Source: an uncultured Chloroflexia bacterium (GTDB taxonomy: Bacteria > Chloroflexota > Limnocylindria > Limnocylindrales > CSP1-4). Taken from it: a stretch of DNA of 64,000 nt. Shown here in pieces: positions 1-64,000 of this stretch. The DNA is taken from NCBI GenBank assembly GCA_963768655.1, contig CAVYIM010000008.1:1-64000 (forward strand), in the 5' to 3' direction. Position numbers and translations under genes: made by a program. A model generated the notes under the pieces. It worked only from the letters and a program-made list of their open reading frames with translations. It was not told where the DNA came from and ran no database searches. Positions within the stretch are counted from its first letter, which is position 1, and the number at the start of each line of letters is the position of its first letter.

Positions 1-1248
1 CTCACGTACTTCTAGATGGCTGCCGGCCTCGACGGCAAGAGAAACAGCAGCCTCGCGCAGGCCCCGCGGCAGCAGAAGCTGGTCGATCGACTCCTCGTAG
101 CAGCGGATCAGCCGCGGCGTGTTCCAGGTCGAGAGGCGCAGGCGCTCCTTCTCGTAGTACTCGGGGTTGTGGAGAGAGGCCAGATGCTTGAGAGCCGCGA
201 CGAGCGCAGGAGGTAGGCCGATGCGATCAATTGCCAGCATCGCGCCGGCCACGGCCGGAATCTTGTCGGGCGGTTTGGGTCCGTCCCCGCGAAACGGGCG
301 ACGGTAGGTCGGTTCGACCGGGCCGGTCGCCACCTCGCGAAGCTGCTGCGCGAGGAGGTTCACCCCGCTCACCGAGGCCCGTTGGAGACCCGAGAGGAAG
401 GCGAACTGATCGTCGTGCGGCGTAAGGGAGTCGTCGAGGAACACGGTCGTGCCGCCTTTACGGCAGGTGCCCTGAAGCGGAAGTGCGATCAGGTTGCCGA
501 ACGAGCCTTTCGGCATGAAGTCCTGCGCCGGGAACAAGCGGTCATAACTCGCGAGGTCGAGCTCGGCGCGGATGGTCATTGCTTCTCGGAGCAGATGGGC
601 GCCGATCCTGCGTGCGGCAGATGCTGGGACTGCTCCGGCGAAAAAGATCCAGGCATGGGCGCCGTCACCCGAACGCGAGCGCTCGAGCGTGGCGTCGAAT
701 CCCAAGGCCCGGGCGGCGTCCTGGTAGGCTCGCGCGTCCAGCGGCCAGGTCGGCCCGTCGAAGTCGCACGCTAGCAGGCGGCAACTGTCATTGGGCAGCA
801 ACGGATACAGACCAACGTGAATGCGGCCAGACAGATGGGCCTCGATGACTTCGTCGCTGAGCGGGAGATATGTGCGGTCAGGCTTTCTTGCGTTGGCTGG
901 CCCGCCCACAACCGCCGGGCTCCAGCCCGACTTGCCTGTGCGAGAGTTGTCCCATCGAGTGGCGTAGACATCGTCACGCCCGCAGAACAGGGCTCGAAAC
1001 ACGTCGATCTTCGCTCTGGTCGATGACCTGGCGTCGAGCTTGGGAAGGGAAGCGACGTCACCATCGCCGAAAAGGTTCGTGCCGCCGGCAGCGAACTCTG
1101 GAGTCCATGGCGGAGGTGGAGTATCGACAGTGTCGGCGCGCGTTCCGATCATCTCGCGAAGCCGCGCGTTCTCCGCCCGGAGAATATCGATCTCGCGCTC
1201 GAGGTCGTCGCGCGAGCGCGGAGGACTGTGGCCTGAACGATCAGTCAC
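1..1248 (-). CDS. AEP (TOTE-type) primase domain + SF2/ResIII helicase, copy 1; 5' part only, runs off the left edge
   Basis: Aligns with a constant 16288-bp offset to 16289..17536. GTG at 1248 is in frame with position 1 (SHLEVRE); RLLACDFDG motif visible. Confidence 0.85.
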   Translation of the reverse strand, partial: MTDRSGHSPPRSRDDLEREIDILRAENARLREMIGTRADTVDTPPPPWTPEFAAGGTNLFGDGDVASLPKLDARSSTRAKIDVFRALFCGRDDVYATRWDNSRTGKSGWSPAVVGGPANARKPDRTYLPLSDEVIEAHLSGRIHVGLYPLLPNDSCRLLACDFDGPTWPLDARAYQDAARALGFDATLERSRSGDGAHAWIFFAGAVPASAARRIGAHLLREAMTIRAELDLASYDRLFPAQDFMPKGSFGNLIALPLQGTCRKGGTTVFLDDSLTPHDDQFAFLSGLQRASVSGVNLLAQQLREVATGPVEPTYRRPFRGDGPKPPDKIPAVAGAMLAIDRIGLPPALVAALKHLASLHNPEYYEKERLRLSTWNTPRLIRCYEESIDQLLLPRGLREAAVSLAVEAGSHLEVRE

Positions 1249-1297
1249 TGGTTGAGCGGGTGCCGCTTGTGCCCCGGGAACCCGGACGAAGAAGCCC

Positions 1298-2568
1298 TCA
1301 TGGGCAAAGGGATCCGACCGGAATGATGTGCACCCCGTCGGGTCGCGTGTAGGCGTAGCCGGTGGAAGTGATTACTCCCAGCGCGAGCGGCGGCCCGATC
1401 TTCGAGGTATCGACGCGTTCGTCGGCCAACTTGCGCAGGTGCTTGGCGGCTTCATCGACCTGGTTGAGGCCGATCTTGACCTCGAAGGCGGCCCAGCGAC
1501 CATCGGCAAGCTCGATGACCGCGTCTGCTTCCAGGTCGGTGTTGTCGCGGTAGTGGAAAACGGAGGCTTCGATCGCCTGGGCATATACACGCAAGTCCCT
1601 GATGACCATGTTCTCGAAGTAGAAGCCGAGCGTGTTGGGATCGCGCAGGAGAGCCTCATCGTTGATTGCGAGTGCGGCGACTGCAAGAGATGGATCGACG
1701 AAGTACCGAATTGGTGCTCCCCGCAACCGACTACGAGAACGCAGGTTCGGACTCCAGGCCGGCAGTTCGTCGATCACCATCAGGCGCGCGAGCGTGTCCA
1801 GGTAGCCTGAAACGGTCTCCGGCTTTCGCGTGCCGTCGGAGCCGTTCACGTCCGCGGTGACGGTGTTTAGCGACGCCGCGGACCCGACGTGTCGGGCGTA
1901 GGACGAGAGGAGCTTCCGGACGAGCGCCGAATCGCGTTGGCGGCCACCGCTCGCTCGGCCGACATCGGCTCGGGCAATCTCTCCGACGTAGCCGCGCATC
2001 GCCCGGAGCGCTCGAGGGGTCGGGAGTTCCAGCAGCTGAGGCCAGCCGCCTCTGGAGACCAACTCCGCTATGTCGCGGATGGTGAGCCCCAGTCGCCCGC
2101 ACGGACGGGTGCCCCAGCCAGGACTTCGGCGAACGAGACCGTTGCGGTCGATCGCCCGAGTTCATGGAGCGTCATCGGACGCATCCTCAGCCGCAGGAAT
2201 CGTCCGGCGCCTACATGTCGCGTCTCGTCGTCAGGTGGTACGGCTGAGCCTGCCAGGATGAAAAGGCCGGTTACTCCGCGATCGTCGACGGCTCTGCGTA
2301 CGGCATCCCGGACGTCCTTGACTCGCTGCCACTCGTCGATCAGGCGGGGATTGTCACCCACAAGAGCCAGCGATGGGTCTAGCTCGGCTGCGGCACGGGC
2401 TTGGGCATCCACATCAAAGCGCACCTGGCTGCGTGCGATCTGGCCGGCTGTCATGGTCTTACCGACCGACTTGGGCCCCTCGACGAGCACGGCGCCAACG
2501 CTTGCGAGCGCTTCGCGTAGCTCCGAGTCCACTACGCGCGGTCGATACTCGGGCATTCGGTCCTTCAC
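1298..2568 (-). pseudogene. AAA_14 + DUF4143 ATPase, copy 1, frameshifted
   Basis: Split into ORFs 2068..2748 and 1298..2062. Reads gagcccc-agtcgccc near 2084-2098 where the intact copy has gagccccgagtcgccc (1-bp deletion). Walker A GPKSVGKT, LIDEWQ, YFVDP and EADAVIE motifs present. Confidence 0.85.
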
Positions 2569-2643
2569 ACTTCGTTGCCGGCGACTCGCGTCTTTGGCCC
2601 TCGGATTGTGGTCCGGGGCTCCGTTCACGTCAAGCTGGTCAGG

Positions 2644-2704
2644 GGTCATTAGCAATGCCGTCGGGAGGTCATTAGCAATGCCATCAGGCAGTCGTCTGCA
2701 ATCT
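2644..2704. repeat. 23-bp-period direct repeats GGTCATTAGCAATGCC upstream of the AAA ATPase (putative operator)
   Basis: Copies at 2644 and 2667 plus a degenerate third near 2690; diverged equivalents at 18934 and 18957. Confidence 0.6.
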
Positions 2705-2874
2705 TTTTGGACTGGCCTCTGTGTCTCCAGGCCGACTACGTTGGGCACCGTGTCGTGTGGGTTGCCACTATTGAATCATCAGCATCGAGCTCGTACTCGC
2801 AAAGCAGTCTGCCGAGCGGGTCGCGTCGCCGGGCCTGGTTGGGCGATGCCCTCGCGGCGAACTGCGCGGATGGG

Positions 2875-2964
2875 CTAAGCGGCCAGTAGCACCTCGACCA
2901 GCTCGTCCACACCCTCAATCACGATGGTTGGTGGAGTGCGTCCGAATCCCTCCGGGCGCGCCAT
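2875..2964 (-). other. Cryptic recombinase-C-terminus-like frame MARPEGFGRTPPTIVIEGVDELVEVLLAA*, overlapping the att core
   Basis: Manual translation; conserved at protein level with 12737..12826 and 19073..19162. Confidence 0.65.
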
Positions 2965-2984
2965 TGACACCTCCGGGCGCGCCA
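2948..2984 (+). repeat. Two tandem att-like cores matching a tRNA-Arg 3' end (2948-2963 and 2970-2984)
   Basis: TCCGAATCCCTCCGGGCGCGCCA resembles T-loop + acceptor stem + CCA of tRNA-Arg (CGGGCGC-G-CCA); second core follows after 6 bp. Confidence 0.75.
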
Positions 2985-3283
2985 CTCTTTCGAGTAGGTC
3001 CCCGAACCCGAGCCTTCGCCGAGGCGCTATACGCCGCGTTTTCCTGAGTGGCTCGCCGGCGACGGCCGAAGTGTCAGATGCCCAGTCCGTCGGTCAGGAT
3101 TGTCAGATGCCCGCCCCGACCAAACTGACGACTTTCAGATGCCCATCGCCCGGCGCTGGTTCTATCGGCCTGGCGCTAGTTCTGTGAGATTCATCGCGCC
3201 AAGGGCGTCAACTACGGCCGCCAGGGAGCTTCTGAGGAGTAGATCTGAGTGTCGGTGTGTCCGCGCTGGCGTGCGATCCTTGG

Positions 3284-3313
3284 TTGACGACTATGTCGGA
3301 TCGGACATATACT
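3284..3313 (+). promoter_or_regulatory. Sigma70-type promoter with operator for the TA operon
   Basis: TTGACG(3284)-18 bp-TATACT(3308); inverted repeat TATGTC-N6-GACATA at 3292-3309; GTG start 7 nt after the -10. Confidence 0.6.
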
Positions 3314-3320
3314 GCCGACC

Positions 3321-3668
3321 GTGAGTGCGGACGACAAGCCGCTGGTCTGGCTTCATGGAGAGGTGAGAACCCCTCCGCTGTCTCAACAGGCACGCATCGA
3401 GATTGGCGTGCTGCTACGGCGGATACAGCAGGGCGAACCTCTCGGGATGCCTGTCTCACGGCCCATGCCCTTGATCGGGAAGCGGTGCCACGAACTACGA
3501 ATTGTGGACGAGGACTCCACTTGGCGGGTCGTCTATCAGATCGATGACGACGCGATCGTAATCGCGGATGTGTTCAAGAAGAAGACGCAGGCGACGCCCA
3601 AAGACGTGATCGAGGCCTGCCAACGGCGGCTCCGCCTGTACGACGAAATCGTCGGCGGAAGGGAGTGA
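3321..3668 (+). CDS. Type II toxin, RelE/ParE/HigB-like (Gp49/DUF891)
   Basis: LGMPVSRPMPLIGKRCHELRI...WRVVY...IVIADVFKKKTQATP signature; overlaps the downstream HTH gene. Confidence 0.85.
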   Translation: MSADDKPLVWLHGEVRTPPLSQQARIEIGVLLRRIQQGEPLGMPVSRPMPLIGKRCHELRIVDEDSTWRVVYQIDDDAIVIADVFKKKTQATPKDVIEACQRRLRLYDEIVGGRE

Positions 3669-3994
3669 ACGCAAAGATGGATCAGAACAAGAAGGATCGC
3701 CTCGAAGGAGCCGGCTGGCGCGTCGGGAACGCCGAGGACTTCCTCGAACTCACCCCGGAGGAGACGGCGTTCATGGAGCTCAAGCTTGCCCTGGCCCGTT
3801 TCCTACGCGACGTGCGCGTGCAGCAGGGGTGGACGCAGGCGCAGACGGCGAAGCGCCTTGGGTCGAGCCAATCGCGATTCGCCAAGATGGAGGCGGCGGA
3901 CGCCTCCGTCTCAGTCGATCTGCTCGTCAAGTCACTGCTGGGGCTCGGAGCGACCCGTGAGCAGGTTGGCCAGGTAATCGCTCGAGCCGCATAA
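3665..3994 (+). CDS. XRE-family HTH antitoxin (HigA-like)
   Basis: WTQAQTAKRLGSSQSRFAKMEA helix-turn-helix; GTGA coupling to the toxin stop. Confidence 0.85.
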   Translation: MNAKMDQNKKDRLEGAGWRVGNAEDFLELTPEETAFMELKLALARFLRDVRVQQGWTQAQTAKRLGSSQSRFAKMEAADASVSVDLLVKSLLGLGATREQVGQVIARAA

Positions 3995-4399
3995 CGCTGG
4001 GCCCTGGCCAGTACACGTCGGGGTGAGCCGATCCGCCTTGTCGACCTGAGCTTCCGACTGTCAATCTGAAGGCCCGGGTCGCTTGCTCTACTTTGTTTCT
4101 CGTTCCGCCTTGGCATCCAAACCTGGCGCGCAGCCAACGAACTTGCCGGCCGAGTCGTGATGCAGGACGGCGCCCGGCTCTTCTGACGTGACGGGCGCTC
4201 AGGCAGGGGCGAGCGCAGATCTCGACGAAGGCATCTTGCCGGGCGATCGCGGCTGGTCCACTGGCGAACCGCCGGCGGATGTCACGACGCACTGGCCGAG
4301 ACTGCGGTTGGATCGCGAACGATCCTGTGCCAGGATCTGTGCCCCGACCGGCTCGAGACAGCAACGCCGAAGCACGAGGACAGAAGAACGAGGCGACGA

Positions 4400-5176
4400 A
4401 TGGCTGACACAACTGCCCCGGCCACCAACAAGCCCATCTGGATCGACCTGGCCAGCTCCGATCCGGCCGCCTCGCGGGAGTTCTACGCGAAGCTCTTCGG
4501 CTGGCAGGTCGAAGTGAACCCTGATCCGCAGTACGGCGGTTACGCGCTGGCAAAGAACGGCGGCCGCGACGTGGCGGGCATCGGCCCCAAGATGATGCCC
4601 GACGCGCCGACAGCCTGGTCGATCTACATTGGCACGCCGGACGCCGCGGATCTGGCGGAGAAGGTGCGGGCGGCGGGCGGCAAGGTAGTCGCCCCGCCTA
4701 TGCAGGTCGGCGACCAGGGCCGCATGGCCGTCTTCCAGGACCCCTCGGGCGCGTTCATCGGGGCCTGGCAGCCAATGGCGATGAGGGGGTTCACGTCCGA
4801 CGCCTCGGGCGCGTTCGGGTGGGCGGAATTGAACGCCCGAGGGCTGGACAAGGCCCTGCCATTCTACAGCGCGGTCTTCAGCTGGGTCCCCAGGATGAGC
4901 CCGATGGGCGAGGGCCAGCCACCGTACACGGAGTTCCTGGTCGGCAGCGAGAGCATTGCGGGTGGCCTGGAGATGAACCCCATGGTCCCGGCCGAGGTGC
5001 CGAGCTACTGGATGGTGTACTTCTTCGTTGACGAGGTGGATGGTTCGTTCCGAAAGGCGATCGAGGCGGGTGCCCGAGAGATGCTGGCCCCGCAGGACTT
5101 CCCCGGTGGTCGTTTCGCGATCCTCGGTGACCCGCAGGGTGCGGCTTTCGGATTGCTCAAGACGACGCCGCGGTAG
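4400..5176 (+). CDS. VOC/glyoxalase family protein (two domains)
   Basis: WIDLASSD..FYAKLFGW, GRMAVFQDPSGA and GRFAILGDPQGA repeats. Confidence 0.9.
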   Translation: MADTTAPATNKPIWIDLASSDPAASREFYAKLFGWQVEVNPDPQYGGYALAKNGGRDVAGIGPKMMPDAPTAWSIYIGTPDAADLAEKVRAAGGKVVAPPMQVGDQGRMAVFQDPSGAFIGAWQPMAMRGFTSDASGAFGWAELNARGLDKALPFYSAVFSWVPRMSPMGEGQPPYTEFLVGSESIAGGLEMNPMVPAEVPSYWMVYFFVDEVDGSFRKAIEAGAREMLAPQDFPGGRFAILGDPQGAAFGLLKTTPR

Positions 5177-5385
5177 CCAGGCCCGTGCCGGGCGCGGGGG
5201 GCCTGCCAGCGATCGGGTACGCTCGTTACCGAGGTGGCGCCACGAGGCGCCGCGGGTACGACCATCGCCCTCATCCGACCCGCCCAGGTCGGTGCAACGC
5301 TGGCCCGGCACGGCCGCGATGCTTACGTTCCGCGACCCTAACAGCAAGCGTGCGATTGCCCGATATGGCATGAGGAGCGCGAACC

Positions 5386-5742
5386 ATGAAGCAATACCTT
5401 CTTAGTGTGGTCACGCCCACCGGCGGGACGCCCCCACTTCCGGAAGTGCTCGGCCCGATCATGGAGCGAGTCGCAGCGATCGACAGGGATCTCAAGGACG
5501 CAGGCGCCTGGGTCTTCTCAGGGGGGCTCGAGGCGCCCAGCAGCGCAACCGCGCTGCGCCTGCAGGACGACGAGGTGCTAATGACGGACGGCCCGTTCGC
5601 TGAGGGCAAGGAGTACCTGGGCGGCTTCTCGATCATCAGGGTCGCCAACCTCGACGATGCGCTCGAGTGGGGCACCGGGCTAGCCCGCGCGATCGGCCTC
5701 CCGATCGAGGTGCGTCAGTTCGTCGACGACGAGCTTTCCTGA
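5386..5742 (+). CDS. YciI family (DGPF-motif) protein
   Basis: TDGPFAEGKEYLGGF motif; RBS GAGGAG. Confidence 0.9.
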   Translation: MKQYLLSVVTPTGGTPPLPEVLGPIMERVAAIDRDLKDAGAWVFSGGLEAPSSATALRLQDDEVLMTDGPFAEGKEYLGGFSIIRVANLDDALEWGTGLARAIGLPIEVRQFVDDELS

Positions 5743-5874
5743 CCGTTCAGCGCTCTCGCTCCGACCATTCAGGTAGGTGCTCCCCTTCCCACCTGCCCTT
5801 CCCGGCCGTCTACTCCAACTTTCGTCGTCACGCGTGCGGCGCACGCCGAGCGCCAGCTACCCCCGCTCAGCGCC

Positions 5875-5942
5875 CTACCCGGAGATCTTGCGGCGGTAGA
5901 TGACCATGGCGAAGACGTACGCGACGATGAGGATGCCGACAC
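5875..5942 (-). pseudogene. C-terminal remnant of an ABC-2 (DrrB-like) permease
   Basis: Translates VGILIVAYVFAMVIYRRKISG*, abutting the kinase stop codon. Confidence 0.4.
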
Positions 5943-8117
5943 TCAGGCACTCCGTCCGAATAGGGCGCCGACGACGTCGGCGAGGTCGAACGCGCTGAAG
6001 GGCTTCGCCAGCGGCCGCGGTGCGCCAGCCGGGAGCGAGCCCGCCTCATAGCCAGACATGAACAGGACCGGCAGTCCCGGTCGGATGGCGGCGATACGCT
6101 CCGCGAGCACCGGGCCGCTCATGACCGGCATGACGACGTCGGTGACGAGGGCGTCGAACGCACCCGGGTCCCCTGTTGCGGCATCGAGAGCAGCCATAGG
6201 ATCGCCGAACGAGAGCACGCGGTAGCCACACTCTTGCAGGGCGCGCTCCGCGAACAGGCGCACGGCGGGCTCGTCCTCGACGAGCAGGATCGTCTCGGTC
6301 CCGCCGCGCTGGCCGTGACCGACCTTGGGCACGCTCGGCGCCTCGACCGCAGCCTCTTTGAGTGCTGGCAGGTAGATGCGAAAGACGCTGCCGCCGCCGG
6401 GGTTGCTTTCGACGTCGATGTAACCACCGGCCTGCTTCACGATGCCATACACGCTGGCGAGGCCCAGGCCGGTGCCCTGGCCTCGGGGCTTGGTCGTAAA
6501 GAACGGCTCGAACAGATGCGCCTGCGTGTTCTCGTCCATCCCGACGCCGGTGTCGGACACCGATATGAGGACGTGGCGGCCGGCCTGCGCCCCTGGATGC
6601 GATCCGACGAAGATCCTGCTCAGCGTCACGGGCTTCACGGCGATGCCGAGCGTTCCGCCGGCAGGCATCGCATCGCGGGCGTTCGCGGCGAGGTTGAGCA
6701 GGACCTCCTCGATCTGGACCCGGTCGGCCAGAACGCGGGACACCTTTGGGCTCGCGTCGAGACTGACGAAGATGTCCTCCCCTACGAGGCGGCGCAGGAG
6801 CGCCACGGAGTCGCGGGCCAGGGCGGCCAGATCGAGAGGCGTGGGGTGCACCTCCGCTCGGCGGCTGAAGGCGAGCAGGCCGCGCGTCAACTGGGCGGCT
6901 CGTTCGGCCGCATGTTCGATCTCTAGGACGTCCGATCGGCTCTCGTCACCCGGCGGATGCTCGGCGAGATGGAGTTCGGCGAACCCGTGGATGGCCGTCA
7001 GCAGGTTGTTGAAGTCGTGGGCCACCCCGCCCGCGAGGCGCCCGACCGCCTCCATCTTCTGGGCCGCCGCCAGCTGCTCCGCGAGGGTGTGTGGCTCGGT
7101 TATGTCCTGGATTAGCCCGTCATATGAGAGAAGCGTGCCCTCGGGGCCGAATTGGGGCACGCATGTGTTGCGGACCCACCGGATCCGGCCGTCCTTGTGA
7201 ACGATCCGATGCTCCAGCGGGCCCACCTGTTCCCCCGCCACGATCCGGCGAGTCTGCTCACGGACCGCCTCGCGATCCTCCGGGACGATCACGCGCAGCC
7301 ACAGATGAGGGTCCTGCCACATCTCGTCGGATGAGTAGCCGGTCACCGCCACGCAGCCCGGGCCGTAGACGGTGGAGCTGGCCCGGCCGTCCTGTACGGT
7401 CACCGTGAATACGAAGTCCGTGATCGTCTCGGTGATGCGACGGTACCGCTCTTCACTGGCCTGAAGCTCAGAGGTGCGTTGGGCGACTCGACCTTCGAGC
7501 TCGTCGCGCGCAGCCCGGAGCTGCTCGCGCATGGCCGCATCCTCGATCGAGATGGCGGACTGGCTGGCCATGGCCGAGAGCATGTCGAGATCGGCCTGAT
7601 CGAACTCGCGATCCCCGGGCCGATTGGATGCCACGACGACGCCCAGGGCCCGGTCGCCGTACAGGATCGGGGCGACCATCATCGAACCCGGTCCGGTGGC
7701 CCGTCGTCGCTCGTCGACCCGAGGCGACTCTCGCGGGTCGCGAACGTTCCCCGTCGAGAGAGTGGCCTGGCGATGGTCGATCACCCAGCCCGCGAGCCCC
7801 TCCATCAGCTCGTCGAAGTCGATGTCGGTGAACCGATTGGCGGCCGGGCCGGCGCTGTAGTTGCCCGTCACCGAGCGCGTGTCTGTGTCGATGGCGAACA
7901 GATTGACTCGCATGGCCGGGAGCGCCTCGGCCACGACCTCCACGACGCGCTGCAGCAGCGTCTCGAGCGTCTCCCCCGCGACCTGCGAACTGCTGATTCG
8001 ATACAGGGCCTGGGCCTTGGCGAGAGCGGCTTCGATCTCGGCTCTCCCTAACGCCGGGTTGCCTGCCTGCCCGTGGCCTGGCGTGGCCGCAGCGCGATCA
8101 TCGCCACTTGTGTCCAT
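5943..8117 (-). CDS. Hybrid sensor histidine kinase (GAF-PAS-HisKA-HATPase-REC)
   Basis: AGGVAHDFNNLL H-box, FEPFFTTK, GTGLGL, ILLVEDE...TDVVMP; start placed at MDTSG. Confidence 0.9.
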   Translation of the reverse strand: MDTSGDDRAAATPGHGQAGNPALGRAEIEAALAKAQALYRISSSQVAGETLETLLQRVVEVVAEALPAMRVNLFAIDTDTRSVTGNYSAGPAANRFTDIDFDELMEGLAGWVIDHRQATLSTGNVRDPRESPRVDERRRATGPGSMMVAPILYGDRALGVVVASNRPGDREFDQADLDMLSAMASQSAISIEDAAMREQLRAARDELEGRVAQRTSELQASEERYRRITETITDFVFTVTVQDGRASSTVYGPGCVAVTGYSSDEMWQDPHLWLRVIVPEDREAVREQTRRIVAGEQVGPLEHRIVHKDGRIRWVRNTCVPQFGPEGTLLSYDGLIQDITEPHTLAEQLAAAQKMEAVGRLAGGVAHDFNNLLTAIHGFAELHLAEHPPGDESRSDVLEIEHAAERAAQLTRGLLAFSRRAEVHPTPLDLAALARDSVALLRRLVGEDIFVSLDASPKVSRVLADRVQIEEVLLNLAANARDAMPAGGTLGIAVKPVTLSRIFVGSHPGAQAGRHVLISVSDTGVGMDENTQAHLFEPFFTTKPRGQGTGLGLASVYGIVKQAGGYIDVESNPGGGSVFRIYLPALKEAAVEAPSVPKVGHGQRGGTETILLVEDEPAVRLFAERALQECGYRVLSFGDPMAALDAATGDPGAFDALVTDVVMPVMSGPVLAERIAAIRPGLPVLFMSGYEAGSLPAGAPRPLAKPFSAFDLADVVGALFGRSA

Positions 8118-8406
8118 AGCGAGGGTTCGGCACCTACCTGGTCGGAAGAGGTTGCGGCGGCGGAGTCCCCCTTCGCAGCTGTCGCAATGAGCTGCGAGGA
8201 GTCTAGCGCGACCCGTCGCCGCGGCCGGCGTCTTTCCGCACCGGCCCACGCTCGCATCTGGTCCGGTCGCGACTCCGCAGATACGGGAGCTAGATGGCAG
8301 GAAGGCCCGGTCGCCTTCCTCGAGGCCCCTCCGGGAAATCGGCGCACAGCCGAACTCCCTTGAGCGGAGGACGCTCCGGCGCTCGCCACCTACCCACGAA
8401 CAGGTC

Positions 8407-9671
8407 TCTATGCAGAGGGTCTGAGTGTCAAGGGCTTTCGCGCGGGGGGGTGCCCGTTTGAGCGAGGGGAATGCGCTTCTCATGTCTCTATTGCCTCCTC
8501 GGAGGGGAGGACTCGGTTGGGTGGGAGACAGCGGTGGCCCAAGTCATAGAGGGTCGTCAAGCGACCAGACCTGATGTGGGGCCTCCCGCTCGGAACGGCT
8601 CCTGGCGCGTGAGGATGTACCAGATCACGCCGGCGAGCTCGCGGGCGAGCTCTACCCGAGCGATCTTGCTGCCTCGCTGCTTGCCGAGCCGGCGCTTGGT
8701 GTGTTCGTAACGATCGTGATATCGAGGATCACGCGATGCGGTGGTGGCGGCTTCGATGAGCGCCCAGCGCAGGTACTTGGGTCCGGTCTTGGCGAGGGGT
8801 CCACGCCGATCGGATAGGCCGGACTGGTACACAGCGGGGCAGAGCCCGGTGTACCCGGTGAGCTGCTTGGGGCCCGCGAACCGGCCGATGTCGCCGATCT
8901 CGGCGGCGATCGTGTACGCGAGCACCCAGCCGATCCCTGGGACGGTCCGCAGCAGGGGCACGTACCGATGGTCGGCACCCGTGGCGCGGAGTTCAGCCTC
9001 GATCTCGTCGATCTTCGCCTCGAGATCGTCCACGAGGCGCAGGCTCGTTCGGAGCGTCGTCGCCCAGGGCTCTGGGATTGGCATGGAAGCGAGCAAGTCT
9101 CGCCCGCGCATCCCGAACAGGTCGGACACCGGCACCGACTGGCCAAACGCGATGAGCGTGGCGTGGATCCGGTTCTTGAGCGAGGTTCGATAGTGAACGA
9201 GGTACAGCCGGAAGCGGGCTCGCTCGCGTTCGGCGCGGATCGAGGGATCGGGCAGCCAGATCGCAGGCACCAACTCCCGTCGGGCCAGCTCGGCGAGTAC
9301 TCGCGCGTCGATCTTGTCAGTCTTGGCGGCCAGTGGGGCCAGGCCCCTCGCTTTCGCGGCGTCGGCGATCTCGACGTCCCAGCCCAAGCGCTCCAGGGTG
9401 TCGTGGACGAAGCGGGCACCGTTCATCGACTCGATCGCCGCCTCGACGGGCTGGCCGTAACGGGCAATCCGCGCCGTCAGCGTGCGGAGAGCGTCGGCAT
9501 CAGGATGCACGGCGAGGATCTCGACCGTCTGACCTGTCTCATCGAGGACGTGTACATCGAGCTTCTGGCGTGAAAGGTCCAACCCGGCGTATAACATCCC
9601 ATGGGCCTCCTGGTGATTGGTTCCGTTGAGAACCCACGATTTCACCAGCGGGGCCCTCTGAACCGTCTATG
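8407..9671 (-). mobile_element. IS110-family (IS1111-like) insertion sequence
   Basis: CATAGA core at both ends (8407-8412 and 9666-9671); subterminal inverted repeat CAGAGGGTC (8413) / GGCCCTCTG (9652-9660); about 145 bp of non-coding DNA after the transposase stop; outward-facing TTGACA near the end. Confidence 0.75.
8557..9597 (-). CDS. IS110 family transposase (DEDD RuvC-like)
   Basis: YAGLDLS, AIES, KTDKIDA, TVPGIG, EIGDIGRF and YTGLCP..YQSG motifs. Confidence 0.95.
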   Translation of the reverse strand: MLYAGLDLSRQKLDVHVLDETGQTVEILAVHPDADALRTLTARIARYGQPVEAAIESMNGARFVHDTLERLGWDVEIADAAKARGLAPLAAKTDKIDARVLAELARRELVPAIWLPDPSIRAERERARFRLYLVHYRTSLKNRIHATLIAFGQSVPVSDLFGMRGRDLLASMPIPEPWATTLRTSLRLVDDLEAKIDEIEAELRATGADHRYVPLLRTVPGIGWVLAYTIAAEIGDIGRFAGPKQLTGYTGLCPAVYQSGLSDRRGPLAKTGPKYLRWALIEAATTASRDPRYHDRYEHTKRRLGKQRGSKIARVELARELAGVIWYILTRQEPFRAGGPTSGLVA

Positions 9672-9997
9672 TCGCCGGCCTCGATGAGCTTGCCGGCACC
9701 CGCGGCGGCGCTGATGAGGGTGCGGTTGCGCGCGATCGAGTTCTCCAGCGCCAGGGTCTCGATGGCAGCGGTCTCCAGCAGGCGCTGTGCACCCTCGATG
9801 CTGCGCAGCCCGGCGAAGTCGTAGATGGTCGCGACGCTGCGGGCCTTGCGCCGGTGCATCCCGCCGATCCGTCTGGACTCGGCCGCTTCATCGGCCGAGT
9901 CGGGGTCGTGCCAGTAGCAGACGCTCTTGCCCCGCAAGGCCGGGGCCCGGCAGGCGAGGCCGTCGGGCATGAGGATGGTGCAGCCGCGGTTTACCAT
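9672..9997 (-). pseudogene. Small Cys/His-motif mobile-element protein interrupted by IS110
   Basis: C-x-DGLACRAPA-x-CYWH motif; the frame runs into the IS end at ...EAGDI. Confidence 0.55.
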
Positions 9998-10076
9998 CGT
10001 TTACCTCTGGTATACCGCGGGGTCACCATCTCGCCATAGTGTCGATCCCGGAGGGCTCCGCAGCGGGCTCGGCCGT

Positions 10077-10415
10077 TCATGGCTGGGCCGCCTTTTCGAG
10101 CTCCTCCTGGGCCGCGATCGCCTCGCGCAGGATGATCCGCAGGTTGGCCTTCTCGTGGTCGTCGAGCCCATCGAGCACGCCCGATGTCTGGGCCGCGTCT
10201 GCCGCGTGAGGCGACCCCGCCACCAGGGGCAAACGATGGGAACGCAGAAGCATCGCCGCGGGCTCGTACGAGGGCGTCCTGCGGGAGACGGCTTCGAGGG
10301 CCGCCACGTTCGCGAGCAGGGCCAGAGTCGGCTCATTGGCCAACTGCGGCCACGATCGCCGCGCACGACGGCCCGTGTCGGCCGACGGCGAAGCGTGTGT
10401 TGTTCGTCTAGCCAT
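10077..10415 (-). CDS. Hypothetical protein
   Basis: ATG overlaps the end of the methyltransferase; operon-like position. Confidence 0.45.
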   Translation of the reverse strand: MARRTTHASPSADTGRRARRSWPQLANEPTLALLANVAALEAVSRRTPSYEPAAMLLRSHRLPLVAGSPHAADAAQTSGVLDGLDDHEKANLRIILREAIAAQEELEKAAQP

Positions 10416-11641
10416 CGATGCGCTCCGCCGTCAGGCCGCTGAACCGCTCCCAGCGCCAAAGGACCACGTCGGCATAGATCGGGTCGATCTCGATCCCGGC
10501 ACAGATCCGGCCGGTCCGCTCGCAGGCGATGAGGGTCGAGCCTGAGCCCAGGAACGGATCGAGTACGAGATCGCCGGGCTCGGAGCTGTTGGCGATCGCC
10601 CGCTCCATCAACGCCAGGGGCTTCATGGTCGGGTGGAGCGGCGCATCGGCGGGTCTGGCTATCTCCCAGACGTCACCCTGATCGCGATCCCCGCACCAAT
10701 GATGGCTCGCTCCCTCTCGCCAGCCATACCAGATCGGCTCATATCCGCGTTGGTAGTCGGCGCGGCCGATGACGAAGCGGTCCTTGGCCCAGACGATGGT
10801 GTCGGACCAGTGGCCGCCCTCCTCGACGAGGACCCGCGAGACGAGCGGCATCTCCTTGCTCGACATGCAGCAGTAGATCGCACCCTCGACGCCGGCCAGC
10901 AACGTTCTCGCCCAGGCCCGCACGAAGGCTTCCCAGGCGATCGGGTCCATCGAGTCGTTGGCGATGCGGCGTCTTCGAGACCCCCGCTGGTGGCCGCCGT
11001 GGTCCCCGATGCTGACGTTGTATGGCGGGTCAGTGAAGACCATGCCGGCATGCTTGCCGGCCAGTGCCCGTTCGACGTCTTTCGGGCTTGGTGGCGTCGC
11101 CGGCCAGGAGGCGATGCTCACCTGGAGCCCACAGCTCTCCGGGCTTGGTCCGAGGTTCCCGGGTCGCCTCTTCGAGAGCGGAGTCGAGGTCGAAGTTCTC
11201 CGGGCGTTCGGCCTTCTCGCGGGTCTCCAGTCTGCGGAGTAGGTCGGCGATCTCGTCCTCTCCGAACCCCGAGAGGGAGAGATCGATGGTCGGGCTGGAT
11301 TGCAGGTCAGCCAGGAGCCTGGCCAGGAGCTGCTCGTCCCAGGAGCCGGAGATCCGATTGAGCGCCAGGTTCAGGAGGCGGGCCTGCTCGGCCGAGAGGT
11401 CCAGGTAGGTCACAGGGACGGTGGTCAGCCCCAGCCGGCGCGCGGCAACCAGACGCTGGTGACCCCCGATGACGGTGCCGTCCTCCTTCCGCGCCAGGAC
11501 CGGCTCGACGAAGCCGAACTGGCGGAGGCTGCGCGTGAGCGCTTCGAGCTCCTCCTCGCTGATCCGTCTCGGGTTCGCGGGATCGGCGCGGAGCTGGTCG
11601 ATCGGGACCTGCTCGACCGCCAGGAGCGTCGTGCCGGTCAT
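10408..11641 (-). pseudogene. ParB-N domain + N6/N4 DNA methyltransferase fusion, frameshifted
   Basis: NPRRI..FGFVEPV..IGGHQR (ParB); TDPPYN, HPTMKP and LDPFLGSGST (MTase); extra A near 11080-11082 in GDATKPE/DVER. Confidence 0.85.
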
Positions 11642-11739
11642 GCCGATCTGACCCTTGCTGCGGCCAGCCACTCATCGCGGCCTTCGATCGGAATGCGGCA
11701 GGCGGTTAACGCGGGTCCGTCACCCTCCGGGCGCGCCAC
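11638..11739 (-). other. Cryptic frame VARPEGDGPALTACRIPIEGRDEWLAAARVRSA*, with att core at 11723-11738
   Basis: Manual translation; its TGA overlaps the ParB-MTase ATG (ATGA). Confidence 0.6.
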
Positions 11740-11784
11740 TTACTCGGGTAGGTCAATGGCAACCCGTTGGCGTAGGTTGAGAAG

Positions 11785-12291
11785 TCAGGGGTCGAAGCGC
11801 CACCGCGTAGCGCCGCCCGGCTCAATAGTTAGCACGCCGAAGACCGTTGTCGGAGCGACAGCGTAGAGGTCCCATGGCGGAGGGCCGGCGCTCGGCGCAC
11901 TGAATTCGTATGTGAAGGCCCCATCTTTGACGGTGGCCGGCCAGCCCTGGTCCGCGTAGCGTTTCGCGAGTCGCTCGAGGGTGCTGTCGTCCGTCACTCG
12001 TTCAGCTATACCCTCGACGACGAGGTCGATGCCCGTCAGGGACATTGAGATCACGCAGTTGGCGTTCCCGGCGAGGTTCTGGCTCTTGCGAGTCCCGGCG
12101 CCACTCACGAAGTAGATCTTGCCGCTATCCCAGATTGCGCCAACCGCCGCGACATGTGGACGGCCGTCCGGGCGGGTCGTCGCAAGGAATGGTGTCTGGG
12201 TCTTGGGTTTGGCCGACTCGAGTGCCTCCAGCGCCCGCGACCACGGGATAGGATCGAGGCCGTAAAGATCGGCGAGGTTCTTCTGTTTCAT
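11785..12291 (-). CDS. Pyridoxamine 5'-phosphate oxidase-like (FMN/F420 split-barrel) protein
   Basis: FLATTRPDGRPHV...RKSQNL..N..C motif. Confidence 0.85.
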   Translation of the reverse strand: MKQKNLADLYGLDPIPWSRALEALESAKPKTQTPFLATTRPDGRPHVAAVGAIWDSGKIYFVSGAGTRKSQNLAGNANCVISMSLTGIDLVVEGIAERVTDDSTLERLAKRYADQGWPATVKDGAFTYEFSAPSAGPPPWDLYAVAPTTVFGVLTIEPGGATRWRFDP

Positions 12292-12497
12292 GTCGCTGCC
12301 CCCCAACGAGGTCCGTCGGATTGGGCCGCGACAGACGGTCCCAATATCCCCTTGAAGTGGTCCCGATCAGCATTGCCCATGCCGGGGTTGACGTAGTTTG
12401 GCGCAAGCAACTCGTCGACGAGATGGACCTTGCCGCCCTGCAAGACCTCGGTGATGAAGCGGCTGACAACGGCCTTGTTCTCTACCGATGACGCCAT
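12288..12497 (-). pseudogene. Truncated SnoaL/ester-cyclase family gene
   Basis: ENKAVVSRFITEVLQGG..VDELLAPNYV N-terminus; similarity lost after about 52 aa. Confidence 0.6.
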
Positions 12498-12736
12498 AGC
12501 GTCCTTTCTGGGTTGGTGACCCGCCCGGGGCGGTCGGTCTCGCTCTTGGCCCTGCGCGGCGGTCGAAGCGACCGTTATGGAGACGCCGCGCTGGTGGGAG
12601 ATATTGCTCCCTGCCTCCTCCCGGTCGGCGGAGTATGCACGGCTCGACCCAGGTCGAGTAACGAAGATCCACCTGCCGGGCGTTGGTGCCAGTGTGCCTG
12701 TTGGGTGCCATTATTCCGTGCGGGGATAGGGCAGAG

Positions 12737-12826
12737 CTACGCGGCCAGTAGCACCTCGACCAGTTCCTTAGTGCCCTCAATCACGATGGTTGGTGGAGTG
12801 CGTTCGGTTCCCTCCGGGCGCGCCAC
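12737..12826 (-). other. Cryptic frame VARPEGTERTPPTIVIEGTKELVEVLLAA*, with att core at 12810-12825
   Basis: Manual translation; homologous to 2875..2964. Confidence 0.65.
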
Positions 12827-12918
12827 TCATTCGGGTAGTGACTGAAAACCCAAAGGCATAGGCCCCGGGTGAGCGCATGCATGTGAGATTCGGCCGTCAG
12901 TAGCTGGAGAGTGCGCGG

Positions 12919-13679
12919 CTACCAAGGGTCCACGGAACCTCGAAGGTCGAAGCCGAGGCTGGTGTAGGCAGCGGTGCGCTTGGAATGCATTCGCGCCAGG
13001 ACCGGGATCCTGTAGTCCACGTAGTCATGTACCTCGACCCGCGTCTTGCCCTCGACCGGCCTGAGCACGCGGCCGACGTACTGGACGATTCGGCCCCGGA
13101 AGGCGATCGGAAACGCTACAAACAGCGTGTCCAGCGGCGGACAATCAAAGCCCTCGCCCAGGAGACTGCCGGTGGCCACGAGCAGCGCGCCATCTCCGGG
13201 CTGCGTCGCTGCGAGTCGATCGACGATCGCTCGTCGCTCTTTTCTGCCGATGCCTCCGACCAGGACGTCTGGGCGAACTCCCATTTCCTCAAGTCGATCG
13301 CGGATAAGGTCCACATGCTGCTTCCATTGAGAGAGGACGAGGCAGTTGCGGCCCGACTGCACGGCCGCAGCGATGTCGCCACAGACCTGGCGAGTCCTAG
13401 CGTCATCCTCTACCAGCGCGCGGAAGGCGGCCTGGATGGTGGGAGGCACCTCGCTTGTGCCGGTGACCGCACTTGTGTGGTTGGTTGGATGGACGACTAG
13501 AGTGCGCACCACGCCCGCCGTCGCGCCTGGATCCCAGCTCATCCGATGTCGCACCGGCCCGCAGTACATGGTTATCAGTCCCTCGAGCCCGTCTCGGCGG
13601 TACGGCGTGGCGGTCAGTCCCAACCAGACCGGCGCGCCGATCTCGCGGACCACGCGCTCGAAGGTAACGGCAGGGACGT
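12919..13679 (-). CDS. AEP-primase/SF2 helicase copy 2, exon 2 (helicase C-terminal half)
   Basis: HVPAVTF...LGLTATPYRRDG (motif III), GEGFDCPPLD, QYVGRVLR (motif VI). Confidence 0.9.
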
Positions 13680-15897
13680 GTAGGGTCGGCGGCAGGACGC
13701 CGTGCGGCCTTTCGGCCGTCGGTCTTCCCACCGCCGCCCTCCGAACCGGACGTGCACGTTCTCGCGCATCCGGCTCTCCACGAACACACGAAGCAAGCGT
13801 TGTCATGCGAGCGCCTCTGCCAGCCAGCCGAGGAACGCCGGGTCCCCGCTCGATGCGCGCCGATGGCGCCAGGGAGCTTGGTCGGCGGGAGCCTCGGCCC
13901 ACGGGTCCGGAATGAACTGGCCCCGGTGGCGGTAGCGCAGGATGCGCATCGTCGCCGGGTTGTACAGGATCAATCCGCCGGCCCTGATCCTGTCCTTGCC
14001 GTAGTAGCGCCGACGGACCTGCTTCCAGGTCAACCGCGGGTGCTTCTTGCGAAGCCAGCGGATCACCCGCCACCAGGCGTAGTAGCCCAGGTAGGCGAAC
14101 GTCCGTTTGGCCGCGGTCCAGCGGAAGTAGGCCGCCCAGCCCCGAAGAACGGGGTTGAGGTTGCGCAACAGCGAGGCGAGATCCAGGCTGGTCGTGGAAC
14201 GGCCGGTGAGAGTCTTCACCCGTCGTTTCACCGAGGCCAATGCCTCGTCCGACGGATGCGGGAAGACGGGGCGTCGATGGCCCTTGGGCTTGCGGACAAT
14301 CCGCACACCGAGGAACACGAAGCCCGCGTCGATGTGAGCCAGACCGGTCTTCTCGGGCTTCAGATGGAGCCCGATTGACTCAACGCGCTCAGAGAGCTGC
14401 CCAAGGAGCGCCTCCGCCTGCTCGCGTGTCCCCTTGACGAGGACGACGAGGTCGTCAGCGAACCGGACAAGCCGGTACGTCGGCTGACCCTTTCGACGCA
14501 GATACTGGCGCAAACCCCGATAGCGGCTCATCGCCGCCCAGTCCGCCGCGTAGCGGCGATCAAGGGCGGTGAGCGCGATGTTCGCCAGCAGGGGCGAGAT
14601 GATCCCGCCCTGTGGCGTGCCCGTGACGGTCCGCTCGAAGCGTCCGTTCTCTCGCATCACTCCGGCCCGAAGGAACGCCCGCACGAGCGCCAGGACGCGA
14701 CGGTCTCCGATCCGGCGGCTGACCTCGGCCATCAACTGGCCGTGGTCGATCCGGTCAAAGCACGCCTCGATGTCCGCCTCGATGACCCACTCGTAGGCCG
14801 AGGGATCTTGAGCGAAGTGGACAATCTCGGCGATCGCGTCATGTGCCCTTCGGGCGGGCCGATAGCCGTAGGACGAGGGATAGAAGTCGGCCTCGAAGAT
14901 CGGCTCCAACACGAGTTTCAGGGCCATCTGGACGACCCGGTCGCGGAGCGTCGGTATCCCGAGGTAGCGGAGCTTGCCGCCACGCTTGGGGATCGCCCGC
15001 TCTCTGACCGGGACCGGCCGGAAGCGTCCGGAACGCAACTCGCTACGCAGTTCGGCCAGGAACGGCTCAACGCCGTGCCTGTGCTCAATGTGGTAGCGAG
15101 TCGTGCCGTCGATCCCGGCTGTACGTGACCCCTTGTTCTGGCTCACCCGCGACCAGGCCACGGCGAGCGTGGCCGGATCGCAAACCAGGTTCCACAGATC
15201 GCAGAACCTGCGCTCGGCGTCATCCGACGCCCACTTGTGCAGCTTGCGTTCGATGTGGAGTACCCGCTCCCAGGCCTCTTCGAGACCCAGACTCGGTGCG
15301 TCGGCATTCACCGGCGACCTCCTCCCATCAAGCGAACCTGCGTATTCGCTGCCGCCCTTCCCCATGTGGCCGGCTTTCCCGGCCTCCGAGTACTGCGGCG
15401 GCTCCGCCACGCTCCGGCAGTAACAGCGGACGGTGCACCTGCCCTGAGCCCGATCGCTCGGACCCGACGGGCACCGCCGGAGCGCTTCCCACGTTGACCA
15501 CTCACCGGTTGGCAGGATCGGTGTCCAGCTTTACCCCTGTGGCATCGCCAGTTGGCACCGCAACAAGCCGACTGGCCTCGATCATCCAAGTCACCGCTGA
15601 ACGACCGAGACGGCCTCCACTCACCGCGGAGGTTCGAGCACCACAACAGCCCATAGCCGCCAGGTTCGGGGCTGGTGACGAGTCGAGGGGCTTCAACCAC
15701 TGGTTCGGTTTCCCTGCACCTGTCTGCCTTGCTTGCGGGCACGGCACGCTGGCGGCGGCCGTCCCTACGTTGTCGGGGCTGCTCCCGCCCTTCTCCCCAC
15801 CTCGGGAGTCGGGCTGCCCCCAGCTTCTTCCGGCCGTCGCGGCGACCGGAGGTGGGCCTTTCATCCCACCCGGTGAAAATGGCGCCTCGTGGCGCAC
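13680..15897 (-). mobile_element. Group II intron (2218 nt) inserted in helicase motif II
   Basis: 5' GTGCG at 15897; domain V GAGCCGGATGCG..CACGTCCGGTTC near 13743-13777; domain VI ending CCGACCCTAC at 13680. Removal restores GAC GAA TGC CAC C/AC GTC (DECHHV) in frame. Confidence 0.93.
13803..15311 (-). CDS. ltrA: Group II intron reverse transcriptase/maturase (no HNH domain seen)
   Basis: AGIDG, LGIPTLRDR, SYGYRP, DIEACFDRI, GTPQGGIISPLLANI, RFADD, LNPVLRGW; RBS GGAGGAGG before GTG at 15311. Confidence 0.93.
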   Translation of the reverse strand: MNADAPSLGLEEAWERVLHIERKLHKWASDDAERRFCDLWNLVCDPATLAVAWSRVSQNKGSRTAGIDGTTRYHIEHRHGVEPFLAELRSELRSGRFRPVPVRERAIPKRGGKLRYLGIPTLRDRVVQMALKLVLEPIFEADFYPSSYGYRPARRAHDAIAEIVHFAQDPSAYEWVIEADIEACFDRIDHGQLMAEVSRRIGDRRVLALVRAFLRAGVMRENGRFERTVTGTPQGGIISPLLANIALTALDRRYAADWAAMSRYRGLRQYLRRKGQPTYRLVRFADDLVVLVKGTREQAEALLGQLSERVESIGLHLKPEKTGLAHIDAGFVFLGVRIVRKPKGHRRPVFPHPSDEALASVKRRVKTLTGRSTTSLDLASLLRNLNPVLRGWAAYFRWTAAKRTFAYLGYYAWWRVIRWLRKKHPRLTWKQVRRRYYGKDRIRAGGLILYNPATMRILRYRHRGQFIPDPWAEAPADQAPWRHRRASSGDPAFLGWLAEALA

Positions 15898-17536
15898 GGT
15901 GGCATTCGTCGACGATCACGAACCCATATCCAGAGGTCAGTTCGCGGATGTCCTCCCGGCGCGCCAGCGACTGCACCATCGCGACATCGACGACGCCCCG
16001 CAGACGGCCAGCTCCGCCACCAAGCGTGCCGATCTGGCGGCGTTTGAGACCGAGATGCTCCTGCAGGCGCTCGCGCCACTGCTCGGCGAGGGGCTGGCGA
16101 TCGACGAGTACGAGCGTGCTGGTCTCCCGCTGGGCAATCAGGGCGCAGCCAACGACTGTCTTGCCTGTGCCCGGCGGTGCGACAAGAACGCCGAGCTCGT
16201 GACGGCGCAGCTCATCGAACGCGACTTGTTGGTCGGCGTCGAGCACAGCGCCGAGGCGAACCTCAATGGTCCGGGCGGCCCAGGCGGTCTCACGTACTTC
16301 CAGATGGCTGCCGGCCTCGACGGCAAGAGACACAGCAGCGTCACGCAGGCCCCGCGGCAGCAGGAGCTGGTCGATCGACTCTTCGTAGCAGCGGATCAGC
16401 CGCGGCGTGTTCCAGGTCGAGAGGCGCAGGCGCTCCTTCTCGTAGTACTCAGGGTTGTGGAGAGAGGCCAGATGCTTGAGAGCCGCGACGAGTGCAGGAG
16501 GTAGGCCGATGCGATCAATCGCGAGCATCGCACCGGCCACGGCCAGAATCTTGTCGGGCGGTTTCGGTCCGTCCCCGCGGAACGGGCGACGGTAGGTCGG
16601 TTCGACCGGGCCGGTTGCAACCTCGCGAAGCTGCTGCGCGAGACGGTTCACCCCGCTCACAGAGGTCCGTTGGAGACCCGAGAGGAAGGCGAACTGATCG
16701 TCGTGCGGCGTAAGGGAGTCGTCGAGGAACACGGTCGTGCCGCCTTTACGACAAGTGCCCTGAAGCGGAAGTGCAATCAGGTTGCCGAACGAGCCTTTCG
16801 GCATGAAGTCCTGCGCCGGGAACAAGCGGTCATAACTCGCGAGGTCGAGTTCGGCGCGGATGGTCATTGCTTCTCGGAGCAGATGGGCGCCGATCCTGCG
16901 TGCGGCGGATGCTGGAACTGCTCCCGCGAAAAGGATCCAAACATGGGCGCCGTCGCCCGAACGCGAGCGCTCGAGCGCGGCGTCGAACCCCAACGCCCGG
17001 GCGGCGTCCTGGTAGGCTCGCGCGTCCAGCGGCCAGGTCGACCCGTCGAAGTCGCACGCCAGCATGCGGCAACTGTCATTTGGCAGCAACGGATACAGAC
17101 CGACGTGAATGCGGCCAGACAGATGGGCCTCGATGACTTCGTCGCTGAGCGGGAGATATGTGCGGTCAGGCTTTCTTGCGTTGGCTGGCCCGCCCACAAC
17201 CGCAGGGCTCCAGCCCGACTTGCCCGTGCGAGAGTTGTCCCATCGAGTGGCGTAGACATCGTCACGCCCGTAGAACAGGGCTCTAAACACCCCGATCTTC
17301 GCCGCGGCCGACGACCTGGCATCGAGCTTTGGAAGGGGAGCGACATCACCATCGCCGAAAAGGGTCGTGCCGCCGGCAGCGAGCTCCGGAGTCCACCGCG
17401 GAGGCGGAGTATCGACGTTGTCGGCGCGCGTTCCGATCATCTCGCGAAGCCGCGCGTTCTCTGCCCGGAGAAGATCGGTCTCGCGCTCGAGGTCGTCCCG
17501 TGAGCGCACAGGAATGTGGCCTGAACGATCAGCCAC
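15898..17536 (-). CDS. AEP-primase/SF2 helicase copy 2, exon 1 (spliced product 799 aa)
   Basis: ACDFDG, ERSRSGDGAHVW and GNLIALPLQ (AEP); APPGTGKT Walker A; VIVDECH Walker B at the exon end. Confidence 0.9.
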
Positions 17537-17584
17537 TGGCTGCGTGGGTGCCGCTGGTGCCCGGGAACCCGGACCAACAAGCCC

Positions 17585-18856
17585 TCATGGGCAAAGGGAT
17601 CCGACCGGAATGACGTGCACCCCGTCGGGACGCGTGTAGGCGTAGCCGGTGGAAGTGATTACTCCCAGCGCGAGCGGCGGCCCGATCTTCGAGGTATCGA
17701 CGCGTTCGTCGGCCAGCTTGCGCAGGTGCTTAGCGGCTTCATCGACCTGGTTGAGGCCGATCGTGACCTCGAACGCGGCCCAGCGACCATCGGCAAGCTC
17801 GATGACCGCGTCTGCTTCCAGCTCGGTGTTGTCCCGGTAGTGGAAAACGGAGGCTTCGATCGCCTGGGCATATACGCGCAGGTCCCTGATGACCATGTTC
17901 TCGAAGTAGAACCCGAGTGTGTTGGGATCGCGCAGCAGAGCCTCATCGTTGATTGCGAGTGCGGCGACTGCAAGAGATGGATCGACGAAGTACCGAATTG
18001 GTGCTCCCCGCAACCGACTACGAGAACGTAGGTTCGGACTCCAGGCCGGCAGCTCGTCGATCACCATCAGGCGCGCGAGCGTGTCGAGGTAGCCTGAAAC
18101 GGTCTCCGGTTTTCTCGTGCCGTCGGAGCCGTTCACGTCCGCGGTGATTGTGTTTAGTGACGCCGCGGACCCGACGTGTCGGGCGTAGGACGAGAGGAGC
18201 TTCCGGACGAGCGCCGAATCGCGTTGGCGGCCACCGCTTGCTCGGTCCACGTCGGCCCGGGCAATCTCGCCCACATAGCCGCGCATCGCCCGCAGCGCAC
18301 GAAAGGTCGAGAGTTCCAGCAGCTGAGGCCAGCCGCCTCTGGAGACCAGGTCCGCGACATCGCGGATGGTGAGCCCCGAGTCGCCCGCACGGACGGGTGC
18401 CCCATCGAGGACTTCGGCGAACGAGACCGTTGCGGTCGATCGCCCGAGTTCATAGATCGTCATCGGACGCATCCTCAGCCGCAGGAACCGTCCGGCGCCT
18501 ACATGTCGCGTCTCGTCGTCAGGTGGTACGGCTGAGCCTGCCAGGATGAAAAGGCCGGTTACTCCGCGATCGTCGACGGCTCTGCGTACGGCATCCCAGA
18601 CATCCTTGACTCGCTGCCACTCGTCGATCAGGCGGGGATTGTCCCCCACAAGAGCCAGCGATGGGTCCAGCTCGGCTGCGGCACGGGCTTGGGCATCCAC
18701 ATCAAAGCGCACCTGGCTGCGTGCGATCTGGCTGGCTGTCATGGTTTTGCCGACCGACTTGGGCCCCTCGACGAGCACGGCGCCAACGCTTGCGAGCGCT
18801 TCGCGTAGCTCCGAGTCCACTACGCGCGGTCGATACTCGGGCATTCGCTCCTTCAC
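17585..18856 (-). CDS. AAA_14 + DUF4143 ATPase, copy 2 (intact frame)
   Basis: GPKSVGKT, LIDEWQ, GGWP, YFVDP and EADAVIE...AFEV motifs. Confidence 0.9.
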   Translation of the reverse strand: MKERMPEYRPRVVDSELREALASVGAVLVEGPKSVGKTMTASQIARSQVRFDVDAQARAAAELDPSLALVGDNPRLIDEWQRVKDVWDAVRRAVDDRGVTGLFILAGSAVPPDDETRHVGAGRFLRLRMRPMTIYELGRSTATVSFAEVLDGAPVRAGDSGLTIRDVADLVSRGGWPQLLELSTFRALRAMRGYVGEIARADVDRASGGRQRDSALVRKLLSSYARHVGSAASLNTITADVNGSDGTRKPETVSGYLDTLARLMVIDELPAWSPNLRSRSRLRGAPIRYFVDPSLAVAALAINDEALLRDPNTLGFYFENMVIRDLRVYAQAIEASVFHYRDNTELEADAVIELADGRWAAFEVTIGLNQVDEAAKHLRKLADERVDTSKIGPPLALGVITSTGYAYTRPDGVHVIPVGSLCP

Positions 18857-19072
18857 ACCCCGTTGCCGGGCCGCTCATGTCTTTGGCCCTCGGATTGTGA
18901 CCCGTAGCTCCGCTCAGGTCAAGCGGGCCAAGGGGTCCTTAGCAATGGCGTCGGGAGGTCGTTAGCAACGCCATCAGGCAGTCGTCTGCAATCTTCGCAA
19001 AGCAGTCTGCCGAACGGGTCGCGTCGCCGGGCCCGGTTGGGCGATGCCCTCGCGGCGAACTGCGCGGATGGG

Positions 19073-19162
19073 CTAAGCGGCCAGGAGAGCCTCGACCAGC
19101 TCGTCCAGCCCATCGATCACGAAGGTTGGTGGCGTGCGTTTGCATCCCTCCGGGCGCGCCAA
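19073..19162 (-). other. Cryptic frame LARPEGCKRTPPTFVIDGLDELVEALLAA*, with att core at 19146-19161 (rightmost array boundary)
   Basis: Manual translation; conservative substitutions relative to the other two LLAA copies. Confidence 0.65.
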
Positions 19163-19411
19163 CACTAGACTGGTACCCGACTCGCGCCTTGGACGAGGCT
19201 GTTGGCGACCTCTGCCTTCGCCTTTTCGACCAGTTGCCGGAGTTCCTCTTCCATCACCCCGTCTGCTTCAGGAGGCTCCGCCTGCGAGTGGCTCGTCTTC
19301 AGACCACCGGCTGCGGGTCCTCAGGACATTGGATGGTCGCCGTCCAAGGCTCGCTGCCACCAGGAAGCGGTCCAGCGTTCCCAGATCCGCGACCGGCCCC
19401 CGGCAGATTCG

Positions 19412-21781
19412 CTATGAGGCGAGCGGGAGATCCGCGTGCCCGACCTCAGCGATGACGGCGTGCAGGGCGGAAGACGTTCGGGGGAGGGCGGCCTCCAGCT
19501 CGACGAGAACCTCTCTCCCACTCTGAGTCTCGCCCGAACGAGCCAGGGCGACGAGGCGGGCTGAGGCGTCCTCGACGAGGCGGGCGCCAACCTGCGACGC
19601 GGCGCCCTTCAGCTTGTGGGCGGCGTCTTCCAGGCCGTTTGGATCAGCCGTCTCGAGGGTCAGGCGGATCCGTGGAAGGCACTCGGCCACAGTCGTTTCG
19701 TAGTCGGCGACCATGTGGGCGAGGAAACCGTACGATCCATCTGGATCGAGCTGGCACAGCTCGGCGATCTGGTCCGAATCCAGCTCTCCTGTTTGCCTGT
19801 AGGAACCCGCCGCAGGCAAAGGAACAGGCGCGGCAGCGTCGATGACAGGCCGCTCGGCGAGCCATCTGCGCAGGGCTTTCACCAGGTCCGCGGCGACGAT
19901 CGGCTTGGACAGGTAGTCGTCCATCCCGGCAGCCAGACACGCTTCGCGATCGCCGGTCATGGCGTCGGCGGTCAGGGCGACGATCGGCAGCCTCCAGCCC
20001 TCGGCTCGCAGGGTTTGCGTGGCGGCGAAACCGTCCATCTCAGGCATGTGGCAATCCATCAGCACGACATCGAACCCGCCCGACCGCACGGCCTCGACCG
20101 CCTCCAGCCCGGTGCCCACCACCCGGACCTCGATGCCCAGGCGAGCCAGCATTCGTTCCGCCACGCGTTTGCCGGCCGGGTTGTCCTCGGCCACGAGCAC
20201 CCGCGCTCCCTCGATTCGGATGTCGCGTTCGAGCGGCTCATCGGCGGTTTCCACGCCGGCGATCTCGGCTTGAGTTGGCGTCGCCAGGACGGCCGTGAAC
20301 CAGAAGGTCGAACCCTCGCCGACGACCGAGTCGACGCCGATCTCCCCGCACATGAGGTTCACGAGCTTCTTGCAGATGGCCAGGCCGAGCCCCGTGCCGC
20401 CGAAGCGCCGCGTAGTTGAGCTGTCGACCTGGCTGAAGGGCTGGAAGAGCCTGGCCCGACCTTCTTCGTCGATGCCGAGGCCCGTGTCGCTGACTTCGAA
20501 GCGAAGCCGGGTCGCTCCTTCGAGAGTCGTGTCCACGCGTGCCCGAACCGTGACTCCGCCCTGCGAGGTGAACTTGATGGCGTTGCCGACCAGGTTCGAG
20601 AGAACCTGACGCAGCCGCAGAGAGTCGCCGGCGAGCACGGCCGGGATCTCGGGGCCGATCTCGGCGGTCAGTCCGATGCCCCTGGTTCGGGCGTTGATGC
20701 CGAACAGCTTCACGACCGAGTCGACGAGCCTGGCCGGAGCGAAGCCGGCGCGCTCCAGCTCCATCCGGTCGGCCTCGATCTTGGAGAAGTCCAGGACGTC
20801 GTTGATCAGCGAGAGGAGGGTGTTGCCGGCCGTCTCGATCGTCTGGACGCTCTCTCGCTCGTCGGGTGCCAGCGCCGCGTCGCCGAGCAGATGAGCGTTG
20901 CCCAGGATGGCGTTCATGGGCGTCCGGATCTCGTGGCTCATCATGGCCAGGAAGGCGCTCTTGGCCCGGTTGGCGGCCTCGGCGGCATCCTTCTCGGCTT
21001 TGAGGAGGTCCTGCTCGTGCACGGTCAACAGGCGCTTGTAGACGGTGTAGATGGCCACCAGGGGCACCACGAAGAATGCGACGTTCCAGATGGCCTGCGT
21101 GGCTGACTCGGCCATCAGATAGCCGATGACGGCCAGGGAGAAGCTGGTCGGAGCGGCGGAGAGCATCACTCTCTTCACGTCATTGGTCTGGCTGTCCAAA
21201 GCGCAGGTCATATAGGCAATACCGACACCCAAGTTCCCGGCCACGAAGGCCGCACCTCCCGCAAGGGCGCCCATCGCGACCCCCGGTTGGCCGGGAATGA
21301 CGCTTTTTGTGGCCAGGAACGCGAAGCCACCAAGCAGACCACCGATCGCGCACTCCGTGCGGTTGCCGACGAACCCATACCATGGAACCTTTCCGCGCAC
21401 CTCACGCCATACGAGGCTGCCCATCGCACCAACAGCCGCTCCCGCCACGGGACCGCCCAGCACCATGGCCGCAACCGCCGGTGCTGCCGACACAGAGAAC
21501 AGCGTCCCGTCCGGGAACTTCACCTCAAAGGCTGATGCCAGCATCGTGATCGTGGTCCAGAGGGCGATGCCCAGCACGATGGCGAAAGCCGAGTCCCCGA
21601 ATGGCCGAAGAGCAATGCCCGCCAGCACGTTGGGGGGCAGAAACAAGACCGATGCAAGTACTGCGCCGGCTTCGGTCGTGGCGACCGCAAGCAGGACTAC
21701 GAGGAAGGCGCGGGGATGGACCATTCCGGGTATGCCCCACCTAGATGGTGGCCTGAGCTTCCCCGTCTCCGCGCTCACCAC
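19412..21781 (-). CDS. Membrane-bound hybrid histidine kinase (TM-HisKA-HATPase-REC-HPt)
   Basis: [29 protein letters not shown] and AHKLKGAA motifs. Confidence 0.92.
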
Positions 21782-21790
21782 GTCGTGTCC

Positions 21791-22498
21791 CTACGAGATG
21801 GCGTGGACGGCGGCCACGCGTTGTAGGGCGGCGCGCAGCTCACCCAGCTCCGCCACGAGGCCGGTTCCGAAGTGCAGCGCCTCAAGGTCGCTGCCCGCAT
21901 TCAGGACGCGACAGGCCGCCGCGATAGCGAGCCGGCCGCCGAATAGAGCCGCGGGCTCGTCCACGCGATCGGCGATGGCTCGCACAGCCTTGGCGTTGCG
22001 GGCTCTCAACGCGGCCACCAGCTCGCCCGAGAGTCGCTCCAGGACGGGTACCGTGGCGCTCGCCAGTGGGGCGTATTCGACCTCGCCGATCTTCAGGCGC
22101 TCCAGGGTCCTCTCCCGCAGCTCGATGATCGCGTTCTCGTCCGCCAGGGCGGCCCGCACTCTCGCCAGGACCGTCGAGGGTTTGAAGGGCTTGACGATGT
22201 AGTCGCGAACTCCCTGGCCGATCATGTCCACCACCGTGTCACGATCGGCGACGTTGGTGATCATGATCACCGGGATGGTGGCCGTGCGCGGATCCGCTCG
22301 CAGACGGGCCAGCAGTTCGCGGCCATCCATCTCGGGCATGCGGATGTCGCTGATGACCAGCTGGCATGGTTCGCCGCTCCCCAGGACGTGCAGCGCCTCG
22401 AGGCCGGACGCAGCCTGCTTGATGACAACGTCCTCAGCTCTGAGGGCCATCTCCAACAGAGTCCGTGAAGCCGGTTCGTCATCAACAATCAGGATCAC
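21791..22498 (-). CDS. Response regulator with a C-terminal helical (degenerate HPt-like) domain
   Basis: ILIVDDE, ISDIRMPEMDG, DYIVKPF; start codon uncertain. Confidence 0.85.
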   Translation of the reverse strand: MILIVDDEPASRTLLEMALRAEDVVIKQAASGLEALHVLGSGEPCQLVISDIRMPEMDGRELLARLRADPRTATIPVIMITNVADRDTVVDMIGQGVRDYIVKPFKPSTVLARVRAALADENAIIELRERTLERLKIGEVEYAPLASATVPVLERLSGELVAALRARNAKAVRAIADRVDEPAALFGGRLAIAAACRVLNAGSDLEALHFGTGLVAELGELRAALQRVAAVHAIS

Positions 22499-23320
22499 AG
22501 CGTCCCCTACGTGCTGGCGCCCTGCCGCCGCCCTGGCTGCCGCACCGAGACACGGTTGTCCAACTCGACGGACAGGAGAACCCTGGGAGTAATCGGCTGA
22601 GCCTTGCTCTCGGTTGACCCCGGAGCTGCTGGCGCCCGCAGGCAACGGTCACTCCCGTCCCCGTACCACTGCCCAACCCAGCGTCTGCTCACGGCAATCT
22701 GCTCTGACCATGCCGCCCAGTCGTTGACGAGGCCACCGCACGGCCAAGTGCCGTTGCCTCCGATCTCCGCACAATGGTGCCAACGCGGATTGACCAACGT
22801 ACGGGGTCCCATTACTATGCGCCGGAAGGTCGGATTCACCGGCCAGCTGCCCGAGGAGGAACTTCGATGGGCCGGCACTGGTAGTCTCGGCAAAGGCTGC
22901 TTGAAGTCACCTGACATGAACCGAAGGGGACCCTGGTTCGTGTGAGACGCGGGCCCACGCAGGTGACAACGCATCGATGAGATGCCCCGGTCACGTCAGA
23001 TCGGGGCATCTGCATGTCTTGGCCCGGCCGCCAGGCCCTCCTCCTCGTGGCACAAACGCACCGACCCGTGGTGCGTTGGATCCACGCCCCTACTTCCATC
23101 CGACTTGACGGGGTCCTCCAGCTGTGCAGCTCCGCTGGAAGCCGTGGCCTATCCGCACCGTTGGTCTTCCTAGGGGAGAACCACTAAAGGGAAGCGGGCA
23201 TGCGGCCGAGACCAATGGCACGAATTGTGATCGGCGTGATCGCTCGCGCCTCGTAAGTGAACAAGCACTCCCGACCGCACTAGTTTCAACAGCGAGACGG
23301 CATTGCACAGAAGCGAGCCT

Positions 23321-25474
23321 ATGGGCAGCGACCCATCCTTCGGCCGCCGCTCGACCCTGCGTTCCGTCAGCAGTCGTGGGCGCGGTGGCCGACGACGCAG
23401 GCCGCTGGTCGACGGTCTGCCGATCGTGTCCTACTCCTACGCCATCGGCGTAAAGGGGACCTGCACGGCCAGCGCCCGTGTGAGTCCGAACATCCTCGAG
23501 ATGGCAGGCTACACGCCATCCGGATTCATGAGCGGCCCGGGCTTCGATGACGTCGTCTTTGAGCCAGACCGGCCCGTTGCCCGCCGCCTGCATTCAATCG
23601 GCGGTCAGGCGGAATACCGGATCGTGCGTGCCGACGGCACGATCGTTCCCATAGTCGACGCTTGTGAAGTCGCTGGCCGGTCGAGACGAGTGGTCCGAGG
23701 CATCCTCGTCGAACGGCCGCTCGAACAGATTGCCCCCACGGACGCGATCGGCAGCCAGCTTCTCAACCGACTACCGGTTGTCACCTACATCGACAGGATC
23801 GAATCGGGGACGCGACGCAGGATCCGCCTCTACACCAGCCCCCAGGTCTTCGTGCTCGTTGGGCACACTCCCGACGAGATCCTCGCGGATGCTGGTCTCT
23901 GGCCGTCGCTGCTGGATCCATCGAGTGGCTCTCCGCCGCGTTTGGACGACGCGCGTCCAGGCCAGAGCGTTCGCAGTGAATACCGAGTGCTGACAAGGGA
24001 CGGGAGAACCGTCTGGGTGAGCGACGAGGCCTGCCTCTACGGTGACGGAGCAGTGGAGTACGTCTACGGGGTAATCCGCGACATCACCGGAGAACACGAA
24101 GCGGAGGTCCAAGCCCGACTCGCCGGCAGCCGCGATACGCTGACCACGCTCCTGAACCGCCGCGCGTTCCTGGAGGTCATGGCGACCCAGATAGACGAGG
24201 CGCGCCGGCTCGACGAGGAATTGAGCCTCCTCCTCGTGGACCTCGATGGCTTCCGGCACATAAACGACGCGCTCGGCCATCCGTTCGGCGACAGACTGCT
24301 GATCGCCGTCGCCCGCCGGTTCGAGCGATCCTTCCGCTCGCGCGACCCGCTGGCAAGGCTCGGTGGAGATGAGTTCGCTGCGATCCTCCGAGGCGTTTCC
24401 CGCGACGACGCATCTCGGATCGCTCGTGAGGTCGCCGAGACGCTAGAGGCGCCCTTCCTGCTCGACGGCCGTCAGGTCACGGTCGCCGCGTCGATGGGCG
24501 TAGCCTCCCTGGCAGATCGGATCGTCTCGACCGGGGTGGACTTGATGAGGCTAGCCGAAGTCGCGATGTATTCCGCCAAGCAAGGGCACAACCGCGTCGT
24601 CGCGTACGAGAACGACCTCCGAATCGCTCCCAGTGGCGGAGCTGATTTCTCCCGACTGGGAGAAATGCACTCTGGTATCGAGCGCCGCGAGTTCGTTCTC
24701 GCCTACCAGCCCTTCCTGCGCAGCCCACAGGGCAAGGTCGACGCCTGCGAAGCCCTTCTGCGCTGGAATCATCCGTTTCGAGGCACGCTTCCTCCCGGCG
24801 ACTTCCTTCCTTTGGCCGAGCGTGTCGGTCTCATTCGAGAGCTGGATCTCATCGCCCTGGACCTCGCCAGCCATCAGGCCGCCGCCTGGCGGGACGCCGG
24901 GCTGAACATGAGAGTTGCGGTCAACGCCAGTCGGGAGTCGCTTCTCGATGAGGAATACAGCCACCATGTCGCCGCAGCGCTGACCCGCTACGGTCTCCGC
25001 GGTCCTGAGATCGAGATCGAGATCACCGAGCAGGGCATCCTGGGCGATCCCGGCCAGGCTGCCAGATTCGCCGAGAGACTCGAACGAATCGGAGTCAGGC
25101 TGGCCCTCGACGATTTCGGAACCGGCTACTCGTCCTTTGCGCAACTCCGCGAACTCAAGGTGTCCACGCTCAAGATCGACAAGAGTTTCGTGTCGGGTGT
25201 GCTCGCCTACGACAAGGACGCGGCGATCGTCGAGACGATCCTGAGTCTCGGGCATAGACTCGGCAAGACGGTGGTGGCCGAGGGCGTGGAGGACCTGGAG
25301 ACGCTGGATCGCCTGCGGGTACTGGGAGTCGACTACATCCAGGGCTATGCGGTCGCCCGTCCGATGCCGGCCGAAGAACTGGCTCCATGGCTGGCGGCGT
25401 ACAGGCCACCCGTGCCCAACGAGAAGACCCAGCCCAAGCTTCTGTCCCGCAGGCGAAAGGGATTAGCGGCCTAG
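23321..25474 (+). CDS. PAS-GGDEF-EAL diguanylate cyclase/phosphodiesterase
   Basis: ARLGGDEF, EALLRW, DDFGTGYSS, KIDKSFV and AEGVE motifs. Confidence 0.92.
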   Translation: MGSDPSFGRRSTLRSVSSRGRGGRRRRPLVDGLPIVSYSYAIGVKGTCTASARVSPNILEMAGYTPSGFMSGPGFDDVVFEPDRPVARRLHSIGGQAEYRIVRADGTIVPIVDACEVAGRSRRVVRGILVERPLEQIAPTDAIGSQLLNRLPVVTYIDRIESGTRRRIRLYTSPQVFVLVGHTPDEILADAGLWPSLLDPSSGSPPRLDDARPGQSVRSEYRVLTRDGRTVWVSDEACLYGDGAVEYVYGVIRDITGEHEAEVQARLAGSRDTLTTLLNRRAFLEVMATQIDEARRLDEELSLLLVDLDGFRHINDALGHPFGDRLLIAVARRFERSFRSRDPLARLGGDEFAAILRGVSRDDASRIAREVAETLEAPFLLDGRQVTVAASMGVASLADRIVSTGVDLMRLAEVAMYSAKQGHNRVVAYENDLRIAPSGGADFSRLGEMHSGIERREFVLAYQPFLRSPQGKVDACEALLRWNHPFRGTLPPGDFLPLAERVGLIRELDLIALDLASHQAAAWRDAGLNMRVAVNASRESLLDEEYSHHVAAALTRYGLRGPEIEIEITEQGILGDPGQAARFAERLERIGVRLALDDFGTGYSSFAQLRELKVSTLKIDKSFVSGVLAYDKDAAIVETILSLGHRLGKTVVAEGVEDLETLDRLRVLGVDYIQGYAVARPMPAEELAPWLAAYRPPVPNEKTQPKLLSRRRKGLAA

Positions 25475-25588
25475 CCAGACCCGGGAGGCGGCGATGACGC
25501 CGTCTCGAATGGCTTCAATTCGCTTCGTCTCGGCTGCCGCCATTTCGTTGAATCGATTCGCTCCATCTGGGCCTGTCCGCGTCCCTCG

Positions 25589-26971
25589 ATGCCTCTGGCT
25601 GAAGTGATGAAGGCACGATCTGCAGCGGCGCAGGTTACCGCCAATGGCTCGTCGGTGGGGGTCCGCGCGGGAACTTCAGTCCCGAGACCACGTATCGTTG
25701 GCAGCGACCACCCCTTCCGTCACGGTGCGCCAGTGGCCATTCGAGAGAACCCATACGTGCGACTCGCGCATCAGCGTGGCTTCGTTCTGCTTTGGGCCGG
25801 CCAGCTGGTGAGCCTCTTTGGCGACCGCATCAACCAGATGGCGCTGATCATGCTCGTGGTCAACCTTGGATCGTCTTCGCTGGCCATGGCCGCAGTCTTC
25901 TCTGCGGCGATGCTGCCCGCCATCGTGCTGGGACCTCTGCTTGGGGCGTTCGTAGATCGGGTGGATCAGCGAAGGCTCCTGATAGCCCTGGACCTGTTTC
26001 GGGCGGTCCTGGTCGCCCTGATCCCGGTGGCCGTCGTCTTCTCGTTCTGGCTCGCGATCCCGCTGCTGCTGGTGATCGGTTCCGCCTCGGCAGCCTTTGG
26101 CCCGGCACGCTTCGCCGTAGTTTCCCGGGCAGTGGCCAAAGAAGATCTCGCGGCCGCCAACGGCTCTCTCATGGCTGCCGACAACCTGGCCGACCTGGCG
26201 GGCTATCCCCTGGCCGGCGCAGTCGTAGTCATTCTGGCGGCAAACCTGCCGTTGGCTTTCTATCTGGACGCCATGAGCTACGTCGTATCCGCCTTGGCGA
26301 TCGCTCGCGCCGGCACCCGCTTGGCAGAGCCGATCCCGGCGCCGCCCTTTGCTCTGGACGTCAGGACCCAGATGTCGGCAGCCTGGAACTTCCTGCGCCG
26401 AGAGCCGGCCCTTTTCGCGAACACCGTGCAGGGCGTGCTCGGTCAGGTGAGCACAGGAGTCTGCGTGGTCCTTATGCCTCTCTATGCCACCGCCTTGCTG
26501 GCCAGCGGGAGCAACGTCGCTCCGGGGTTTGCCGTCGGTGCGATTCAGACAGGCCTTGGAGTGGGCCTGGTCCTGGGAAGCGTCATCGTCGGCGCAAGCA
26601 GTCATCGGTTCCGGCCGGGTCGGCTGGTGATCACTGGGTATGTCAGCAGCGGACTGCTCATCGCTCTCTACGCGGTCAGTCGGAATCTGTTCGTCGCGAT
26701 TCCCATCGTGGTCGCGGGTGGGGTCGCGAACATGGTCTATGTGATCCCGAGCCTGGCCCTCTTCGGCAAACGCGTGCCCGCCGCCATGATGGGCCGAGTG
26801 ATCGCGCTGAGGCGAGCCATGGTTGGCGCGGCGTACTTGCTCGGCATGCAACTCGCCGGCATCCTCGGTTCCCCGCTTGGGTTCGAGTCCGTTCTCCTGG
26901 CAACGGGCCTGTTTACGATGCTCACCGGCGGCATCGCCGCGCTCTTCCCTCAAGCGCGAGACGCCGACTGA
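25589..26971 (+). CDS. MFS transporter
   Basis: LLWAGQLVSLFGD and GAFVDRVDQRR (motif A); many hydrophobic segments. Confidence 0.88.
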   Translation: MPLAEVMKARSAAAQVTANGSSVGVRAGTSVPRPRIVGSDHPFRHGAPVAIRENPYVRLAHQRGFVLLWAGQLVSLFGDRINQMALIMLVVNLGSSSLAMAAVFSAAMLPAIVLGPLLGAFVDRVDQRRLLIALDLFRAVLVALIPVAVVFSFWLAIPLLLVIGSASAAFGPARFAVVSRAVAKEDLAAANGSLMAADNLADLAGYPLAGAVVVILAANLPLAFYLDAMSYVVSALAIARAGTRLAEPIPAPPFALDVRTQMSAAWNFLRREPALFANTVQGVLGQVSTGVCVVLMPLYATALLASGSNVAPGFAVGAIQTGLGVGLVLGSVIVGASSHRFRPGRLVITGYVSSGLLIALYAVSRNLFVAIPIVVAGGVANMVYVIPSLALFGKRVPAAMMGRVIALRRAMVGAAYLLGMQLAGILGSPLGFESVLLATGLFTMLTGGIAALFPQARDAD

Positions 26972-27016
26972 ACATCACCACTTCCTCGGTCTCCGCACCC
27001 GACGGGCAGGGACGGT

Positions 27017-27270
27017 GCTGTGGATATCGCCGTGCTGCGCCAGCTGGCGGGCGGCGCCTGGGATCTCGCCGCCTTCAGCACCGAGGAACTAGCACGGGCA
27101 CACGCGATCGTCGAGCGCTACGCCGACCAGTCGACCGGGCTCGCCGACGCGTCGATTGTCGTCCTTGCCGGCCGCCATCAGACACGAACCGTCGTAACCC
27201 TCGATCGCAGGCACTTCGGGGTTGTTCGGCCGATCGACGGCGGCAGCTTCGAGATCCTGCCTTGGCGCGA
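27017..27270 (+). pseudogene. VapC/PIN toxin C-terminal fragment
   Basis: ERYAD..GLADASIVVLA....VVTLDRRHF..VRP..G..FEILP; N-terminus missing. Confidence 0.7.
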
Positions 27271-27333
27271 GCCACGGACGCGGCCGGCCACCGGTAAGGC
27301 CGTCGACCGCCAGGTGGCCCAGGACGTAGCCCG

Positions 27334-27420
27334 CTGCTCAAGGATTGCGCCAAGCTTGTTGGCGGCCTCCGGTTGAAGGTCAGGCGAGACGTGCGAGTAC
27401 ATGTCGTTCACATCGTGGCC
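27334..27420 (-). pseudogene. Tyrosine integrase C-terminal remnant
   Basis: GH...DMYSHVSPDLQPEAANKL resembles the catalytic-Tyr box of phage integrases. Confidence 0.55.
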
Positions 27421-27451
27421 CGTGGGTGCGCGGTGGAGAGACCCGCTGCCC

Positions 27452-27811
27452 TCAGCGGCCTCGGGCCGCATTCTCAGCCAGGCGAGCTCTGACGAGCTTC
27501 TGGACCAGCACCTCGGGAATAGGCTCGTCCGCCTGGAAACGGATGGTGCTCTTGCCCGATAAGTACGGCCGCAGGTCCTCGGTGAAGTCGGCCAGCACGG
27601 CGCGGCTCAGCGGGAACAGGCTCAGGTGATTCTTGAAGGCTGCGTAGGATACGAGCATGCGCCCGTTGGCGCGGAAGGTCGGTATCTGGTAGCTAATGAC
27701 CTCTGTCGCCTCGGGCACGACCGCCCTGATCGTGGCGCGTAGCCTCTCGAGGGCGGCCCGCTGTTCAGGGTCACAGGCTGCCAGATACTCCTCGACGCTC
27801 TGCACCGTCAT
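27452..27811 (-). CDS. DUF1801 (YdhG-like) protein
   Basis: VEEYLA...LRATIRAVVPEATEVISYQIPTF...AAFKNHLSLFP...KSTIRF. Confidence 0.88.
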   Translation of the reverse strand: MTVQSVEEYLAACDPEQRAALERLRATIRAVVPEATEVISYQIPTFRANGRMLVSYAAFKNHLSLFPLSRAVLADFTEDLRPYLSGKSTIRFQADEPIPEVLVQKLVRARLAENAARGR

Positions 27812-28112
27812 CGCCGCTGCCTCCAACCCGTACACGTAGTCGTGCCGGGCAACCACGATACTGCGCCCGACGTCACCCCGATCGGAGTGGGCACCGGGGA
27901 CCTTCCGGCGACACGATGATCTAACAGTGTCGGAAGTTGTGGCCCTTGGCCGCCCCCGACCTCACCATCGCCGGCTGACGTCAACTCGTGAACTGCGGCA
28001 CCCCGGCCCAATCGGCAACGGATCGATGCCAGGCCAGTCGAGTGTCACGGACGTCTGGTGGCCATGGGTGTGATCGGCGCCGCCCACTGCCCTTCGCCAT
28101 TGACCGAGCGGG

Positions 28113-29357
28113 TCAGGCTGCGGCTGGCTGACGGACGCCCCGGCGCCACACGGCACGGATCGACAGCGTGTCCGAGATGATGGTCGTGGGGTCGCCGTCG
28201 ACCAGGAGCAGGTCCGCACGGGCGCCAGCGACGATCCGACCCCGGTCGATGAGGCCGAACCGGCGTGCCGGCGTGGACGTGGCCGCTCGCAGGGCCTCCA
28301 TGGGGGTCAGCCCCGCGGACACGAGCAACTGAAGCTCGTGGTGCACGCTCGCGCCGTGCGCCATGCCACCGAAGCCTGGCATGGGCGCCGTGGTGTCGGT
28401 CCCGGCAAGGAGGTCCACTCCGGCTGCCCTGAGCGCCGCCACCGTGGCGAGCGCGTCCTCCAGGCGGCCCTGCGGATAGACATTCGCGCTGCCGCGGAGG
28501 GACTCGAGCCAGGCCGGCGGCAACCTGGCGCTCACTCTCGGGTCGGCGGCGAAGGCGGCGCCCGTGTGGCCGAGCGCGGAGGAGACGACGGTCAGCGTGG
28601 GGATGACGAAGGTGTCGGCCTCGGCGATCTCGGACACGAGATCGGGGTGGGAACCGTCGACGAACAGGTGCCCGAGGCCGTCGACGCCGGCCCTGACCGC
28701 CCGTCGCGCGGCGTCGGCCTTGGTGGCGTGGGCGATGATCAGCCGGTCGTGGCGATGAGCCTCCTTGACGGCCGTGGCGAGAACCTCGTCGCTGACCACC
28801 GGCAGGCCGGGATAACCGACGACCGTGCCATCCTCGATCAAGATCTTGATGTAGTCGCTGCCGTTCGCGACCTGCTGCTCGATCATCCTCACCGTCTCCT
28901 CCGGCGTCGAACAGAAGGGGAACTCGAAGTCGGGGGAGTCGCCGGCATCGCCGTGCCCGTCGCTCGGCTCGCCGCCTTCGAAGTCCTCGTCTTCCGGCGG
29001 GGCGTACTCGGTCGGGTGCCCGCCCGGAGCGGTAATCCCCATCCCGGCTGTGCGCACATCGGCGAGGTCATCGCTCTCCGCAACCACCCTGCGCTGCCGA
29101 GCTGGCCAGTAGCCCATCATGTCGAGCTCGGTCGTGACGCCGAAACGCAGGGCCAGCCGGAGGCTCCCCATGCTGGTGTGGCAATGGGAGTCGATCAGGC
29201 CGGGCAGGAGGGTCCCCGCGCCGCCGTCGACGACGGTGGCGTTGGCCGGCACATCTCCCCCGACCCGGCGGATGATGCCGGCGTCGATCAGGACCGTGCT
29301 CGTTCCTGTGATCTCGTGGCCATCGAAGACTCGCGCGTTGGTGATGGCGGTGACCAT
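28113..29357 (-). CDS. Amidohydrolase family protein
   Basis: PGLIDSHCH, IIAHA, GHL, AGTD and GRIVAGARADLLLVDGDP motifs. Confidence 0.9.
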   Translation of the reverse strand: MVTAITNARVFDGHEITGTSTVLIDAGIIRRVGGDVPANATVVDGGAGTLLPGLIDSHCHTSMGSLRLALRFGVTTELDMMGYWPARQRRVVAESDDLADVRTAGMGITAPGGHPTEYAPPEDEDFEGGEPSDGHGDAGDSPDFEFPFCSTPEETVRMIEQQVANGSDYIKILIEDGTVVGYPGLPVVSDEVLATAVKEAHRHDRLIIAHATKADAARRAVRAGVDGLGHLFVDGSHPDLVSEIAEADTFVIPTLTVVSSALGHTGAAFAADPRVSARLPPAWLESLRGSANVYPQGRLEDALATVAALRAAGVDLLAGTDTTAPMPGFGGMAHGASVHHELQLLVSAGLTPMEALRAATSTPARRFGLIDRGRIVAGARADLLLVDGDPTTIISDTLSIRAVWRRGVRQPAAA

Positions 29358-29425
29358 GCTCTACCTTCCTCGTCGGTGCGCCGGCTCGGTGCTCCCGCGT
29401 CCCTGGCGCCTGGATCGTGGCGCTC

Positions 29426-29478
29426 CTTATCGTCGTTAAGGCCTTATCGCTGTAAAGGATGGACTTAACAGTGGTAAG
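29426..29478. promoter_or_regulatory. Three tetO-like operators between the divergent amidohydrolase and TetR genes
   Basis: CTTATCGTCGTTAAG, CTTATCGCTGTAAAG and CTTAACAGTGGTAAG imperfect palindromes. Confidence 0.65.
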
Positions 29479-29487
29479 CTGTCAAGC

Positions 29488-30159
29488 ATGCAAACGGCAC
29501 TGAACCGAACTCCCCGCCTGGATCGCGACCAGGTGGCCGAGACGGCCCTGCGCCTGCTCGATGAGGCGGGCCTCGATGGGCTGACCCTTCGAGCCCTGGC
29601 GACCGAGTTGGGCGTCCAGGCGCCGGCCCTCTACTGGCACTTCGCGAATAAGCAGGACCTGCTCGACCACATGGCTCATGCCCTGACGCGGCCGTGGCTG
29701 CTGGCCGTCCCCGAGACGGGCGGACGGCGCTGGGACGACTGGCTTACCGACGTGGCGCGCAGCTATAGAACGCTGCTGCTCTCCCACCGCGACGGGGCCC
29801 AGCTTGTCGCCGGCGCCCGACCGCTCCCTGAAAGCCTCCCACTGCTCGACGGCTGCATCGCCGCGTTCGAAGAGGCGACGGGCTGTGGCCCGGGCCAGGC
29901 GCTGCAATGCCTCACCACGATCACGACGTTCGTTCGTGGGTTCGTCCTCGACGAGGAGGCCGAATTGCTTCGTTCGCACGCAGAGCCGGTGGCTCACCCC
30001 CACACCGGGGCCGCGCAGATCCCGACGCACGCCTCGCAGCCGGTGCCACATCTCGATGCCGCGATCGACGACATCGAATCACCCAATGGCGAGGGCACGT
30101 TCGAGTTCGGGCTGGGCCTGATCGTCGATGGCATTCGCATCGCACTGGGTTGTCACTGA
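29488..30159 (+). CDS. TetR family regulator (TetR_C type)
   Basis: LTLRALATELGVQAPALYWHFANKQDLL; FEFGL..IVDG. Confidence 0.92.
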   Translation: MQTALNRTPRLDRDQVAETALRLLDEAGLDGLTLRALATELGVQAPALYWHFANKQDLLDHMAHALTRPWLLAVPETGGRRWDDWLTDVARSYRTLLLSHRDGAQLVAGARPLPESLPLLDGCIAAFEEATGCGPGQALQCLTTITTFVRGFVLDEEAELLRSHAEPVAHPHTGAAQIPTHASQPVPHLDAAIDDIESPNGEGTFEFGLGLIVDGIRIALGCH

Positions 30160-30299
30160 TCGCGACGTGTCGGGCGGGGTAGAGAGAGCCGCGCCGGCGT
30201 TGGGCTAGAAGCGGTTTGCGCACATGCCGGTGCCCCAGTAACAGCACGCCACCGTGGCCTCAAAGTCGGCCGCGCGGAGCAGGTGACGGCCAGCGGGGA

Positions 30300-30854
30300 T
30301 CAGGCCCGCAGTTCCTTGTCCAACACGAGCATCAAATTCGCTGGCGTGTCCAGGTGCAGCGTGGCGGCGTAGTATCCACGGCCCTCGGGGCCTCGGTCCC
30401 GCCCACCCTTCAGCGACACCTGGCAAGCGGTCACTCTCCCTGTGGAGGCCACTCGGTCGATCACCGGCCGATACCGCTCGGCATCCTCGGGGGAAAGATA
30501 GCCAACCTTCCCCCAGGGCTGGTTCGGTCTCATCGGAATGATCACGACTCTGACCGCATTGGGGTCGTACGGGCTCGACGGTTCGGGCAGCAGCATCGCG
30601 ACGTGGTCAGGTTTCTGGGGGCCGTCGAAAGTCCGGCCACCTGCGATGCGTCCGAATGTCTCCTGGCAGTCCGCATCCCCTGAAACCTCAACTGTCGCCC
30701 CGCCCTTTGGTGAGAACACGACAGCAGGAAACTTGGAGGCGAAGGATTCCCCGACCGGCCATGTCGTGATTGGCCCAGGCGGCGGCCACTGCTGTGCGCC
30801 TGGCGAGGAAGACTGCCGCGCACTGCCACCGACCAACCGTCTCAAGAACCCCAT
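30300..30854 (-). CDS. HIRAN-domain protein
   Basis: LLPEPSSPYDPNAVRV...KVGYLS motif; start at MGFLRRL. Confidence 0.7.
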   Translation of the reverse strand: MGFLRRLVGGSARQSSSPGAQQWPPPGPITTWPVGESFASKFPAVVFSPKGGATVEVSGDADCQETFGRIAGGRTFDGPQKPDHVAMLLPEPSSPYDPNAVRVVIIPMRPNQPWGKVGYLSPEDAERYRPVIDRVASTGRVTACQVSLKGGRDRGPEGRGYYAATLHLDTPANLMLVLDKELRA

Positions 30855-31346
30855 GTCGAGCGCTCCCACTTTTCGTGCCGGTCCAAGGACGACAACATAC
30901 GCCTCTGGCCTGGGTCGTGTAGGCCGCAGCCGAGCCGCGTCCAGTAAGCTCCAGCGGTGCGTCGGCCCGCGGCGCGGCCAAGATGGTCCCGTTGGCCGCT
31001 CCAATTCGCGGACCTGGAGGGTGGAATGCGGCGACACACCGGGCGCAGGATGGGAGAAGGGCCGTCCATCGGCCGCGTCCCGCTGGGCTGAGCCCCAAGT
31101 CAGGATGGGCCAGATTTTGGAGCTGTCGGACCAGGGCGACCTGCCCGGCGTCGTGTCCGAGCAGCCGGCGGGAGTTCTGGGGCGGCGCGTTCCGCGCGCT
31201 ACCGGCAACGTCCGACGACACGAATCAGTGCATGCCGTGATCGGATCTGCCTCCGCGAACTCTCGCACGCTGTCCGCTGTCGCCGGCGGGTATTGCATGC
31301 ATTGGAAGTATTCACGTCCTGGAAGTATCGTGGTACTGTTCCGGCC

Positions 31347-31856
31347 GTGGTCACCAGCAGCAACGCAGCTCGCGAGCTCGTCCGGCTCCTCCCCGCGGTC
31401 GCTGTGAACCTGCGGCTGACGGCGCTCTTCGACCACGCGGCCGCCGACCTCACGCCTAACCAGCTGCTGGCCCTGCAGCTCGTAGGCTCGGCACCGGAAG
31501 CACGCATGAAAGCCGGGGAGATCGCGGGTCGGCTCGGAATCTCGTCGCCGGCGGCCACGGCCCTCGTCGATCGGCTGGTGAGCGCAGGTGTCGTCGCGCG
31601 GTCTCAGGGCGAGGACAGGCGCGTGGTATGGATCGCCGTTACCGCGGCCGGCGACCGACTGCTTGTCGGCCTGACCGAAGGCCTCGAGCACCAGATCCAG
31701 GCCGCCATCGAGAACGACTACGACGCCGCCACGCTGGACGCGCTGGTGGAGGGTATGCGCCGGGTTGCCAGCTTCGCCGGCAGGCTGGCCGAACCCCTCG
31801 GTCGTCCCGGCTCGCGAGGACACCCAGCGGAGCCCCCCAGCCAGGCACCGCCGTGA
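31347..31856 (+). CDS. MarR family regulator
   Basis: LTPNQ...AATALVDRLVSAGVVAR...EDRRVVWIAVTAAG. Confidence 0.88.
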   Translation: MVTSSNAARELVRLLPAVAVNLRLTALFDHAAADLTPNQLLALQLVGSAPEARMKAGEIAGRLGISSPAATALVDRLVSAGVVARSQGEDRRVVWIAVTAAGDRLLVGLTEGLEHQIQAAIENDYDAATLDALVEGMRRVASFAGRLAEPLGRPGSRGHPAEPPSQAPP

Positions 31857-31984
31857 GAGATCGGCAGTCCGGCAGCGGCCGCCATCTGGTAGATCAGGCG
31901 GCCCGCCTTATCGGCTACGCAGCCAGTCACCGCGTCAGAGCGCAGCAAGGGGATCCATTCGTCGTGCGCCGGGAAAGGTGAATC

Positions 31985-34300
31985 ATGCGAACGCTCTTCA
32001 TCAGACTGGGACGTTTCGTCGAGGCCAGGCCGGGATCCATTCTCGCGACCACGCTCGTGCTGATCGCGCTCGCGGTAGTGGGCGCCAGCCAAACTCGTAT
32101 CGTCACAACGCAGGACGCCTTCGTCGACAGCAACAGTGACACGGCCAGGAACAGCGTGGCCTACGCGGCGGCTTTCGGCGGCGACCCATTGGTGGTCATG
32201 ATCCCGGGCACGCCCCAGGACCTGACCAGTCCGCAGGCTGTCGACAGGATCAGGACCCTGACGGACCAGCTGGGCAAGGATCCGGGGGTCCGTTCGATCG
32301 TCAGCGTCCTGACGCTGCTCTCCACCGCGGCGCTGCCCGCCGGCGTTTCGCTCGAACAGCCAGGCGTCGCGACGGGGATCGTGTTCGCCGCCGACGGCAA
32401 GCCCACGGCCGCGTTTGCCAGCCTGTTTCCGAGCGGCCACGAGCTGATCCAGATCTCCCTGAGCCCCGGTCTCACCATCGATCAACAGGGCCAGGTGTCG
32501 GACCGGGTCCAGGAGGCGGTCCAGAGCGCCGGCTTGCCGGACGGCACCGTCGTCGCGGGCTATCCGCGCCTCTACTCCGAGATAGCCTCCAGCATCACTC
32601 GTGACATGGCCGTCACGGGATTTGTCGCGGTCCTTCTGATGGTCGTCGTCCTGTACCTCGTCTTCCCGGTCCGCCGGCGGCTGATGGCGCTGCCTGTCGT
32701 CGTCGTGGGCGTGCTGTTCACGTTCGGCATCATGGGAGCGGCAGGCGTCTCGCTGACCCTGGTGACGATGGCCGGACTGCCCATCCTGCTGGGCCTGGGC
32801 ATGGACTTCGCCATCCAGTTCCACAACCGCTACGAAGAGGAGCTGGCCCGCGGTGACACGCCCGCGGCGGGCCTCATCGAGGCTCTCACGCACATCGGTC
32901 CCGCCGTCGGCGCGGCCGTCCTGGCGACAATCTTGGGCTTCGTAACGCTATCGCTCTCGTCTGTCCCGGCAGTCCGCGACTTCGGCGCGCTGCTCGCCCT
33001 GGGCGTTGCGATCCTCTACTGCGTCGCACTCTTTGCGCTCAACGCCCTGCTTTACCGCTTCGACAAAGCCCCGCGCGTCGCCGCAGTCGCCGATGAGGTG
33101 AGGCCGGCCGGGGACGATCACATCGCCGGCACGCCGCCTTCCCGGGCGCAGCACACGCCACGCCTGGACGTCGGCCGAGGTATGGCCGCCATCTCCTCGC
33201 TGTCGGTGAGGTTTGGCTCCATCGTCCTGGTCGCGGCCACTGTGCTGGCCATTGGAGGCCTGGCGGTGGACCACCTCGTGCCGGTGCAGACGGACATCGA
33301 GAAGCTCGTGCCTGCCGACGCGCCCGGCGTGGTGGCGATGAACCAGGTGCAAGACGCCACCGGCAGCAGCTCGTACATCCAGTTCCTCGTCCGCTCCGAC
33401 GACGTCACCTCGCCGGCGGCGCTGGACTGGATGGCTGAGTTCGCGGCTCGCGAGATGCAGAAGCACCCCCTGATCGTCAGCGTCTCCAGCCTGGCCAGCC
33501 TCCTGGCAGTCACGCCCGGGTCGCAGGTGCCCGGCGCCCAGGTCGTGGCCGCCGAGCTGGCCCAGGTCCCGGCGCCGATCCGTCTCGGCTTCGTGACCGA
33601 CGACCACAAGGCGGCCTCCCTCACATTCAACACCGTCCAGCTGTCCACGTCGGACGTCGCCGCCCTGATCCAGTCGATGCAGGCCGAAGCTGATCCCCCG
33701 AGCGGCGTCACAGCAGTCCCGGCAGGATCTACTTACATGGCCGCCTCGATCCTGACCTCACTGACGAAGGGCCGCCTGGAGATTGCCCTGGCCGGCTTCG
33801 CGGCGGTCTTCCTGGGCCTGGTGGTGATCTACCGGAGCTGGCGACGGGCGGTGGCGCCGGTGGTGCCGATCATCATGGTGACCTGCTGGTCGTCGGGCGC
33901 GATGTGGCTCTTGGGCATCGAATTGAACCCGCTGACCGCCGTCATGAGCGCCCTGATCGTGGGCATCGGAACCGAGTTCGCAGTCCTGCTCCTGGGGCGC
34001 TACTGGGAGGAGCTGGGTCGTGGCGCCGACCCGCGCCAGGCCATGAACCAGGCTGTGTCCCGGATTGGGCGGGCCATCGCCGCGTCCGGCCTGACCGTCG
34101 CGGCCGGGTTCGGGGCACTGCTCGCCTCGTCATTCCCTGCCATACGCGACTTCGGCGCGGTAACTGTGATCGACGTCCTGCTGGCGCTGCTGGCGACGGT
34201 CGTGGTCGTTCCCCCGCTGGCCAGCTTCCTGATCCGGCGCAGCGCACCGCAGTCGGGCGTGGTCGGTGAGGGCCAGGTTCTCGGCAGCCTGCTCGACTAG
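31985..34300 (+). CDS. MMPL/RND (HAE3-type) transporter
   Basis: Two repeats with [17 protein letters not shown] and [17 protein letters not shown]. Confidence 0.9.
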
Positions 34301-35700
34301 AAGTCGGCGCTGCCGGGGGTGCGCGGGAACGGGATGACGTCTCTGATGTTCGCCATGCCCGTGGCGTAGGCCACCGACCGATCGAACCCCAGCCCGAACC
34401 CGGCGTGCGGCACGGTCCCGTACCTCCGCAGATCGCGATACCACCAGTAAACCGCCGGATCGAGCCCCGTCTCGCGAATTCGCGCATCGAGGACGTCGAG
34501 ACGCTCCTCGCGCTGGCTGCCGCCGACGATCTCGCCGATGCCGGGGGCGAGCACGTCCATCGCCGCAACGGTGCGTTCGTCGTCGTTGAGGCGCATGTAG
34601 AAAGCCTTGATCTCCTTGGGGTAGTTGACGACCACGACCGGCCGCTTCGCGTACTCCTCGCACAGGTATCGCTCGTGCTCGGCCTGCAGGGCGACGCCCC
34701 ACTCCACGGGGAATTCGAACGACCGCCCCGACCGCTTCAGGACGTCGATGGCCTCCGTGTACTCCATTCGCGCGAAGCTCGACTCGACGAAGTCTTCGAG
34801 CCGGCGGACCGCCTCCTTGTCGATCCGTTCGGCGAAGAACGCCATGTCGTCGGCGCGCTCGTCCAGGACTGTGCGGAAGCTGAACCGAAGCAGATCCTCG
34901 GCCAGATCGGCGTCAGCCGTGATGTCGGCGAACGCGATCTCAGGTTCGACCATCCAGAACTCGGAAAGATGCCGGCTGGTGTTCGAGTTCTCCGCCCGAA
35001 AGGTTGGCCCGAAGGTGTAGACGCGCGAGAGCGCCAGGCAGTACGTCTCGACGTTGAGCTGGCCCGAGACCGTGAGGTAGGCCGGCTTGCCGAAGAAGTC
35101 CTGGGAGAAGTCGACGGCGCCCTGGGGCGTGCGCGGCAGGTTGGCTAGGTCGAGGGTCGAAACGCGGAACAGCTCTCCGGCACCCTCGGCATCGCTGGCG
35201 GTCAGGATCGGCGTGTGGACCCAGTAGAACCCGTGCTCATCGAAGTAGCGATGCATGGCCATGGCGAGACAGTGCCGAACCCTGGCGACCGCGCCGAAGG
35301 TGTTCGTCCGCGCCCGCAGGTGGGCGACCTCGCGCAGGTATTCGAACGTGTGGCGCTTGGGCGAAATGGGGTAGCTCTCCGGATCGTCAACCCACCCGAC
35401 GACGATGACGGAGTCGGCCAGGAGCTCGACGGCCTGACCCTGGGCCGGCGAGGGAGTGATCGTGCCGCTCACAGTGACGGCGCAGCCGGCGGTCAAATGC
35501 AGGATCTCATCCTGGTAGTTGGGGAGCGTGGCCGGCGCCACGATCTGGAGGCCGTCGAAGCAGGACCCGTCATGCACGTGCAGAAAGGACAGCCCGGCCT
35601 TCGAATCGCGCCGCGACCGGATCCAGCCCTGGACCGTCGCGCGGGCGCCAGCCGCCGCCCGGCCGGCGAGGATGTCGACGACTCGTTCTGCCTGCGGCAT
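34297..35700 (-). CDS. asnS: Asparagine--tRNA ligase
   Basis: [36 protein letters not shown] and [13 protein letters not shown]. Confidence 0.97.
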
Positions 35701-36341
35701 CAGTTCTCTCCTTCCGGCTTCGAGGAACGCGCGGCCTCGGGCGGCGATGGTGGCGGCGAGTGTTCGGCGTGACCTGTTCCGGTAACCATAGCGAGCGTGC
35801 GGTGCGGCGGCTCCCAGGCCCCGGGGCCAATGCCCCGACTATAGGGCGTCGCGGCCCACGTGGCCCGAGAATCGCCCCCGGCCGCCCCCGCCCGCGCGAC
35901 GCAGAAGACGGGCGAACCGTACGGTCCGCCCGTCTTCCAAACTTGGCTACCGTTTGCCGGCCCGCGCAGCAACCGCGCCACTTTGGCGGGCCGGCGCCCA
36001 GACCTGATGGCTGACCCCGCGCTGCCGCAGCGCGATTCCCGCCTACTTCGCCAGGACGGGCACGTCGAAGCGGTCTCCGAGCAATCGCTCGCCGGCGCCT
36101 GCCGGAGGCCGCGGCCATCGGCTACATCTGCTCAACTTCAAACCCCTAAGATGGATGCGCTCGTCCGCCATGGGCAGGAGGCCATCCCGACGAGCAGGAA
36201 CCGACCGGGCGGTACCGTCCGATCCGGCTCACTGGTGGGGTGTACCAACGTCGATCGCGCGTCGCCATAGTCGGTCGATGCGATCCGTTGCAGATCCGGG
36301 CAGGAGCTCGGATCTGGCGGTACCGAGAGGAGCGGGGTTCG

Positions 36342-39300
36342 GTGAAGTCATTCACGGCAGCTGGGATTCCCTTTCGCGGTACCATTCCCGGTTCGCGCCG
36401 GCCGCTGGTCCGGCTCCTGAGCCTTGGCCCGGCGGCGCTCCTGCTCTCTGGCCTCTTGGCGGTCTGGGCCGGGCCGCTGGCCGCGCTTGTGGCGGCGGCA
36501 AGCCCGGCGTCGACGTCGGGCTCGGCGTCGGGCACGGTCACAGCCTGGGGTGAAGACAGCAATGGCCAGACGAACGTGCCAGCCGGCCTCCTGGGCGTCA
36601 AGGCCGTTGCTGCCGGGTACAGATTCAGCCTCGCCCTGAAGTCGAACGGCACGGTCGTTGCCTGGGGTGCCACTGCCGAAGGCCAGACGAACGTGCCAGC
36701 CGGCCTGACGGGCGTGATCGCGATTGCCGCCGGCGACAATCACAGCCTCGCCCTGAAGTCGAACGGCACGGTCGTCGCGTGGGGCTGGAATTACTACGGC
36801 CAGGCCACCGTCCCGCCCGGCCTGACCGGCGTCGTCGCGATCGCCGCCGGGTACTCGCACAGCGTCGCCCTCAAAGCCAACGGAACTGTCGTCGCGTGGG
36901 GCGACGACTACTTTCACCAGACCGAAGTCCCGGCCGGCTTGACGGGCGTCATCGCGATTGCCGCCGGCGACAATCACAACCTTGCCCTGAAGTCGAACGG
37001 CATGGTCGTCGCCTGGGGCAGCGACGGCGAGGGCGAGAGCAACGTGCCCGCGGCTGCCCTATCTGGCGTCACGGCGATCGCCGCCGGGGGGTACCACAGC
37101 CTGGCACTCAAGTCGAACGGCAGCGTGATCGCCTGGGGCAGCAACGCATACGGCCAGACTACCGTTCCCTCGGCCGCTCTTTCGGGCGTCGTCGCTCTCT
37201 CTGCCGGGGCCTTCGACTCTCTCGCCCTCAAGGCTGATGGAACGGCCGTCGCCTGGGGCGCGGACCTCAGCGGTACGCAGGTTACGGTCCCGGCCGGTCT
37301 CTCGGGCGTCACGGCGATCGCCGCCGGAGGAAGCCACAGCCTCGCGCTGGTGTCCTCGGCCGGCCATGGCCCCGTCGCCGCGTGGGGTTTAGATGACTAC
37401 CATCAGGCCGATGGTCCGACAAGCCTGTCGGGCATCAAGGCGATCGGCGCGGGCGAGTATCACAGCATCGCTCTCAAGACCAACGGCACGGTCGCGGCCT
37501 GGGGCTTCGACAACGTCCACGAAACCGACGTCCCGGCGGGCCTGACGGGAGTCGCCGCGATCGCCCCCGGAGGCGACCACAACCTCGCCCTCAAGGCCAA
37601 CGGCACGGTCGTCGGCTGGGGCTACGATTTCCTTGGCCAGACCGACATACCGGCCGGTCTCTCAGGCGTCAGGGCTATCGCTGCAGGGTACGACTTCAGT
37701 CTCGCGCTCAAGTCGGACGGCACGGTCGTCGGCTGGGGCGATGACGGCGACGGCCAGACCAACGTCCCGGCCGGCCTGTCGGGCGTCGTCGCGATCTCAG
37801 CCGGGTACGACGACGGTCTCGCCCTCAAGTCGAACGGCACGGTCGTCGGCTGGGGCGAGAACTACAACCACACAATGGACGTCCCGGCCGGCCTGTCGGG
37901 CGTCAAGGCGATCGCCGCCGGGGAGGAATTCGACCTCGCCCTGAAGTCGGACGGCACGGTCGTCGGCTGGGGCTGGGATACCTATGGCCAGACCGACACT
38001 CCGGCAGGCCTGTCGGGCGTCATCGCGATCGCCGCCGGCGGCGACCTCAGCCTCGCCCTGAAGTCGGACGGCACTGTCGTCGCCTGGGGCTACAACGACC
38101 ACGGCCAGGCCACCGTCCCGGCAGGCCTGTCGGGCGTCACTGCGATCGCCGCGGGAGGCGCTCACAGCCTCGCCCTCGTGGCCCCGGCCACGCATCTCTC
38201 CGTCTCGGGGATCGGTTCGCCGCGGACCGCGGGGGTGGCGGGCTCGGTGTCCGTCCGCGCCCGGGATGCATCCGGCAATACCGCCATCGGCTATCGCGGC
38301 ACCGTCCACTTCTCCAGCACCGATCCGGCCGCGGTATTGCCCGCGAACTACACGTTCACCGCCGCCGACAAGGGCGCCCACTCCTTCAACGTCACCCTCA
38401 ACTCCGCCGGCACCTGGTCAGTGACGGCCACCGACACGACCGCAGCCTCGATAACGGGCTCGCAGAGCGGCATCGTGGTGATCTTGCCCGCTTCGAGCTA
38501 TACCGCCATCAGCCCGCGGCGGGTCCTCGACTCCCGCCCGACCGGGAGCGGCCACACCAACATCGGCCTGTCGAACCCGTTCGTCGCCGGCACCGTCCGC
38601 AAGTTCAGCATCGCCGGGGCAGAGTACGTGGGGGGTGGCAGCGCCCCAGCGGTCCCGGCCAACGCGGTGGCGGTGACCGGCAATCTCACGGTCGTGGGTG
38701 AGACCGCGGCCGGCGTCATCGATCTGGGTCCGGCCGTCTCCGCCGGCGGTACCAAGTCGAGCCTGAACTTCGTGAAGGGCGACGTCCGTGCCAACAACGT
38801 GACCCTCGCCCTGGCGGCCGACGGTTCACTCTCGGCTGTCTATCGCTCCTCAACGTCGGGTGCCACCACCAATCTCATCTTCGATGTGACCGGCTACTTT
38901 CTACCCGGCACGTCTGGAGCTACCTACCACACCGTCGCACCGGGCCGGGTCCTCGATACCAGACCGACCGGCGGCGGGGTGACCCATATGGGCCCCCTGA
39001 CAAAGCTCCCCAACCGGACCGTCAAGACCTTCCCCGTAGCCGGTGTAACGCCGCTGGGTGGGTCTAGCGCTCTGGTGCCGCCTAGCGCGGTCGCGGTCAC
39101 AGGCAACCTGACCGTGACCGGCGCCACAAGCGCTGGCTATGTCTCTGTGGGGCCGACCATGACCGCCTCGCCCTCGACCTCGAGCGTCAACGTGGCTGCC
39201 GGCTCGACCGTGGCCAACGGGGTCAGCGTGGGCCTCTCTGGCGGCAAGCTATCGGTCGTGTGGTGCGGCACCGCCGGCTCGAGCGCCAATGTCATCTTCG

Positions 39301-39704
39301 ATGTCACCGGCTACTTCACCGCAGGTGCCGGAGGTCTGTCCTTCTATGCCATCGCGCCGGTCCGGGTCCTCGATTCCTCCGTGTCCCTGGGCCTGTCGGG
39401 CACCTTCGCCAGCCGGACCGCGCGGCTCTTCACCATCGTCGGTACCGGCGGTGTCCCAACTGGCGCCGCCGGCATCAGCGGCAACCTGACCGTCCTATCT
39501 CCCTCATCGGCAGGCTGGGCTCTCGTATCACCCGAGACCGTCGCCACTCCGACCACCTCTACCCTCAACGTCGCCTCCGGCCACAGTGAGGCCAACGGCT
39601 TCGATGTCGCTCTGGGCACATCGGGTCACGTCGCACTCGAGTGGGCCGGCACCACCGGCTCCAGCGCCAACATCGCTCTCGACATCACCGGCTACTGGAA
39701 GTAG
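36342..39704 (+). CDS. Secreted RCC1-repeat beta-propeller protein with Ig-like domain and C-terminal beta repeats (paralog 1)
   Basis: Many AIAAG..HSLALKS.GTVVAWG repeats; YRGTVHFSSTD domain; three P.RVLDSR...DVTGY repeats; RBS GAGGAG. Confidence 0.9.
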   Translation: MKSFTAAGIPFRGTIPGSRRPLVRLLSLGPAALLLSGLLAVWAGPLAALVAAASPASTSGSASGTVTAWGEDSNGQTNVPAGLLGVKAVAAGYRFSLALKSNGTVVAWGATAEGQTNVPAGLTGVIAIAAGDNHSLALKSNGTVVAWGWNYYGQATVPPGLTGVVAIAAGYSHSVALKANGTVVAWGDDYFHQTEVPAGLTGVIAIAAGDNHNLALKSNGMVVAWGSDGEGESNVPAAALSGVTAIAAGGYHSLALKSNGSVIAWGSNAYGQTTVPSAALSGVVALSAGAFDSLALKADGTAVAWGADLSGTQVTVPAGLSGVTAIAAGGSHSLALVSSAGHGPVAAWGLDDYHQADGPTSLSGIKAIGAGEYHSIALKTNGTVAAWGFDNVHETDVPAGLTGVAAIAPGGDHNLALKANGTVVGWGYDFLGQTDIPAGLSGVRAIAAGYDFSLALKSDGTVVGWGDDGDGQTNVPAGLSGVVAISAGYDDGLALKSNGTVVGWGENYNHTMDVPAGLSGVKAIAAGEEFDLALKSDGTVVGWGWDTYGQTDTPAGLSGVIAIAAGGDLSLALKSDGTVVAWGYNDHGQATVPAGLSGVTAIAAGGAHSLALVAPATHLSVSGIGSPRTAGVAGSVSVRARDASGNTAIGYRGTVHFSSTDPAAVLPANYTFTAADKGAHSFNVTLNSAGTWSVTATDTTAASITGSQSGIVVILPASSYTAISPRRVLDSRPTGSGHTNIGLSNPFVAGTVRKFSIAGAEYVGGGSAPAVPANAVAVTGNLTVVGETAAGVIDLGPAVSAGGTKSSLNFVKGDVRANNVTLALAADGSLSAVYRSSTSGATTNLIFDVTGYFLPGTSGATYHTVAPGRVLDTRPTGGGVTHMGPLTKLPNRTVKTFPVAGVTPLGGSSALVPPSAVAVTGNLTVTGATSAGYVSVGPTMTASPSTSSVNVAAGSTVANGVSVGLSGGKLSVVWCGTAGSSANVIFDVTGYFTAGAGGLSFYAIAPVRVLDSSVSLGLSGTFASRTARLFTIVGTGGVPTGAAGISGNLTVLSPSSAGWALVSPETVATPTTSTLNVASGHSEANGFDVALGTSGHVALEWAGTTGSSANIALDITGYWK

Positions 39705-39863
39705 GGGGAGACGCGGTCCCAATCCAGCCTTGCAGACCGATGGTGGACCTCAGGATTCCAAGACGTAGCACGCGTACGTGACTTGACGCCGGAGGTTTGG
39801 CGGCGCGAGACGACTCTGATCGGGATGGCCGACGGCCCGTCCGCGACGCGCGCCGCTCGCGAC

Positions 39864-40892
39864 TCAGGTCCCCGGCGCGAACACCTTCATCGCGTTCGCC
39901 AGGCCCTGCTCGTAGGCGGCGATCAGGCGATCCCACCGCGCGTCCATCTCGGTGTCGATCTCCTGTCGGGATGGGTCCGCGTCGAACCAGGCGACCGTCC
40001 GCCGGATCCCCTCGGCGTATGGCGTCGCAGTGCGGAAGTCGGGCACGAAACGCTTGATCTTGGTGGTGTCGAAGACGGCGCTTCCCGACTTGTCGCCGAG
40101 GAGCGTGCCACTCCATTCCGGCAGGCAGGCCGCGATGAAGTCGGACGCGATGTGGACGAGGCGCGGCTCAACGCCTGCGGCGGCGGCGGTCTGGCGGTAG
40201 ATCTCGTCCCAGGTCAATACCTCGTCCGACATGATGTTGAAGGCATGGCCGATCGCCGCGCGCCGACCCAGCAGGCCGACGAGTGCGACGGCGAAGTCGC
40301 TGTTGTGGGTGATCGTCCAAAGTGCCGTGCCGTCGCCGGGCACGATGATCGGCTTGCCCTGGCGCATCCGCGCGATCGCCGTGAAGGGTCGCTCCCAGCT
40401 ATTCACCGAAAGCGGCACCTGCGTGTCGCCGTAGGTAAGTGACGGTCGGACGATCGTGACCGGGAAGCCGTCCTGGCGGTACGCGCGCATCAGGCGCTCC
40501 TCGCAGGCGATCTTGTTCTGCGAGTAGTCCCAGAACGGATTGGCGAGGGGCGTGTCCTCGCGAATGATCCAGTCGCCGGGCGGCTTGCGGTAGGCGCTTG
40601 CGGAGCTGATGAAGATGAACTGGTCGGCCCGGCCGCGAAAGAGCCGCAGGTCGCGCTCGATGTCCTCGACGGTGAAGGCCAGCCAGTCCACGACCACGTC
40701 GAACCGATGGCCGGCGAGGGCTCGCTCGGTTGCCGCCTCGTCGTGCAGGTCGGCGACGAGCGGCGTTGCGCCACGCGCCCGGTCCGGATTGCTGCCGCGA
40801 TTCAGCAGGAAAAGGTCCACGCCACGGTCCACGGCCAGGCGTGTGCAGGCGCTGCTGATCAGGCCGGTGCCACCGATGAACAAGACCTTCAT
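39864..40892 (-). CDS. NAD-dependent epimerase/dehydratase (extended SDR)
   Basis: LFIGGTGLIS, FISSASAY and YSQNK motifs. Confidence 0.9.
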   Translation of the reverse strand: MKVLFIGGTGLISSACTRLAVDRGVDLFLLNRGSNPDRARGATPLVADLHDEAATERALAGHRFDVVVDWLAFTVEDIERDLRLFRGRADQFIFISSASAYRKPPGDWIIREDTPLANPFWDYSQNKIACEERLMRAYRQDGFPVTIVRPSLTYGDTQVPLSVNSWERPFTAIARMRQGKPIIVPGDGTALWTITHNSDFAVALVGLLGRRAAIGHAFNIMSDEVLTWDEIYRQTAAAAGVEPRLVHIASDFIAACLPEWSGTLLGDKSGSAVFDTTKIKRFVPDFRTATPYAEGIRRTVAWFDADPSRQEIDTEMDARWDRLIAAYEQGLANAMKVFAPGT

Positions 40893-40928
40893 GTGCGGTC
40901 TCCTATGTGGCAGATCGAGGCAGCGCGG

Positions 40929-43067
40929 CTACGCGGCCCGACGGCGCCCGAGGCCCGGCGTCGGGTCCGGGATCGTGGCCGGCGCCGCTGGGGTCAGCGC
41001 GGCCGGGGTCGATGCCGGCGTGCCGGGCGTTGGAGTCGGCTTGGGAGTCTTCGCGCGACCGATCTCCAGAAGCCCGTCCACCTTCCCGTAGTGAGAAACC
41101 CAGACGTCGTGATGGATCACCTTGCCGGTCGAGTCGGTGACGGTGCGGGTCCGCGAGGTGTCGAAACCGGCAGTCGGGTACTCGGCGCGGTTCTCCTGGC
41201 CCGGCTTGAGCGTGGTCACGTACTCCGTGTGGTCGCTGGCCTTCACGATGTTCGCCTTGAACGCTGGGCTGAAAGTGACCGTCCGATCGAGCGGCAGGCT
41301 CCACAGCTGGAACGTGATCGTGCTCTTGGAACCGTAGGTCGTATAGCCCCGGATCACGATCGGGTTCGGCGTGTCGTTGGTCCACTTCAGATCCCAGGTG
41401 TCGCCGCCGCTGGAGAAAACCGTGGCGTCGAGTCCGATAGGGTAGCGGTCGATGTAGTAGAAGTGCGGGTGCCGCTCGTCGATCTCGAGGCCGGCCCGCG
41501 CCGCCGCGTTGAACATGGTCGTCGACGCCGAACAGATGCCGCCGCCCATGGCGCCGGTGTGGTTGCTTCTGCCGTTCTCGATGACGCCGCCCAGCGTATA
41601 GCCGTGGGCCCGGTCAACCGGGCTCACCGCCGCCAGGAAGCTGAACCGCTGGCCGGGGGCCACGATCGTGCCGTTGAGGAGATTGGCCGGGACCCGGATG
41701 TTGGCGCCGAAGCCGTTGGTGATGCCCGGGTAGAAGACGGTCGTCCAGCTGCCTATCACGACATAGTTCGCGAGGCTCTGGGGCGTGATGGTGGGAGAAA
41801 TGGGCTCGGTGACGATGGCCACGCTTGAACCCGGGTTCCCGCCGGAGCCAAGGCTGCCCAGATACGCGACGATGGCCTGCGTCGTCGCGGCGACATCGAT
41901 TCCGGCGCCGTCCTTGCCGTTCTTGACGCCGGTCGGCTTACCCGACTTGTCGAAGACGACAGACGGCTCCACCGGCGTGGTGGCGACGTGCGGCGCGAGC
42001 TCGGACAGAAATGCCTGGATCGGTGCCGGATCTATGGTTGGGCCGTAGCTGCCATCGGGCAGGGTGCCGAAGGAGATCGAGCTGCGGATCGTGGCCTCAT
42101 CGATGGCGTAGGTCGTGGCCGAAGTCGTGGTCTGGCTCGGGCTCGGGCTCTGGCTCTGCGGGTCGGCGTCCCAGGTCAGGTAGACGGCGACGCCCATCCG
42201 ATCGGCCGCGGCGGCTGCGGCCTGGGCGGCGGCGTCGCTGATCCGCGGTTCGAGCGTCACGAGAGCGCCGCCCACCTGGAAAGCGCCAGGCGCGTCCGGC
42301 TGTATCAGGCCGTCGACGATCGCGCTGCAGACGGCATCCTGGTCGATGATGTGTCCCGGCGTCGCCGCCTCGATGCCGAAGCTGCCGTTGTCGACTGCTG
42401 CCTGCGCGTCCTGCGGAGACACCCGGGTCGCGCCGACCAGTTGGCGGACCTGCGTTGCTATGGCCATTGGGTCGACGCGGGCCACGAGCGGGACGGACTC
42501 GCCGTTGATCGCGGATCGGAGCATGAAGACGGCGTCGTCGATCGGATTGCCGGTGTGCCCGATCCGCATAGCCGCGTCGGCCATGAAATCGACGTCGGGC
42601 CCGCGGCCGGCCTGCTGGTACGTAATCGTCGAGACGCCGACCGGTGTCGTGACCGTGATCTCGCCCTGGCCAAGGTAGGCGTAGTCGGTCTGCAGCCTGG
42701 CGACCACCTCGTCTCGGCTGAGGCCCGACACGTCGATTGAACCGACCCGGACGCCCGGGACGACCCGGTTCGAGTACGCATTCTGGGCAGCCAGGGCCGC
42801 CCCCGCGACCAGGATGAGGGTCACGATCAGGGCGATGGCGAACACCAGGACAAGCCTGGCCAGCCCGAGCAGTCGAGCACGGGCCGATGCCCGCCGTGTG
42901 AGGGGGCCGCGCAGGTCGGCTCCGACCCTGGGCCCGACGGCGACCGTGGACCCCGCCGTCGGGGTCGGCTCCCAGCTGATGGGCTCGCGCGAAGCCGGCT
43001 GTTCGGCATGATCACCCGGCGCGGGGCCGAATATCTCGTCGACCAGGTCCAGCTCGTCCGTTGCCAT
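40929..43067 (-). CDS. VanW family protein with peptidoglycan-binding (YoaR-like) region
   Basis: N-terminal TM helix; GGGICSASTTMFNAA, ERHPH..Y..RYPIGLDATV and DLKWTND. Confidence 0.88.
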   Translation of the reverse strand: MATDELDLVDEIFGPAPGDHAEQPASREPISWEPTPTAGSTVAVGPRVGADLRGPLTRRASARARLLGLARLVLVFAIALIVTLILVAGAALAAQNAYSNRVVPGVRVGSIDVSGLSRDEVVARLQTDYAYLGQGEITVTTPVGVSTITYQQAGRGPDVDFMADAAMRIGHTGNPIDDAVFMLRSAINGESVPLVARVDPMAIATQVRQLVGATRVSPQDAQAAVDNGSFGIEAATPGHIIDQDAVCSAIVDGLIQPDAPGAFQVGGALVTLEPRISDAAAQAAAAAADRMGVAVYLTWDADPQSQSPSPSQTTTSATTYAIDEATIRSSISFGTLPDGSYGPTIDPAPIQAFLSELAPHVATTPVEPSVVFDKSGKPTGVKNGKDGAGIDVAATTQAIVAYLGSLGSGGNPGSSVAIVTEPISPTITPQSLANYVVIGSWTTVFYPGITNGFGANIRVPANLLNGTIVAPGQRFSFLAAVSPVDRAHGYTLGGVIENGRSNHTGAMGGGICSASTTMFNAAARAGLEIDERHPHFYYIDRYPIGLDATVFSSGGDTWDLKWTNDTPNPIVIRGYTTYGSKSTITFQLWSLPLDRTVTFSPAFKANIVKASDHTEYVTTLKPGQENRAEYPTAGFDTSRTRTVTDSTGKVIHHDVWVSHYGKVDGLLEIGRAKTPKPTPTPGTPASTPAALTPAAPATIPDPTPGLGRRRAA

Positions 43068-43286
43068 GATCGTTCCCCTCTATCGGTGTCGATCGACCTG
43101 CATCATGAAAGCACAAGACGCGTGAGCAATGTGCACCGGATCCTCATTCCTCGCGGCACGACAGACGCGCCGCCCGAATGACACGTTACGACGCCGGCTC
43201 GTTCATGGCCAGACCGACTTGCTGTTGCGAGCGTCCAACCCGCCTGTGCGCCGGTCCCGTCGCTGCTATTGCCCGGCGGCGCGACC

Positions 43287-44048
43287 TCAGCTCTGCGGCC
43301 CCGCGGCCGTACCGTCCCCACGACCCAGGTCCGCCTCCATGCCATCGAGCATCCGCTGGAGTCCGTACTCGAACTGGGCGTCGTCGTCCATCGCCTTGGG
43401 AGTTGTTTCGGGGACCAGACGGACGAGGTTCGGGTACGCGTCGGCCGGCAGGGAGATCATCATCCCGGCGTACATCGCCTGGAGCTCCTGGACGCTCTTG
43501 CCCGCCGTACCCGGGCCGGTCAACTCGCGAGTGTCCATGACGGCGCTGCCGAGCGCATAGGTCAGGATCGAGGCGAAGGCCAGCGTCAAGCGGTCTCCAT
43601 CGAAGCCACCGGCGCGGAGAACCGACAGCAGGTGCTCCATGCCCCGCAGCGTGCTGGGGCCCAGGCTGATCCGCGCTCCGACCAGGGGCGCCAGATGCCG
43701 GTGCCGCTTGATCACCGTTCGGAACTCGCGAGCCAGGAGCGCGGCCCGCTCTCGCCACGGCTGCTCGGGATCGTCGTCGAGCCGGACTTCCTCGACAAGC
43801 TCGTCCAGCACCAGGTCGATCAGCTGATCCTTGTCCTTGACGTGCCAGTAGAGGGAGGTCGCGCCGGCGCCCATCTCCTGGCCCAGCCGGCGCATCGAAA
43901 AGCTATCCAGACCTTCGGCATCGATGAGCTTGATGGCGGCGGCGACTATCTGGGCCCGGCTCAGCGGCTGCCTGTCCCCGCTCCGATCGCGCACCTCCGG
44001 CCACCAGGCCAGCCCCGCGGGTTTGCCGTCCGATCCCTCGCCAGTCAT
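43287..44048 (-). CDS. TetR family regulator
   Basis: FSMRRLGQEMGAGATSLYWHVKDKDQL; FEYGLQRMLDG. Confidence 0.92.
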   Translation of the reverse strand: MTGEGSDGKPAGLAWWPEVRDRSGDRQPLSRAQIVAAAIKLIDAEGLDSFSMRRLGQEMGAGATSLYWHVKDKDQLIDLVLDELVEEVRLDDDPEQPWRERAALLAREFRTVIKRHRHLAPLVGARISLGPSTLRGMEHLLSVLRAGGFDGDRLTLAFASILTYALGSAVMDTRELTGPGTAGKSVQELQAMYAGMMISLPADAYPNLVRLVPETTPKAMDDDAQFEYGLQRMLDGMEADLGRGDGTAAGPQS

Positions 44049-44102
44049 CCGACCGCTCCTCCGTTACCCACGCAGGCGTGTGGTCGAGATTCTACTGCGG
44101 CT

Positions 44103-44181
44103 CGAACCATGTTCGCCGGCTCGCACAGTGTACTTGACACTCGCACGCCGTGCTAGTAGTGTGGCGCCCGAACACTGTGCG
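44103..44181 (+). promoter_or_regulatory. TetR operators and promoter of the MFS gene
   Basis: CGAACCATGTTCG and three related CGxAC-N3-GT boxes; TTGACA(44134)-17 bp-TAGTGT(44157). Confidence 0.6.
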
Positions 44182-44253
44182 AGTCATGGAGCGGCGTGCG
44201 ACAGCGGCTCTTCGACCGGCAGATCGGCAGCCAAGGCAGAAAGGAGCCCGGCG

Positions 44254-45849
44254 ATGACCCCGCCGCACCATGGTCACCCGCGTCGATGGGCGATCCTCGC
44301 CGTCCTCGTACTGGCCCTGTTCGGCATCGGCATGGACAACACGGTCCTGATGGTTGCCCTGCCCATTCTGTCGAACGATCTGCATGCGGACACCAGCCAG
44401 CTGCAGTGGATGGTCGACGCCTACACGCTCGTCTTCGCGAGCCTGCTGCTCATGTCGGGTGCACTCTCCGATCGGTTCGGCCGGCGGCGGATGCTCGTCC
44501 TGGGGATGAGCCTGTTCGGGTTGGGCTCGGCCCTCACGCCGCTGGTGGGCAGTGCGGACCAGCTCATCGCCCTGCGCTCCTTCATGGGTCTGGGCGCCTC
44601 GCTGGCGATGCCGCCGACGCTCTCGATCATCGCCGACGTCTTCGACGTGAACGAACGACCGAAGGCGATCGCCGTATGGAGCGGGACCGCCGCACTCGCG
44701 ATCGTGGCCGGTCCAATCCTGGCCGGCTTCCTGCTCGAGCACTTCGCCTGGCCGTCCGTCTTCGTGGTCAACGTACCGGTGGTCGTGGTCGGGCTCATCG
44801 CCACTCTCGCCATCATCCCGGAGTCCAAGGCCCCCGGGCACATCCCGATGGACCCGGTCGGCGCCCTGCTCTCGGTCATCGCCCTTGTCGCTCTCACGTA
44901 CGGAATCATCGAGGCGCCTGGCTACGGATGGTCGGACGCGCGCATCGTGGGTGCGCTGCTCGTCGCCGTCCTCTTTGGCGTCCTCTTCGTCGCCTGGGAG
45001 CGCCGCCTGGCCCACCCCATGGTCGAGGTCGGGCTCTTCCGCAACGCCCGCTTCAGCGCCGCCTGCGTCTCGGTCACGCTCTCGTTCTTCGCCCTCAACG
45101 GGGCCCTGTTCATGCTCACTCTGTACCTGCAGCAGGTCAGAGGCCTTTCGCCGCTGGACACGGGCTTTCGCTTCATCGCGATTGCCGCAGGCGTCGTCGT
45201 GGCCTCGCCGATCGCCGCCCGGCTGACCGTTCTCTCCGGTGCCAGGCTCACCACTTCCCTCGGGCTCGCCATCATCGCCGTGGGCCTGGGCCTGGCCGCG
45301 ACGATCGGCGTCTCGACGGGCGATGCGCAGATCCTGGCGATCCTCTTCGTGGCGGCTGCCGGGATCGGCCTGTCGATGACGCCCGCCACGGACGCCATCA
45401 TGGGCGCCGTGCCGCCCGACAAGTTCGGCGTGGGATCGGCCGTCAACGACACCACTCGGGAGCTCGGCGGCGCCCTCGGCGTCGCCATCCTGGGCAGCCT
45501 GTGGCAGGGCTCATACGCGGATCGCGTTGCCGGTGCCGCGGCCGTGCTGCCGCACGACGCGGCCGAGGCGGTTCGCGGCTCGTTCGCCGGGGCGGCCGCC
45601 GTGGCCGCACAGCTCGGCGGGCAACCGGGTGCGGCCCTCCTGGGCGCGGCGAGGACCGCGTTCGTCGCGGCGATGGATTGGACGTGCCTCGTCGGAGTGG
45701 CGTTCGCCGTCGCCGGCCTGGTCGTGGCCGTCCTGTACCTGCCGGCACGTGCGGCAACGGCACCGGCGGCAGGAGCGGCACTCCCGCAGCAAACGGAGAT
45801 CGTGCGATTGGGCAGCTCGAGTGCCGGCGAGGGACGGTTGCTCAGCTAG
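44254..45849 (+). CDS. DHA2 (EmrB/QacA) MFS efflux permease
   Basis: MDNTVLMVALP, LQWMVDAYTL, GALSDRFGRRR and VNDTTRELGGALGVA; RBS AAGGAG. Confidence 0.92.
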   Translation: MTPPHHGHPRRWAILAVLVLALFGIGMDNTVLMVALPILSNDLHADTSQLQWMVDAYTLVFASLLLMSGALSDRFGRRRMLVLGMSLFGLGSALTPLVGSADQLIALRSFMGLGASLAMPPTLSIIADVFDVNERPKAIAVWSGTAALAIVAGPILAGFLLEHFAWPSVFVVNVPVVVVGLIATLAIIPESKAPGHIPMDPVGALLSVIALVALTYGIIEAPGYGWSDARIVGALLVAVLFGVLFVAWERRLAHPMVEVGLFRNARFSAACVSVTLSFFALNGALFMLTLYLQQVRGLSPLDTGFRFIAIAAGVVVASPIAARLTVLSGARLTTSLGLAIIAVGLGLAATIGVSTGDAQILAILFVAAAGIGLSMTPATDAIMGAVPPDKFGVGSAVNDTTRELGGALGVAILGSLWQGSYADRVAGAAAVLPHDAAEAVRGSFAGAAAVAAQLGGQPGAALLGAARTAFVAAMDWTCLVGVAFAVAGLVVAVLYLPARAATAPAAGAALPQQTEIVRLGSSSAGEGRLLS

Positions 45850-46492
45850 CCTCGGCACGCTCGGCACGGCGGCCGTTCGGCTCGATCGGTGCCGCCGGCA
45901 CGTTGAACGCCAGCAGGGCAGGTCGCCGGCCGGTCATCCGGATCTCGGTCAGCGCGCAGTTCCCGATGAGCGGGAACAGCCGCCGGTAGTCGCCCAGCGG
46001 CGACCCGAGCAAGTGGCACAGGGCCAGCCGGATCACCGTCGCGTGCGCCACCACGAGGACGCGGCCATCCGGCTGGGCTCCGGCGATGTCGTCCAGGCAC
46101 GAGGCGAACCGTGCGACGGCCGCGACGGGATCCTCGCCTCCGGGCAGGTGGTTGGCGACGGAGTCGAGGCCGAAGGCGGCGAACGCCGCCGGAAACCGCT
46201 CCTCCATCTCGTGCGAAGTCAATCCCTCGCCGTCGCCGAAGTCCAGCTCCCGGAGCCGGGTATCGACCTGCAGGCGCACGCCCGCCGCGTCGGCGCACGT
46301 TGTCGCGGTCGCGAGCGCCCGACCCAGCGGCGACGACCAGACCGCGGCCAGCCTGGCCGAGGAAGCCCACGCCGCGAGCTGCGCGGCCTGCTCGAGCCCG
46401 CGCGCCGACAACTCAACCTCGGACACCCCCGCGTACCTGTTCTCGGCGTGCCAGAGCGTCTCGCCGTGCCGCACCAGGAAGAGGTGGGTCAT
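45842..46492 (-). CDS. Histidine phosphatase family protein
   Basis: LVRHGET, SSPLGRALATA, LRELDFGDGEG and LVVAH motifs. Confidence 0.9.
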   Translation of the reverse strand: MTHLFLVRHGETLWHAENRYAGVSEVELSARGLEQAAQLAAWASSARLAAVWSSPLGRALATATTCADAAGVRLQVDTRLRELDFGDGEGLTSHEMEERFPAAFAAFGLDSVANHLPGGEDPVAAVARFASCLDDIAGAQPDGRVLVVAHATVIRLALCHLLGSPLGDYRRLFPLIGNCALTEIRMTGRRPALLAFNVPAAPIEPNGRRAERAEAS

Positions 46493-47988
46493 AGCTCGGC
46501 TCGCTCCCGCGCGTGTGCCGCCAGAGCGGTGCCGAGCCAGCCACGACGCTCCAGCTCGTCGGCCAGGCGCACGTACGCCGCCGCGAAACGCTCCCCCGAA
46601 CCCGGGCGCGGGTCGATCGTCACCCGGATCCTCACCATCTCGGCGGCGACGTCGGCAGCATCCCGGCCTACGCTGGCCGCGAGAACCGCCATCCCCAGCG
46701 CGGGCTCCGAGTTCTCCGGAAGGGCGACCGGACGCCCGAGGATGTCGGCCCGGAGCTGGCACCAGTACTCGCTGCGCGTGGCGCCGCCGGTGAGGACGAG
46801 ATCCCCGTCGATCGGGGCGCCCAGGAGGTCCAGATAGTCGTAGCAGAGGCGCTCGACGTAGCCGACGCCCTGCAAGATGGCCGCGAACCGCCCTGCCTCC
46901 GAGCCGTCGCCCCCGAGCTCGAAACCCTGCGCCGCCGGCGCGACGAACGGGAAGCGCTCGCCCGCCGAGACGAGCGGGTAGGCGAGCATCGCGGCCGGTT
47001 CGTGGGCGGACGCGGCGCGACCGAGCTCGTCCAGATCGCGACCGGCGAAGTCCCGGGCGATGAGCCCCGCGCCGGTGCTGGACGCGCCACCGGGGAGCCA
47101 GTCCCCGTTTGGCGCGCGGTGTGAGTAGACCGCACCGAGCGGGTCGTGGATCAGTTCGTGGGCGACGCCCTTGACGACGAGCGTCGTGCCGAGGACCGAA
47201 TTCCAGCAGCCGGGGCGCAGCGCTCCGGCGCCGAGTTGTGCCGCGCAGCCGTCGGTCATGCCCGCGACCACGGGCGTGCCCGGCGGGATGCCGGTCGCGG
47301 CCGCGGCGGCGCGGCTCACCTCTCCGATGACCGTCCCCGAACGAACGAGCTCCGGCAGCAGATCCGCCGGCACGCCGAGGGCTGCCATGACTTCGGCCGG
47401 CCATCGTTCCTCGACGAGATGCGCACCGGTCTTGAGCGCGTTGCTCAGATCGGACGGCACCTCACGACCGGCGAGCCGGCGGTTGACGAAGTCGGACTGA
47501 TGGGCGAGCCTCGCGCCCCGGGGCAGCTGCGGGTACTCCTCGAGCAGCCAGAGGAGTTTCGGCAGGGCCCACGATGGCTGCATCCGGCCATAGCCCAGTT
47601 CGGCCCAGACTCGCTCGCCCGCCCCGTTGACGCGATCGACGAGCCCCGCGGCACGGGTGTCGTCGTACATGAGGCCCTGCGTCAGCGGTGACCCCTTGCG
47701 GTCGACCAGCAAGAGCGTCCCCGAGGTCGCGTCGACCGCGACGCCGTGGACCGCCGCAGCCGACACCGTTTGCATCGCCTCGGACGATGCCGCGGCGATC
47801 GCCCGCCACCACGCCTCCGGGTCCTGCTCGTGCCGAACGCCGGACCTGTGGCTGGTGAGCGGCTGCGTGCCCGCCCCGACGACCTCGCCGCTGGCGGTGA
47901 CGGCCAGGGCGCGCGCGCTCTGCGTGCCGACGTCGAGGCCGAGCCAGACGCCGGATTCGCGCTCGCCGATGGTGCGGTGGGTACTCAC
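46489..47988 (-). CDS. FGGY-family carbohydrate kinase
   Basis: LGLDVGTQSAR, GMTDGCAA and LTGGATRS.YW.Q..AD motifs. Confidence 0.9.
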   Translation of the reverse strand: MSTHRTIGERESGVWLGLDVGTQSARALAVTASGEVVGAGTQPLTSHRSGVRHEQDPEAWWRAIAAASSEAMQTVSAAAVHGVAVDATSGTLLLVDRKGSPLTQGLMYDDTRAAGLVDRVNGAGERVWAELGYGRMQPSWALPKLLWLLEEYPQLPRGARLAHQSDFVNRRLAGREVPSDLSNALKTGAHLVEERWPAEVMAALGVPADLLPELVRSGTVIGEVSRAAAAATGIPPGTPVVAGMTDGCAAQLGAGALRPGCWNSVLGTTLVVKGVAHELIHDPLGAVYSHRAPNGDWLPGGASSTGAGLIARDFAGRDLDELGRAASAHEPAAMLAYPLVSAGERFPFVAPAAQGFELGGDGSEAGRFAAILQGVGYVERLCYDYLDLLGAPIDGDLVLTGGATRSEYWCQLRADILGRPVALPENSEPALGMAVLAASVGRDAADVAAEMVRIRVTIDPRPGSGERFAAAYVRLADELERRGWLGTALAAHARERAEL

Positions 47989-48035
47989 GCTCCGAGTCTA
48001 GCCTGTCGCCCGCGCCACAATGGCGCGGAGCAGGC

Positions 48036-49388
48036 TCAGCTGACGACGATCCCGGACTGGCTGCCCTCGATGGACGCGGCCGCCTTGTCGGTCGCCGTAA
48101 CGGCCCACGTGCCGGCCGTTCTCAACGTGACGTGGAACACGTGAACCCCGTTGTCGGCTTCCGTGAACGTGTAGTCGGCTGGAAGGACCGCCCTGGCATC
48201 TGAACTGGTGAAGTGCACCGTGCCTCGATAGCCGGTTGCGGTGTTGCCGTATGCATCCCTGGCTGTGACCGTGAGCAAGCCCGCGGTTCCGGCCGATTCG
48301 GGGCTACGGAGGCCGGACAGGGCGAGTGTCGAGGCGGCGGCGGGCCGCACGACGATGCCGGTAAGAGACCCGCCTATCCATGGGATCGCCGTATCGGTCG
48401 CGGTGATCGACTGCGTGCCGGCCGACTTCAGCGTCACGTGGAAGATGTGGACTCCCGCGTCAGTCGCCGTGAACGTGTAGTCCGGGGGCAGGACCGCGAC
48501 TCGATCTGTGCTCGTGAAGTGAACAGTGCCGTGGTACCCGGTCACCGTCTCGCCGGACGCATCCGTCACCGTGACCGTGAGGGAGCTCGAACTGCCCGGG
48601 TCTCTGGGCGAGGCCAGGCCGGACATGGTGAGCACCTGGGTGTTGTCCCAGAGCCATTGGCGAGTCGTGAGGCCACTGCTGTGAATGGCGCTGGCCTCGG
48701 CCCGGCCGACGTAGCGATAGTGCCAGGGTTCGTATTTGTAACAGGTCACTGATGGGCTCTTACCCTTGGGGTAGCTCATGATGAAGCCATATTCCCAGGC
48801 GTTCTGGGCCATCCAGGCACCGGCCTTGGTCTTGGCCCAATCGGAGTAGAGCCAGGGAGCGGATCCACCGCGAGAAGTGAAATCGATGGCGGTTCCGAGC
48901 TGGTGCTCTGAATGTCCGGGCCTCGCGGACGCGAGCAGGGCCGTCTTGAGTCCAGCCACTCTGACCCAGTACCTGAACGTGGAGGCCTGGGTCGAGTAGC
49001 TCCGAAATGCGGACGCGATCTGAAGGGGGGCGCCGGCCGCGCTCGCCGCCCGGGCCATGGCAAGCAGATCCGGCTTGACCAGGCTGCGAACTCGGCCGCC
49101 GCCCGGAAGGCCGGTTGAGACGAGGTCGGGCGGGGAGTAGGTCGACGGAAGTCTTCGAGTGGTATCGAGCAGCGTGACGGCCCAGTCGCTGTACGAGCTA
49201 TACACGGTCGGAATGTCCGCATAGGTACAAGCGGGCGGGGCTGCGCTGCTGGCGTCGACCTGGGCCGGGGCGACGATCATGAATGCGAGCGCGCCGCTCG
49301 ATGCGATGACCGTCAGCTCAACCGTGGCAAGCACGCGCCGCAAGAGATGCATGTCGACCCGCCTCTGGAACCTCAACCGCCTTGGCAT
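48036..49388 (-). CDS. M15B (VanY-like) D,D/L,D-carboxypeptidase with two C-terminal Ig-like domains
   Basis: SAFRSY..Q, SARPGHSEHQLGTAID and YEPWHYRYVG; two Y.GTVHFTS.D repeats. Confidence 0.88.
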   Translation of the reverse strand: MPRRLRFQRRVDMHLLRRVLATVELTVIASSGALAFMIVAPAQVDASSAAPPACTYADIPTVYSSYSDWAVTLLDTTRRLPSTYSPPDLVSTGLPGGGRVRSLVKPDLLAMARAASAAGAPLQIASAFRSYSTQASTFRYWVRVAGLKTALLASARPGHSEHQLGTAIDFTSRGGSAPWLYSDWAKTKAGAWMAQNAWEYGFIMSYPKGKSPSVTCYKYEPWHYRYVGRAEASAIHSSGLTTRQWLWDNTQVLTMSGLASPRDPGSSSSLTVTVTDASGETVTGYHGTVHFTSTDRVAVLPPDYTFTATDAGVHIFHVTLKSAGTQSITATDTAIPWIGGSLTGIVVRPAAASTLALSGLRSPESAGTAGLLTVTARDAYGNTATGYRGTVHFTSSDARAVLPADYTFTEADNGVHVFHVTLRTAGTWAVTATDKAAASIEGSQSGIVVS

Positions 49389-49791
49389 CGGTCTACCCTC
49401 TGGCATCGGTCGCCGGCGACGGTTCTGTAGGATCTCGATCGGGCTTGCACCCTACCCAGGGGCGCAGCGGCGAGCATGGCCTAGACGAGCGGAACGCCGA
49501 CCCGTCGGAAGGCCGCCGGCATGCCCGGGCAGGATTTGGCGAGAGGCTCTCCGGCGACGGGTTTCCCGATCGTGAATCGCACCATGAGGGCGTGCTCACC
49601 TGGCTGGCCGGACGGATCTACTCCAACTCGGTCTTGCGCCTTGGGGCGCGAGTTCGCGTCGTCGACGCTCTATTCGGGAAGCAGGGGCGAGGCCCTGCTC
49701 GCCGCCGCCACGTAGTCCGAGGCCCCGGCGCCAGCCGGGGCCTCCGAGCGTCTGCGAGGGTCGAAAGAGCCGAGTAGCGAGCCTCCGCCCG

Positions 49792-52700
49792 CTACTTCCA
49801 ATACCCGGTGATATCGAGAGCGATGTTGGCGCTGGAGCCGGTGGTGCCGGCCCACTCGAGAGCGACGTGACCCGAGGCTCCCAGAGCGACATCGAAGCCG
49901 TTGGCCTCGGAATGTCCGGAGGCCACGTTGAGGGTAGAGGTGGTCGGAGTGGCGACGATCTCAGGTGATACGAGAGCCCAGCCAGCCGATGAGGGAGATA
50001 GCACCGTCAGGTTGCCGCTGATACCGGCGGCGCCAGAGGGGACACCGGCCGTACCGCCGATGGTGAAGAGTCTCGCGCTCCGGCTCGCGAAGGTACCCGA
50101 CAGTCCGAGACTGACCGAGGAGTCGAGAACCCGGACCGGTGCGATCGGGTAGTAGGACAGACCACCGGTCCCTGCGGTGAAGTAGCCGGTGACATCGAAG
50201 ATGACATCGGCCGATGATCCGGCGGTGCCATCCCAGACGGCCTCTAGCTTGCCGCTCTTGAGGGCCACGGTGACACCGTTGGCGACGGTGGCTCCGGCGG
50301 CGACATTGAGAGTCGAGGTCGAGGGTACGGCGGCGATCGTGGGACCGACCGAGACATAGCCGATAGAGCTGGCATCGGTCACGGTCAGGTTGCCGGTGAC
50401 AGCGGTGGCGGCCGACGGTACCAGGGCGGATGACCAGCCCAGGGCCTTGACGCCGGCGATCGCGAAGGTCCGGACACTCTTGTCCGCGAACTTACCCGCA
50501 AGACCGATGTTGGTGTGACCCGAGCCGGTCGGTCTGGTATCGAGGATCCGGCCCGGTGTCAGGACGTGATAGGTGGCGCCGCTCGTATCGGGGGTGAAGA
50601 AGCCTGTGACATCGAAGATGAGATCGATCGTGGCTCCGCCGGTAGCCGAGCGATAGACCGCCGAGAGCTTACCTCCGGCTCCTAGCCCCATAGTCACGTT
50701 GTTGGCCCGGATGTCGCCCTTGACGAAGTTGATCGTGGTAGTGGCACCGCTGGCGGTCATGGTCGGTCCCAGGGCGACCACTCCGGGGGCGGTCTCGTTC
50801 ACGATGGTCAGGTTGCCCGTGACCGCGGTGGCATTGGTCGGTACGGCGACGCTGCTCGCCCCTACGCCGATGACACCGGCCACCGCGAAGGTCCGGACCG
50901 TACCTGCGGTGAACTTACCGGATAGTCCGATGTTGGTGTGACCCGAGCCTGTGGGGCGGGAGTCCAGCACCCGCGCCGGGCTAGTGGCGTGGTACGTGGA
51001 GGCGGGCGGAGCGACCACGACGCTCTGGGAGCCGGTGATGGAGGCCGTCGTCGTGTCCGTCGCGGTCACCGACTGGGTGCCGGGTGTGCGAAGGGTGACG
51101 GCAAAGGTGCCGACCCCCGATGTGAGCTTGGCGTTGGCCGCCAGGGTCGCGGCGCCATCGCTGCTCGAGATGTGGACCGTGCCGGTGTAGCCGGTGGCGG
51201 TGTTGCCGTAGGCATCGAGAGCCTTGACGGTCACGCTGTGCGCGACACCGACAGTCGTCGGGCTCGGGTAGCCCGAGACGGACAGGTGGGTCGCCGCGCC
51301 CGGATTGACCACGATCCCGCTCTGGGACCCCGTGATCGAGCTAGTGGCCGTGTCGGTTGCGATTACCGACTGGGTGCCCGCGGTCTTGAGGGCGACGGAG
51401 AACGCATGGACGCCTGCGTCGGACGCGGTGAAGGTGTAGGCCGCCGGCAATGTCGCGGAACCGTCGCTGCTGCTGAACTGGACGGTGCCTCGATACAGGG
51501 TGTCAGTGCCGCCGCCCGCCCACTTTGCGGTGATCTTGATCGTGCCTGTGGTTCCCGCGGTCCGCGGCGAGGTCAACCCCGAAACCGTGAGCCCCGTGGC
51601 CGGAGCCAGGGCCAGGGCATGGAAGCCACCGGCGGAGAGCGCGGTGACGCCCGAGAGGCCGGCCGGGATGTCGGTCTGGCCGTCGCTGTCATCGCCCCAG
51701 GAGGCGACTGTGCCGTCGGAGGCCAGGGCGAGGCTGAACTGGTCGCCGGCGGTGACCGCCTTGATGCCTACCAGACCCGGAACGTCAGTCTGGTTGTGTG
51801 TGTCCTGGCCCCAGGCGAAGACGGTGCCGTTCGAGCGCAGGGCGAGGCCGAAGGCCCAACCGGCGGCGATGGACTTGACGTCCGTGAAGGTAGATGTGGC
51901 GCGCTGACCCTGGCTGTTGTCGCCCCAGGCGACGACCGTGCCGTCCGCCTTCAAGGCCATGCTGAAATAGGCCCCGGCGGCGATCGCGACAACGCCCGAT
52001 GTGGCGGCAGCAGGCACGGTGGCCTGGCCGTTGCCGTTGCGCCCCCAGGCGACCACTGTGCCGTCCGACTCGAGCGCGAGGGCGTGTTCGTAACCCGCGG
52101 CGATTGCCTTGACCCCGGTCAGGGAGGGGAGGTTCGTCTGGCCGTAGCTGTTGTCGCCCCAGGGGATGATGGAGCCGTCCGACTTCAGGGCCATGCTGAA
52201 GTTGCCACCCGCGGCGATGGCGGCGACGCCAGTTTGAGCGGCGGTCGGAACGGCCTCGATGCCGGGGACGTTCTGGCCCCAGGCCACCACCGTGCCGTTC
52301 GATTTGAGTGCAAGGCTGTGGTACATACCCGCGGAAATGGCCTTGACGCTGGTCAGGCTGGCCGGGACGTTCGTCTGGCCGGAAGTGTCAAGGCCCCAGG
52401 TGGCCACAGGATCGGGTGAAGCCGGAGCCATCAAAGCGAGGCTGAAATGGTACCCGCCAGTAACGGCTATGACACCGGAGAGGCCGGCCGGGACGGTGCT
52501 CTCGCCCAACTCGTTGTCGCCCCAGGCGACGACGGTGCCGTCCGACTTCACGGCGAGAGCGTGGCCGCCACCGGCGGCGATCGCAACCACGCCCGATTGA
52601 GCAGCAGTCGGGACCTCGGTCTCTCCGGAGTAATCCCAACCCCAGGCGGTCAGGGAGCCGTCAGACTTGAGGGCGAAACAGCCGGCACCATCGGTGGCGA

Positions 52701-53460
52701 TCGCCTTGACGTCCGAGAGGCCAGCTGGGACGTCAGACTGGCCATAGTCATTCCGCCCCCATACGACGACCGTGCCGTCCGACTTGAGGGCCATGCTGAA
52801 GAACGGCCCGGCGGCGATCGCGATGACTCCTGATTGAGCGGCAACCGGGACGGTCGTTTCGCCGTAGTAGGCCTTACCCCAGGCGACGACCTGGCCGTTC
52901 GACTTGAGGGCGAGGCTGTGCTCTACGCCGGCAGCGATCGCGATGACCCCCGAGAGCCCGGCCGGAACGTCGGTCTGGCCGCCGGTATCGTCGCCCCAGG
53001 CTGCGACCGTGCCGTCCGACTTCAGGGCGAGACTGAAGTCGCCGCCGGCAGCGATCGCGGTAACGCCCGAGAGGCCCGTCGGAACTATGTCGTCGCTGCT
53101 AGTGTCGCCCCAAGCCACTACAGTGCCATCAGACTTCAGAGCCAGGGTGTGGTAGTTGGTGCCGGCGGCGATCGCCGCGACTCCCGACAACCCGGCAGGG
53201 ATGTCGAGTTGGTGGAAGCCGTCGCTGCCCCAGCCCACAACGGTGCCGGTCGGCGCCGCAATCGCAGGCACGGGGGCCGCAACCGCCGGCCCGGGCGCGG
53301 CGGCTGCCGCAACCGGCGTGACGGCCGGCACGCCCCATACGGTCAGCAGTCCGGAGAGCAGGACCGCCGCCGGGGCAATCCCCAGGAACCGGCCAATCGG
53401 CCGGTGTGAAGCAGGCGAGGCACACCCAGACCGAACAAGCGCCGACGTCAGTGACTTCAC
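49792..53460 (-). CDS. Secreted RCC1-repeat protein (paralog 2)
   Basis: Same architecture, same leader (GGAGCGGGGTTCGGTGAAGTCA) and same C-terminus (DITGYWK) as 36342..39704. Confidence 0.9.
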   Translation of the reverse strand: MKSLTSALVRSGCASPASHRPIGRFLGIAPAAVLLSGLLTVWGVPAVTPVAAAAAPGPAVAAPVPAIAAPTGTVVGWGSDGFHQLDIPAGLSGVAAIAAGTNYHTLALKSDGTVVAWGDTSSDDIVPTGLSGVTAIAAGGDFSLALKSDGTVAAWGDDTGGQTDVPAGLSGVIAIAAGVEHSLALKSNGQVVAWGKAYYGETTVPVAAQSGVIAIAAGPFFSMALKSDGTVVVWGRNDYGQSDVPAGLSDVKAIATDGAGCFALKSDGSLTAWGWDYSGETEVPTAAQSGVVAIAAGGGHALAVKSDGTVVAWGDNELGESTVPAGLSGVIAVTGGYHFSLALMAPASPDPVATWGLDTSGQTNVPASLTSVKAISAGMYHSLALKSNGTVVAWGQNVPGIEAVPTAAQTGVAAIAAGGNFSMALKSDGSIIPWGDNSYGQTNLPSLTGVKAIAAGYEHALALESDGTVVAWGRNGNGQATVPAAATSGVVAIAAGAYFSMALKADGTVVAWGDNSQGQRATSTFTDVKSIAAGWAFGLALRSNGTVFAWGQDTHNQTDVPGLVGIKAVTAGDQFSLALASDGTVASWGDDSDGQTDIPAGLSGVTALSAGGFHALALAPATGLTVSGLTSPRTAGTTGTIKITAKWAGGGTDTLYRGTVQFSSSDGSATLPAAYTFTASDAGVHAFSVALKTAGTQSVIATDTATSSITGSQSGIVVNPGAATHLSVSGYPSPTTVGVAHSVTVKALDAYGNTATGYTGTVHISSSDGAATLAANAKLTSGVGTFAVTLRTPGTQSVTATDTTTASITGSQSVVVAPPASTYHATSPARVLDSRPTGSGHTNIGLSGKFTAGTVRTFAVAGVIGVGASSVAVPTNATAVTGNLTIVNETAPGVVALGPTMTASGATTTINFVKGDIRANNVTMGLGAGGKLSAVYRSATGGATIDLIFDVTGFFTPDTSGATYHVLTPGRILDTRPTGSGHTNIGLAGKFADKSVRTFAIAGVKALGWSSALVPSAATAVTGNLTVTDASSIGYVSVGPTIAAVPSTSTLNVAAGATVANGVTVALKSGKLEAVWDGTAGSSADVIFDVTGYFTAGTGGLSYYPIAPVRVLDSSVSLGLSGTFASRSARLFTIGGTAGVPSGAAGISGNLTVLSPSSAGWALVSPEIVATPTTSTLNVASGHSEANGFDVALGASGHVALEWAGTTGSSANIALDITGYWK

Positions 53461-53816
53461 CGAACCCCGCTCCTTCCGGTATCCGTAGACCCCTGCCTTA
53501 CGCCGCAGGCCGCTCTTCCTTGACCCGTATAGCCCAGGCCCGTTTCGAGAGAGAGATCTCACCACCCCAAGCGCCGAGGTCGGCGCGCCAGCACTCGCGA
53601 GGTGCCGGCTCGGGCGTCCATCGCACCGGGCAAGCGCGCTCCGGGCCTCGAGGGCGTGCCCATCGATACTACCCGATCGAGCCGTCCCTGCGTAGCCGGA
53701 AGCCCGGCGCCAGTCAGCTTTGCTGGGTAGCACGATCGGGGCGTTGACTGTCCCCCAGGCTGACCGACACTCATTTGCGTTCTGCCGAAACGTGGGACCA
53801 AAGGAGTCGCTCTGGC

Positions 53817-55235
53817 GTGGCGATCCGCAAGTGCGTGCCGCTGCTGGCCCCCCTGCTCGCACTGGTCTATTTGCTGATGCCTGGCGGCGCGGAGCCGGTT
53901 CTGGCGGACGCGCGCCCTTCCATCGTCAGCATCACGCTCGATGCCAACAACCATGCCGTCGTGACGTGGAGCAAGGAGCCGTGGCAGGGGTCCATCGACG
54001 TCAAGTGGAGCACCGGCGATGGGACGGTCGCCGCGCCGTATGCGAACTGGGACACGCACTACGGTCTCCCGCTGGTGGACTGCTATGGCCAGCCACTCGC
54101 CGGTAACCCGTTCGGTGGTGACTCGACGAAGGGCCAGTGGATCTACGGCCAGCACTGCAAGGGTCAGGACGTCTCCGACGCGGCGACCACGGCCACGACG
54201 TGGGACGCGCTGCTCCCCGGTGTCTACTACTTCCAGGTCGCAGTTAACGGCGAGAACCACGAGACCGGCCAGCCCTGCAGCTACAAGGACAAGGGCCTGC
54301 CCACCGAGTGCCTGTCACCGCACTACTCCGACGTAGGCCGGCTCACCGTCCTGGCGGAAGCGAGCAACTCACCGCCCGCGTCGCCCGGGACGAGCGCACA
54401 ACCCGCGCCGAGCGTTCAGCCCGGATCGAGCGGCGGGTCGGGCCCCACCACTCCGCAGGCCATGAACGGCCCCGGTCGCTTCGTGGTGGCCGGGGGCGGG
54501 CGCGTCGATGTCGGGGCCGGCGGCCAGGTCATCTCCAACCCGCCTTTCAACCTCGATGTCCGCCACGGAATGATGCACCTGCAGGAGGACCCGGTCAGCT
54601 TCCACTGCCCGCCCTGGACGCGGCCCTACTCGCCCGAGACGACCCTTGCGGACTGGATCGGCGTGCGGTGTCGCACCGTGACCACGCCCCAGGCCGGCGT
54701 CCTCGTGATGGGCACGGAGTTCAGCGTCACGGTCTCTGACTCGGAGACCATCTTCTGGGTCTTTGAGGGCCAGATCGAGATCTCCGACCTGTTCCACAGG
54801 GACGCGGTCCTGGTCGGGCCGGGCCAAACCACCACGGTGCTCTCGGACAAGACTCCCACCACGCCAGTCGCGTTCGATACAAGCGACGACTCGTTGCGCT
54901 GGTGGGATGCTGGTCCCTCCGACGCCGAGATCGCGGCGATCATCTTCGTCTCGGTGAGCCTGTTCTTCCTCGCGTACTTCCTGCCCGCCATCGCGGTCCT
55001 GGTCCGCCGTCCCATGCACTGGCAGCTCGTCGGGCTGCTCGACCTCCTCGCCGCCTGGACGGTCATCGGCTGGATAGTGGCCCTGGTGCTCGCCTTCGCC
55101 CTGCCCATGGCCGGTTCGGCCGCCACGGGGCCGCCGGTACTTTCTCCGGATGAAAGGTGGTGGTGGGACGGGCACGCCTGGCGCCCCGTTCCCACAGAGC
55201 CGCAGGCTGCATGGACGCGAAGCGGCCGTGCCTAG
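53817..55235 (+). CDS. Exported protein with FecR-like segment and C-terminal superinfection-immunity-type membrane domain
   Basis: TTPQAGVLVMGTEFSVTV...VFEGQIEI (FecR-like); YFLPAIA...WTVIGWIVALVLAF (Imm-like); SPDERWWWDGHAW tail. Confidence 0.7.
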   Translation: MAIRKCVPLLAPLLALVYLLMPGGAEPVLADARPSIVSITLDANNHAVVTWSKEPWQGSIDVKWSTGDGTVAAPYANWDTHYGLPLVDCYGQPLAGNPFGGDSTKGQWIYGQHCKGQDVSDAATTATTWDALLPGVYYFQVAVNGENHETGQPCSYKDKGLPTECLSPHYSDVGRLTVLAEASNSPPASPGTSAQPAPSVQPGSSGGSGPTTPQAMNGPGRFVVAGGGRVDVGAGGQVISNPPFNLDVRHGMMHLQEDPVSFHCPPWTRPYSPETTLADWIGVRCRTVTTPQAGVLVMGTEFSVTVSDSETIFWVFEGQIEISDLFHRDAVLVGPGQTTTVLSDKTPTTPVAFDTSDDSLRWWDAGPSDAEIAAIIFVSVSLFFLAYFLPAIAVLVRRPMHWQLVGLLDLLAAWTVIGWIVALVLAFALPMAGSAATGPPVLSPDERWWWDGHAWRPVPTEPQAAWTRSGRA

Positions 55236-55344
55236 GAGTGGTACTGGCCTCAGAGCAATCCCGCTACCAGAGGAAACCGCGATCCACGATGTTGTCCCAC
55301 CACGATGGCCTGTTCGCGGGCGCCCCACGGCTCTCCGCCGCTCC

Positions 55345-55933
55345 CTACTTCCAGTAGCCCGTGATATCGAGTGCGACGTGACCCGAGGCTCCCAGAGCGA
55401 CATCGAAGCCGTTGGCCTCACTGTGGCCGGAGGCGACGTTGAGGGTAGAGGTGGTCGGAGTGGCGACGGTCTCGGGTGATACGAGAGCCCAGCCTGCCGA
55501 TGAGGGAGATAGGACGGTCAGGTTGCCGCTGATGCCGGCGGCGCCAGTTGGGACACCGCCGGTACCGACGATGGTGAAGAGTCTCGCGCTCCGGCTCGCG
55601 AAGGTACCCGACAGTCCGAGACTGACCGAGGAGTCGAGAACCCGAACCGGTGCGATCGGGTAGTAGGACAGACCACCGGTCCCTGCGGTGATCGAGTCTT
55701 CGCCATGGGCATCAGATGCTTCCACGAAGAAGCTGCATGGCGTGCCGGCCGTCACGCTAGGGTCGAGGTTGTCATAGGAATCGAAGTGCGTCGCCCCACC
55801 TGTCTCCCCTCGGACGGTCGCCGACGTCGCTGTGAACAGCCCGGCCACCAGGACGGCAGCCGCGAGAATCGCCCTGACTGGCGCCGCCCCGGCTCGCGGT
55901 CGACGACCCCAGCGTGACATCGATGCACCCACG
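55345..55933 (-). pseudogene. Internally deleted third paralog of the surface-protein family
   Basis: Signal-like N-terminus fused directly to the last repeat of the RCC1 proteins; lacks EWAGTTGSSANIAL. Confidence 0.65.
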
Positions 55934-56331
55934 GTACCCCGCTCCTTCCCCGCGGTCGCGTCGCAACGGACTGGGCCGGCGGGGATCAGGGGCAAGCGGG
56001 ATGCCATCATGGCGATGCGATCAACAGGGTCGCGATCTGGCTCGCCTCCGGATCTCTCCTCCCGCACTCGGCGCCATACGTCGCGCGTACCTCGCGATGT
56101 GGCCCAATGCCTAGCATCGGCATAGCCGGTGCCCAGCCCGACGCGGGGTCTTTGGCAGCGAGGCGCGCGTTCCACGGTCAGACTGGAACAACCCGCGGCC
56201 GCCAACCCCGCGGCAGGCCGACTCGAACGGCTGGCCCGTGTTTAGATTCGCCCATCCTCGTGACCGCCTCAACGTCGCGACTCGCGATCGCCGCGCGAAC
56301 TCGTCATCGGTTCTGCCGGAAGGAGAGAGCT

Positions 56332-56892
56332 GTGGGCCAGGAAAAGGACCGGATGATTCGAGGCGAGCTGTACTACGCGTCCGATCCCGAGCTGATCGCC
56401 GACCGCCTGCGCGCCTCGTTGCTGTGCGAGCGGTTCAATGCCACGAGCGCCACCCAGGACGCCGAACGGCGCGCGATTCTCCAGGAATTGCTCGGGCACG
56501 TCGGCGAGGACGTCATCATCCTGCCGCCCTTCAGGTGCGACTACGGTTACCTGCTGAGCATCGGCAAGAGGGCATTCATCAACTACAACGCCATCATCCT
56601 CGACAGTGTCCCGGTGTCGATCGGCGAACGCACCTGGATTGGGCCCGGCCTGCAGCTCTATACCGCGACCCACCCACTCGACGCGGCGACTCGCACCGCA
56701 CCGCGCCCCCTGGAGTCGGCTGAGCCGATCACGATCGGGGACGACGTCTGGCTGGGCGGCGGCGTCATCATCCTGCCGGGCGTCACCATCGGCGCGGAGA
56801 CTGTGATCGGCGCGGGCAGCGTCGTCACCCATGACATCCCGCCGCGGGTCGTCGCCGTGGGCAATCCCTGCCGCGTGATCCGACAGCTCTGA
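56332..56892 (+). CDS. Sugar (maltose/galactoside) O-acetyltransferase
   Basis: MIRGELY, PPFRCDYG, YTATHP, IGDDVWLGG and VAVGNPCRVIR. Confidence 0.92.
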   Translation: MGQEKDRMIRGELYYASDPELIADRLRASLLCERFNATSATQDAERRAILQELLGHVGEDVIILPPFRCDYGYLLSIGKRAFINYNAIILDSVPVSIGERTWIGPGLQLYTATHPLDAATRTAPRPLESAEPITIGDDVWLGGGVIILPGVTIGAETVIGAGSVVTHDIPPRVVAVGNPCRVIRQL

Positions 56893-56946
56893 GTTGCGGG
56901 CGGTGGCCAAGTGCGGGGTCGGGCGCCCGGCGCGCCGGGATCGGAG

Positions 56947-57237
56947 CTAGGTAGACGCCGGCCGCGAACCTTTGGAGACGTAGTCGAAGAAGCGCTCGGT
57001 GACCCCGCCGGCAGTCCACGCCGCCCGCAGGCGGGTGCGACGCTCGACGCGGCGGAGGGCGGAGAGCAGGGACCGATTGAGTTCCTTGGCGGATTCGCCG
57101 GAGTGTGTGGCCACCACGTGGAAACCGTCCGGGGTCGGCGTGATCTCTCCGTCGACCAGACGGCGGAGCATGGGTTCGATCGCCGCCGGGTCGGCCGAGC
57201 TCACGTCCGCCACGAGATCGAAGCTACGAGTGCTCAT
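56947..57237 (-). CDS. Hypothetical protein
   Basis: Compact ORF downstream of the Ppx-like gene; SAKELNRSLLSALRRVERRTRLRA...TERFFDYV. Confidence 0.6.
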   Translation of the reverse strand: MSTRSFDLVADVSSADPAAIEPMLRRLVDGEITPTPDGFHVVATHSGESAKELNRSLLSALRRVERRTRLRAAWTAGGVTERFFDYVSKGSRPAST

Positions 57238-57307
57238 CGCCGCATTGTCGCGCGGCGAGATCGGGGACGCCGCCAGGCCGTTGCGCGCCGAGGTGGCTGC
57301 GAGCCGG

Positions 57308-58249
57308 TCAGCGTTTGGCAGGTGGATCTTGCCACCAGCCGGCCTCGTTCTCGAATGCGGCGGCCACCATTCCCTCGCGCAGACCTTCCGGTACCACGGT
57401 CAGCTCGTCCAGGCCGTAGTGGGCCAGGATGGCCGCGATGATCAGCAGACCGGGCGGCAGGATGGCCACGCGGGCCGGATCTTCCGCCCTGCGGCGGGCG
57501 ACCTTTCGAGCCGGATCCGCCAGGAGGCGGGCGGCCAGCGTGGACAGCTCGGCCATGGCCAGACGTTGATCACCGGAGCGACCCTTTGTCCGCTCGAGGC
57601 CGGCCAGGTTATGGGCCGAGCCGCCGGTCGCCCAGGCACGGACCGGCTTGCCGGCCGGAGCCAGCGCGAGAGCGGACCCGATGCACACGCCAACCAGGGC
57701 CCAGCTCAGGGCCTCGGGCGGGTCGCCGCGAAGATCCGCACCCAGGAGAGCCGCGCCGACCGGCAGCGACGCGGCCGCGACCGCACGGCGGCCTTCGGTC
57801 AGGGTCACCTCGGTCGACGCTCCGCCCGAGTCGATGAGCAGTTGCGAGCCTGTGGGATCGAGTCGGCGGGACGCGCCGGCGAGGCCGAGCGCCGCTTCTC
57901 GTGCTCCCGTGAGGACGCGCACCGGCTCACCGAGCTCAGTCGACAGTCGTGCGACGAGGGCCGGCCCGTCGGTCGCCCGCCGCAATGCCTCGGTGGCCCC
58001 GATGACGACTCGGTCGCTGCCCCGTCGGGCGCGCTTCAGGTAGCTGGTCACATAGCCTTCGAGCCGCGTGGCCGCCCGCTTGCCAACCGCCCCCGTCGTG
58101 GCGACGAGCCGGCCGAGCTCGATGAGCTCGCCTCGTTGCTCGACGTCGCTCACGAGCGGGCCTTCGGACGAGCCCGAAACGTCGGCGATCAGGAGGTGGA
58201 CTGTGTCGCTGCCGATGTCGATGGCCGCGATACGGATGCGCTCGCCCAA
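57308..58249 (-). CDS. Ppx/GppA exopolyphosphatase family protein
   Basis: IAAIDIGSDTVHL, ATEALRRA, DSGGASTE and GLREG; RBS GGAGG before TTG. Confidence 0.85.
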   Translation of the reverse strand: MGERIRIAAIDIGSDTVHLLIADVSGSSEGPLVSDVEQRGELIELGRLVATTGAVGKRAATRLEGYVTSYLKRARRGSDRVVIGATEALRRATDGPALVARLSTELGEPVRVLTGAREAALGLAGASRRLDPTGSQLLIDSGGASTEVTLTEGRRAVAAASLPVGAALLGADLRGDPPEALSWALVGVCIGSALALAPAGKPVRAWATGGSAHNLAGLERTKGRSGDQRLAMAELSTLAARLLADPARKVARRRAEDPARVAILPPGLLIIAAILAHYGLDELTVVPEGLREGMVAAAFENEAGWWQDPPAKR

Positions 58250-58479
58250 GGCGTGACCTCCTGTCGTTGTCCGGCCGCTGCGGGTCCGAGCCCCGTCTCG
58301 CGAGGACAAGGCTCCATGAGGTCCCCAGCATGCGGGTGCCCTTCGACGCGATGATCGTCAGCCGGACACCGTCTCACGTCAAGCGATACACGACGATCGC
58401 GGCGATCCCTGCGGACCCACGCGAGACCCGCTGTTCGAGATGCTCGGCGCGCAACGACCACTCGGCCCCCGCCTCCGGT

Positions 58480-58566
58480 CCGGTTGCCGAGTGGTCGGTT
58501 GCCGAGTGGTCGGTTGCGGTCGCTTTGCTGTCGGCCTGGCCGCTTCGCTGTCGGCCTGGCCGCTTA
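58480..58566. repeat. Short tandem repeats (15-bp and 20-bp units)
   Basis: CGGTTGCCGAGTGGT x2.5; CTGTCGGCCTGGCCGCTT x2. Confidence 0.6.
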
Positions 58567-59790
58567 CCCTGGTTCCTCCTCGCCCCAGCCGTCCCAGAAG
58601 TGCTTGATCTCCTGCCAGGCCTCTTCGGTGGTGGCCTCGCCCTGGTAGAAGGCGCCCTGGAATTCGATCGCCGGAGGTGTGAAGGCACCGCGCTTCACGA
58701 GCCGCTTGATGTTCCCACGGTAGATCTCGTCCACGGACTCGTGCGTAAGCGGGTCTTGATTCATCCACAGATTCTTGGGATGGATCGGCTCTTCGTACAT
58801 GCGCCGGAAGACTTCGGTGCGCAGGTCCTTCATCCAGTTGCTGTTCAGGTTCATCGCCCGGAACTGACGGAGGGCCTCGATGTCGAGGACTGCGGCCACC
58901 ATCGTGTTGGCGCCCGAAGCCGAGTAAGACATGATGTTGCCGTAGTAGTCGACGATGTGTGAGTTGCCGCCCGCGATGTCGACCGGATGGCGCATCTTGG
59001 GATGCAGATACACCGGGCCGACGTTCGGGCAAACCATGTACAGGCTGTTGAATTGGGCGTGGCCGCGGTTCTGGATCATCCAGCCGCCCCCACCCGGGTA
59101 CGAGTTGCCGGTCATCGGCATCGCCTCGCTGGGGCGATACACCACCTCGGCGCCGTTGAACGCGAGAGCCCGCACGGCCTCCGGGTATTCGCCGTCGCTG
59201 CAGCAGATCGTGCCGACGTTGCCGATGTCGTCCGTCCGGAGGACCGGGTAGAACGCATCGATGCCGTCGCCGAATAGCTCCACCCATCGGTCGTAGACGT
59301 CATGTGGGACGCAGGAGCGCTCGCGGCACCAGATGTGGTTCTTCGCCGCTCGATGCACCACTTCGCCAGCCGGCGAGATGATGAAGAGAGTGTTGAAGAA
59401 CCGGTTGTCCATGACTTCCGGCCAGCGCGCCTTGCACTGCACGATGATGTACGTCTGATACATCTTCGCCAGCCCGGCGAGACGATCTGTCTCGGGCCCA
59501 GGAATGTCGATGAACAGCTCGCGTGCGGCCAGGGTGTGTGGCAGGTCGAAGGCTTCATCCGTGAAGCCGGTGAGGGCTCCTTCCGCGAGGGCAATCAGCT
59601 TGACCGGCATGTTGATGTTCACCATCGACATGGCGGCGTGCATGTTGTCCTCGATGATGTCGAGGTTGACCTTGATGTGCTTGCGCTCGGCCACACCGTA
59701 GACGATCGTCGAGAGGCCGACGGCCATATACGGCGCAACCGGCTTGCGGGCGGACCCTGGGGTCCGCCCGCCCGCGTCGGTGCCGGACAT
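58564..59790 (-). CDS. Nitrilase-superfamily carbon-nitrogen hydrolase (amidase-like)
   Basis: Triad-like E (LAEG), K (AAKNH) and C (ICCSDGEYPE). Confidence 0.85.
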   Translation of the reverse strand: MSGTDAGGRTPGSARKPVAPYMAVGLSTIVYGVAERKHIKVNLDIIEDNMHAAMSMVNINMPVKLIALAEGALTGFTDEAFDLPHTLAARELFIDIPGPETDRLAGLAKMYQTYIIVQCKARWPEVMDNRFFNTLFIISPAGEVVHRAAKNHIWCRERSCVPHDVYDRWVELFGDGIDAFYPVLRTDDIGNVGTICCSDGEYPEAVRALAFNGAEVVYRPSEAMPMTGNSYPGGGGWMIQNRGHAQFNSLYMVCPNVGPVYLHPKMRHPVDIAGGNSHIVDYYGNIMSYSASGANTMVAAVLDIEALRQFRAMNLNSNWMKDLRTEVFRRMYEEPIHPKNLWMNQDPLTHESVDEIYRGNIKRLVKRGAFTPPAIEFQGAFYQGEATTEEAWQEIKHFWDGWGEEEPG

Positions 59791-59791
59791 G

Positions 59792-61216
59792 TTAGAGGTG
59801 AGTCTCCTTGAGCTCGGGGAGCGGCAGGCGGAAGAACCGGCTCGTCCACACGACATACGCGATGCCGATGAGCAGCCAGGCGATAGGAATCAGCTCAGCC
59901 GGGTCGCTGGGCCACTGCAGCACGAACAGCCAGTTGATGCTCGAAAGCTGGGTCCACAGCCACAGGATGACGAAGGCGCCGATGCCGGGTGCGACCAGGT
60001 AGCGCAGCAGATCCTTCGGCGAGCGCCGGCCGCCCCGGATGACGAAGTGGCCGATGACCGCCAGGTTCACCAGCGTGAACGCGAACAGAGCCCCGAAGTT
60101 GATCATGGCCAGAATCGTGTTGAGGTCGCGCGTACAAGCGAACACGGCCAGGACCGCAATGATCCCGACGTTGATCACCGGCGCCGCGGTCTTGGGGTGC
60201 AAATAGCCGAAGATCCGTTTCGGGATCACGCCGTCCCGGCCCATGCCAAAGAGCAGGCGCGAGGCGCCGCCGGTGGCGTCTATCGCGTTGGCCAGCGCGG
60301 CCGCGATGACCGCATACGACAGGACCGTCGAGAGGAGGTTCCCGCCGGCGACGGCGAAGATGACCGAGAAGGCCGAGCCGTCCTGCGGAAGGCCGGCCCA
60401 GTTCGGGTAGACGAGCTGGGCGAAGTAGGCCTGGACGATGAACAGGAAGGTGACGATGACCAGGGAGATGACCATCGCCAGGGAGACGCTGCGCCCGGGA
60501 TTGTGAGTCTCCTCGGCCAGCGTGCTGATCGCGTCGAAGCCGAGGTAGGAGAAGCATGCAATGGCCGTGCCGGCCAGCAGGGCGTTGAACGTGAGGCCGT
60601 CGCCGAAGAACGGCTTGGTGGAGATGATCGTGCCCTCGCCGGTTCCGCCGTTCAGCGTGCCGATCGAGGCAACCACGAACCAGGCGATCACGATCAGGCA
60701 GATGATGACCAGGAAGGCCGAAACGCGGGCCAGCCACTTGACTTCCACCAGGTTGAAGATCGTCACGACGGCGATCGCGGCGATGACCCAGAACCAGTAG
60801 TCCCAACCCTGGAACAACCCCACAGTCCCAGCCAGCTGCTGGGCGAAGGCGGCGATGATGATGAAGTTGAGCGTGGGGAAGAGCAGGTAGTCGAGCATGA
60901 TCGCCCAGCCGGCGAGCAGCCCGAGGTACTGGTTGAGCCCGTTTCGGGTGAATGTGTACGTCGAGCCGGCCTTGGGGAACGCGCCGGCCATTGCCCCGTA
61001 ACTCAGGGCGGTGAAGAGCATGGCGACCATGGCCACGAGATAGGCCGCCGCCATATGGCCCGCGGTCGACCCGCTCACCGCGGCGTAGACCGCGATGGGC
61101 GCCAGCGGGAACATCATCATGACGCCGAAGACAACTAGATCCCGGGTCGTGAGAACCCGTTTCAGGCCGACTCCCTCGGCCGGTGCGCCCCCTTGATCCC
61201 CAGCGGCGACGGACAT
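59792..61216 (-). CDS. APC family amino acid/amine permease
   Basis: GLKRVLT, PKAGSTYTF, SYLGFDAISTLAEE and RLLFGMGRDG. Confidence 0.92.
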   Translation of the reverse strand: MSVAAGDQGGAPAEGVGLKRVLTTRDLVVFGVMMMFPLAPIAVYAAVSGSTAGHMAAAYLVAMVAMLFTALSYGAMAGAFPKAGSTYTFTRNGLNQYLGLLAGWAIMLDYLLFPTLNFIIIAAFAQQLAGTVGLFQGWDYWFWVIAAIAVVTIFNLVEVKWLARVSAFLVIICLIVIAWFVVASIGTLNGGTGEGTIISTKPFFGDGLTFNALLAGTAIACFSYLGFDAISTLAEETHNPGRSVSLAMVISLVIVTFLFIVQAYFAQLVYPNWAGLPQDGSAFSVIFAVAGGNLLSTVLSYAVIAAALANAIDATGGASRLLFGMGRDGVIPKRIFGYLHPKTAAPVINVGIIAVLAVFACTRDLNTILAMINFGALFAFTLVNLAVIGHFVIRGGRRSPKDLLRYLVAPGIGAFVILWLWTQLSSINWLFVLQWPSDPAELIPIAWLLIGIAYVVWTSRFFRLPLPELKETHL

Positions 61217-61626
61217 GCGCTCACTCCTCTTCCGAAGGGCCTCCAAGAGCTATTCCCCCCGAAACCGCCGTCAGATCGAGGACCGGACGCTCCATGTGGT
61301 CGGCCGGTCGAGCAACGCCGGCCCGGGCAGGCCGGCTGGCGACCGGGGAAGAGAGACGCGCGACCGCGAACGGCCGCCAGCCCGACGGGACGAGGAGAGG
61401 GAGTCGGCGCAGCTGCAGGCGGCCGTCGAACCTGACCTCAAGGGCGGGCGGACGAGCACGGGACCCCGAATGGCGACGTTGGGCGTGCCCACACGCGCTT
61501 ATTACATTGCCTTCTGGAGCCTGTCACGGGCTCTTTGAACACACATTGGGGCCGTAGGTCACTGGCGGCCGCGGCGGTGACGATCGAGCTGGGTCGGCAA
61601 GGGCCGACTCGCCTGCCCACGGTCGA

Positions 61627-63255
61627 TCACGCGCTGATCGCCGACGACTGCGCCAGCACCGCGCCGGAGGCGTCCAGGGCTCTGACGGCGACCAGGCGCG
61701 GCCGGCCTGGAACGACGACGGCGGTTTCGAAGCCCGAACGGGGCCGCGAACCGAGCGGCACGAGCGACTCCGCGGAATCGCCGCCGAGGGCGACCCACGC
61801 CGCCACGTCCGTCGCTCCGTTCCAGCTGGCATAGATCGTGGTGTTGAAGGGATCGCCTTGCTCCACGGCAACTGCCGGCTGATCCGGCGGCTGGCCCTGC
61901 CAGATGAATCGGAGGGCGCGATAGGAGGTCGAACCGTCGGGCAGGCGCGCATCCAGTGCGGTGCTACCATCGGCCGCGAACTCCGTGAAGAACGGCTGAT
62001 CGCCCCACCCAACCAGGACGTTTCCATTCGGCAAGGGCTGCATGCTGCCCTGGCTGTTCGCCAGGATGCCGCCGAGATGGGTGTAGGCCTGGCGTAATGT
62101 CGCGGTGTGGGCCGACTCGTCCACATCGAGGACCAGGCCGCGCGACTGACTCTCCGTCGGCGGTTTCGATCCGTCGCTGCCGTCATCGAAGAGTGTTATC
62201 GAGCCGTCCGGCTGGCGCCGGGCATCGTGCTGCCAGGCGAACTGCGTGCCTGCGCCCATCGCGAAGTCGCTCAGCTTCCCGCCGAGCCGCCAGATCACGG
62301 CGCCGCTCCGCCTGTCGATCTTGTACACGGTCCACGTGTGGCGGGCCGAGATGATGAAGTTGCCGTCCGTATCGACGTCGATCGAGTTGATGTGGAAGTA
62401 GTCGAATGGCTGGCCGGCTGAAGGTCCGACGTACGACTCGCTCGGATCGACATGGTCCGCGCTGCGCCATTCGAAGAGAAGCTGTCCGGTGGCGATGTCG
62501 ACCTCCTGCACGATGGACTCGAGCAGTTGCGCGCCTCCCGGTGTCGCCCCCGGTGACGTCCCCGAAGTCGGTGCCTGCGTCGCCCCTGGCGTGGCCCCTG
62601 GAGATGCCACCGGGATCGGGCGCGGCGCATATGCGGTGAACAGCGCGGTCCCCTCGGGCGTTGTTATGAACTCGTGGAGATCGCCCATCAGCCCGTTGGC
62701 GGCGCGGACGTGGGCGACCTCGGAATATGATCCGTCGGCCAACACGTACTCGCCCTGCCCGGTCCCCAGGACGAGGGCGCCTTCCCACCACGTGAGAACC
62801 GGAGCCCCCCGGTACGTCCCGACCCGCAGGTTGAACGCCCGCTTCCCCGGAGTGGGATGGATCCAGATGGGCGAGCCGGTGTTGTCGACGATCACGGGTC
62901 CCGGCGCGGAGGCCGGTGTCAGGAATACCTGCCCGGCCGCAGCCTGAAGTCCGGGCGCGGTGACTGAGATGAGCGGACTCCAGAGATCCGGTCGTGAGCG
63001 GTAGCTTTGAGAGCCTGGCGGGAGTGAGGGCATGGGCGTTGGAGGCATCGCGGAAGGTAGCGGCGCTTCCGACTCGGCGCGCCAGTACCCAAGCGAGGAC
63101 AGGCCGACAACGACGCCGCCCGCAACTGCGGCGCGCAGGAAGGCACGGCGGGTGAGGCGCGGCCCGCCGCCCATGGGTGTCCGCGTGGCATGACCTGCCC
63201 GCAGCTCCCCGCTGCTCGGTTCGCTGGGTCCTCCGCTGCCGGCGTCGTCGCTCAT
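61627..63255 (-). CDS. Arylsulfotransferase (ASST) family protein, Tat-exported
   Basis: TRRAFL Tat motif; DLHEF, DYFHINSI, ISARHT, QHDAR and SQGSMQ.LPNGN. Confidence 0.88.
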   Translation of the reverse strand: MSDDAGSGGPSEPSSGELRAGHATRTPMGGGPRLTRRAFLRAAVAGGVVVGLSSLGYWRAESEAPLPSAMPPTPMPSLPPGSQSYRSRPDLWSPLISVTAPGLQAAAGQVFLTPASAPGPVIVDNTGSPIWIHPTPGKRAFNLRVGTYRGAPVLTWWEGALVLGTGQGEYVLADGSYSEVAHVRAANGLMGDLHEFITTPEGTALFTAYAPRPIPVASPGATPGATQAPTSGTSPGATPGGAQLLESIVQEVDIATGQLLFEWRSADHVDPSESYVGPSAGQPFDYFHINSIDVDTDGNFIISARHTWTVYKIDRRSGAVIWRLGGKLSDFAMGAGTQFAWQHDARRQPDGSITLFDDGSDGSKPPTESQSRGLVLDVDESAHTATLRQAYTHLGGILANSQGSMQPLPNGNVLVGWGDQPFFTEFAADGSTALDARLPDGSTSYRALRFIWQGQPPDQPAVAVEQGDPFNTTIYASWNGATDVAAWVALGGDSAESLVPLGSRPRSGFETAVVVPGRPRLVAVRALDASGAVLAQSSAISA

Positions 63256-63428
63256 CTGTCGGCTCCTGTGGTGGGGGAGTCATTCGACGCGGCGAACCCT
63301 GAAGTCATGCTGAAGTTGCCAGCTCATCCCAGGGCGCGCAACGATCCGCGGGGGCTTTGCGCTCCCGATCGCTTCTGCCCTTGGCCGCCGTCAGCACGGC
63401 GTCCGTCGCAAGCGCCGAGTAGTCGAAG

Positions 63429-64000
63429 CTATGGCTGGTACAGCTCGGCTGAGGCAAGGACCTTGCCGCTGGCGTCGTCGCCTCCGACGATGAGAACGCG
63501 GCCGTCGGAAAGCAGGGTCGCGGTGTCGTCCAGGCGCGCCACGGTCATCGAGCCGGCCTTGCTGAACTTGCCGCTCGCCGGGTCGTACAGCTCTGCCGAG
63601 GCGAGAGCGGCGTACCCACCGCTGGCGTTCGAGGCGCCGTTAGTGCCTCCGGCGACGAGCACGCTCCCGTCGCTCAGCAGCGTGGCGGTGTGCTCGGATC
63701 GATCGGTGGCCATCGAGCCCGTCATGCTGAACTTGCCGCTCTTCGGGTCGTACAGCTCGGCCGAGGGGAGTTGAAGGGTTTGCTCCACTCCTCCGACGAT
63801 CAGGACGCGGCCGTCAGGGAGGAGGGTGGCGGTGTGCCAGTAACGAGCCTTGGCCATCGAACCCGTCGGGCTGAACGTGCCGCTCGTCGGGTCGTACAGC
63901 TCGGCGAAGGCGTCATACGTCGACGTCCCGAACGTGATGGTCGTCCCGCCGGCGACCAGGACCCGACCGTCGGGGAGCAGTGTCGCGGTGTGGGCCTCGC
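63429..64000 (-). CDS. Kelch-repeat protein (partial, 5' end outside the window)
   Basis: HTATLL.DGRVL..GG...SAELYDP repeats open to the window edge. Confidence 0.88.
   Translation of the reverse strand, partial: EAHTATLLPDGRVLVAGGTTITFGTSTYDAFAELYDPTSGTFSPTGSMAKARYWHTATLLPDGRVLIVGGVEQTLQLPSAELYDPKSGKFSMTGSMATDRSEHTATLLSDGSVLVAGGTNGASNASGGYAALASAELYDPASGKFSKAGSMTVARLDDTATLLSDGRVLIVGGDDASGKVLASAELYQP

Follow-up and report, generated by a model that had tools for sequence, protein, structure and literature searches.

The island array at tRNA-Arg(TCG)

The window, meaning the whole 64,000-nt stretch of uncultured Chloroflexia DNA analyzed here, opens with a stack of tandem islands at tRNA-Arg(TCG), most of them lacking a recombinase. 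The intact tRNA-Arg(TCG) gene lies on contig C9 of the same genome (287272-287347), and six further cores in the same orientation occur on C9 and C8, so that one end of the array has the complete tRNA and the displaced 3'-end fragments repeat in direct orientation. Repeated insertions at this gene would have built the array, which has at least five islands. The probable parent gene of the tails listed below encodes a large serine recombinase (LSR).

1..2874, minus strand: island B (part), with an AEP-TOTE primase (1-1248, running off the contig) and an AAA_14/DUF4143 ATPase in two frames (1298-2062 and 2068-2748)
2875..2964, minus strand: tail 1, LLAA type; probably the orphaned last 28 codons, with stop, of an LSR gene; closes island B on the right
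2948..2984, plus strand: doubled core, consisting of a block identical to the tRNA-Arg(TCG) 3' end (2948-2963), then 8 nt, then a second partial copy at 2972-2984
2985..11637, no single strand: island C, with a hybrid histidine kinase (5943-8483), an IS110 transposase (8557-9645), and a frameshift-split ParB_N plus N6/N4 methylase gene (10408-11671)
11638..11739, minus strand: tail 4, IPIEGRDEW...RSA type; probably the orphaned last 32 codons, with stop, of an LSR gene; immediately precedes the ParB-methylase gene in island C
11723..11738, plus strand: 16-nt tRNA-Arg 3'-end identity block, island C/D junction
12737..12826, minus strand: tail 2, LLAA type; right end of the 1.1-kb island D
12810..12825, plus strand: 16-nt tRNA-Arg 3'-end identity block, island D/E junction
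12826..12838, plus strand: conserved 13-nt right flank of the core, with counterparts at 2985-2997 and 11739-11751; minus-strand reading ..LPE-stop-V
12839..19072, minus strand: island E, duplicating island B at 94%, with an intact ATPase (17585-18856) and a primase-helicase into which a group II intron has inserted (~13680-15897; RT/maturase 13803-15410)
19073..19162, minus strand: tail 3, LLAA type; right end of island E and final att copy before chromosomal sequence
19146..19161, plus strand: 16-nt tRNA-Arg 3'-end identity block, right boundary of the array

A preliminary description of this DNA had pointed to four short minus-strand frames that begin in att cores and lack any coding body upstream. 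All four peptides are present exactly at the coordinates of tails 1 to 4, each preceded by an xTG codon (ATG, GTG, TTG, and GTG), and a fifth tail, ending in ..LQAA, is found on the neighboring contig (G000:C9:294647-294733). Each of the four window peptides starts within a 16-nt block identical to the tRNA-Arg(TCG) 3' end, and the doubled core at tail 1 reads in the coding frame as VARPEVSMARPEG. Tails 1 and 3 are the ends of a ~3-kb duplication (1-2963 versus 16289-19161, 94.4% identity over 2708 nt) and are thus not independent witnesses. The 13-nt right flank is possibly a short remnant or mimic of the LSR-side half-site; it shows a weak likeness, limited to ~9-12 nt, to intact LSR 3' ends (..LALALPEVVM).

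Coding bodies are indeed missing upstream of the tails in this genome: when the ARPEG frame was followed upstream, it met a stop directly before the core (..LPE-stop-V, at three junctions) or short non-recombinase sequence. All five tails are orphans because the recombinase genes of the array are missing or broken, and no recombinase was found among the genes of islands B (part), C, and E. The DNA to the left of the window had been expected to hold a plus-strand tRNA-Arg followed by a minus-strand recombinase ending in ARPEG. A plus-strand tRNA-Arg and a minus-strand serine recombinase are in place, but the latter is a distant relative (27-31% identity) broken into three frames, of which the best C-terminal one runs in a different frame and stops 2 nt short of the core. 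The search of this genome turned up no intact cognate LSR.

The tails as probable 3' ends of large serine recombinase genes

Of 201 related genomes, 27 carry the tail peptide, often more than once, among them 24 of the 50 from the same genus. Every copy is ungapped and sits in a short open frame (28-116 aa), a pattern far beyond what chance would give. No indels were found in 24 distinct LLAA-type tails. Similarity among these copies ends at the stop codon, whose position is kept while its identity varies (18 TAG, 4 TAA, 1 TGA, and 1 read-through), and entropy averages 1.71 bits over the 60 nt past the stop, as against 0.37-0.78 bits within the tail depending on codon position. Over codons 14-28 the pN/pS ratio is 0.34, compared to 1.23 and 1.87 in the shifted frames, and entropy is 0.99 at third positions against 0.45 and 0.30 at first and second positions, statistics which overstate independence as the related genomes are kin. 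By these measures codons 14-28 are under purifying selection.

Codons 6-13 have a pN/pS of 1.03, with neither coding periodicity nor a third-position excess, as expected for a binding half-site. The codons CCA CCA ACC are invariant in LLAA-type tails, and in the palindromic attP of the tail-4 type codons 6-13 mirror the LSR-side half-site. Such DNA-site-like behavior could suggest that the conserved 90 nt are a non-coding element acting at the DNA or RNA level (attP-arm binding sites, a terminator, or a small RNA) in which the frame is incidental. Past codon 13, however, the pN/pS and third-position entropy are protein-like, the stop keeps its position though its identity changes and similarity ends there, all 24 copies are free of indels, and multiple predicted proteins continue into the tail. 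The non-coding reading is largely refuted for codons 14-28, and we consider it extremely improbable.

A recombinase gene that crosses the att site in frame with ARPEG had been predicted, and such a gene is found in relatives, where it encodes an LSR. The sequences P0007, L040, P0138, P0158, P0170, P0206, and P0215 are LSR C-terminal bodies with no stop before an LLAA-type tail, and tail 1 is homologous to the C-termini of the fragments P0007, P0158, P0170, and L040. For tail 4, residues 470-512 of the 512-aa LSR P0036 match the window at 11763-11641 with 72% identity (tblastn), and locus L043 has an intact LSR of 512 aa whose C-terminus is tail-4 sequence and then a ParB-methylase, in the same order as at 10408-11739 of the window. 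Full-length LSRs thus exist with the tail-4-type tail, and the LLAA type is borne by fragments alone: no full-length LSR with this tail was found, only fragments of 56-190 aa. A targeted search of proteins of at least 334 aa returned no LLAA-type tail, which is weak evidence, and none was seen in five genomes with intact ARPEGFEPPT-ending LSRs. Two of these five (L139 and L140, the latter also represented by L142) have between them two cores at which the ARPEG frame enters an intact tail-4-type tail. The tail-bearing LSRs of relatives support the proposal that the tails are alternative C-termini of these proteins. An LSR beside the tRNA ends in antisense-tRNA codons, ARPEGFEPPT[LITVY] and a stop, exactly as had been foreseen. 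Among the best 120 homologues of one tail-bearing LSR, 89 have the antisense-tRNA ending and 17 a tail-4-type ending, the latter comprising 16 classed by script and P0098, reassigned by eye from "other."

The window has no recombinase body, and the resolvase-domain test was run on relatives with the same tails. The Resolvase domain (PF00239) scores 44.2 bits in P0036 and 41.4 in P0008 against a cut-off of 23.3, while the Pfam Recombinase domain (PF07508) stays under its cut-off (16-19 bits versus 21.1); R21, E22, S23, and Q27 are invariant in 66 sequences. The AlphaFold model of P0036 (mean pLDDT 80.6, below 50 for the core-coded residues 482-488) aligns with the SPbeta, PhiC31, Bxb1, and A118 integrases over ~500 columns in Foldseek, with E values of 5e-14 to 2e-7, those for SPbeta, PhiC31, and Bxb1 being about 5e-14. 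By this structural match the enzyme has the Recombinase domain, zinc ribbon, and coiled-coil C-terminal architecture of LSRs. Its tail is modeled as a strand (492-494) and a helix (500-511) with pLDDT of 85 and 73, respectively, and the LLAA-type tail is also predicted to form a strand and a terminal helix, at low confidence (pLDDT 50-57). The motif common to both tail types is internal, IxIEGxDE[LW], rather than terminal, and the IxIEG-helix element is kept even in LSRs of 35-43% identity (P0133, P0141). Taken together, these comparisons show the tails to be coding sequence belonging to LSR genes, and each tail is very probably the detached 3' end (28-32 codons and stop) of an LSR gene with attP inside its ORF. 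LSRs of this clade, with attP inside their own ORF, are common in Chloroflexota (Limnocylindrales-type MAGs).

Alternative LSR C-termini and DNA state

ARAGORN places tRNA-Arg(CCG) or tRNA-Arg(TCG) in antisense beneath LSR 3' ends. In the tandem arrays L102, L107, L115, L097, and L116, the tRNA-proximal LSR ends in antisense tRNA and the internal LSR or LSR remnant continues into a tail; tandem or unintegrated LSR copies pass through ARPEG or ARPTG into tails. The same LSR bodies are therefore found with antisense-tRNA codons or with tails at their ends, which places attP within the ORF. The footprints of recombination are genomic: attL has an intact tRNA, attR has a tail, and islands stand in tandem arrays. 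Neither an excised circle nor an empty attB was seen among them, such that tandem arrays could account for all the fused forms, and in MAG assemblies mis-joins at repeats are possible. Across these assembled genomes, two alternative LSR C-termini exist according to DNA state.

In the tail-4 type, attP is nearly a perfect palindrome, with symmetry at 19-20 of 24 positions about a center 13 nt past the core's first G. Junctions of this type have 15-20 symmetric positions out of 24, all centered 13 nt into the core; the sole LLAA-type attP available (L040) has 12 of 25. In the arrangement we propose, the LSR-side half-site would encode ..GLALALPEVVM-ARPE, crossover would occur ~15 nt from the tRNA 3' end, and the far half-site would correspond to tail codons 5-13, leaving ~15 codons for the final beta-strand (IxIEG) and C-terminal helix. 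Integration at the 3' end of tRNA-Arg would rebuild the tRNA and leave the LSR ending in antisense-tRNA codons, ARPEGFEPPTL and a stop at tRNA-Arg TCG and ARPTGFEPATFGSGGRRSIR and a stop at tRNA-Arg CCG. The true tail would then be stranded at the far end of the island (attR), and excision, or a second element inserting alongside, would give the LSR a tail again.

The preliminary description had seen in the array a library of alternative C-termini. Such a library would be maintained by recombinase-less islands, from which an incoming or resident recombinase could acquire tails with different properties. Internal LSRs do continue into the tail of a neighboring island in the L102, L115, and L097 arrays, and the left end of island E is found next to several different tail variants in metagenome contigs (loose ends at 12773/12774). 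Identity between islands B and E is 97% immediately outside the tail but 86% within it, and tail 3 is closest to the C9 tail (90%), which together suggest exchange. On the other hand, the tails differ by conservative changes only, and the LSR remnants of graded length (30-95 residues) that precede tails in relatives resemble decay rather than design. Accretion in tandem is also the ordinary outcome of repeated integration at tRNA genes. Tandem accretion and decay better explain the array, which has no intact cognate recombinase in this genome to draw on such a store, and a maintained library appears very unlikely.

It may be that the exchange of C-termini is simply a neutral by-product, in which attP and gene overlap through compaction or history, the isoforms are equal, and the tail only stabilizes the fold of the free form. 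The 89 antisense-tRNA-ended homologues have otherwise intact ORFs of ~490-500 aa, indicating that tail loss is tolerated, at least for persistence, and orphan tails persist in this genome without any recombinase. This reading is somewhat unlikely, as purifying selection on codons 14-28 and retention of the IxIEG-helix in such distant LSRs as P0133 and P0141 count against it, as does phage Mx8, in which a swapped C-terminus alters integrase behavior (PMC6070905). We infer that the C-terminal swap matters for the enzyme. By analogy with Mx8 IntP/IntX, the strand-helix tail could tune activity or directionality, a tentative reading to which we give a little less than an even chance.

The tail had initially been proposed to be a ClpXP degron, whereby the excised or tandem form (..LLAA) would be degraded fast, the integrated form would be stable, and DNA state would set stability. 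The host tmRNA tag ends in ..QPAFALAA, clpX is present in the genome (645 bits), and LLAA-type tails end in Ala-Ala in 20 of 24 copies and in LAA in 13. Parallels also exist in phage BPs, whose Rep and Int carry C-terminal degradation tags, that of Rep being removed by integration (PMC3694055), and in Mycobacterium abscessus prophages, which leave remnant tails ending in AA at attR and tandem junctions (PMC9934374). The remaining LLAA-type copies, though, end in RAA (6 of 24), QAA (1), LVA (2), or RDA (1), with one more copy lacking a stop and reading through. The homologous tail-4 type, which is on all full-length proteins seen, ends in -RSA, -RLA, -LTA, -QRA, or similar, with LAA at none of 17 C-termini. 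The absence of an LAA end from this type and the modeled strand plus terminal helix, rather than a floppy tag, in both types (low-confidence for LLAA) weaken the ClpX-degron idea, as does the internal position of the shared motif, and we regard it as quite improbable.

A more far-reaching idea is that the strand-helix serves as a built-in state sensor, with DNA state rather than a separate directionality factor setting integration versus excision. We consider this unlikely. Were it true, only excised or tandem DNA would encode the complete enzyme, and the integrated element would make an antisense-tRNA-ended isoform; the differences between isoforms would lie in directionality, preference for DNA sites, or lifetime (via the Ala-Ala end). 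Recombinase-less islands with a half-site and tail would moreover be movable in trans and could re-arm an incoming recombinase.

Comparison with known systems

A literature search returned no LSR example of a C-terminus swapped by integration, and the closest precedents are Mx8 IntP/IntX and the integration-dependent immunity of BPs. In Mx8, attP lies within the integrase coding sequence, an arrangement like that seen here, and integration yields a recombinant gene whose 3' end is new and whose product, the altered integrase, behaves differently (PMC6070905). Unlike Mx8 Int, which is a tyrosine recombinase, the enzyme here has a large serine recombinase fold, and its new end is antisense tRNA-Arg. 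Also, unlike the single phage Mx8, the arrangement is clade-wide, with hundreds of metagenomic proteins.

In BPs, integration removes the C-terminal degradation tag of Rep (PMC3694055), and tandem M. abscessus prophages have 3' remnant tails ending in AA at attR and attR/attL junctions (PMC9934374). Our system is like both in having a gene that spans attP at a tRNA and an Ala-Ala-ending tail that is removed, leaving a 3' remnant at attR and at tandem junctions. In BPs, however, it is the repressor that spans attP and the integrase is a separate tyrosine recombinase, whereas here the recombinase itself spans attP. A degron function of the tails here is putative, and doubtful for the tail-4 type.

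The LSRs resemble SPbeta SprA, PhiC31, Bxb1, and A118 in overall fold, in a Resolvase domain with an invariant Ser, and, for the tail-4 type, in a short candidate attP with dyad symmetry. Characterized large serine integrases have their att site outside the gene and their directionality set by a separate RDF protein. Unlike these, the LSRs described here have attP inside the ORF, target the 3' end of tRNA-Arg, and exchange their last strand and helix. Archaeal integrases of the SSV type are tyrosine recombinases whose gene is divided when they integrate into a tRNA gene. The split in SSV-type genes falls well within the coding body, whereas here the enzyme body remains intact and only its final 17-27 residues are exchanged. 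Finally, the array is like Islander/TIGER-type arrays in having an intact tRNA at one end and displaced 3'-end fragments as direct repeats between islands. Genomic islands at tRNA genes normally rely on tyrosine integrases (PMC4383910). Unlike those of Islander/TIGER-type islands, the repeats here are serine recombinase half-sites that carry coding tails.

Orphan tails in the island array at tRNA-Arg(TCG)

The four minus-strand peptides of the preliminary description are exact translations of the window DNA, and every one of their frames begins within a 16-nt block (the core) identical to the 3' end of tRNA-Arg(TCG). The intact tRNA and a fifth tail are found on contig C9 of the same genome. 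Contigs C9 and C8, the latter beginning with the window, are very probably neighbors, since C9 ends, and C8 begins, within a copy of one and the same primase-helicase gene. Reading rightwards from the tRNA, the array comprises at least five islands, A to E.

Layout of the array (tails on the minus strand; window coordinates unless marked C9)
C9:287272-287347, intact tRNA-Arg(TCG)
Island A, on C9: frameshifted serine recombinase, pSAM2-type RepSA, split C5 methylase, TdeIII endonuclease
C9:294647-294733, fifth tail
Island B, to 2963: AEP-TOTE primase and AAA_14/DUF4143 ATPase; tail 1 at 2875-2964
2948-2984, doubled core at the island B/C junction
Island C, to 11738: histidine kinase, IS110, ParB-methylase; tail 4 at 11638-11739
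Island D, to 12825: 1.1 kb, PNPOx-like ORF; tail 2 at 12737-12826
Island E, to 19161: duplicate of island B with a group II intron; tail 3 at 19073-19162

Every tail is encoded on the minus strand, where it immediately follows the core, and marks the right-hand end of its island. A 3-kb duplication (94.4% identity) has tail 1 and tail 3 at its ends, so these two are not independent witnesses. The earlier statement that no coding body lies upstream of the tails is true: all five tails in this genome are orphans (5/5), and none is preceded by a recombinase body. The ARPEG frame read into the cores gives ..LPE-stop-V-ARPEG at three junctions and ..LLERVARPEVSMARPEG at one.

The doubled core runs from a 16-nt block through TTGACACC to a 13-nt copy and reads ARPEVSM-ARPEG. 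It has its ARPE/T-VS junction in common with the ..ARP[ET]VSE[SF]TT-stop ends seen in six of the best 120 of 547 recombinases; at locus L095 such an end lies 1.3 kb ahead of the tRNA. The doubled core may represent a different crossover or another kind of small insert. Immediately right of the core, three different recombinase-less islands have a 13-nt flank in common (2985-2997, 11739-11751, and 12826-12838). Its minus-strand reading is LPE-stop-V or LLERV, with a stop codon touching the core in two of three, and its motif is seen again in relatives (L014, L019, and L035). This flank could be a kept half-site through which the islands might be mobilized in trans; it could also be what decay has left of a recombinase 3' end.

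The preliminary description suggested looking to the left of the window for a plus-strand tRNA-Arg followed by a minus-strand recombinase. A recombinase is indeed present beside the tRNA, but it is spread over three frames with 27-31% identity to the family, and the best candidate for its final frame ends 2 nt short of the core, reflecting either decay or assembly error. Single frameshifts split the ParB-methylase (10408-11671), the island B AAA_14/DUF4143 ATPase (1298-2748; intact in island E), and the C5 methylase and the serine recombinase of island A (L001:11827-13244 and 7419-8840), either through island decay or through indel errors of long-read assembly. Two more serine recombinase paralogs (G000:C3:516376-517764 and G000:C4:541425-542824; 32-39% identity to the family over the main matches) have a different C-terminal end, ..GARLVVMVGARGVGP.., and a scan of a few hundred bases near their 3' ends revealed no tRNA.

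Several other features were recorded. The RepSA replication initiator of island A (L001:9244-10266, on G000:C9; E 6e-99) is of the pSAM2 type, characteristic of the integrative conjugative elements of actinomycetes; in this Chloroflexota genome it adjoins a serine rather than a tyrosine recombinase. The group II intron (13680-15897, with an RT/maturase ORF at 13803-15410) splits the island E primase-helicase gene. Of twenty sequencing runs with window words, none has more than 0.26 of those sampled, and contigs of four were compared at 90% likeness. One contig each from runs X1 and X4 (peat or permafrost) joins 13679 to 15898, skipping 2218 nt with a shorter side of 29 nt, and this looks like an intron-less allele. 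Arrays of a 117-nt (39-codon) repeat at 36564-38285 and 51600-53200, on opposite strands and within large ORFs, are unrelated to the tails; they carry WG..G motifs and resemble RCC1/beta-propeller blade repeats.

Recombinase genes with two alternative ends

Tail queries had been expected to hit recombinase C-termini, and a word search using 41 aa of the window as query retrieved P0007, a 190-aa recombinase C-terminal fragment that carries the tail at its end, passing from ..LALPEVVIVARPEG.. directly into ..PTIVIEGVDELVKALLAA. An exhaustive HMMER search with P0007 recovered recombinase bodies entering tails of the LLAA type (the type of tails 1-3) in fragments P0138, P0158, P0170, P0206, and P0215, as well as P0133 and P0141, large serine recombinases (LSRs) at only 35-43% identity that nevertheless bear the IxIEG-helix element at their ends. 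The fused forms of LLAA type are fragments in every case; a targeted search revealed no protein of at least 334 aa with this tail, which is weak evidence, and five other genomes holding LSRs that end in ARPEGFEPPT showed no LLAA-type tail. The type of tail 4 is represented at locus L043 by an intact 512-aa recombinase followed by a ParB-methylase gene, an order matching window 10408-11739. The two tail types align, IVIEGVDELV.. with IPIEGRDEWL...

The predicted end in antisense-tRNA codons was also borne out: recombinases beside tRNA-Arg(TCG) in relatives end in ..LALALPEVVMARPEGFEPPT plus L, I, or T and a stop, and one at a contig end (L040) goes on as ..ARPEGTEHTPPTIVI. Antisense-tRNA ends account for 89 of the best 120 of 547 homologs (tRNA-Arg(CCG) type 66, tRNA-Arg(TCG) type 14, a third type 9). 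The other ends in this set are ..VSE[SF]TT-stop (6), ..ARPTGVGHALTTYRIPIEGRDEWLAAARVKSA-like tails of the tail-4 type (17, comprising 16 classed by script and P0098, shifted from "other" by eye), and others (8).

ARAGORN places tRNA-Arg(CCG) or tRNA-Arg(TCG) on the opposite strand beneath the 3' ends of the antisense-ending recombinases. At five tandem-insertion loci (L102, L107, L115, L097, and L116), the tRNA-proximal recombinase ends in antisense tRNA, while another recombinase or remnant precedes the next core upstream and reads through into a tail. The tRNA placement and this tandem arrangement indicate that, as anticipated, one gene has two ends: antisense-tRNA codons beside the tRNA, and the tail at a tandem junction or, putatively, after excision. 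These are MAG assemblies, and some joins at repeats may be wrong. An X2 contig links 12695 with 19077, with 26 nt on the shorter side, and an X1 contig returns from 19102 to 12774 across 7 intervening letters (depth 2.1). Loss of island E could produce such joints, and so could a circle or tandem copy of it; as both are short-sided, fall inside the repeated tail, and were matched at 90% likeness, no conclusion is based on them.

A trivial form of tail exchange is seen at tandem loci, where an internal recombinase reads into its neighbor's tail. Islands B and E (2800-2963 vs 18998-19161) share 97% identity as far as the tail stop codon and just 86% inside the tail; the nearest pairs are tail 3 with the C9 tail (90%) and tail 1 with tail 2 (87%). 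This mosaic suggests exchange at or within tails. The proposal that the array is a library of alternative C-termini is not supported, as tail variants are conservative and this genome has no intact cognate recombinase. In relatives, graded recombinase remnants of 30-95 residues lie upstream of tails, which on sequence comparison is a picture of decay.

Constraint on the tails and the degron reading

The tail peptide is present in 27 genomes out of 201 relatives, among them 24 of 50 congeners, frequently as arrays, and without exception the copies are ungapped short open frames of 28-116 aa. In DNA alignment, at least five unrelated left flanks adjoin one conserved stretch of 87 nt, and likeness stops precisely at the stop codon (TAG in 18, TAA in 4, and TGA in 1 of 24 distinct copies, with read-through in 1); mean entropy over the 60 nt past the stop is 1.71 bits. 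The suggested selection on peptide sequence stands for codons 14-28, where pN/pS is 0.34 (1.23 and 1.87 in shifted frames) and entropy at codon positions 1/2/3 is 0.45/0.30/0.99, indicating protein-level constraint, but not for codons 6-13, where pN/pS is 1.03 and entropy (0.36/0.50/0.39) lacks periodicity, indicating DNA-level constraint; these figures are descriptive and carry no formal test because the copies stem from related genomes.

Three other readings of the tails were rejected. A separate mini-protein would start at an xTG on the core, but the first base of that codon is set by the adjoining flank (C, T, A, or G), there is no evident ribosome-binding site, and the same sequence ends long recombinase ORFs elsewhere. 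Nor can the primase-helicase gene of islands B/E supply tail 2, since it stops 93 nt upstream (12919-12921) and in another frame. Tyrosine-integrase arm sites were likewise discarded; no tyrosine integrase was found in islands A-E.

It has been proposed that the tail is an ssrA-like degron, which we consider unlikely. The host ssrA tag ends in ..FALAA-stop, clpX is present in the genome (its tmRNA gave 0 hits by ARAGORN and was located by Rfam RF00023), and LLAA-type tails end in LAA in 13 and in AA in 20 of 24 copies. PMC3694055 describes C-terminal tags on the Rep and Int proteins of BPs, and PMC9934374 Ala-Ala remnants at attR in tandem M. abscessus prophages. However, none of 17 examples of the homologous tail-4 type ends in LAA, the conserved motif is internal rather than terminal, and the tail is predicted to be folded.

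The att site, the predicted fold, and known systems

Tail-4-type junctions are palindromic at 15-20 of 24 positions around a center 13 nt past the first G of the core, some 15 nt away from the end of the tRNA on its 3' side; symmetry is lower, at 12 of 25 positions, in the single LLAA-type attP recovered. The palindrome and its center suggest that the 16-nt core would be the recombinase-side half-site, doubling as tRNA rebuilder. Tail codons 5-13 would form the second half-site, which would account for their conservation at the DNA level, and only the last ~15 tail codons would fall outside the 50-bp site.

The AlphaFold model of P0036, a 512-aa LSR with a tail-4-type tail (mean pLDDT 80.6), matches the SPbeta, PhiC31, Bxb1, and A118 integrases. 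The core-coded residues 482-488 form a low-confidence loop, and the tail is modeled as a strand (492-494, pLDDT 85) and a helix (500-511, pLDDT 73). The model of the LLAA-type fragment P0007 repeats this strand-helix topology, with low confidence (pLDDT of 50-57). With such a fold, the enzyme would lose its last strand and helix on integration and gain 6-16 unrelated residues in their place.

If true, this clade would possess a self-recording recombinase, its last strand and helix swapped by its own reaction; this would offer a simple means, open to testing, of controlling activity or stability according to state. Large serine integrases are prized for their strict control of direction, normally exerted through a separate directionality factor. 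These recombinases will be mis-annotated by gene callers and island finders because they have two "C-termini" and overlap a tRNA gene in antisense. The same tools will miss the orphan tails, which pinpoint attR ends and the boundaries of tandem islands in genomes of Chloroflexota. In SSV-type archaeal elements, the integrase gene is split. Searches of the open-access literature yielded no description of a serine recombinase with an ORF spanning attP. Already known are an attP within the integrase gene, in Mx8 (PMC6070905), and an attP within the repressor gene together with a removable degradation tag, in BPs (PMC3694055).

Follow-up and report, generated by a model that had tools for sequence, protein, structure and literature searches.

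A probable tandem stack of integrated elements at a tRNA-Arg(TCG) gene, with displaced ends of a serine recombinase gene at its repeats

The window, i.e. the whole 64,000-nt stretch of DNA analysed, lies on contig C8 of the genome under study (G000; C9 is the neighbouring contig, and other G numbers denote relatives). A search of it returned five exact copies of the 15-mer CCTCCGGGCGCGCCA, all on the forward strand and starting at 2949, 2970, 11724, 12811 and 19147, with an optional leading C at four of the five sites (missing at 2970). The first-pass annotation of this DNA, whose starts include that C, had listed five repeats in the same orientation and none elsewhere in the window, and so it proved. 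When up to two mismatches are allowed the window holds seven matches, against a shuffle mean of 1.46, and none of 100 dinucleotide shuffles reached seven; the near-matches lie at 15952 (one mismatch, within the TOTE helicase gene, which keeps the match in G003, G006 and G024) and at 63527 (two mismatches). The whole G000 assembly contains seven exact copies, all forward, those outside the window being at C9:287333-287347 and C9:294718-294732; a reversed control pattern gave none. The repeats separate the following blocks and features (SR, large serine recombinase; a', the orphan SR tails described below):

1..2948, reverse strand: block B, TOTE copy 1 (Pfam)
from 1248, running off the contig start, reverse strand: AEP-primase/helicase gene of block B (Pfam)
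2068-2748 and 1298-2062, reverse strand: frameshift-split ATPase of block B, AAA_14 part and DUF4143 part (Pfam)
2875..2961, reverse strand: orphan SR tail (a'), 28 codons ARPEGFGRTPPTIVIEGVDELVEVLLAA plus stop, its first 13 nt inside the repeat
2949..2963, forward strand: putative att core, exact match to the last 15 nt of tRNA-Arg(TCG)
2964..2969, forward strand: 6-bp spacer TTGACA between two cores
2970..2984, forward strand: putative att core, exact match
2985..11723: block C (Pfam and PADLOC)
2985..3245, forward strand: R1 module, conserved non-coding left end of block C, three copies of GTCAGATGCCC and two of GGCGCTnGTTCT
3321-3668, forward strand: HigB-like (Gp49/HigB-like) gene
3665-3994, forward strand: HTH protein, TA partner of Gp49/HigB-like
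4400-5176, forward strand: glyoxalase
5386-5742, forward strand: YCII
5943-8483, reverse strand: hybrid histidine kinase
8557-9645, reverse strand: IS110 family transposase
10408-11121 and 11030-11641, reverse strand: ParB-MTase, frameshifted
11638..11736, reverse strand: class 6 recombinase-like tail, ARPEGDGPALTACRIPIEGRDEWLAAARVRSA plus stop
11724..11738, forward strand: putative att core, exact match
11739..12810: block D, 1.07 kb (Pfam)
11785-12306, reverse strand: PNPOx-like gene
12367-12780, reverse strand: 137-aa ORF with no family match
12737..12823, reverse strand: orphan SR tail (a'), ARPEGTERTPPTIVIEGTKELVEVLLAA plus stop
12811..12825, forward strand: putative att core, exact match
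12826..19146, reverse strand: block E, TOTE copy 2 (Pfam and PADLOC)
12826-12881: R2, 56-bp left end of block E
15898-17536 and 12919-13680, reverse strand: AEP-helicase gene of block E, exons 1 and 2
13681..15897, reverse strand: group II intron within the helicase gene, 5' end GTGCG (Rfam RF00029)
13680-13778: intron domain V (Rfam RF00029)
13803-15410: intron RT/maturase ORF (Pfam RVT_1 and GIIM)
17585-18856, reverse strand: ATPase of block E
19073..19159, reverse strand: orphan SR tail (a'), ARPEGCKRTPPTFVIDGLDELVEALLAA plus stop
19147..19161, forward strand: last putative att core, exact match
19412-21781, reverse strand: hybrid histidine kinase in the presumed chromosomal flank right of the last core

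Pfam and PADLOC agree with the block contents read earlier (helicase plus ATPase, TA, VOC, kinase, IS, ParB-MTase, oxidoreductase). The TOTE (PDC-S01) pair of blocks B and E consists of an AAA_14-DUF4143 ATPase and an AEP-primase-SF2 helicase, and positions 1-2705 and 16289-18995 are 94.4% identical; the boundaries of the intron in block E were set from the uninterrupted gene copies in G024, G003 and G006. Block E is colinear, core to core, with an intact cassette in G024, where this 4.2-kb TOTE defence cassette adjoins the tRNA and has the same R2 and a' ends. Because the copies in G000 (B and E), G024 and G003 are all 94.0-95.4% alike, B and E do not represent a recent internal duplication. 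Across species, the cassette keeps together as a discrete unit. Its cross-species identity of 94-95% is only slightly above that of rpoB (88-93%), and vertical descent combined with homologous exchange may also account for its distribution.

No tRNA was detected in the window; on C9, however, ARAGORN finds a tRNA-Arg(TCG) at 287272-287347 whose final 15 nt are CCTCCGGGCGCGCCA, which bears out the earlier proposal that the repeat is a tRNA-Arg 3' end. The C-terminal 211 codons of a TOTE helicase close C9 and the N-terminal 416 codons open C8. As the end of C9 and the start of the window thus fall in one broken gene, the probable order of the array is tRNA / A / B / C / D / E / flank, with the C9-C8 join read from two contig ends. 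All seven G000 cores follow head to tail from the tRNA, as in islands delimited by the 3' end of an RNA gene. The cores had been placed at boundaries between gene blocks, and homology to other genomes indeed starts or stops at the repeat: the left part of block C matches G016 from the core on and its right part matches G015 and G030, while the right part of block D is 86% identical to a G001 stretch that ends at a degenerate core. Within G000, C9:294644-295439 and window positions 12737-13533 are 92.8% identical, this homology starting at the stop codon of the tail at 12737..12823.

Beyond the window, next to the tRNA on C9, element A encodes RepSA and, on the reverse strand, a CcrB-like SR. 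The statement that no complete block encodes an integrase therefore holds for the window, but not for the array. RepSA (C9:289243-290265) scores 332.7 bits with Pfam (cut-off 34) and is N-terminally short, missing the NCBIfam equivalog cut-off (283.7 versus 700); the G016 copy is full length (439 bits, Pfam). The SR reading frame crosses the repeat. In G016 it is intact: 569 codons long and with Resolvase, Recombinase and Zn_ribbon_recom domains, the frame extends across the core as far as the tRNA half, where it ends in ...VSVARPEGFEPPTL*. The G000 copy (93.4% DNA identity) has six indels, which are possible assembly errors, yet one spans 8 bp and no long homopolymer contains any of them. The best NCBIfam match of the SR is CcrB, at 82.3 bits, and CcrC scores 40.8, both against cut-offs of 900, and we thus rejected it as an orthologue of CcrA/B or CcrC. 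Neither FtsK_SpoIIIE (among ORFs picked by a GC3 filter) nor a second small resolvase was found in element A or the G016 element. These two elements share 96.6% identity over 4.2 kb compared with 88% for rpoB, which points to recent horizontal spread. Among the metagenome loci, L030 and L038 have the SR frame overlapping a tRNA-Arg(TCG) encoded on the other strand, and L035 and L036, of a sister clade, have it overlapping tRNA-Arg(CCT). All 14 metagenome loci are integrated forms or are cut before the gene end; the public runs located consist of short contigs and yielded no bridging pieces. Excised circles, attP junctions and empty sites were not observed.

The conserved ∼85 bp left of the cores at 2949, 12811 and 19147 are orphan SR tails (a'), and the core at 11724 has a related kind. 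The peptide of the tail at 2875..2961 also terminates an intact protein, P0012 (...VARPEGFERTSPTFVIEGVDELVEALRAA); this protein and the orphan tail that marks the distal end of the G016 element are identical in their last 15 residues. The class 6 tail, whose TGA overlaps the ATG of ParB-MTase (ATGA), has a peptide that is conserved in G030 and G015 and resembles the C-terminus of the SR homologue P0056. Among the 57 closest SR homologues, 22 end in codons of tRNA antisense, ...PEGxEPPTx, 12 in ...PPDGxEPPTQALGRPRSIx, and nine have the ...G(V/L)xxLVxxLxAA tail attached in one uninterrupted protein. The tail looks like coding sequence: in nine distinct copies, codon positions 1/2/3 show a diversity of 0.157/0.186/0.302, compared with 0.676 in the 30 nt past the stop. 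This pattern could date from the time when the tails belonged to complete SR genes, and does not by itself speak for selection within recombinase-less blocks. Since four of the five window cores follow a severed 3' end of an SR gene, 'integrase-less' is true of the blocks as they are now but says nothing of their origin.

Our best explanation, which we consider probable, is that five or more integrated elements form a tandem stack at tRNA-Arg(TCG), founded by an element of the CcrB-like SR type; as part of it, the five window repeats are likely attachment-site cores, the last 15-16 nt of the tRNA. The founding element would carry its SR gene in reverse orientation immediately next to attL, the junction on the tRNA side, with a frame that runs across the core, so that integration would cut the gene: the last ∼22 native codons (...TPPTIVIEGLDELVEALLAA) would be left at the element's far end (attR), and the integrated gene would end in six codons of tRNA antisense (...FEPPTL). 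Blocks B to E, which are att-bounded and contain neither recombinase nor transfer genes, appear to resemble CIMEs, and would be recombinase-less derivatives or hitch-hikers that keep the attR-side half site. Newcomers would insert at the site nearest the tRNA, so that older elements come to lie farther out. A run of blocks with an intact SR element at its head could then excise between the attL of that element and any downstream tail-plus-core, which would rebuild a full-length SR gene and take the blocks along; it is in this way that we infer their mobilization by the SR. The G000 stack is probably frozen, its SR being a pseudogene, and decaying. Recognition of a single cassette in trans is doubtful, because the left-end sequences of blocks B to E (R1, R2), read from the flanks by eye, are unlike the SR-side half-site (CACTAACC...).

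Movement in trans and serial decay had been the two readings offered at first, and each is partly borne out, the former in that TOTE behaves as a discrete unit across species. Under pure serial decay every block descends from a complete island whose recombinase was lost through deletions, and is now an immobile relic with end repeats. Signs of decay are seen in the indels of the only close SR of G000 (the next best matches in the assembly are 24-32% identical), in the frameshift-split ParB-MTase, C5-MTase and one TOTE ATPase, and in truncated SR fragments within the G008 array. However, decay predicts ragged left ends, whereas the same R2 abuts the core twice in G000 and again in G024, and R1 (which has no Rfam match) begins exactly at the core in block C and in six further cassettes of five relatives, i.e. 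in seven cassettes of differing cargo; moreover, tblastn detects no SR remnant in blocks B to E. As the full account, serial decay is thus possible but rather doubtful.

The array has counterparts in the genus. At least 13 of 36 genomes carry more than one core (maximum 11) on the same strand of a single contig, with cassettes ordered in one direction and cargo that differs among these 13. Of their 49 cores, 13 have the a' tail and three the class-6 tail; an SR homologue is present in only three of the genomes (intact in G016, as fragments in G008, broken in G000). Another 11 of the 49 cores, all in relatives, follow a 46-bp tRNA half from the anticodon loop with a conserved arm, which is the usual signature of tyrosine-integrase elements (sublocation classes). 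This signature would suit classical islands whose P4/pSAM2-type integrase genes have disappeared or are located elsewhere, as would the repeated motifs of R1, which look like arm-type protein-binding sites, and the pSAM2-like islands with such integrases that G000 carries at tRNA-Lys and near tRNA-Leu. In G000, though, the 46-bp half and arm occur nowhere but in the tRNA itself, the tyrosine integrase family PF00589 is absent from C8 and C9 (its 10 matches in the assembly are all on C3-C7), and SR tails mark most window cores, making this an improbable origin for the G000 stack. The 46-bp-half cassettes of other arrays in the genus have no integrase at all and are left unaccounted for by the SR model.

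An integron-like stack, as first suggested, would have a resident integrase capturing promoterless cassettes at a fixed site. The ordered, same-direction, repeat-delimited cassettes with variable cargo recall such a platform, but no IntI-type gene adjoins the tRNA, the repeats are a tRNA 3' end, and the blocks span 1-9 kb with two to 10 genes on both strands, at least one block having its own promoter-like site. We rejected an integron on the missing integrase and the multi-gene blocks in both orientations, and regard the idea as barely credible.

G022 and G032 have a 1.3-kb element with an rve transposase between two cores, G010 has the two ends of this element at the two ends of one contig, each next to a core, and G016 has a 323-bp derivative between cores, the insertion point being constant in all cases. 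The spacer TTGACA may be the footprint of an IS481-like element with right terminus ...CTGACA in relatives, a weak match made post hoc. That such a transposon at the tRNA 3' end created the 15-bp repeats as target-site duplications is nonetheless highly unlikely: the IS and its terminal repeat are absent from G000, and it would account for no more than the double core at 2949/2970, leaving the 1-9 kb blocks and their recombinase tails unexplained.

Among known systems, the staphylococcal SCCmec and psi-SCC islands (CcrAB/CcrC) also form composites in tandem, some of whose cassettes have no recombinase; they likewise use a large serine recombinase and have short direct repeats where a conserved gene has its 3' end. 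Here, in contrast, the target is a tRNA gene and not rlmH, and the recombinase gene crosses the att site. ICESt1 and the CIMEs of Streptococcus thermophilus, reportedly described by Pavlovic and colleagues in 2004 as cis-mobilizable elements arising with accretion, also comprise att-bounded blocks that lack genes for an integrase or for transfer and are stacked next to an autonomous element in a single site, but with a tyrosine integrase at fda, whereas the present blocks retain part of a recombinase coding sequence. In Mx8 (intP/intX) attP lies inside the integrase gene. The same holds for SSV-type archaeal integrases (PMC7253208); in both, integration splits or re-tails the integrase gene as it does here, but these are tyrosine recombinases, and SSV halves the whole gene where only ∼22 last codons are exchanged in the SR. 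Actinobacterial AICEs of the pSAM2 type likewise pair RepSA with a site-specific recombinase, at the 3' end of a tRNA. The sections of Ghinet et al. (2011; PMC3218068) used here report serine recombinases in 19 of 144 AICEs (eight of these sharing a single tRNA-Leu gene), describe AICEs in tandem at a tRNA-Arg gene, and call serine-recombinase integration into tRNA genes rare; our host is labelled Chloroflexia, not Actinobacteria, and the scanned GC3-filtered ORFs include no FtsK/TraB-like gene.

By analogy of layout, the closest precedent is the tandem ssrA-specific genomic islands of Dehalococcoides with the serine recombinase DsiB, as described in the passages of McMurdie et al. (2011; PMC3146451) relevant here. 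DsiB is a ∼540-aa CcrB-like protein whose gene lies beside attL on the reverse strand and overlaps it with its 3' end, as for the SR in G016, G000 and the metagenome loci, and the likeness is one of layout and a shared weak CcrB relationship, not of direct sequence comparison. Both sets of islands are tandem, bounded by a small-RNA gene and by directly repeated copies of that gene's 3' end, with an insertion point inferred in the T-loop; in both, many islands have no integration module (those of Dehalococcoides being read as cis-mobilizable elements), and the phylum is apparently the same, related MAG records being labelled Chloroflexia. The six-gene ssrA module comprises DsiB, a small DsiA recombinase, RecF-like, ParB and Mom-like proteins and a large protein (PMC3146451); ParB and methylase genes thus go with the recombinase there, and here ParB-MTase follows the class-6 tail. 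Unlike those islands, the present ones target tRNA-Arg(TCG) (tRNA-Arg(CCT) in the sister clade) and not the tmRNA gene ssrA, their repeat is 15-16 nt and not 20, and the head element has RepSA and no visible small DsiA-like second recombinase. Where the same account describes the overlapping C-termini of the DsiB type as divergent and leaves their role open, the displaced tail here is a conserved 22-residue peptide that is also attached in intact homologues. A recombinase-less stack with severed SR-gene tails has earlier been described in only a few bacteria; most of the blocks at this tRNA-Arg gene have no recombinases of their own, yet appear tied to one through the displaced SR tails at their cores.

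The array of same-orientation repeats reported in the first-pass annotation is a real, non-random feature of the window. The 15-nt core, CCTCCGGGCGCGCCA, occurs exactly at 2949, 2970, 11724, 12811 and 19147, on the forward strand only, and the seven matches found in the window with up to two mismatches were attained in 0 of 100 shuffles. Across the whole assembly (9 contigs, 3.37 Mb, 88.6% complete, with the window taking up positions 1 to 64,000 of contig C8) the exact repeat is present seven times, forward only, the reversed control giving zero; two of these copies lie outside the window, on the neighbouring contig C9. A tRNA search of the 64 kb returned no tRNA gene, and among the 51 tRNAs that ARAGORN found in the assembly is a tRNA-Arg(TCG) at C9:287272-287347 that has the repeat as its last 15 nt. 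The att core is the 3' end of this tRNA gene, as the first-pass annotation had proposed.

The other C9 copy (294718-294732) lies 7.4 kb beyond the tRNA copy and 707 bp short of the contig end. Window positions 12737-13533 match C9:294644-295439 at 92.8% identity, and 16289-18995 match 1-2705 at 94.4%. C9 closes with the C-terminal 211 codons of an SF2 helicase as its last ORF, C8 opens with the N-terminal 416 codons of an AEP-primase/helicase as its first, and no third copy of this ATPase plus primase/helicase defence pair (TOTE) was found in the assembly. Judging from these alignments, the simplest reading is that the assembler split a single TOTE gene pair and that the array continues across C9 and C8. 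The order would then be tRNA, A, core, B, core-TTGACA-core, C, core, D, core, E, core, flank, with the blocks and their cargo as follows.

Block A, C9:287348-294717: CcrB-like large serine recombinase (SR), 70 bp away from the tRNA on the reverse strand; RepSA; frameshifted C5 methylase; TdeIII-type endonuclease
Block B, C9:294733 to window 2948: AAA_14-DUF4143 ATPase (PADLOC PDC-S01, E 6e-65) and AEP-TOTE primase fused to SF2 helicase
Block C, window 2985-11723: HigB-like/HTH pair, glyoxalase, YCII, hybrid histidine kinase, IS110 transposase, frameshifted ParB-methylase
Block D, window 11739-12810: PNPOx-like gene and a 137-aa ORF without family assignment
Block E, window 12826-19146: the same ATPase and primase-helicase pair as block B
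Window 1298-2748, minus strand: ATPase of the first TOTE copy, split by a frameshift
Window 10408-11671, minus strand: ParB-methylase, split by a frameshift; one 410-aa ORF in a relative (G030)
C9:291826-293243, plus strand: C5 methylase beside the TdeIII endonuclease gene, split by a frameshift
Window 13681-15897, minus strand: group II intron, 5' GTGCG; RT/maturase ORF 13803-15410; Rfam domain V 13680-13778
Window 2985-3245: R1, conserved non-coding left-end module; also right of the core in loci L015, L010, L012, L019, L017 and L022

Besides the recombinase gene, three array genes are thus split by single frameshifts in this genome (G000). The group II intron interrupts the TOTE helicase gene within its DECH motif (between VIVDECH and HVPA) and is present once in the assembly; the same helicase gene lacks it in three relatives, G024, G003 and G006. 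Elsewhere in the window, 36150-39704 (plus strand) and 49792-53925 (minus strand) encode paralogous giant proteins (1184 and 1377 aa), both showing 11 matches to the RCC1 repeat (Pfam RCC1_2) in highly repetitive DNA, the second adjoining a VanY-type carboxypeptidase with Ig-like domains.

Comparison of the locus among genomes of the same genus shows one discrete cassette lying between cores in at least two species. G024 has an intact TOTE pair adjoining the tRNA, with the same 56-bp left end (R2) and the same right end as in the window, and the cassette aligns to the window core to core; the same gene pair occurs in G003 and G006 within other ends. The TOTE copies of blocks B and E, G024 and G003 are 94.0-95.4% identical in all pairings, a star-like pattern, so blocks B and E are no closer to each other than to the copies in relatives, and their origin by recent duplication was rejected. 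Set against rpoB identities of 88-93% among these genomes, element A is clearly more similar (96.6% versus 88%) and TOTE modestly so. The first kilobase of block C matches G016 from the core onward, and R1 (∼275 bp) starts exactly at the core in seven cassettes with different cargo. Three copies of GTCAGATGCCC ∼30 bp apart and two of GGCGCTnGTTCT lie within R1, and the module may serve to bind protein, either at arm sites or as a locus for transfer or partition. Rfam gave no match to R1, and a promoter scan predicted one site, downstream of R1 and before the higB-like gene. For the histidine-kinase flank at 19162-21800, clear orthologues are confined to G029 (81%) and G036 (75%), where the contigs lack the core, and an empty site is not demonstrable from synteny of this flank. 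The best public run contained 21% of sampled words; all runs were short Logan contigs, in which no core was bridged to a new partner and the joints listed lay within the histidine-kinase gene, with sides shorter than 30 nt.

The largest array among the relatives (G003:C1:822608-918533, loci L009-L014) has 11 cores over 96 kb, with Fic, IS21, TOTE, HipA, a Schlafen/AlbA_2 protein and nucleotidyltransferases as cargo and a nested element with RepSA and a tyrosine integrase; it includes two back-to-back cores without a spacer, as does that of G016. An IS481-like element with terminal inverted repeats TGTCTTGAGTCGCGAC... recurs at the same insertion point behind the 15-nt core, its left ends lying in six contexts.

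L021:2979-4178: IS481-like element (rve transposase)
L026:2862-4070: IS481-like element (rve transposase)
L024, contig ends: IS481-like element (rve transposase)
L015: 323-bp derivative of the same element

In G022, G032 and G016 it sits between two cores, as if by a 15-bp target duplication, and G010 appears to have no more than tRNA, IS, core and conserved flank, which would make it a nearly empty site.

The complete blocks had been described as lacking an integrase. This stands for tyrosine integrases, of which C8 and C9 hold none (the 10 matches in the assembly are all on other contigs), and fails for the stack as a whole, which has SR in block A and pieces of such a gene in the blocks. 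The system is not an integron, contrary to one of the first-pass suggestions. Two further, pSAM2-like islands in the assembly (C3:510186-514400, C6:182400-189739) each pair a tyrosine integrase with a homologue of element A's RepSA (76-81% identity); one lies beside tRNA-Lys, the other ∼7 kb from tRNA-Leu(CAA). A 50-60-bp stretch near the right end of A (C9:294557-294619) is repeated in both islands and near a tRNA-His on C2.

The SR gene is intact in G016, where a 569-codon minus-strand frame with Resolvase, Recombinase and Zn_ribbon_recom domains crosses the core and terminates in ...SMVSVARPEGFEPPTL. Its best curated family is CcrB, at 82 bits far below the cut-off of 900. Element A, which matches the G016 element at 96.6% identity over 4.2 kb, carries a homologue broken by six indels (1, 1, 1, 8, 1 and 1 nt), with long homopolymers not involved. 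We inspected the C-termini of the closest 57 of the 100 SR homologues listed: 22 end in the tRNA-Arg antisense reading ...PEG(F/S/L)EPPTx, 12 in ...PPDGxEPPTQALGRPRSIx and three in ...PEVS(E/G)..., reading into an IS end, while nine have a ...G(V/L)xxLVxxLxAA tail in one continuous protein and the remaining 11 are cut short or differ in other ways. The SR frame of metagenome loci overlaps, on the opposite strand, tRNA-Arg(TCG) (L030, L038) or tRNA-Arg(CCT) (L035, L036). Taken together, the frame through the core, the C-termini and the tRNA overlaps place the att site within the SR gene, which therefore crosses attP. The clade of L035 and L036 is a sister of SR, ∼51% identical to the long-tailed homologue P0012, with termini ...APPDGxEPPTQALGRPRSIH and, in some database members, a ...LVxxLLAA tail.

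P0012 itself ends in ...VARPEGFERTSPTFVIEGVDELVEALRAA, and over the final 15 residues it is identical to the orphan tail that closes the G016 element at its far end. In its AlphaFold model (mean pLDDT 80.5, pTM 0.40) the core-encoded residues 546-556 form a low-confidence linker and residues 563-572 are predicted as a helix, for which the model indicates no docking place. A metagenome scan with the SR alignment gave 14 loci, seven of which were examined; six reach the gene end, all as integrated forms, one is cut by the contig end, and the long tail was seen in none of the seven. Scanning genome contigs for the core extended by 8 nt of SR flank matched only the known G008 and G016 loci.

Blocks carry orphan tails at their right ends. 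Mutual homology links the ∼85-bp left flanks of cores 2949, 12811, 19147 and C9:294718, and read on the minus strand through the core these flanks encode ARPEG-x3-TPPT(I/F)VIEGLDELVEALLAA-stop. The left flanks of all 49 cores in 13 genomes (G000 and the arrays of 12 relatives) were tabulated. This main tail was found at 13 cores (12 by pattern, and G003 13442 by translation), and a related tail, ...ARPEGVGRAL..IPIEGR(D/E)EW..AAA(R/K)(V/A)RSA, at three, including window core 11724, where its stop codon and the start ATG of ParB-methylase overlap. The real tRNA is the left flank at six cores. At 11 (e.g. L009, L011, L013, L017, L019) there is a 46-bp half of the tRNA, from the anticodon loop onward, preceded by a conserved hairpin arm, an arrangement that resembles the att sites of tyrosine integrases; these cassettes (cargo Kelch, Fic, HipA, TOTE, peptidase) yielded no integrase gene. 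For the main tail, nine distinct copies show a diversity of 0.157, 0.186 and 0.302 at codon positions 1, 2 and 3, which jumps to 0.676 in the 30 nt past the stop, so that conservation ends at the stop codon in a coding pattern. For this reason, and since tRNA likeness is confined to the T-loop part, we rejected the reading of the flank as a decayed tRNA copy. In the stretches fetched from the 13 genomes, tails are more numerous than SR genes, of which tblastn found homologues in only three: intact in G016, fragments in G008 and broken in G000.

Integration thus swaps the native ∼22-residue end of SR for six tRNA-antisense codons and strands the native end at attR, with newcomers probably entering at the tRNA-proximal site. 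Since the SR gene crosses attP, any downstream tail-plus-core could rebuild it: an SR-headed run would excise between its attL and such a site, taking SR-less blocks along and restoring the full gene. Movement of single cassettes in trans, as first suggested, is disfavoured because the R1 and R2 ends are unlike the SR-side half-site. The stack in G000 is probably inert now, because its SR is broken and the assembly, 88.6% complete, holds no close paralogue (next best 24-32% identity), though an intact SR could lie elsewhere in the genome, outside the assembly. A bolder and rather doubtful reading is that the tails are a ticket for hitch-hiking, the locus a platform on which cassettes are exchanged and the swap of tails a recombinase switch. 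Excision starting at the SR's attL would then draw on a block's own tail to complete a full-length SR, defence cassettes that lack a recombinase, TOTE among them, would be selected to retain a working 22-codon tail, and cassettes would move as variable-length trains; native helix versus FEPPTL would set an integration-competent against a resting recombinase.

The one well-described system that shares this anatomy is that of the islands stacked in tandem after the tmRNA gene of Dehalococcoides, ssrA (McMurdie et al., 2011; PMC3146451), whose host appears to share a phylum with ours, as the records of two relatives are labelled 'uncultured Chloroflexia bacterium'. According to that account, the island module includes ParB and a methylase, 15 islands without the module were interpreted as cis-mobilizable elements, and dsiB was suggested to be complete only on the circle or beside another island. 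Its overlapping dsiB ends were reported as divergent, and in its treatment of these islands the role of the gene piece beyond the att site was left open. Here, in contrast, what is displaced is a conserved peptide, one that intact homologues also carry in place, and the function of the tail therefore becomes a testable question: does the tail swap switch recombinase activity, and do tails let recombinase-less cassettes ride? Among AICEs, serine recombinases were reported in 19 of 144, eight of these in one tRNA-Leu gene, and their integration into tRNA genes was termed rare in that survey (Ghinet et al., 2011; PMC3218068). In a limited literature collection we found no paper on this tRNA-Arg system or on a conserved displaced serine-recombinase tail. 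Large serine recombinases specific for tRNA-Arg, with short defined sites, could serve as integration tools. For the bacteria themselves, an entire soil and peat genus, the locus is a natural gathering place of defence genes, with cargo that includes TOTE/PDC-S01, restriction-modification systems, HigBA, HipA, Fic and Schlafen-like genes.
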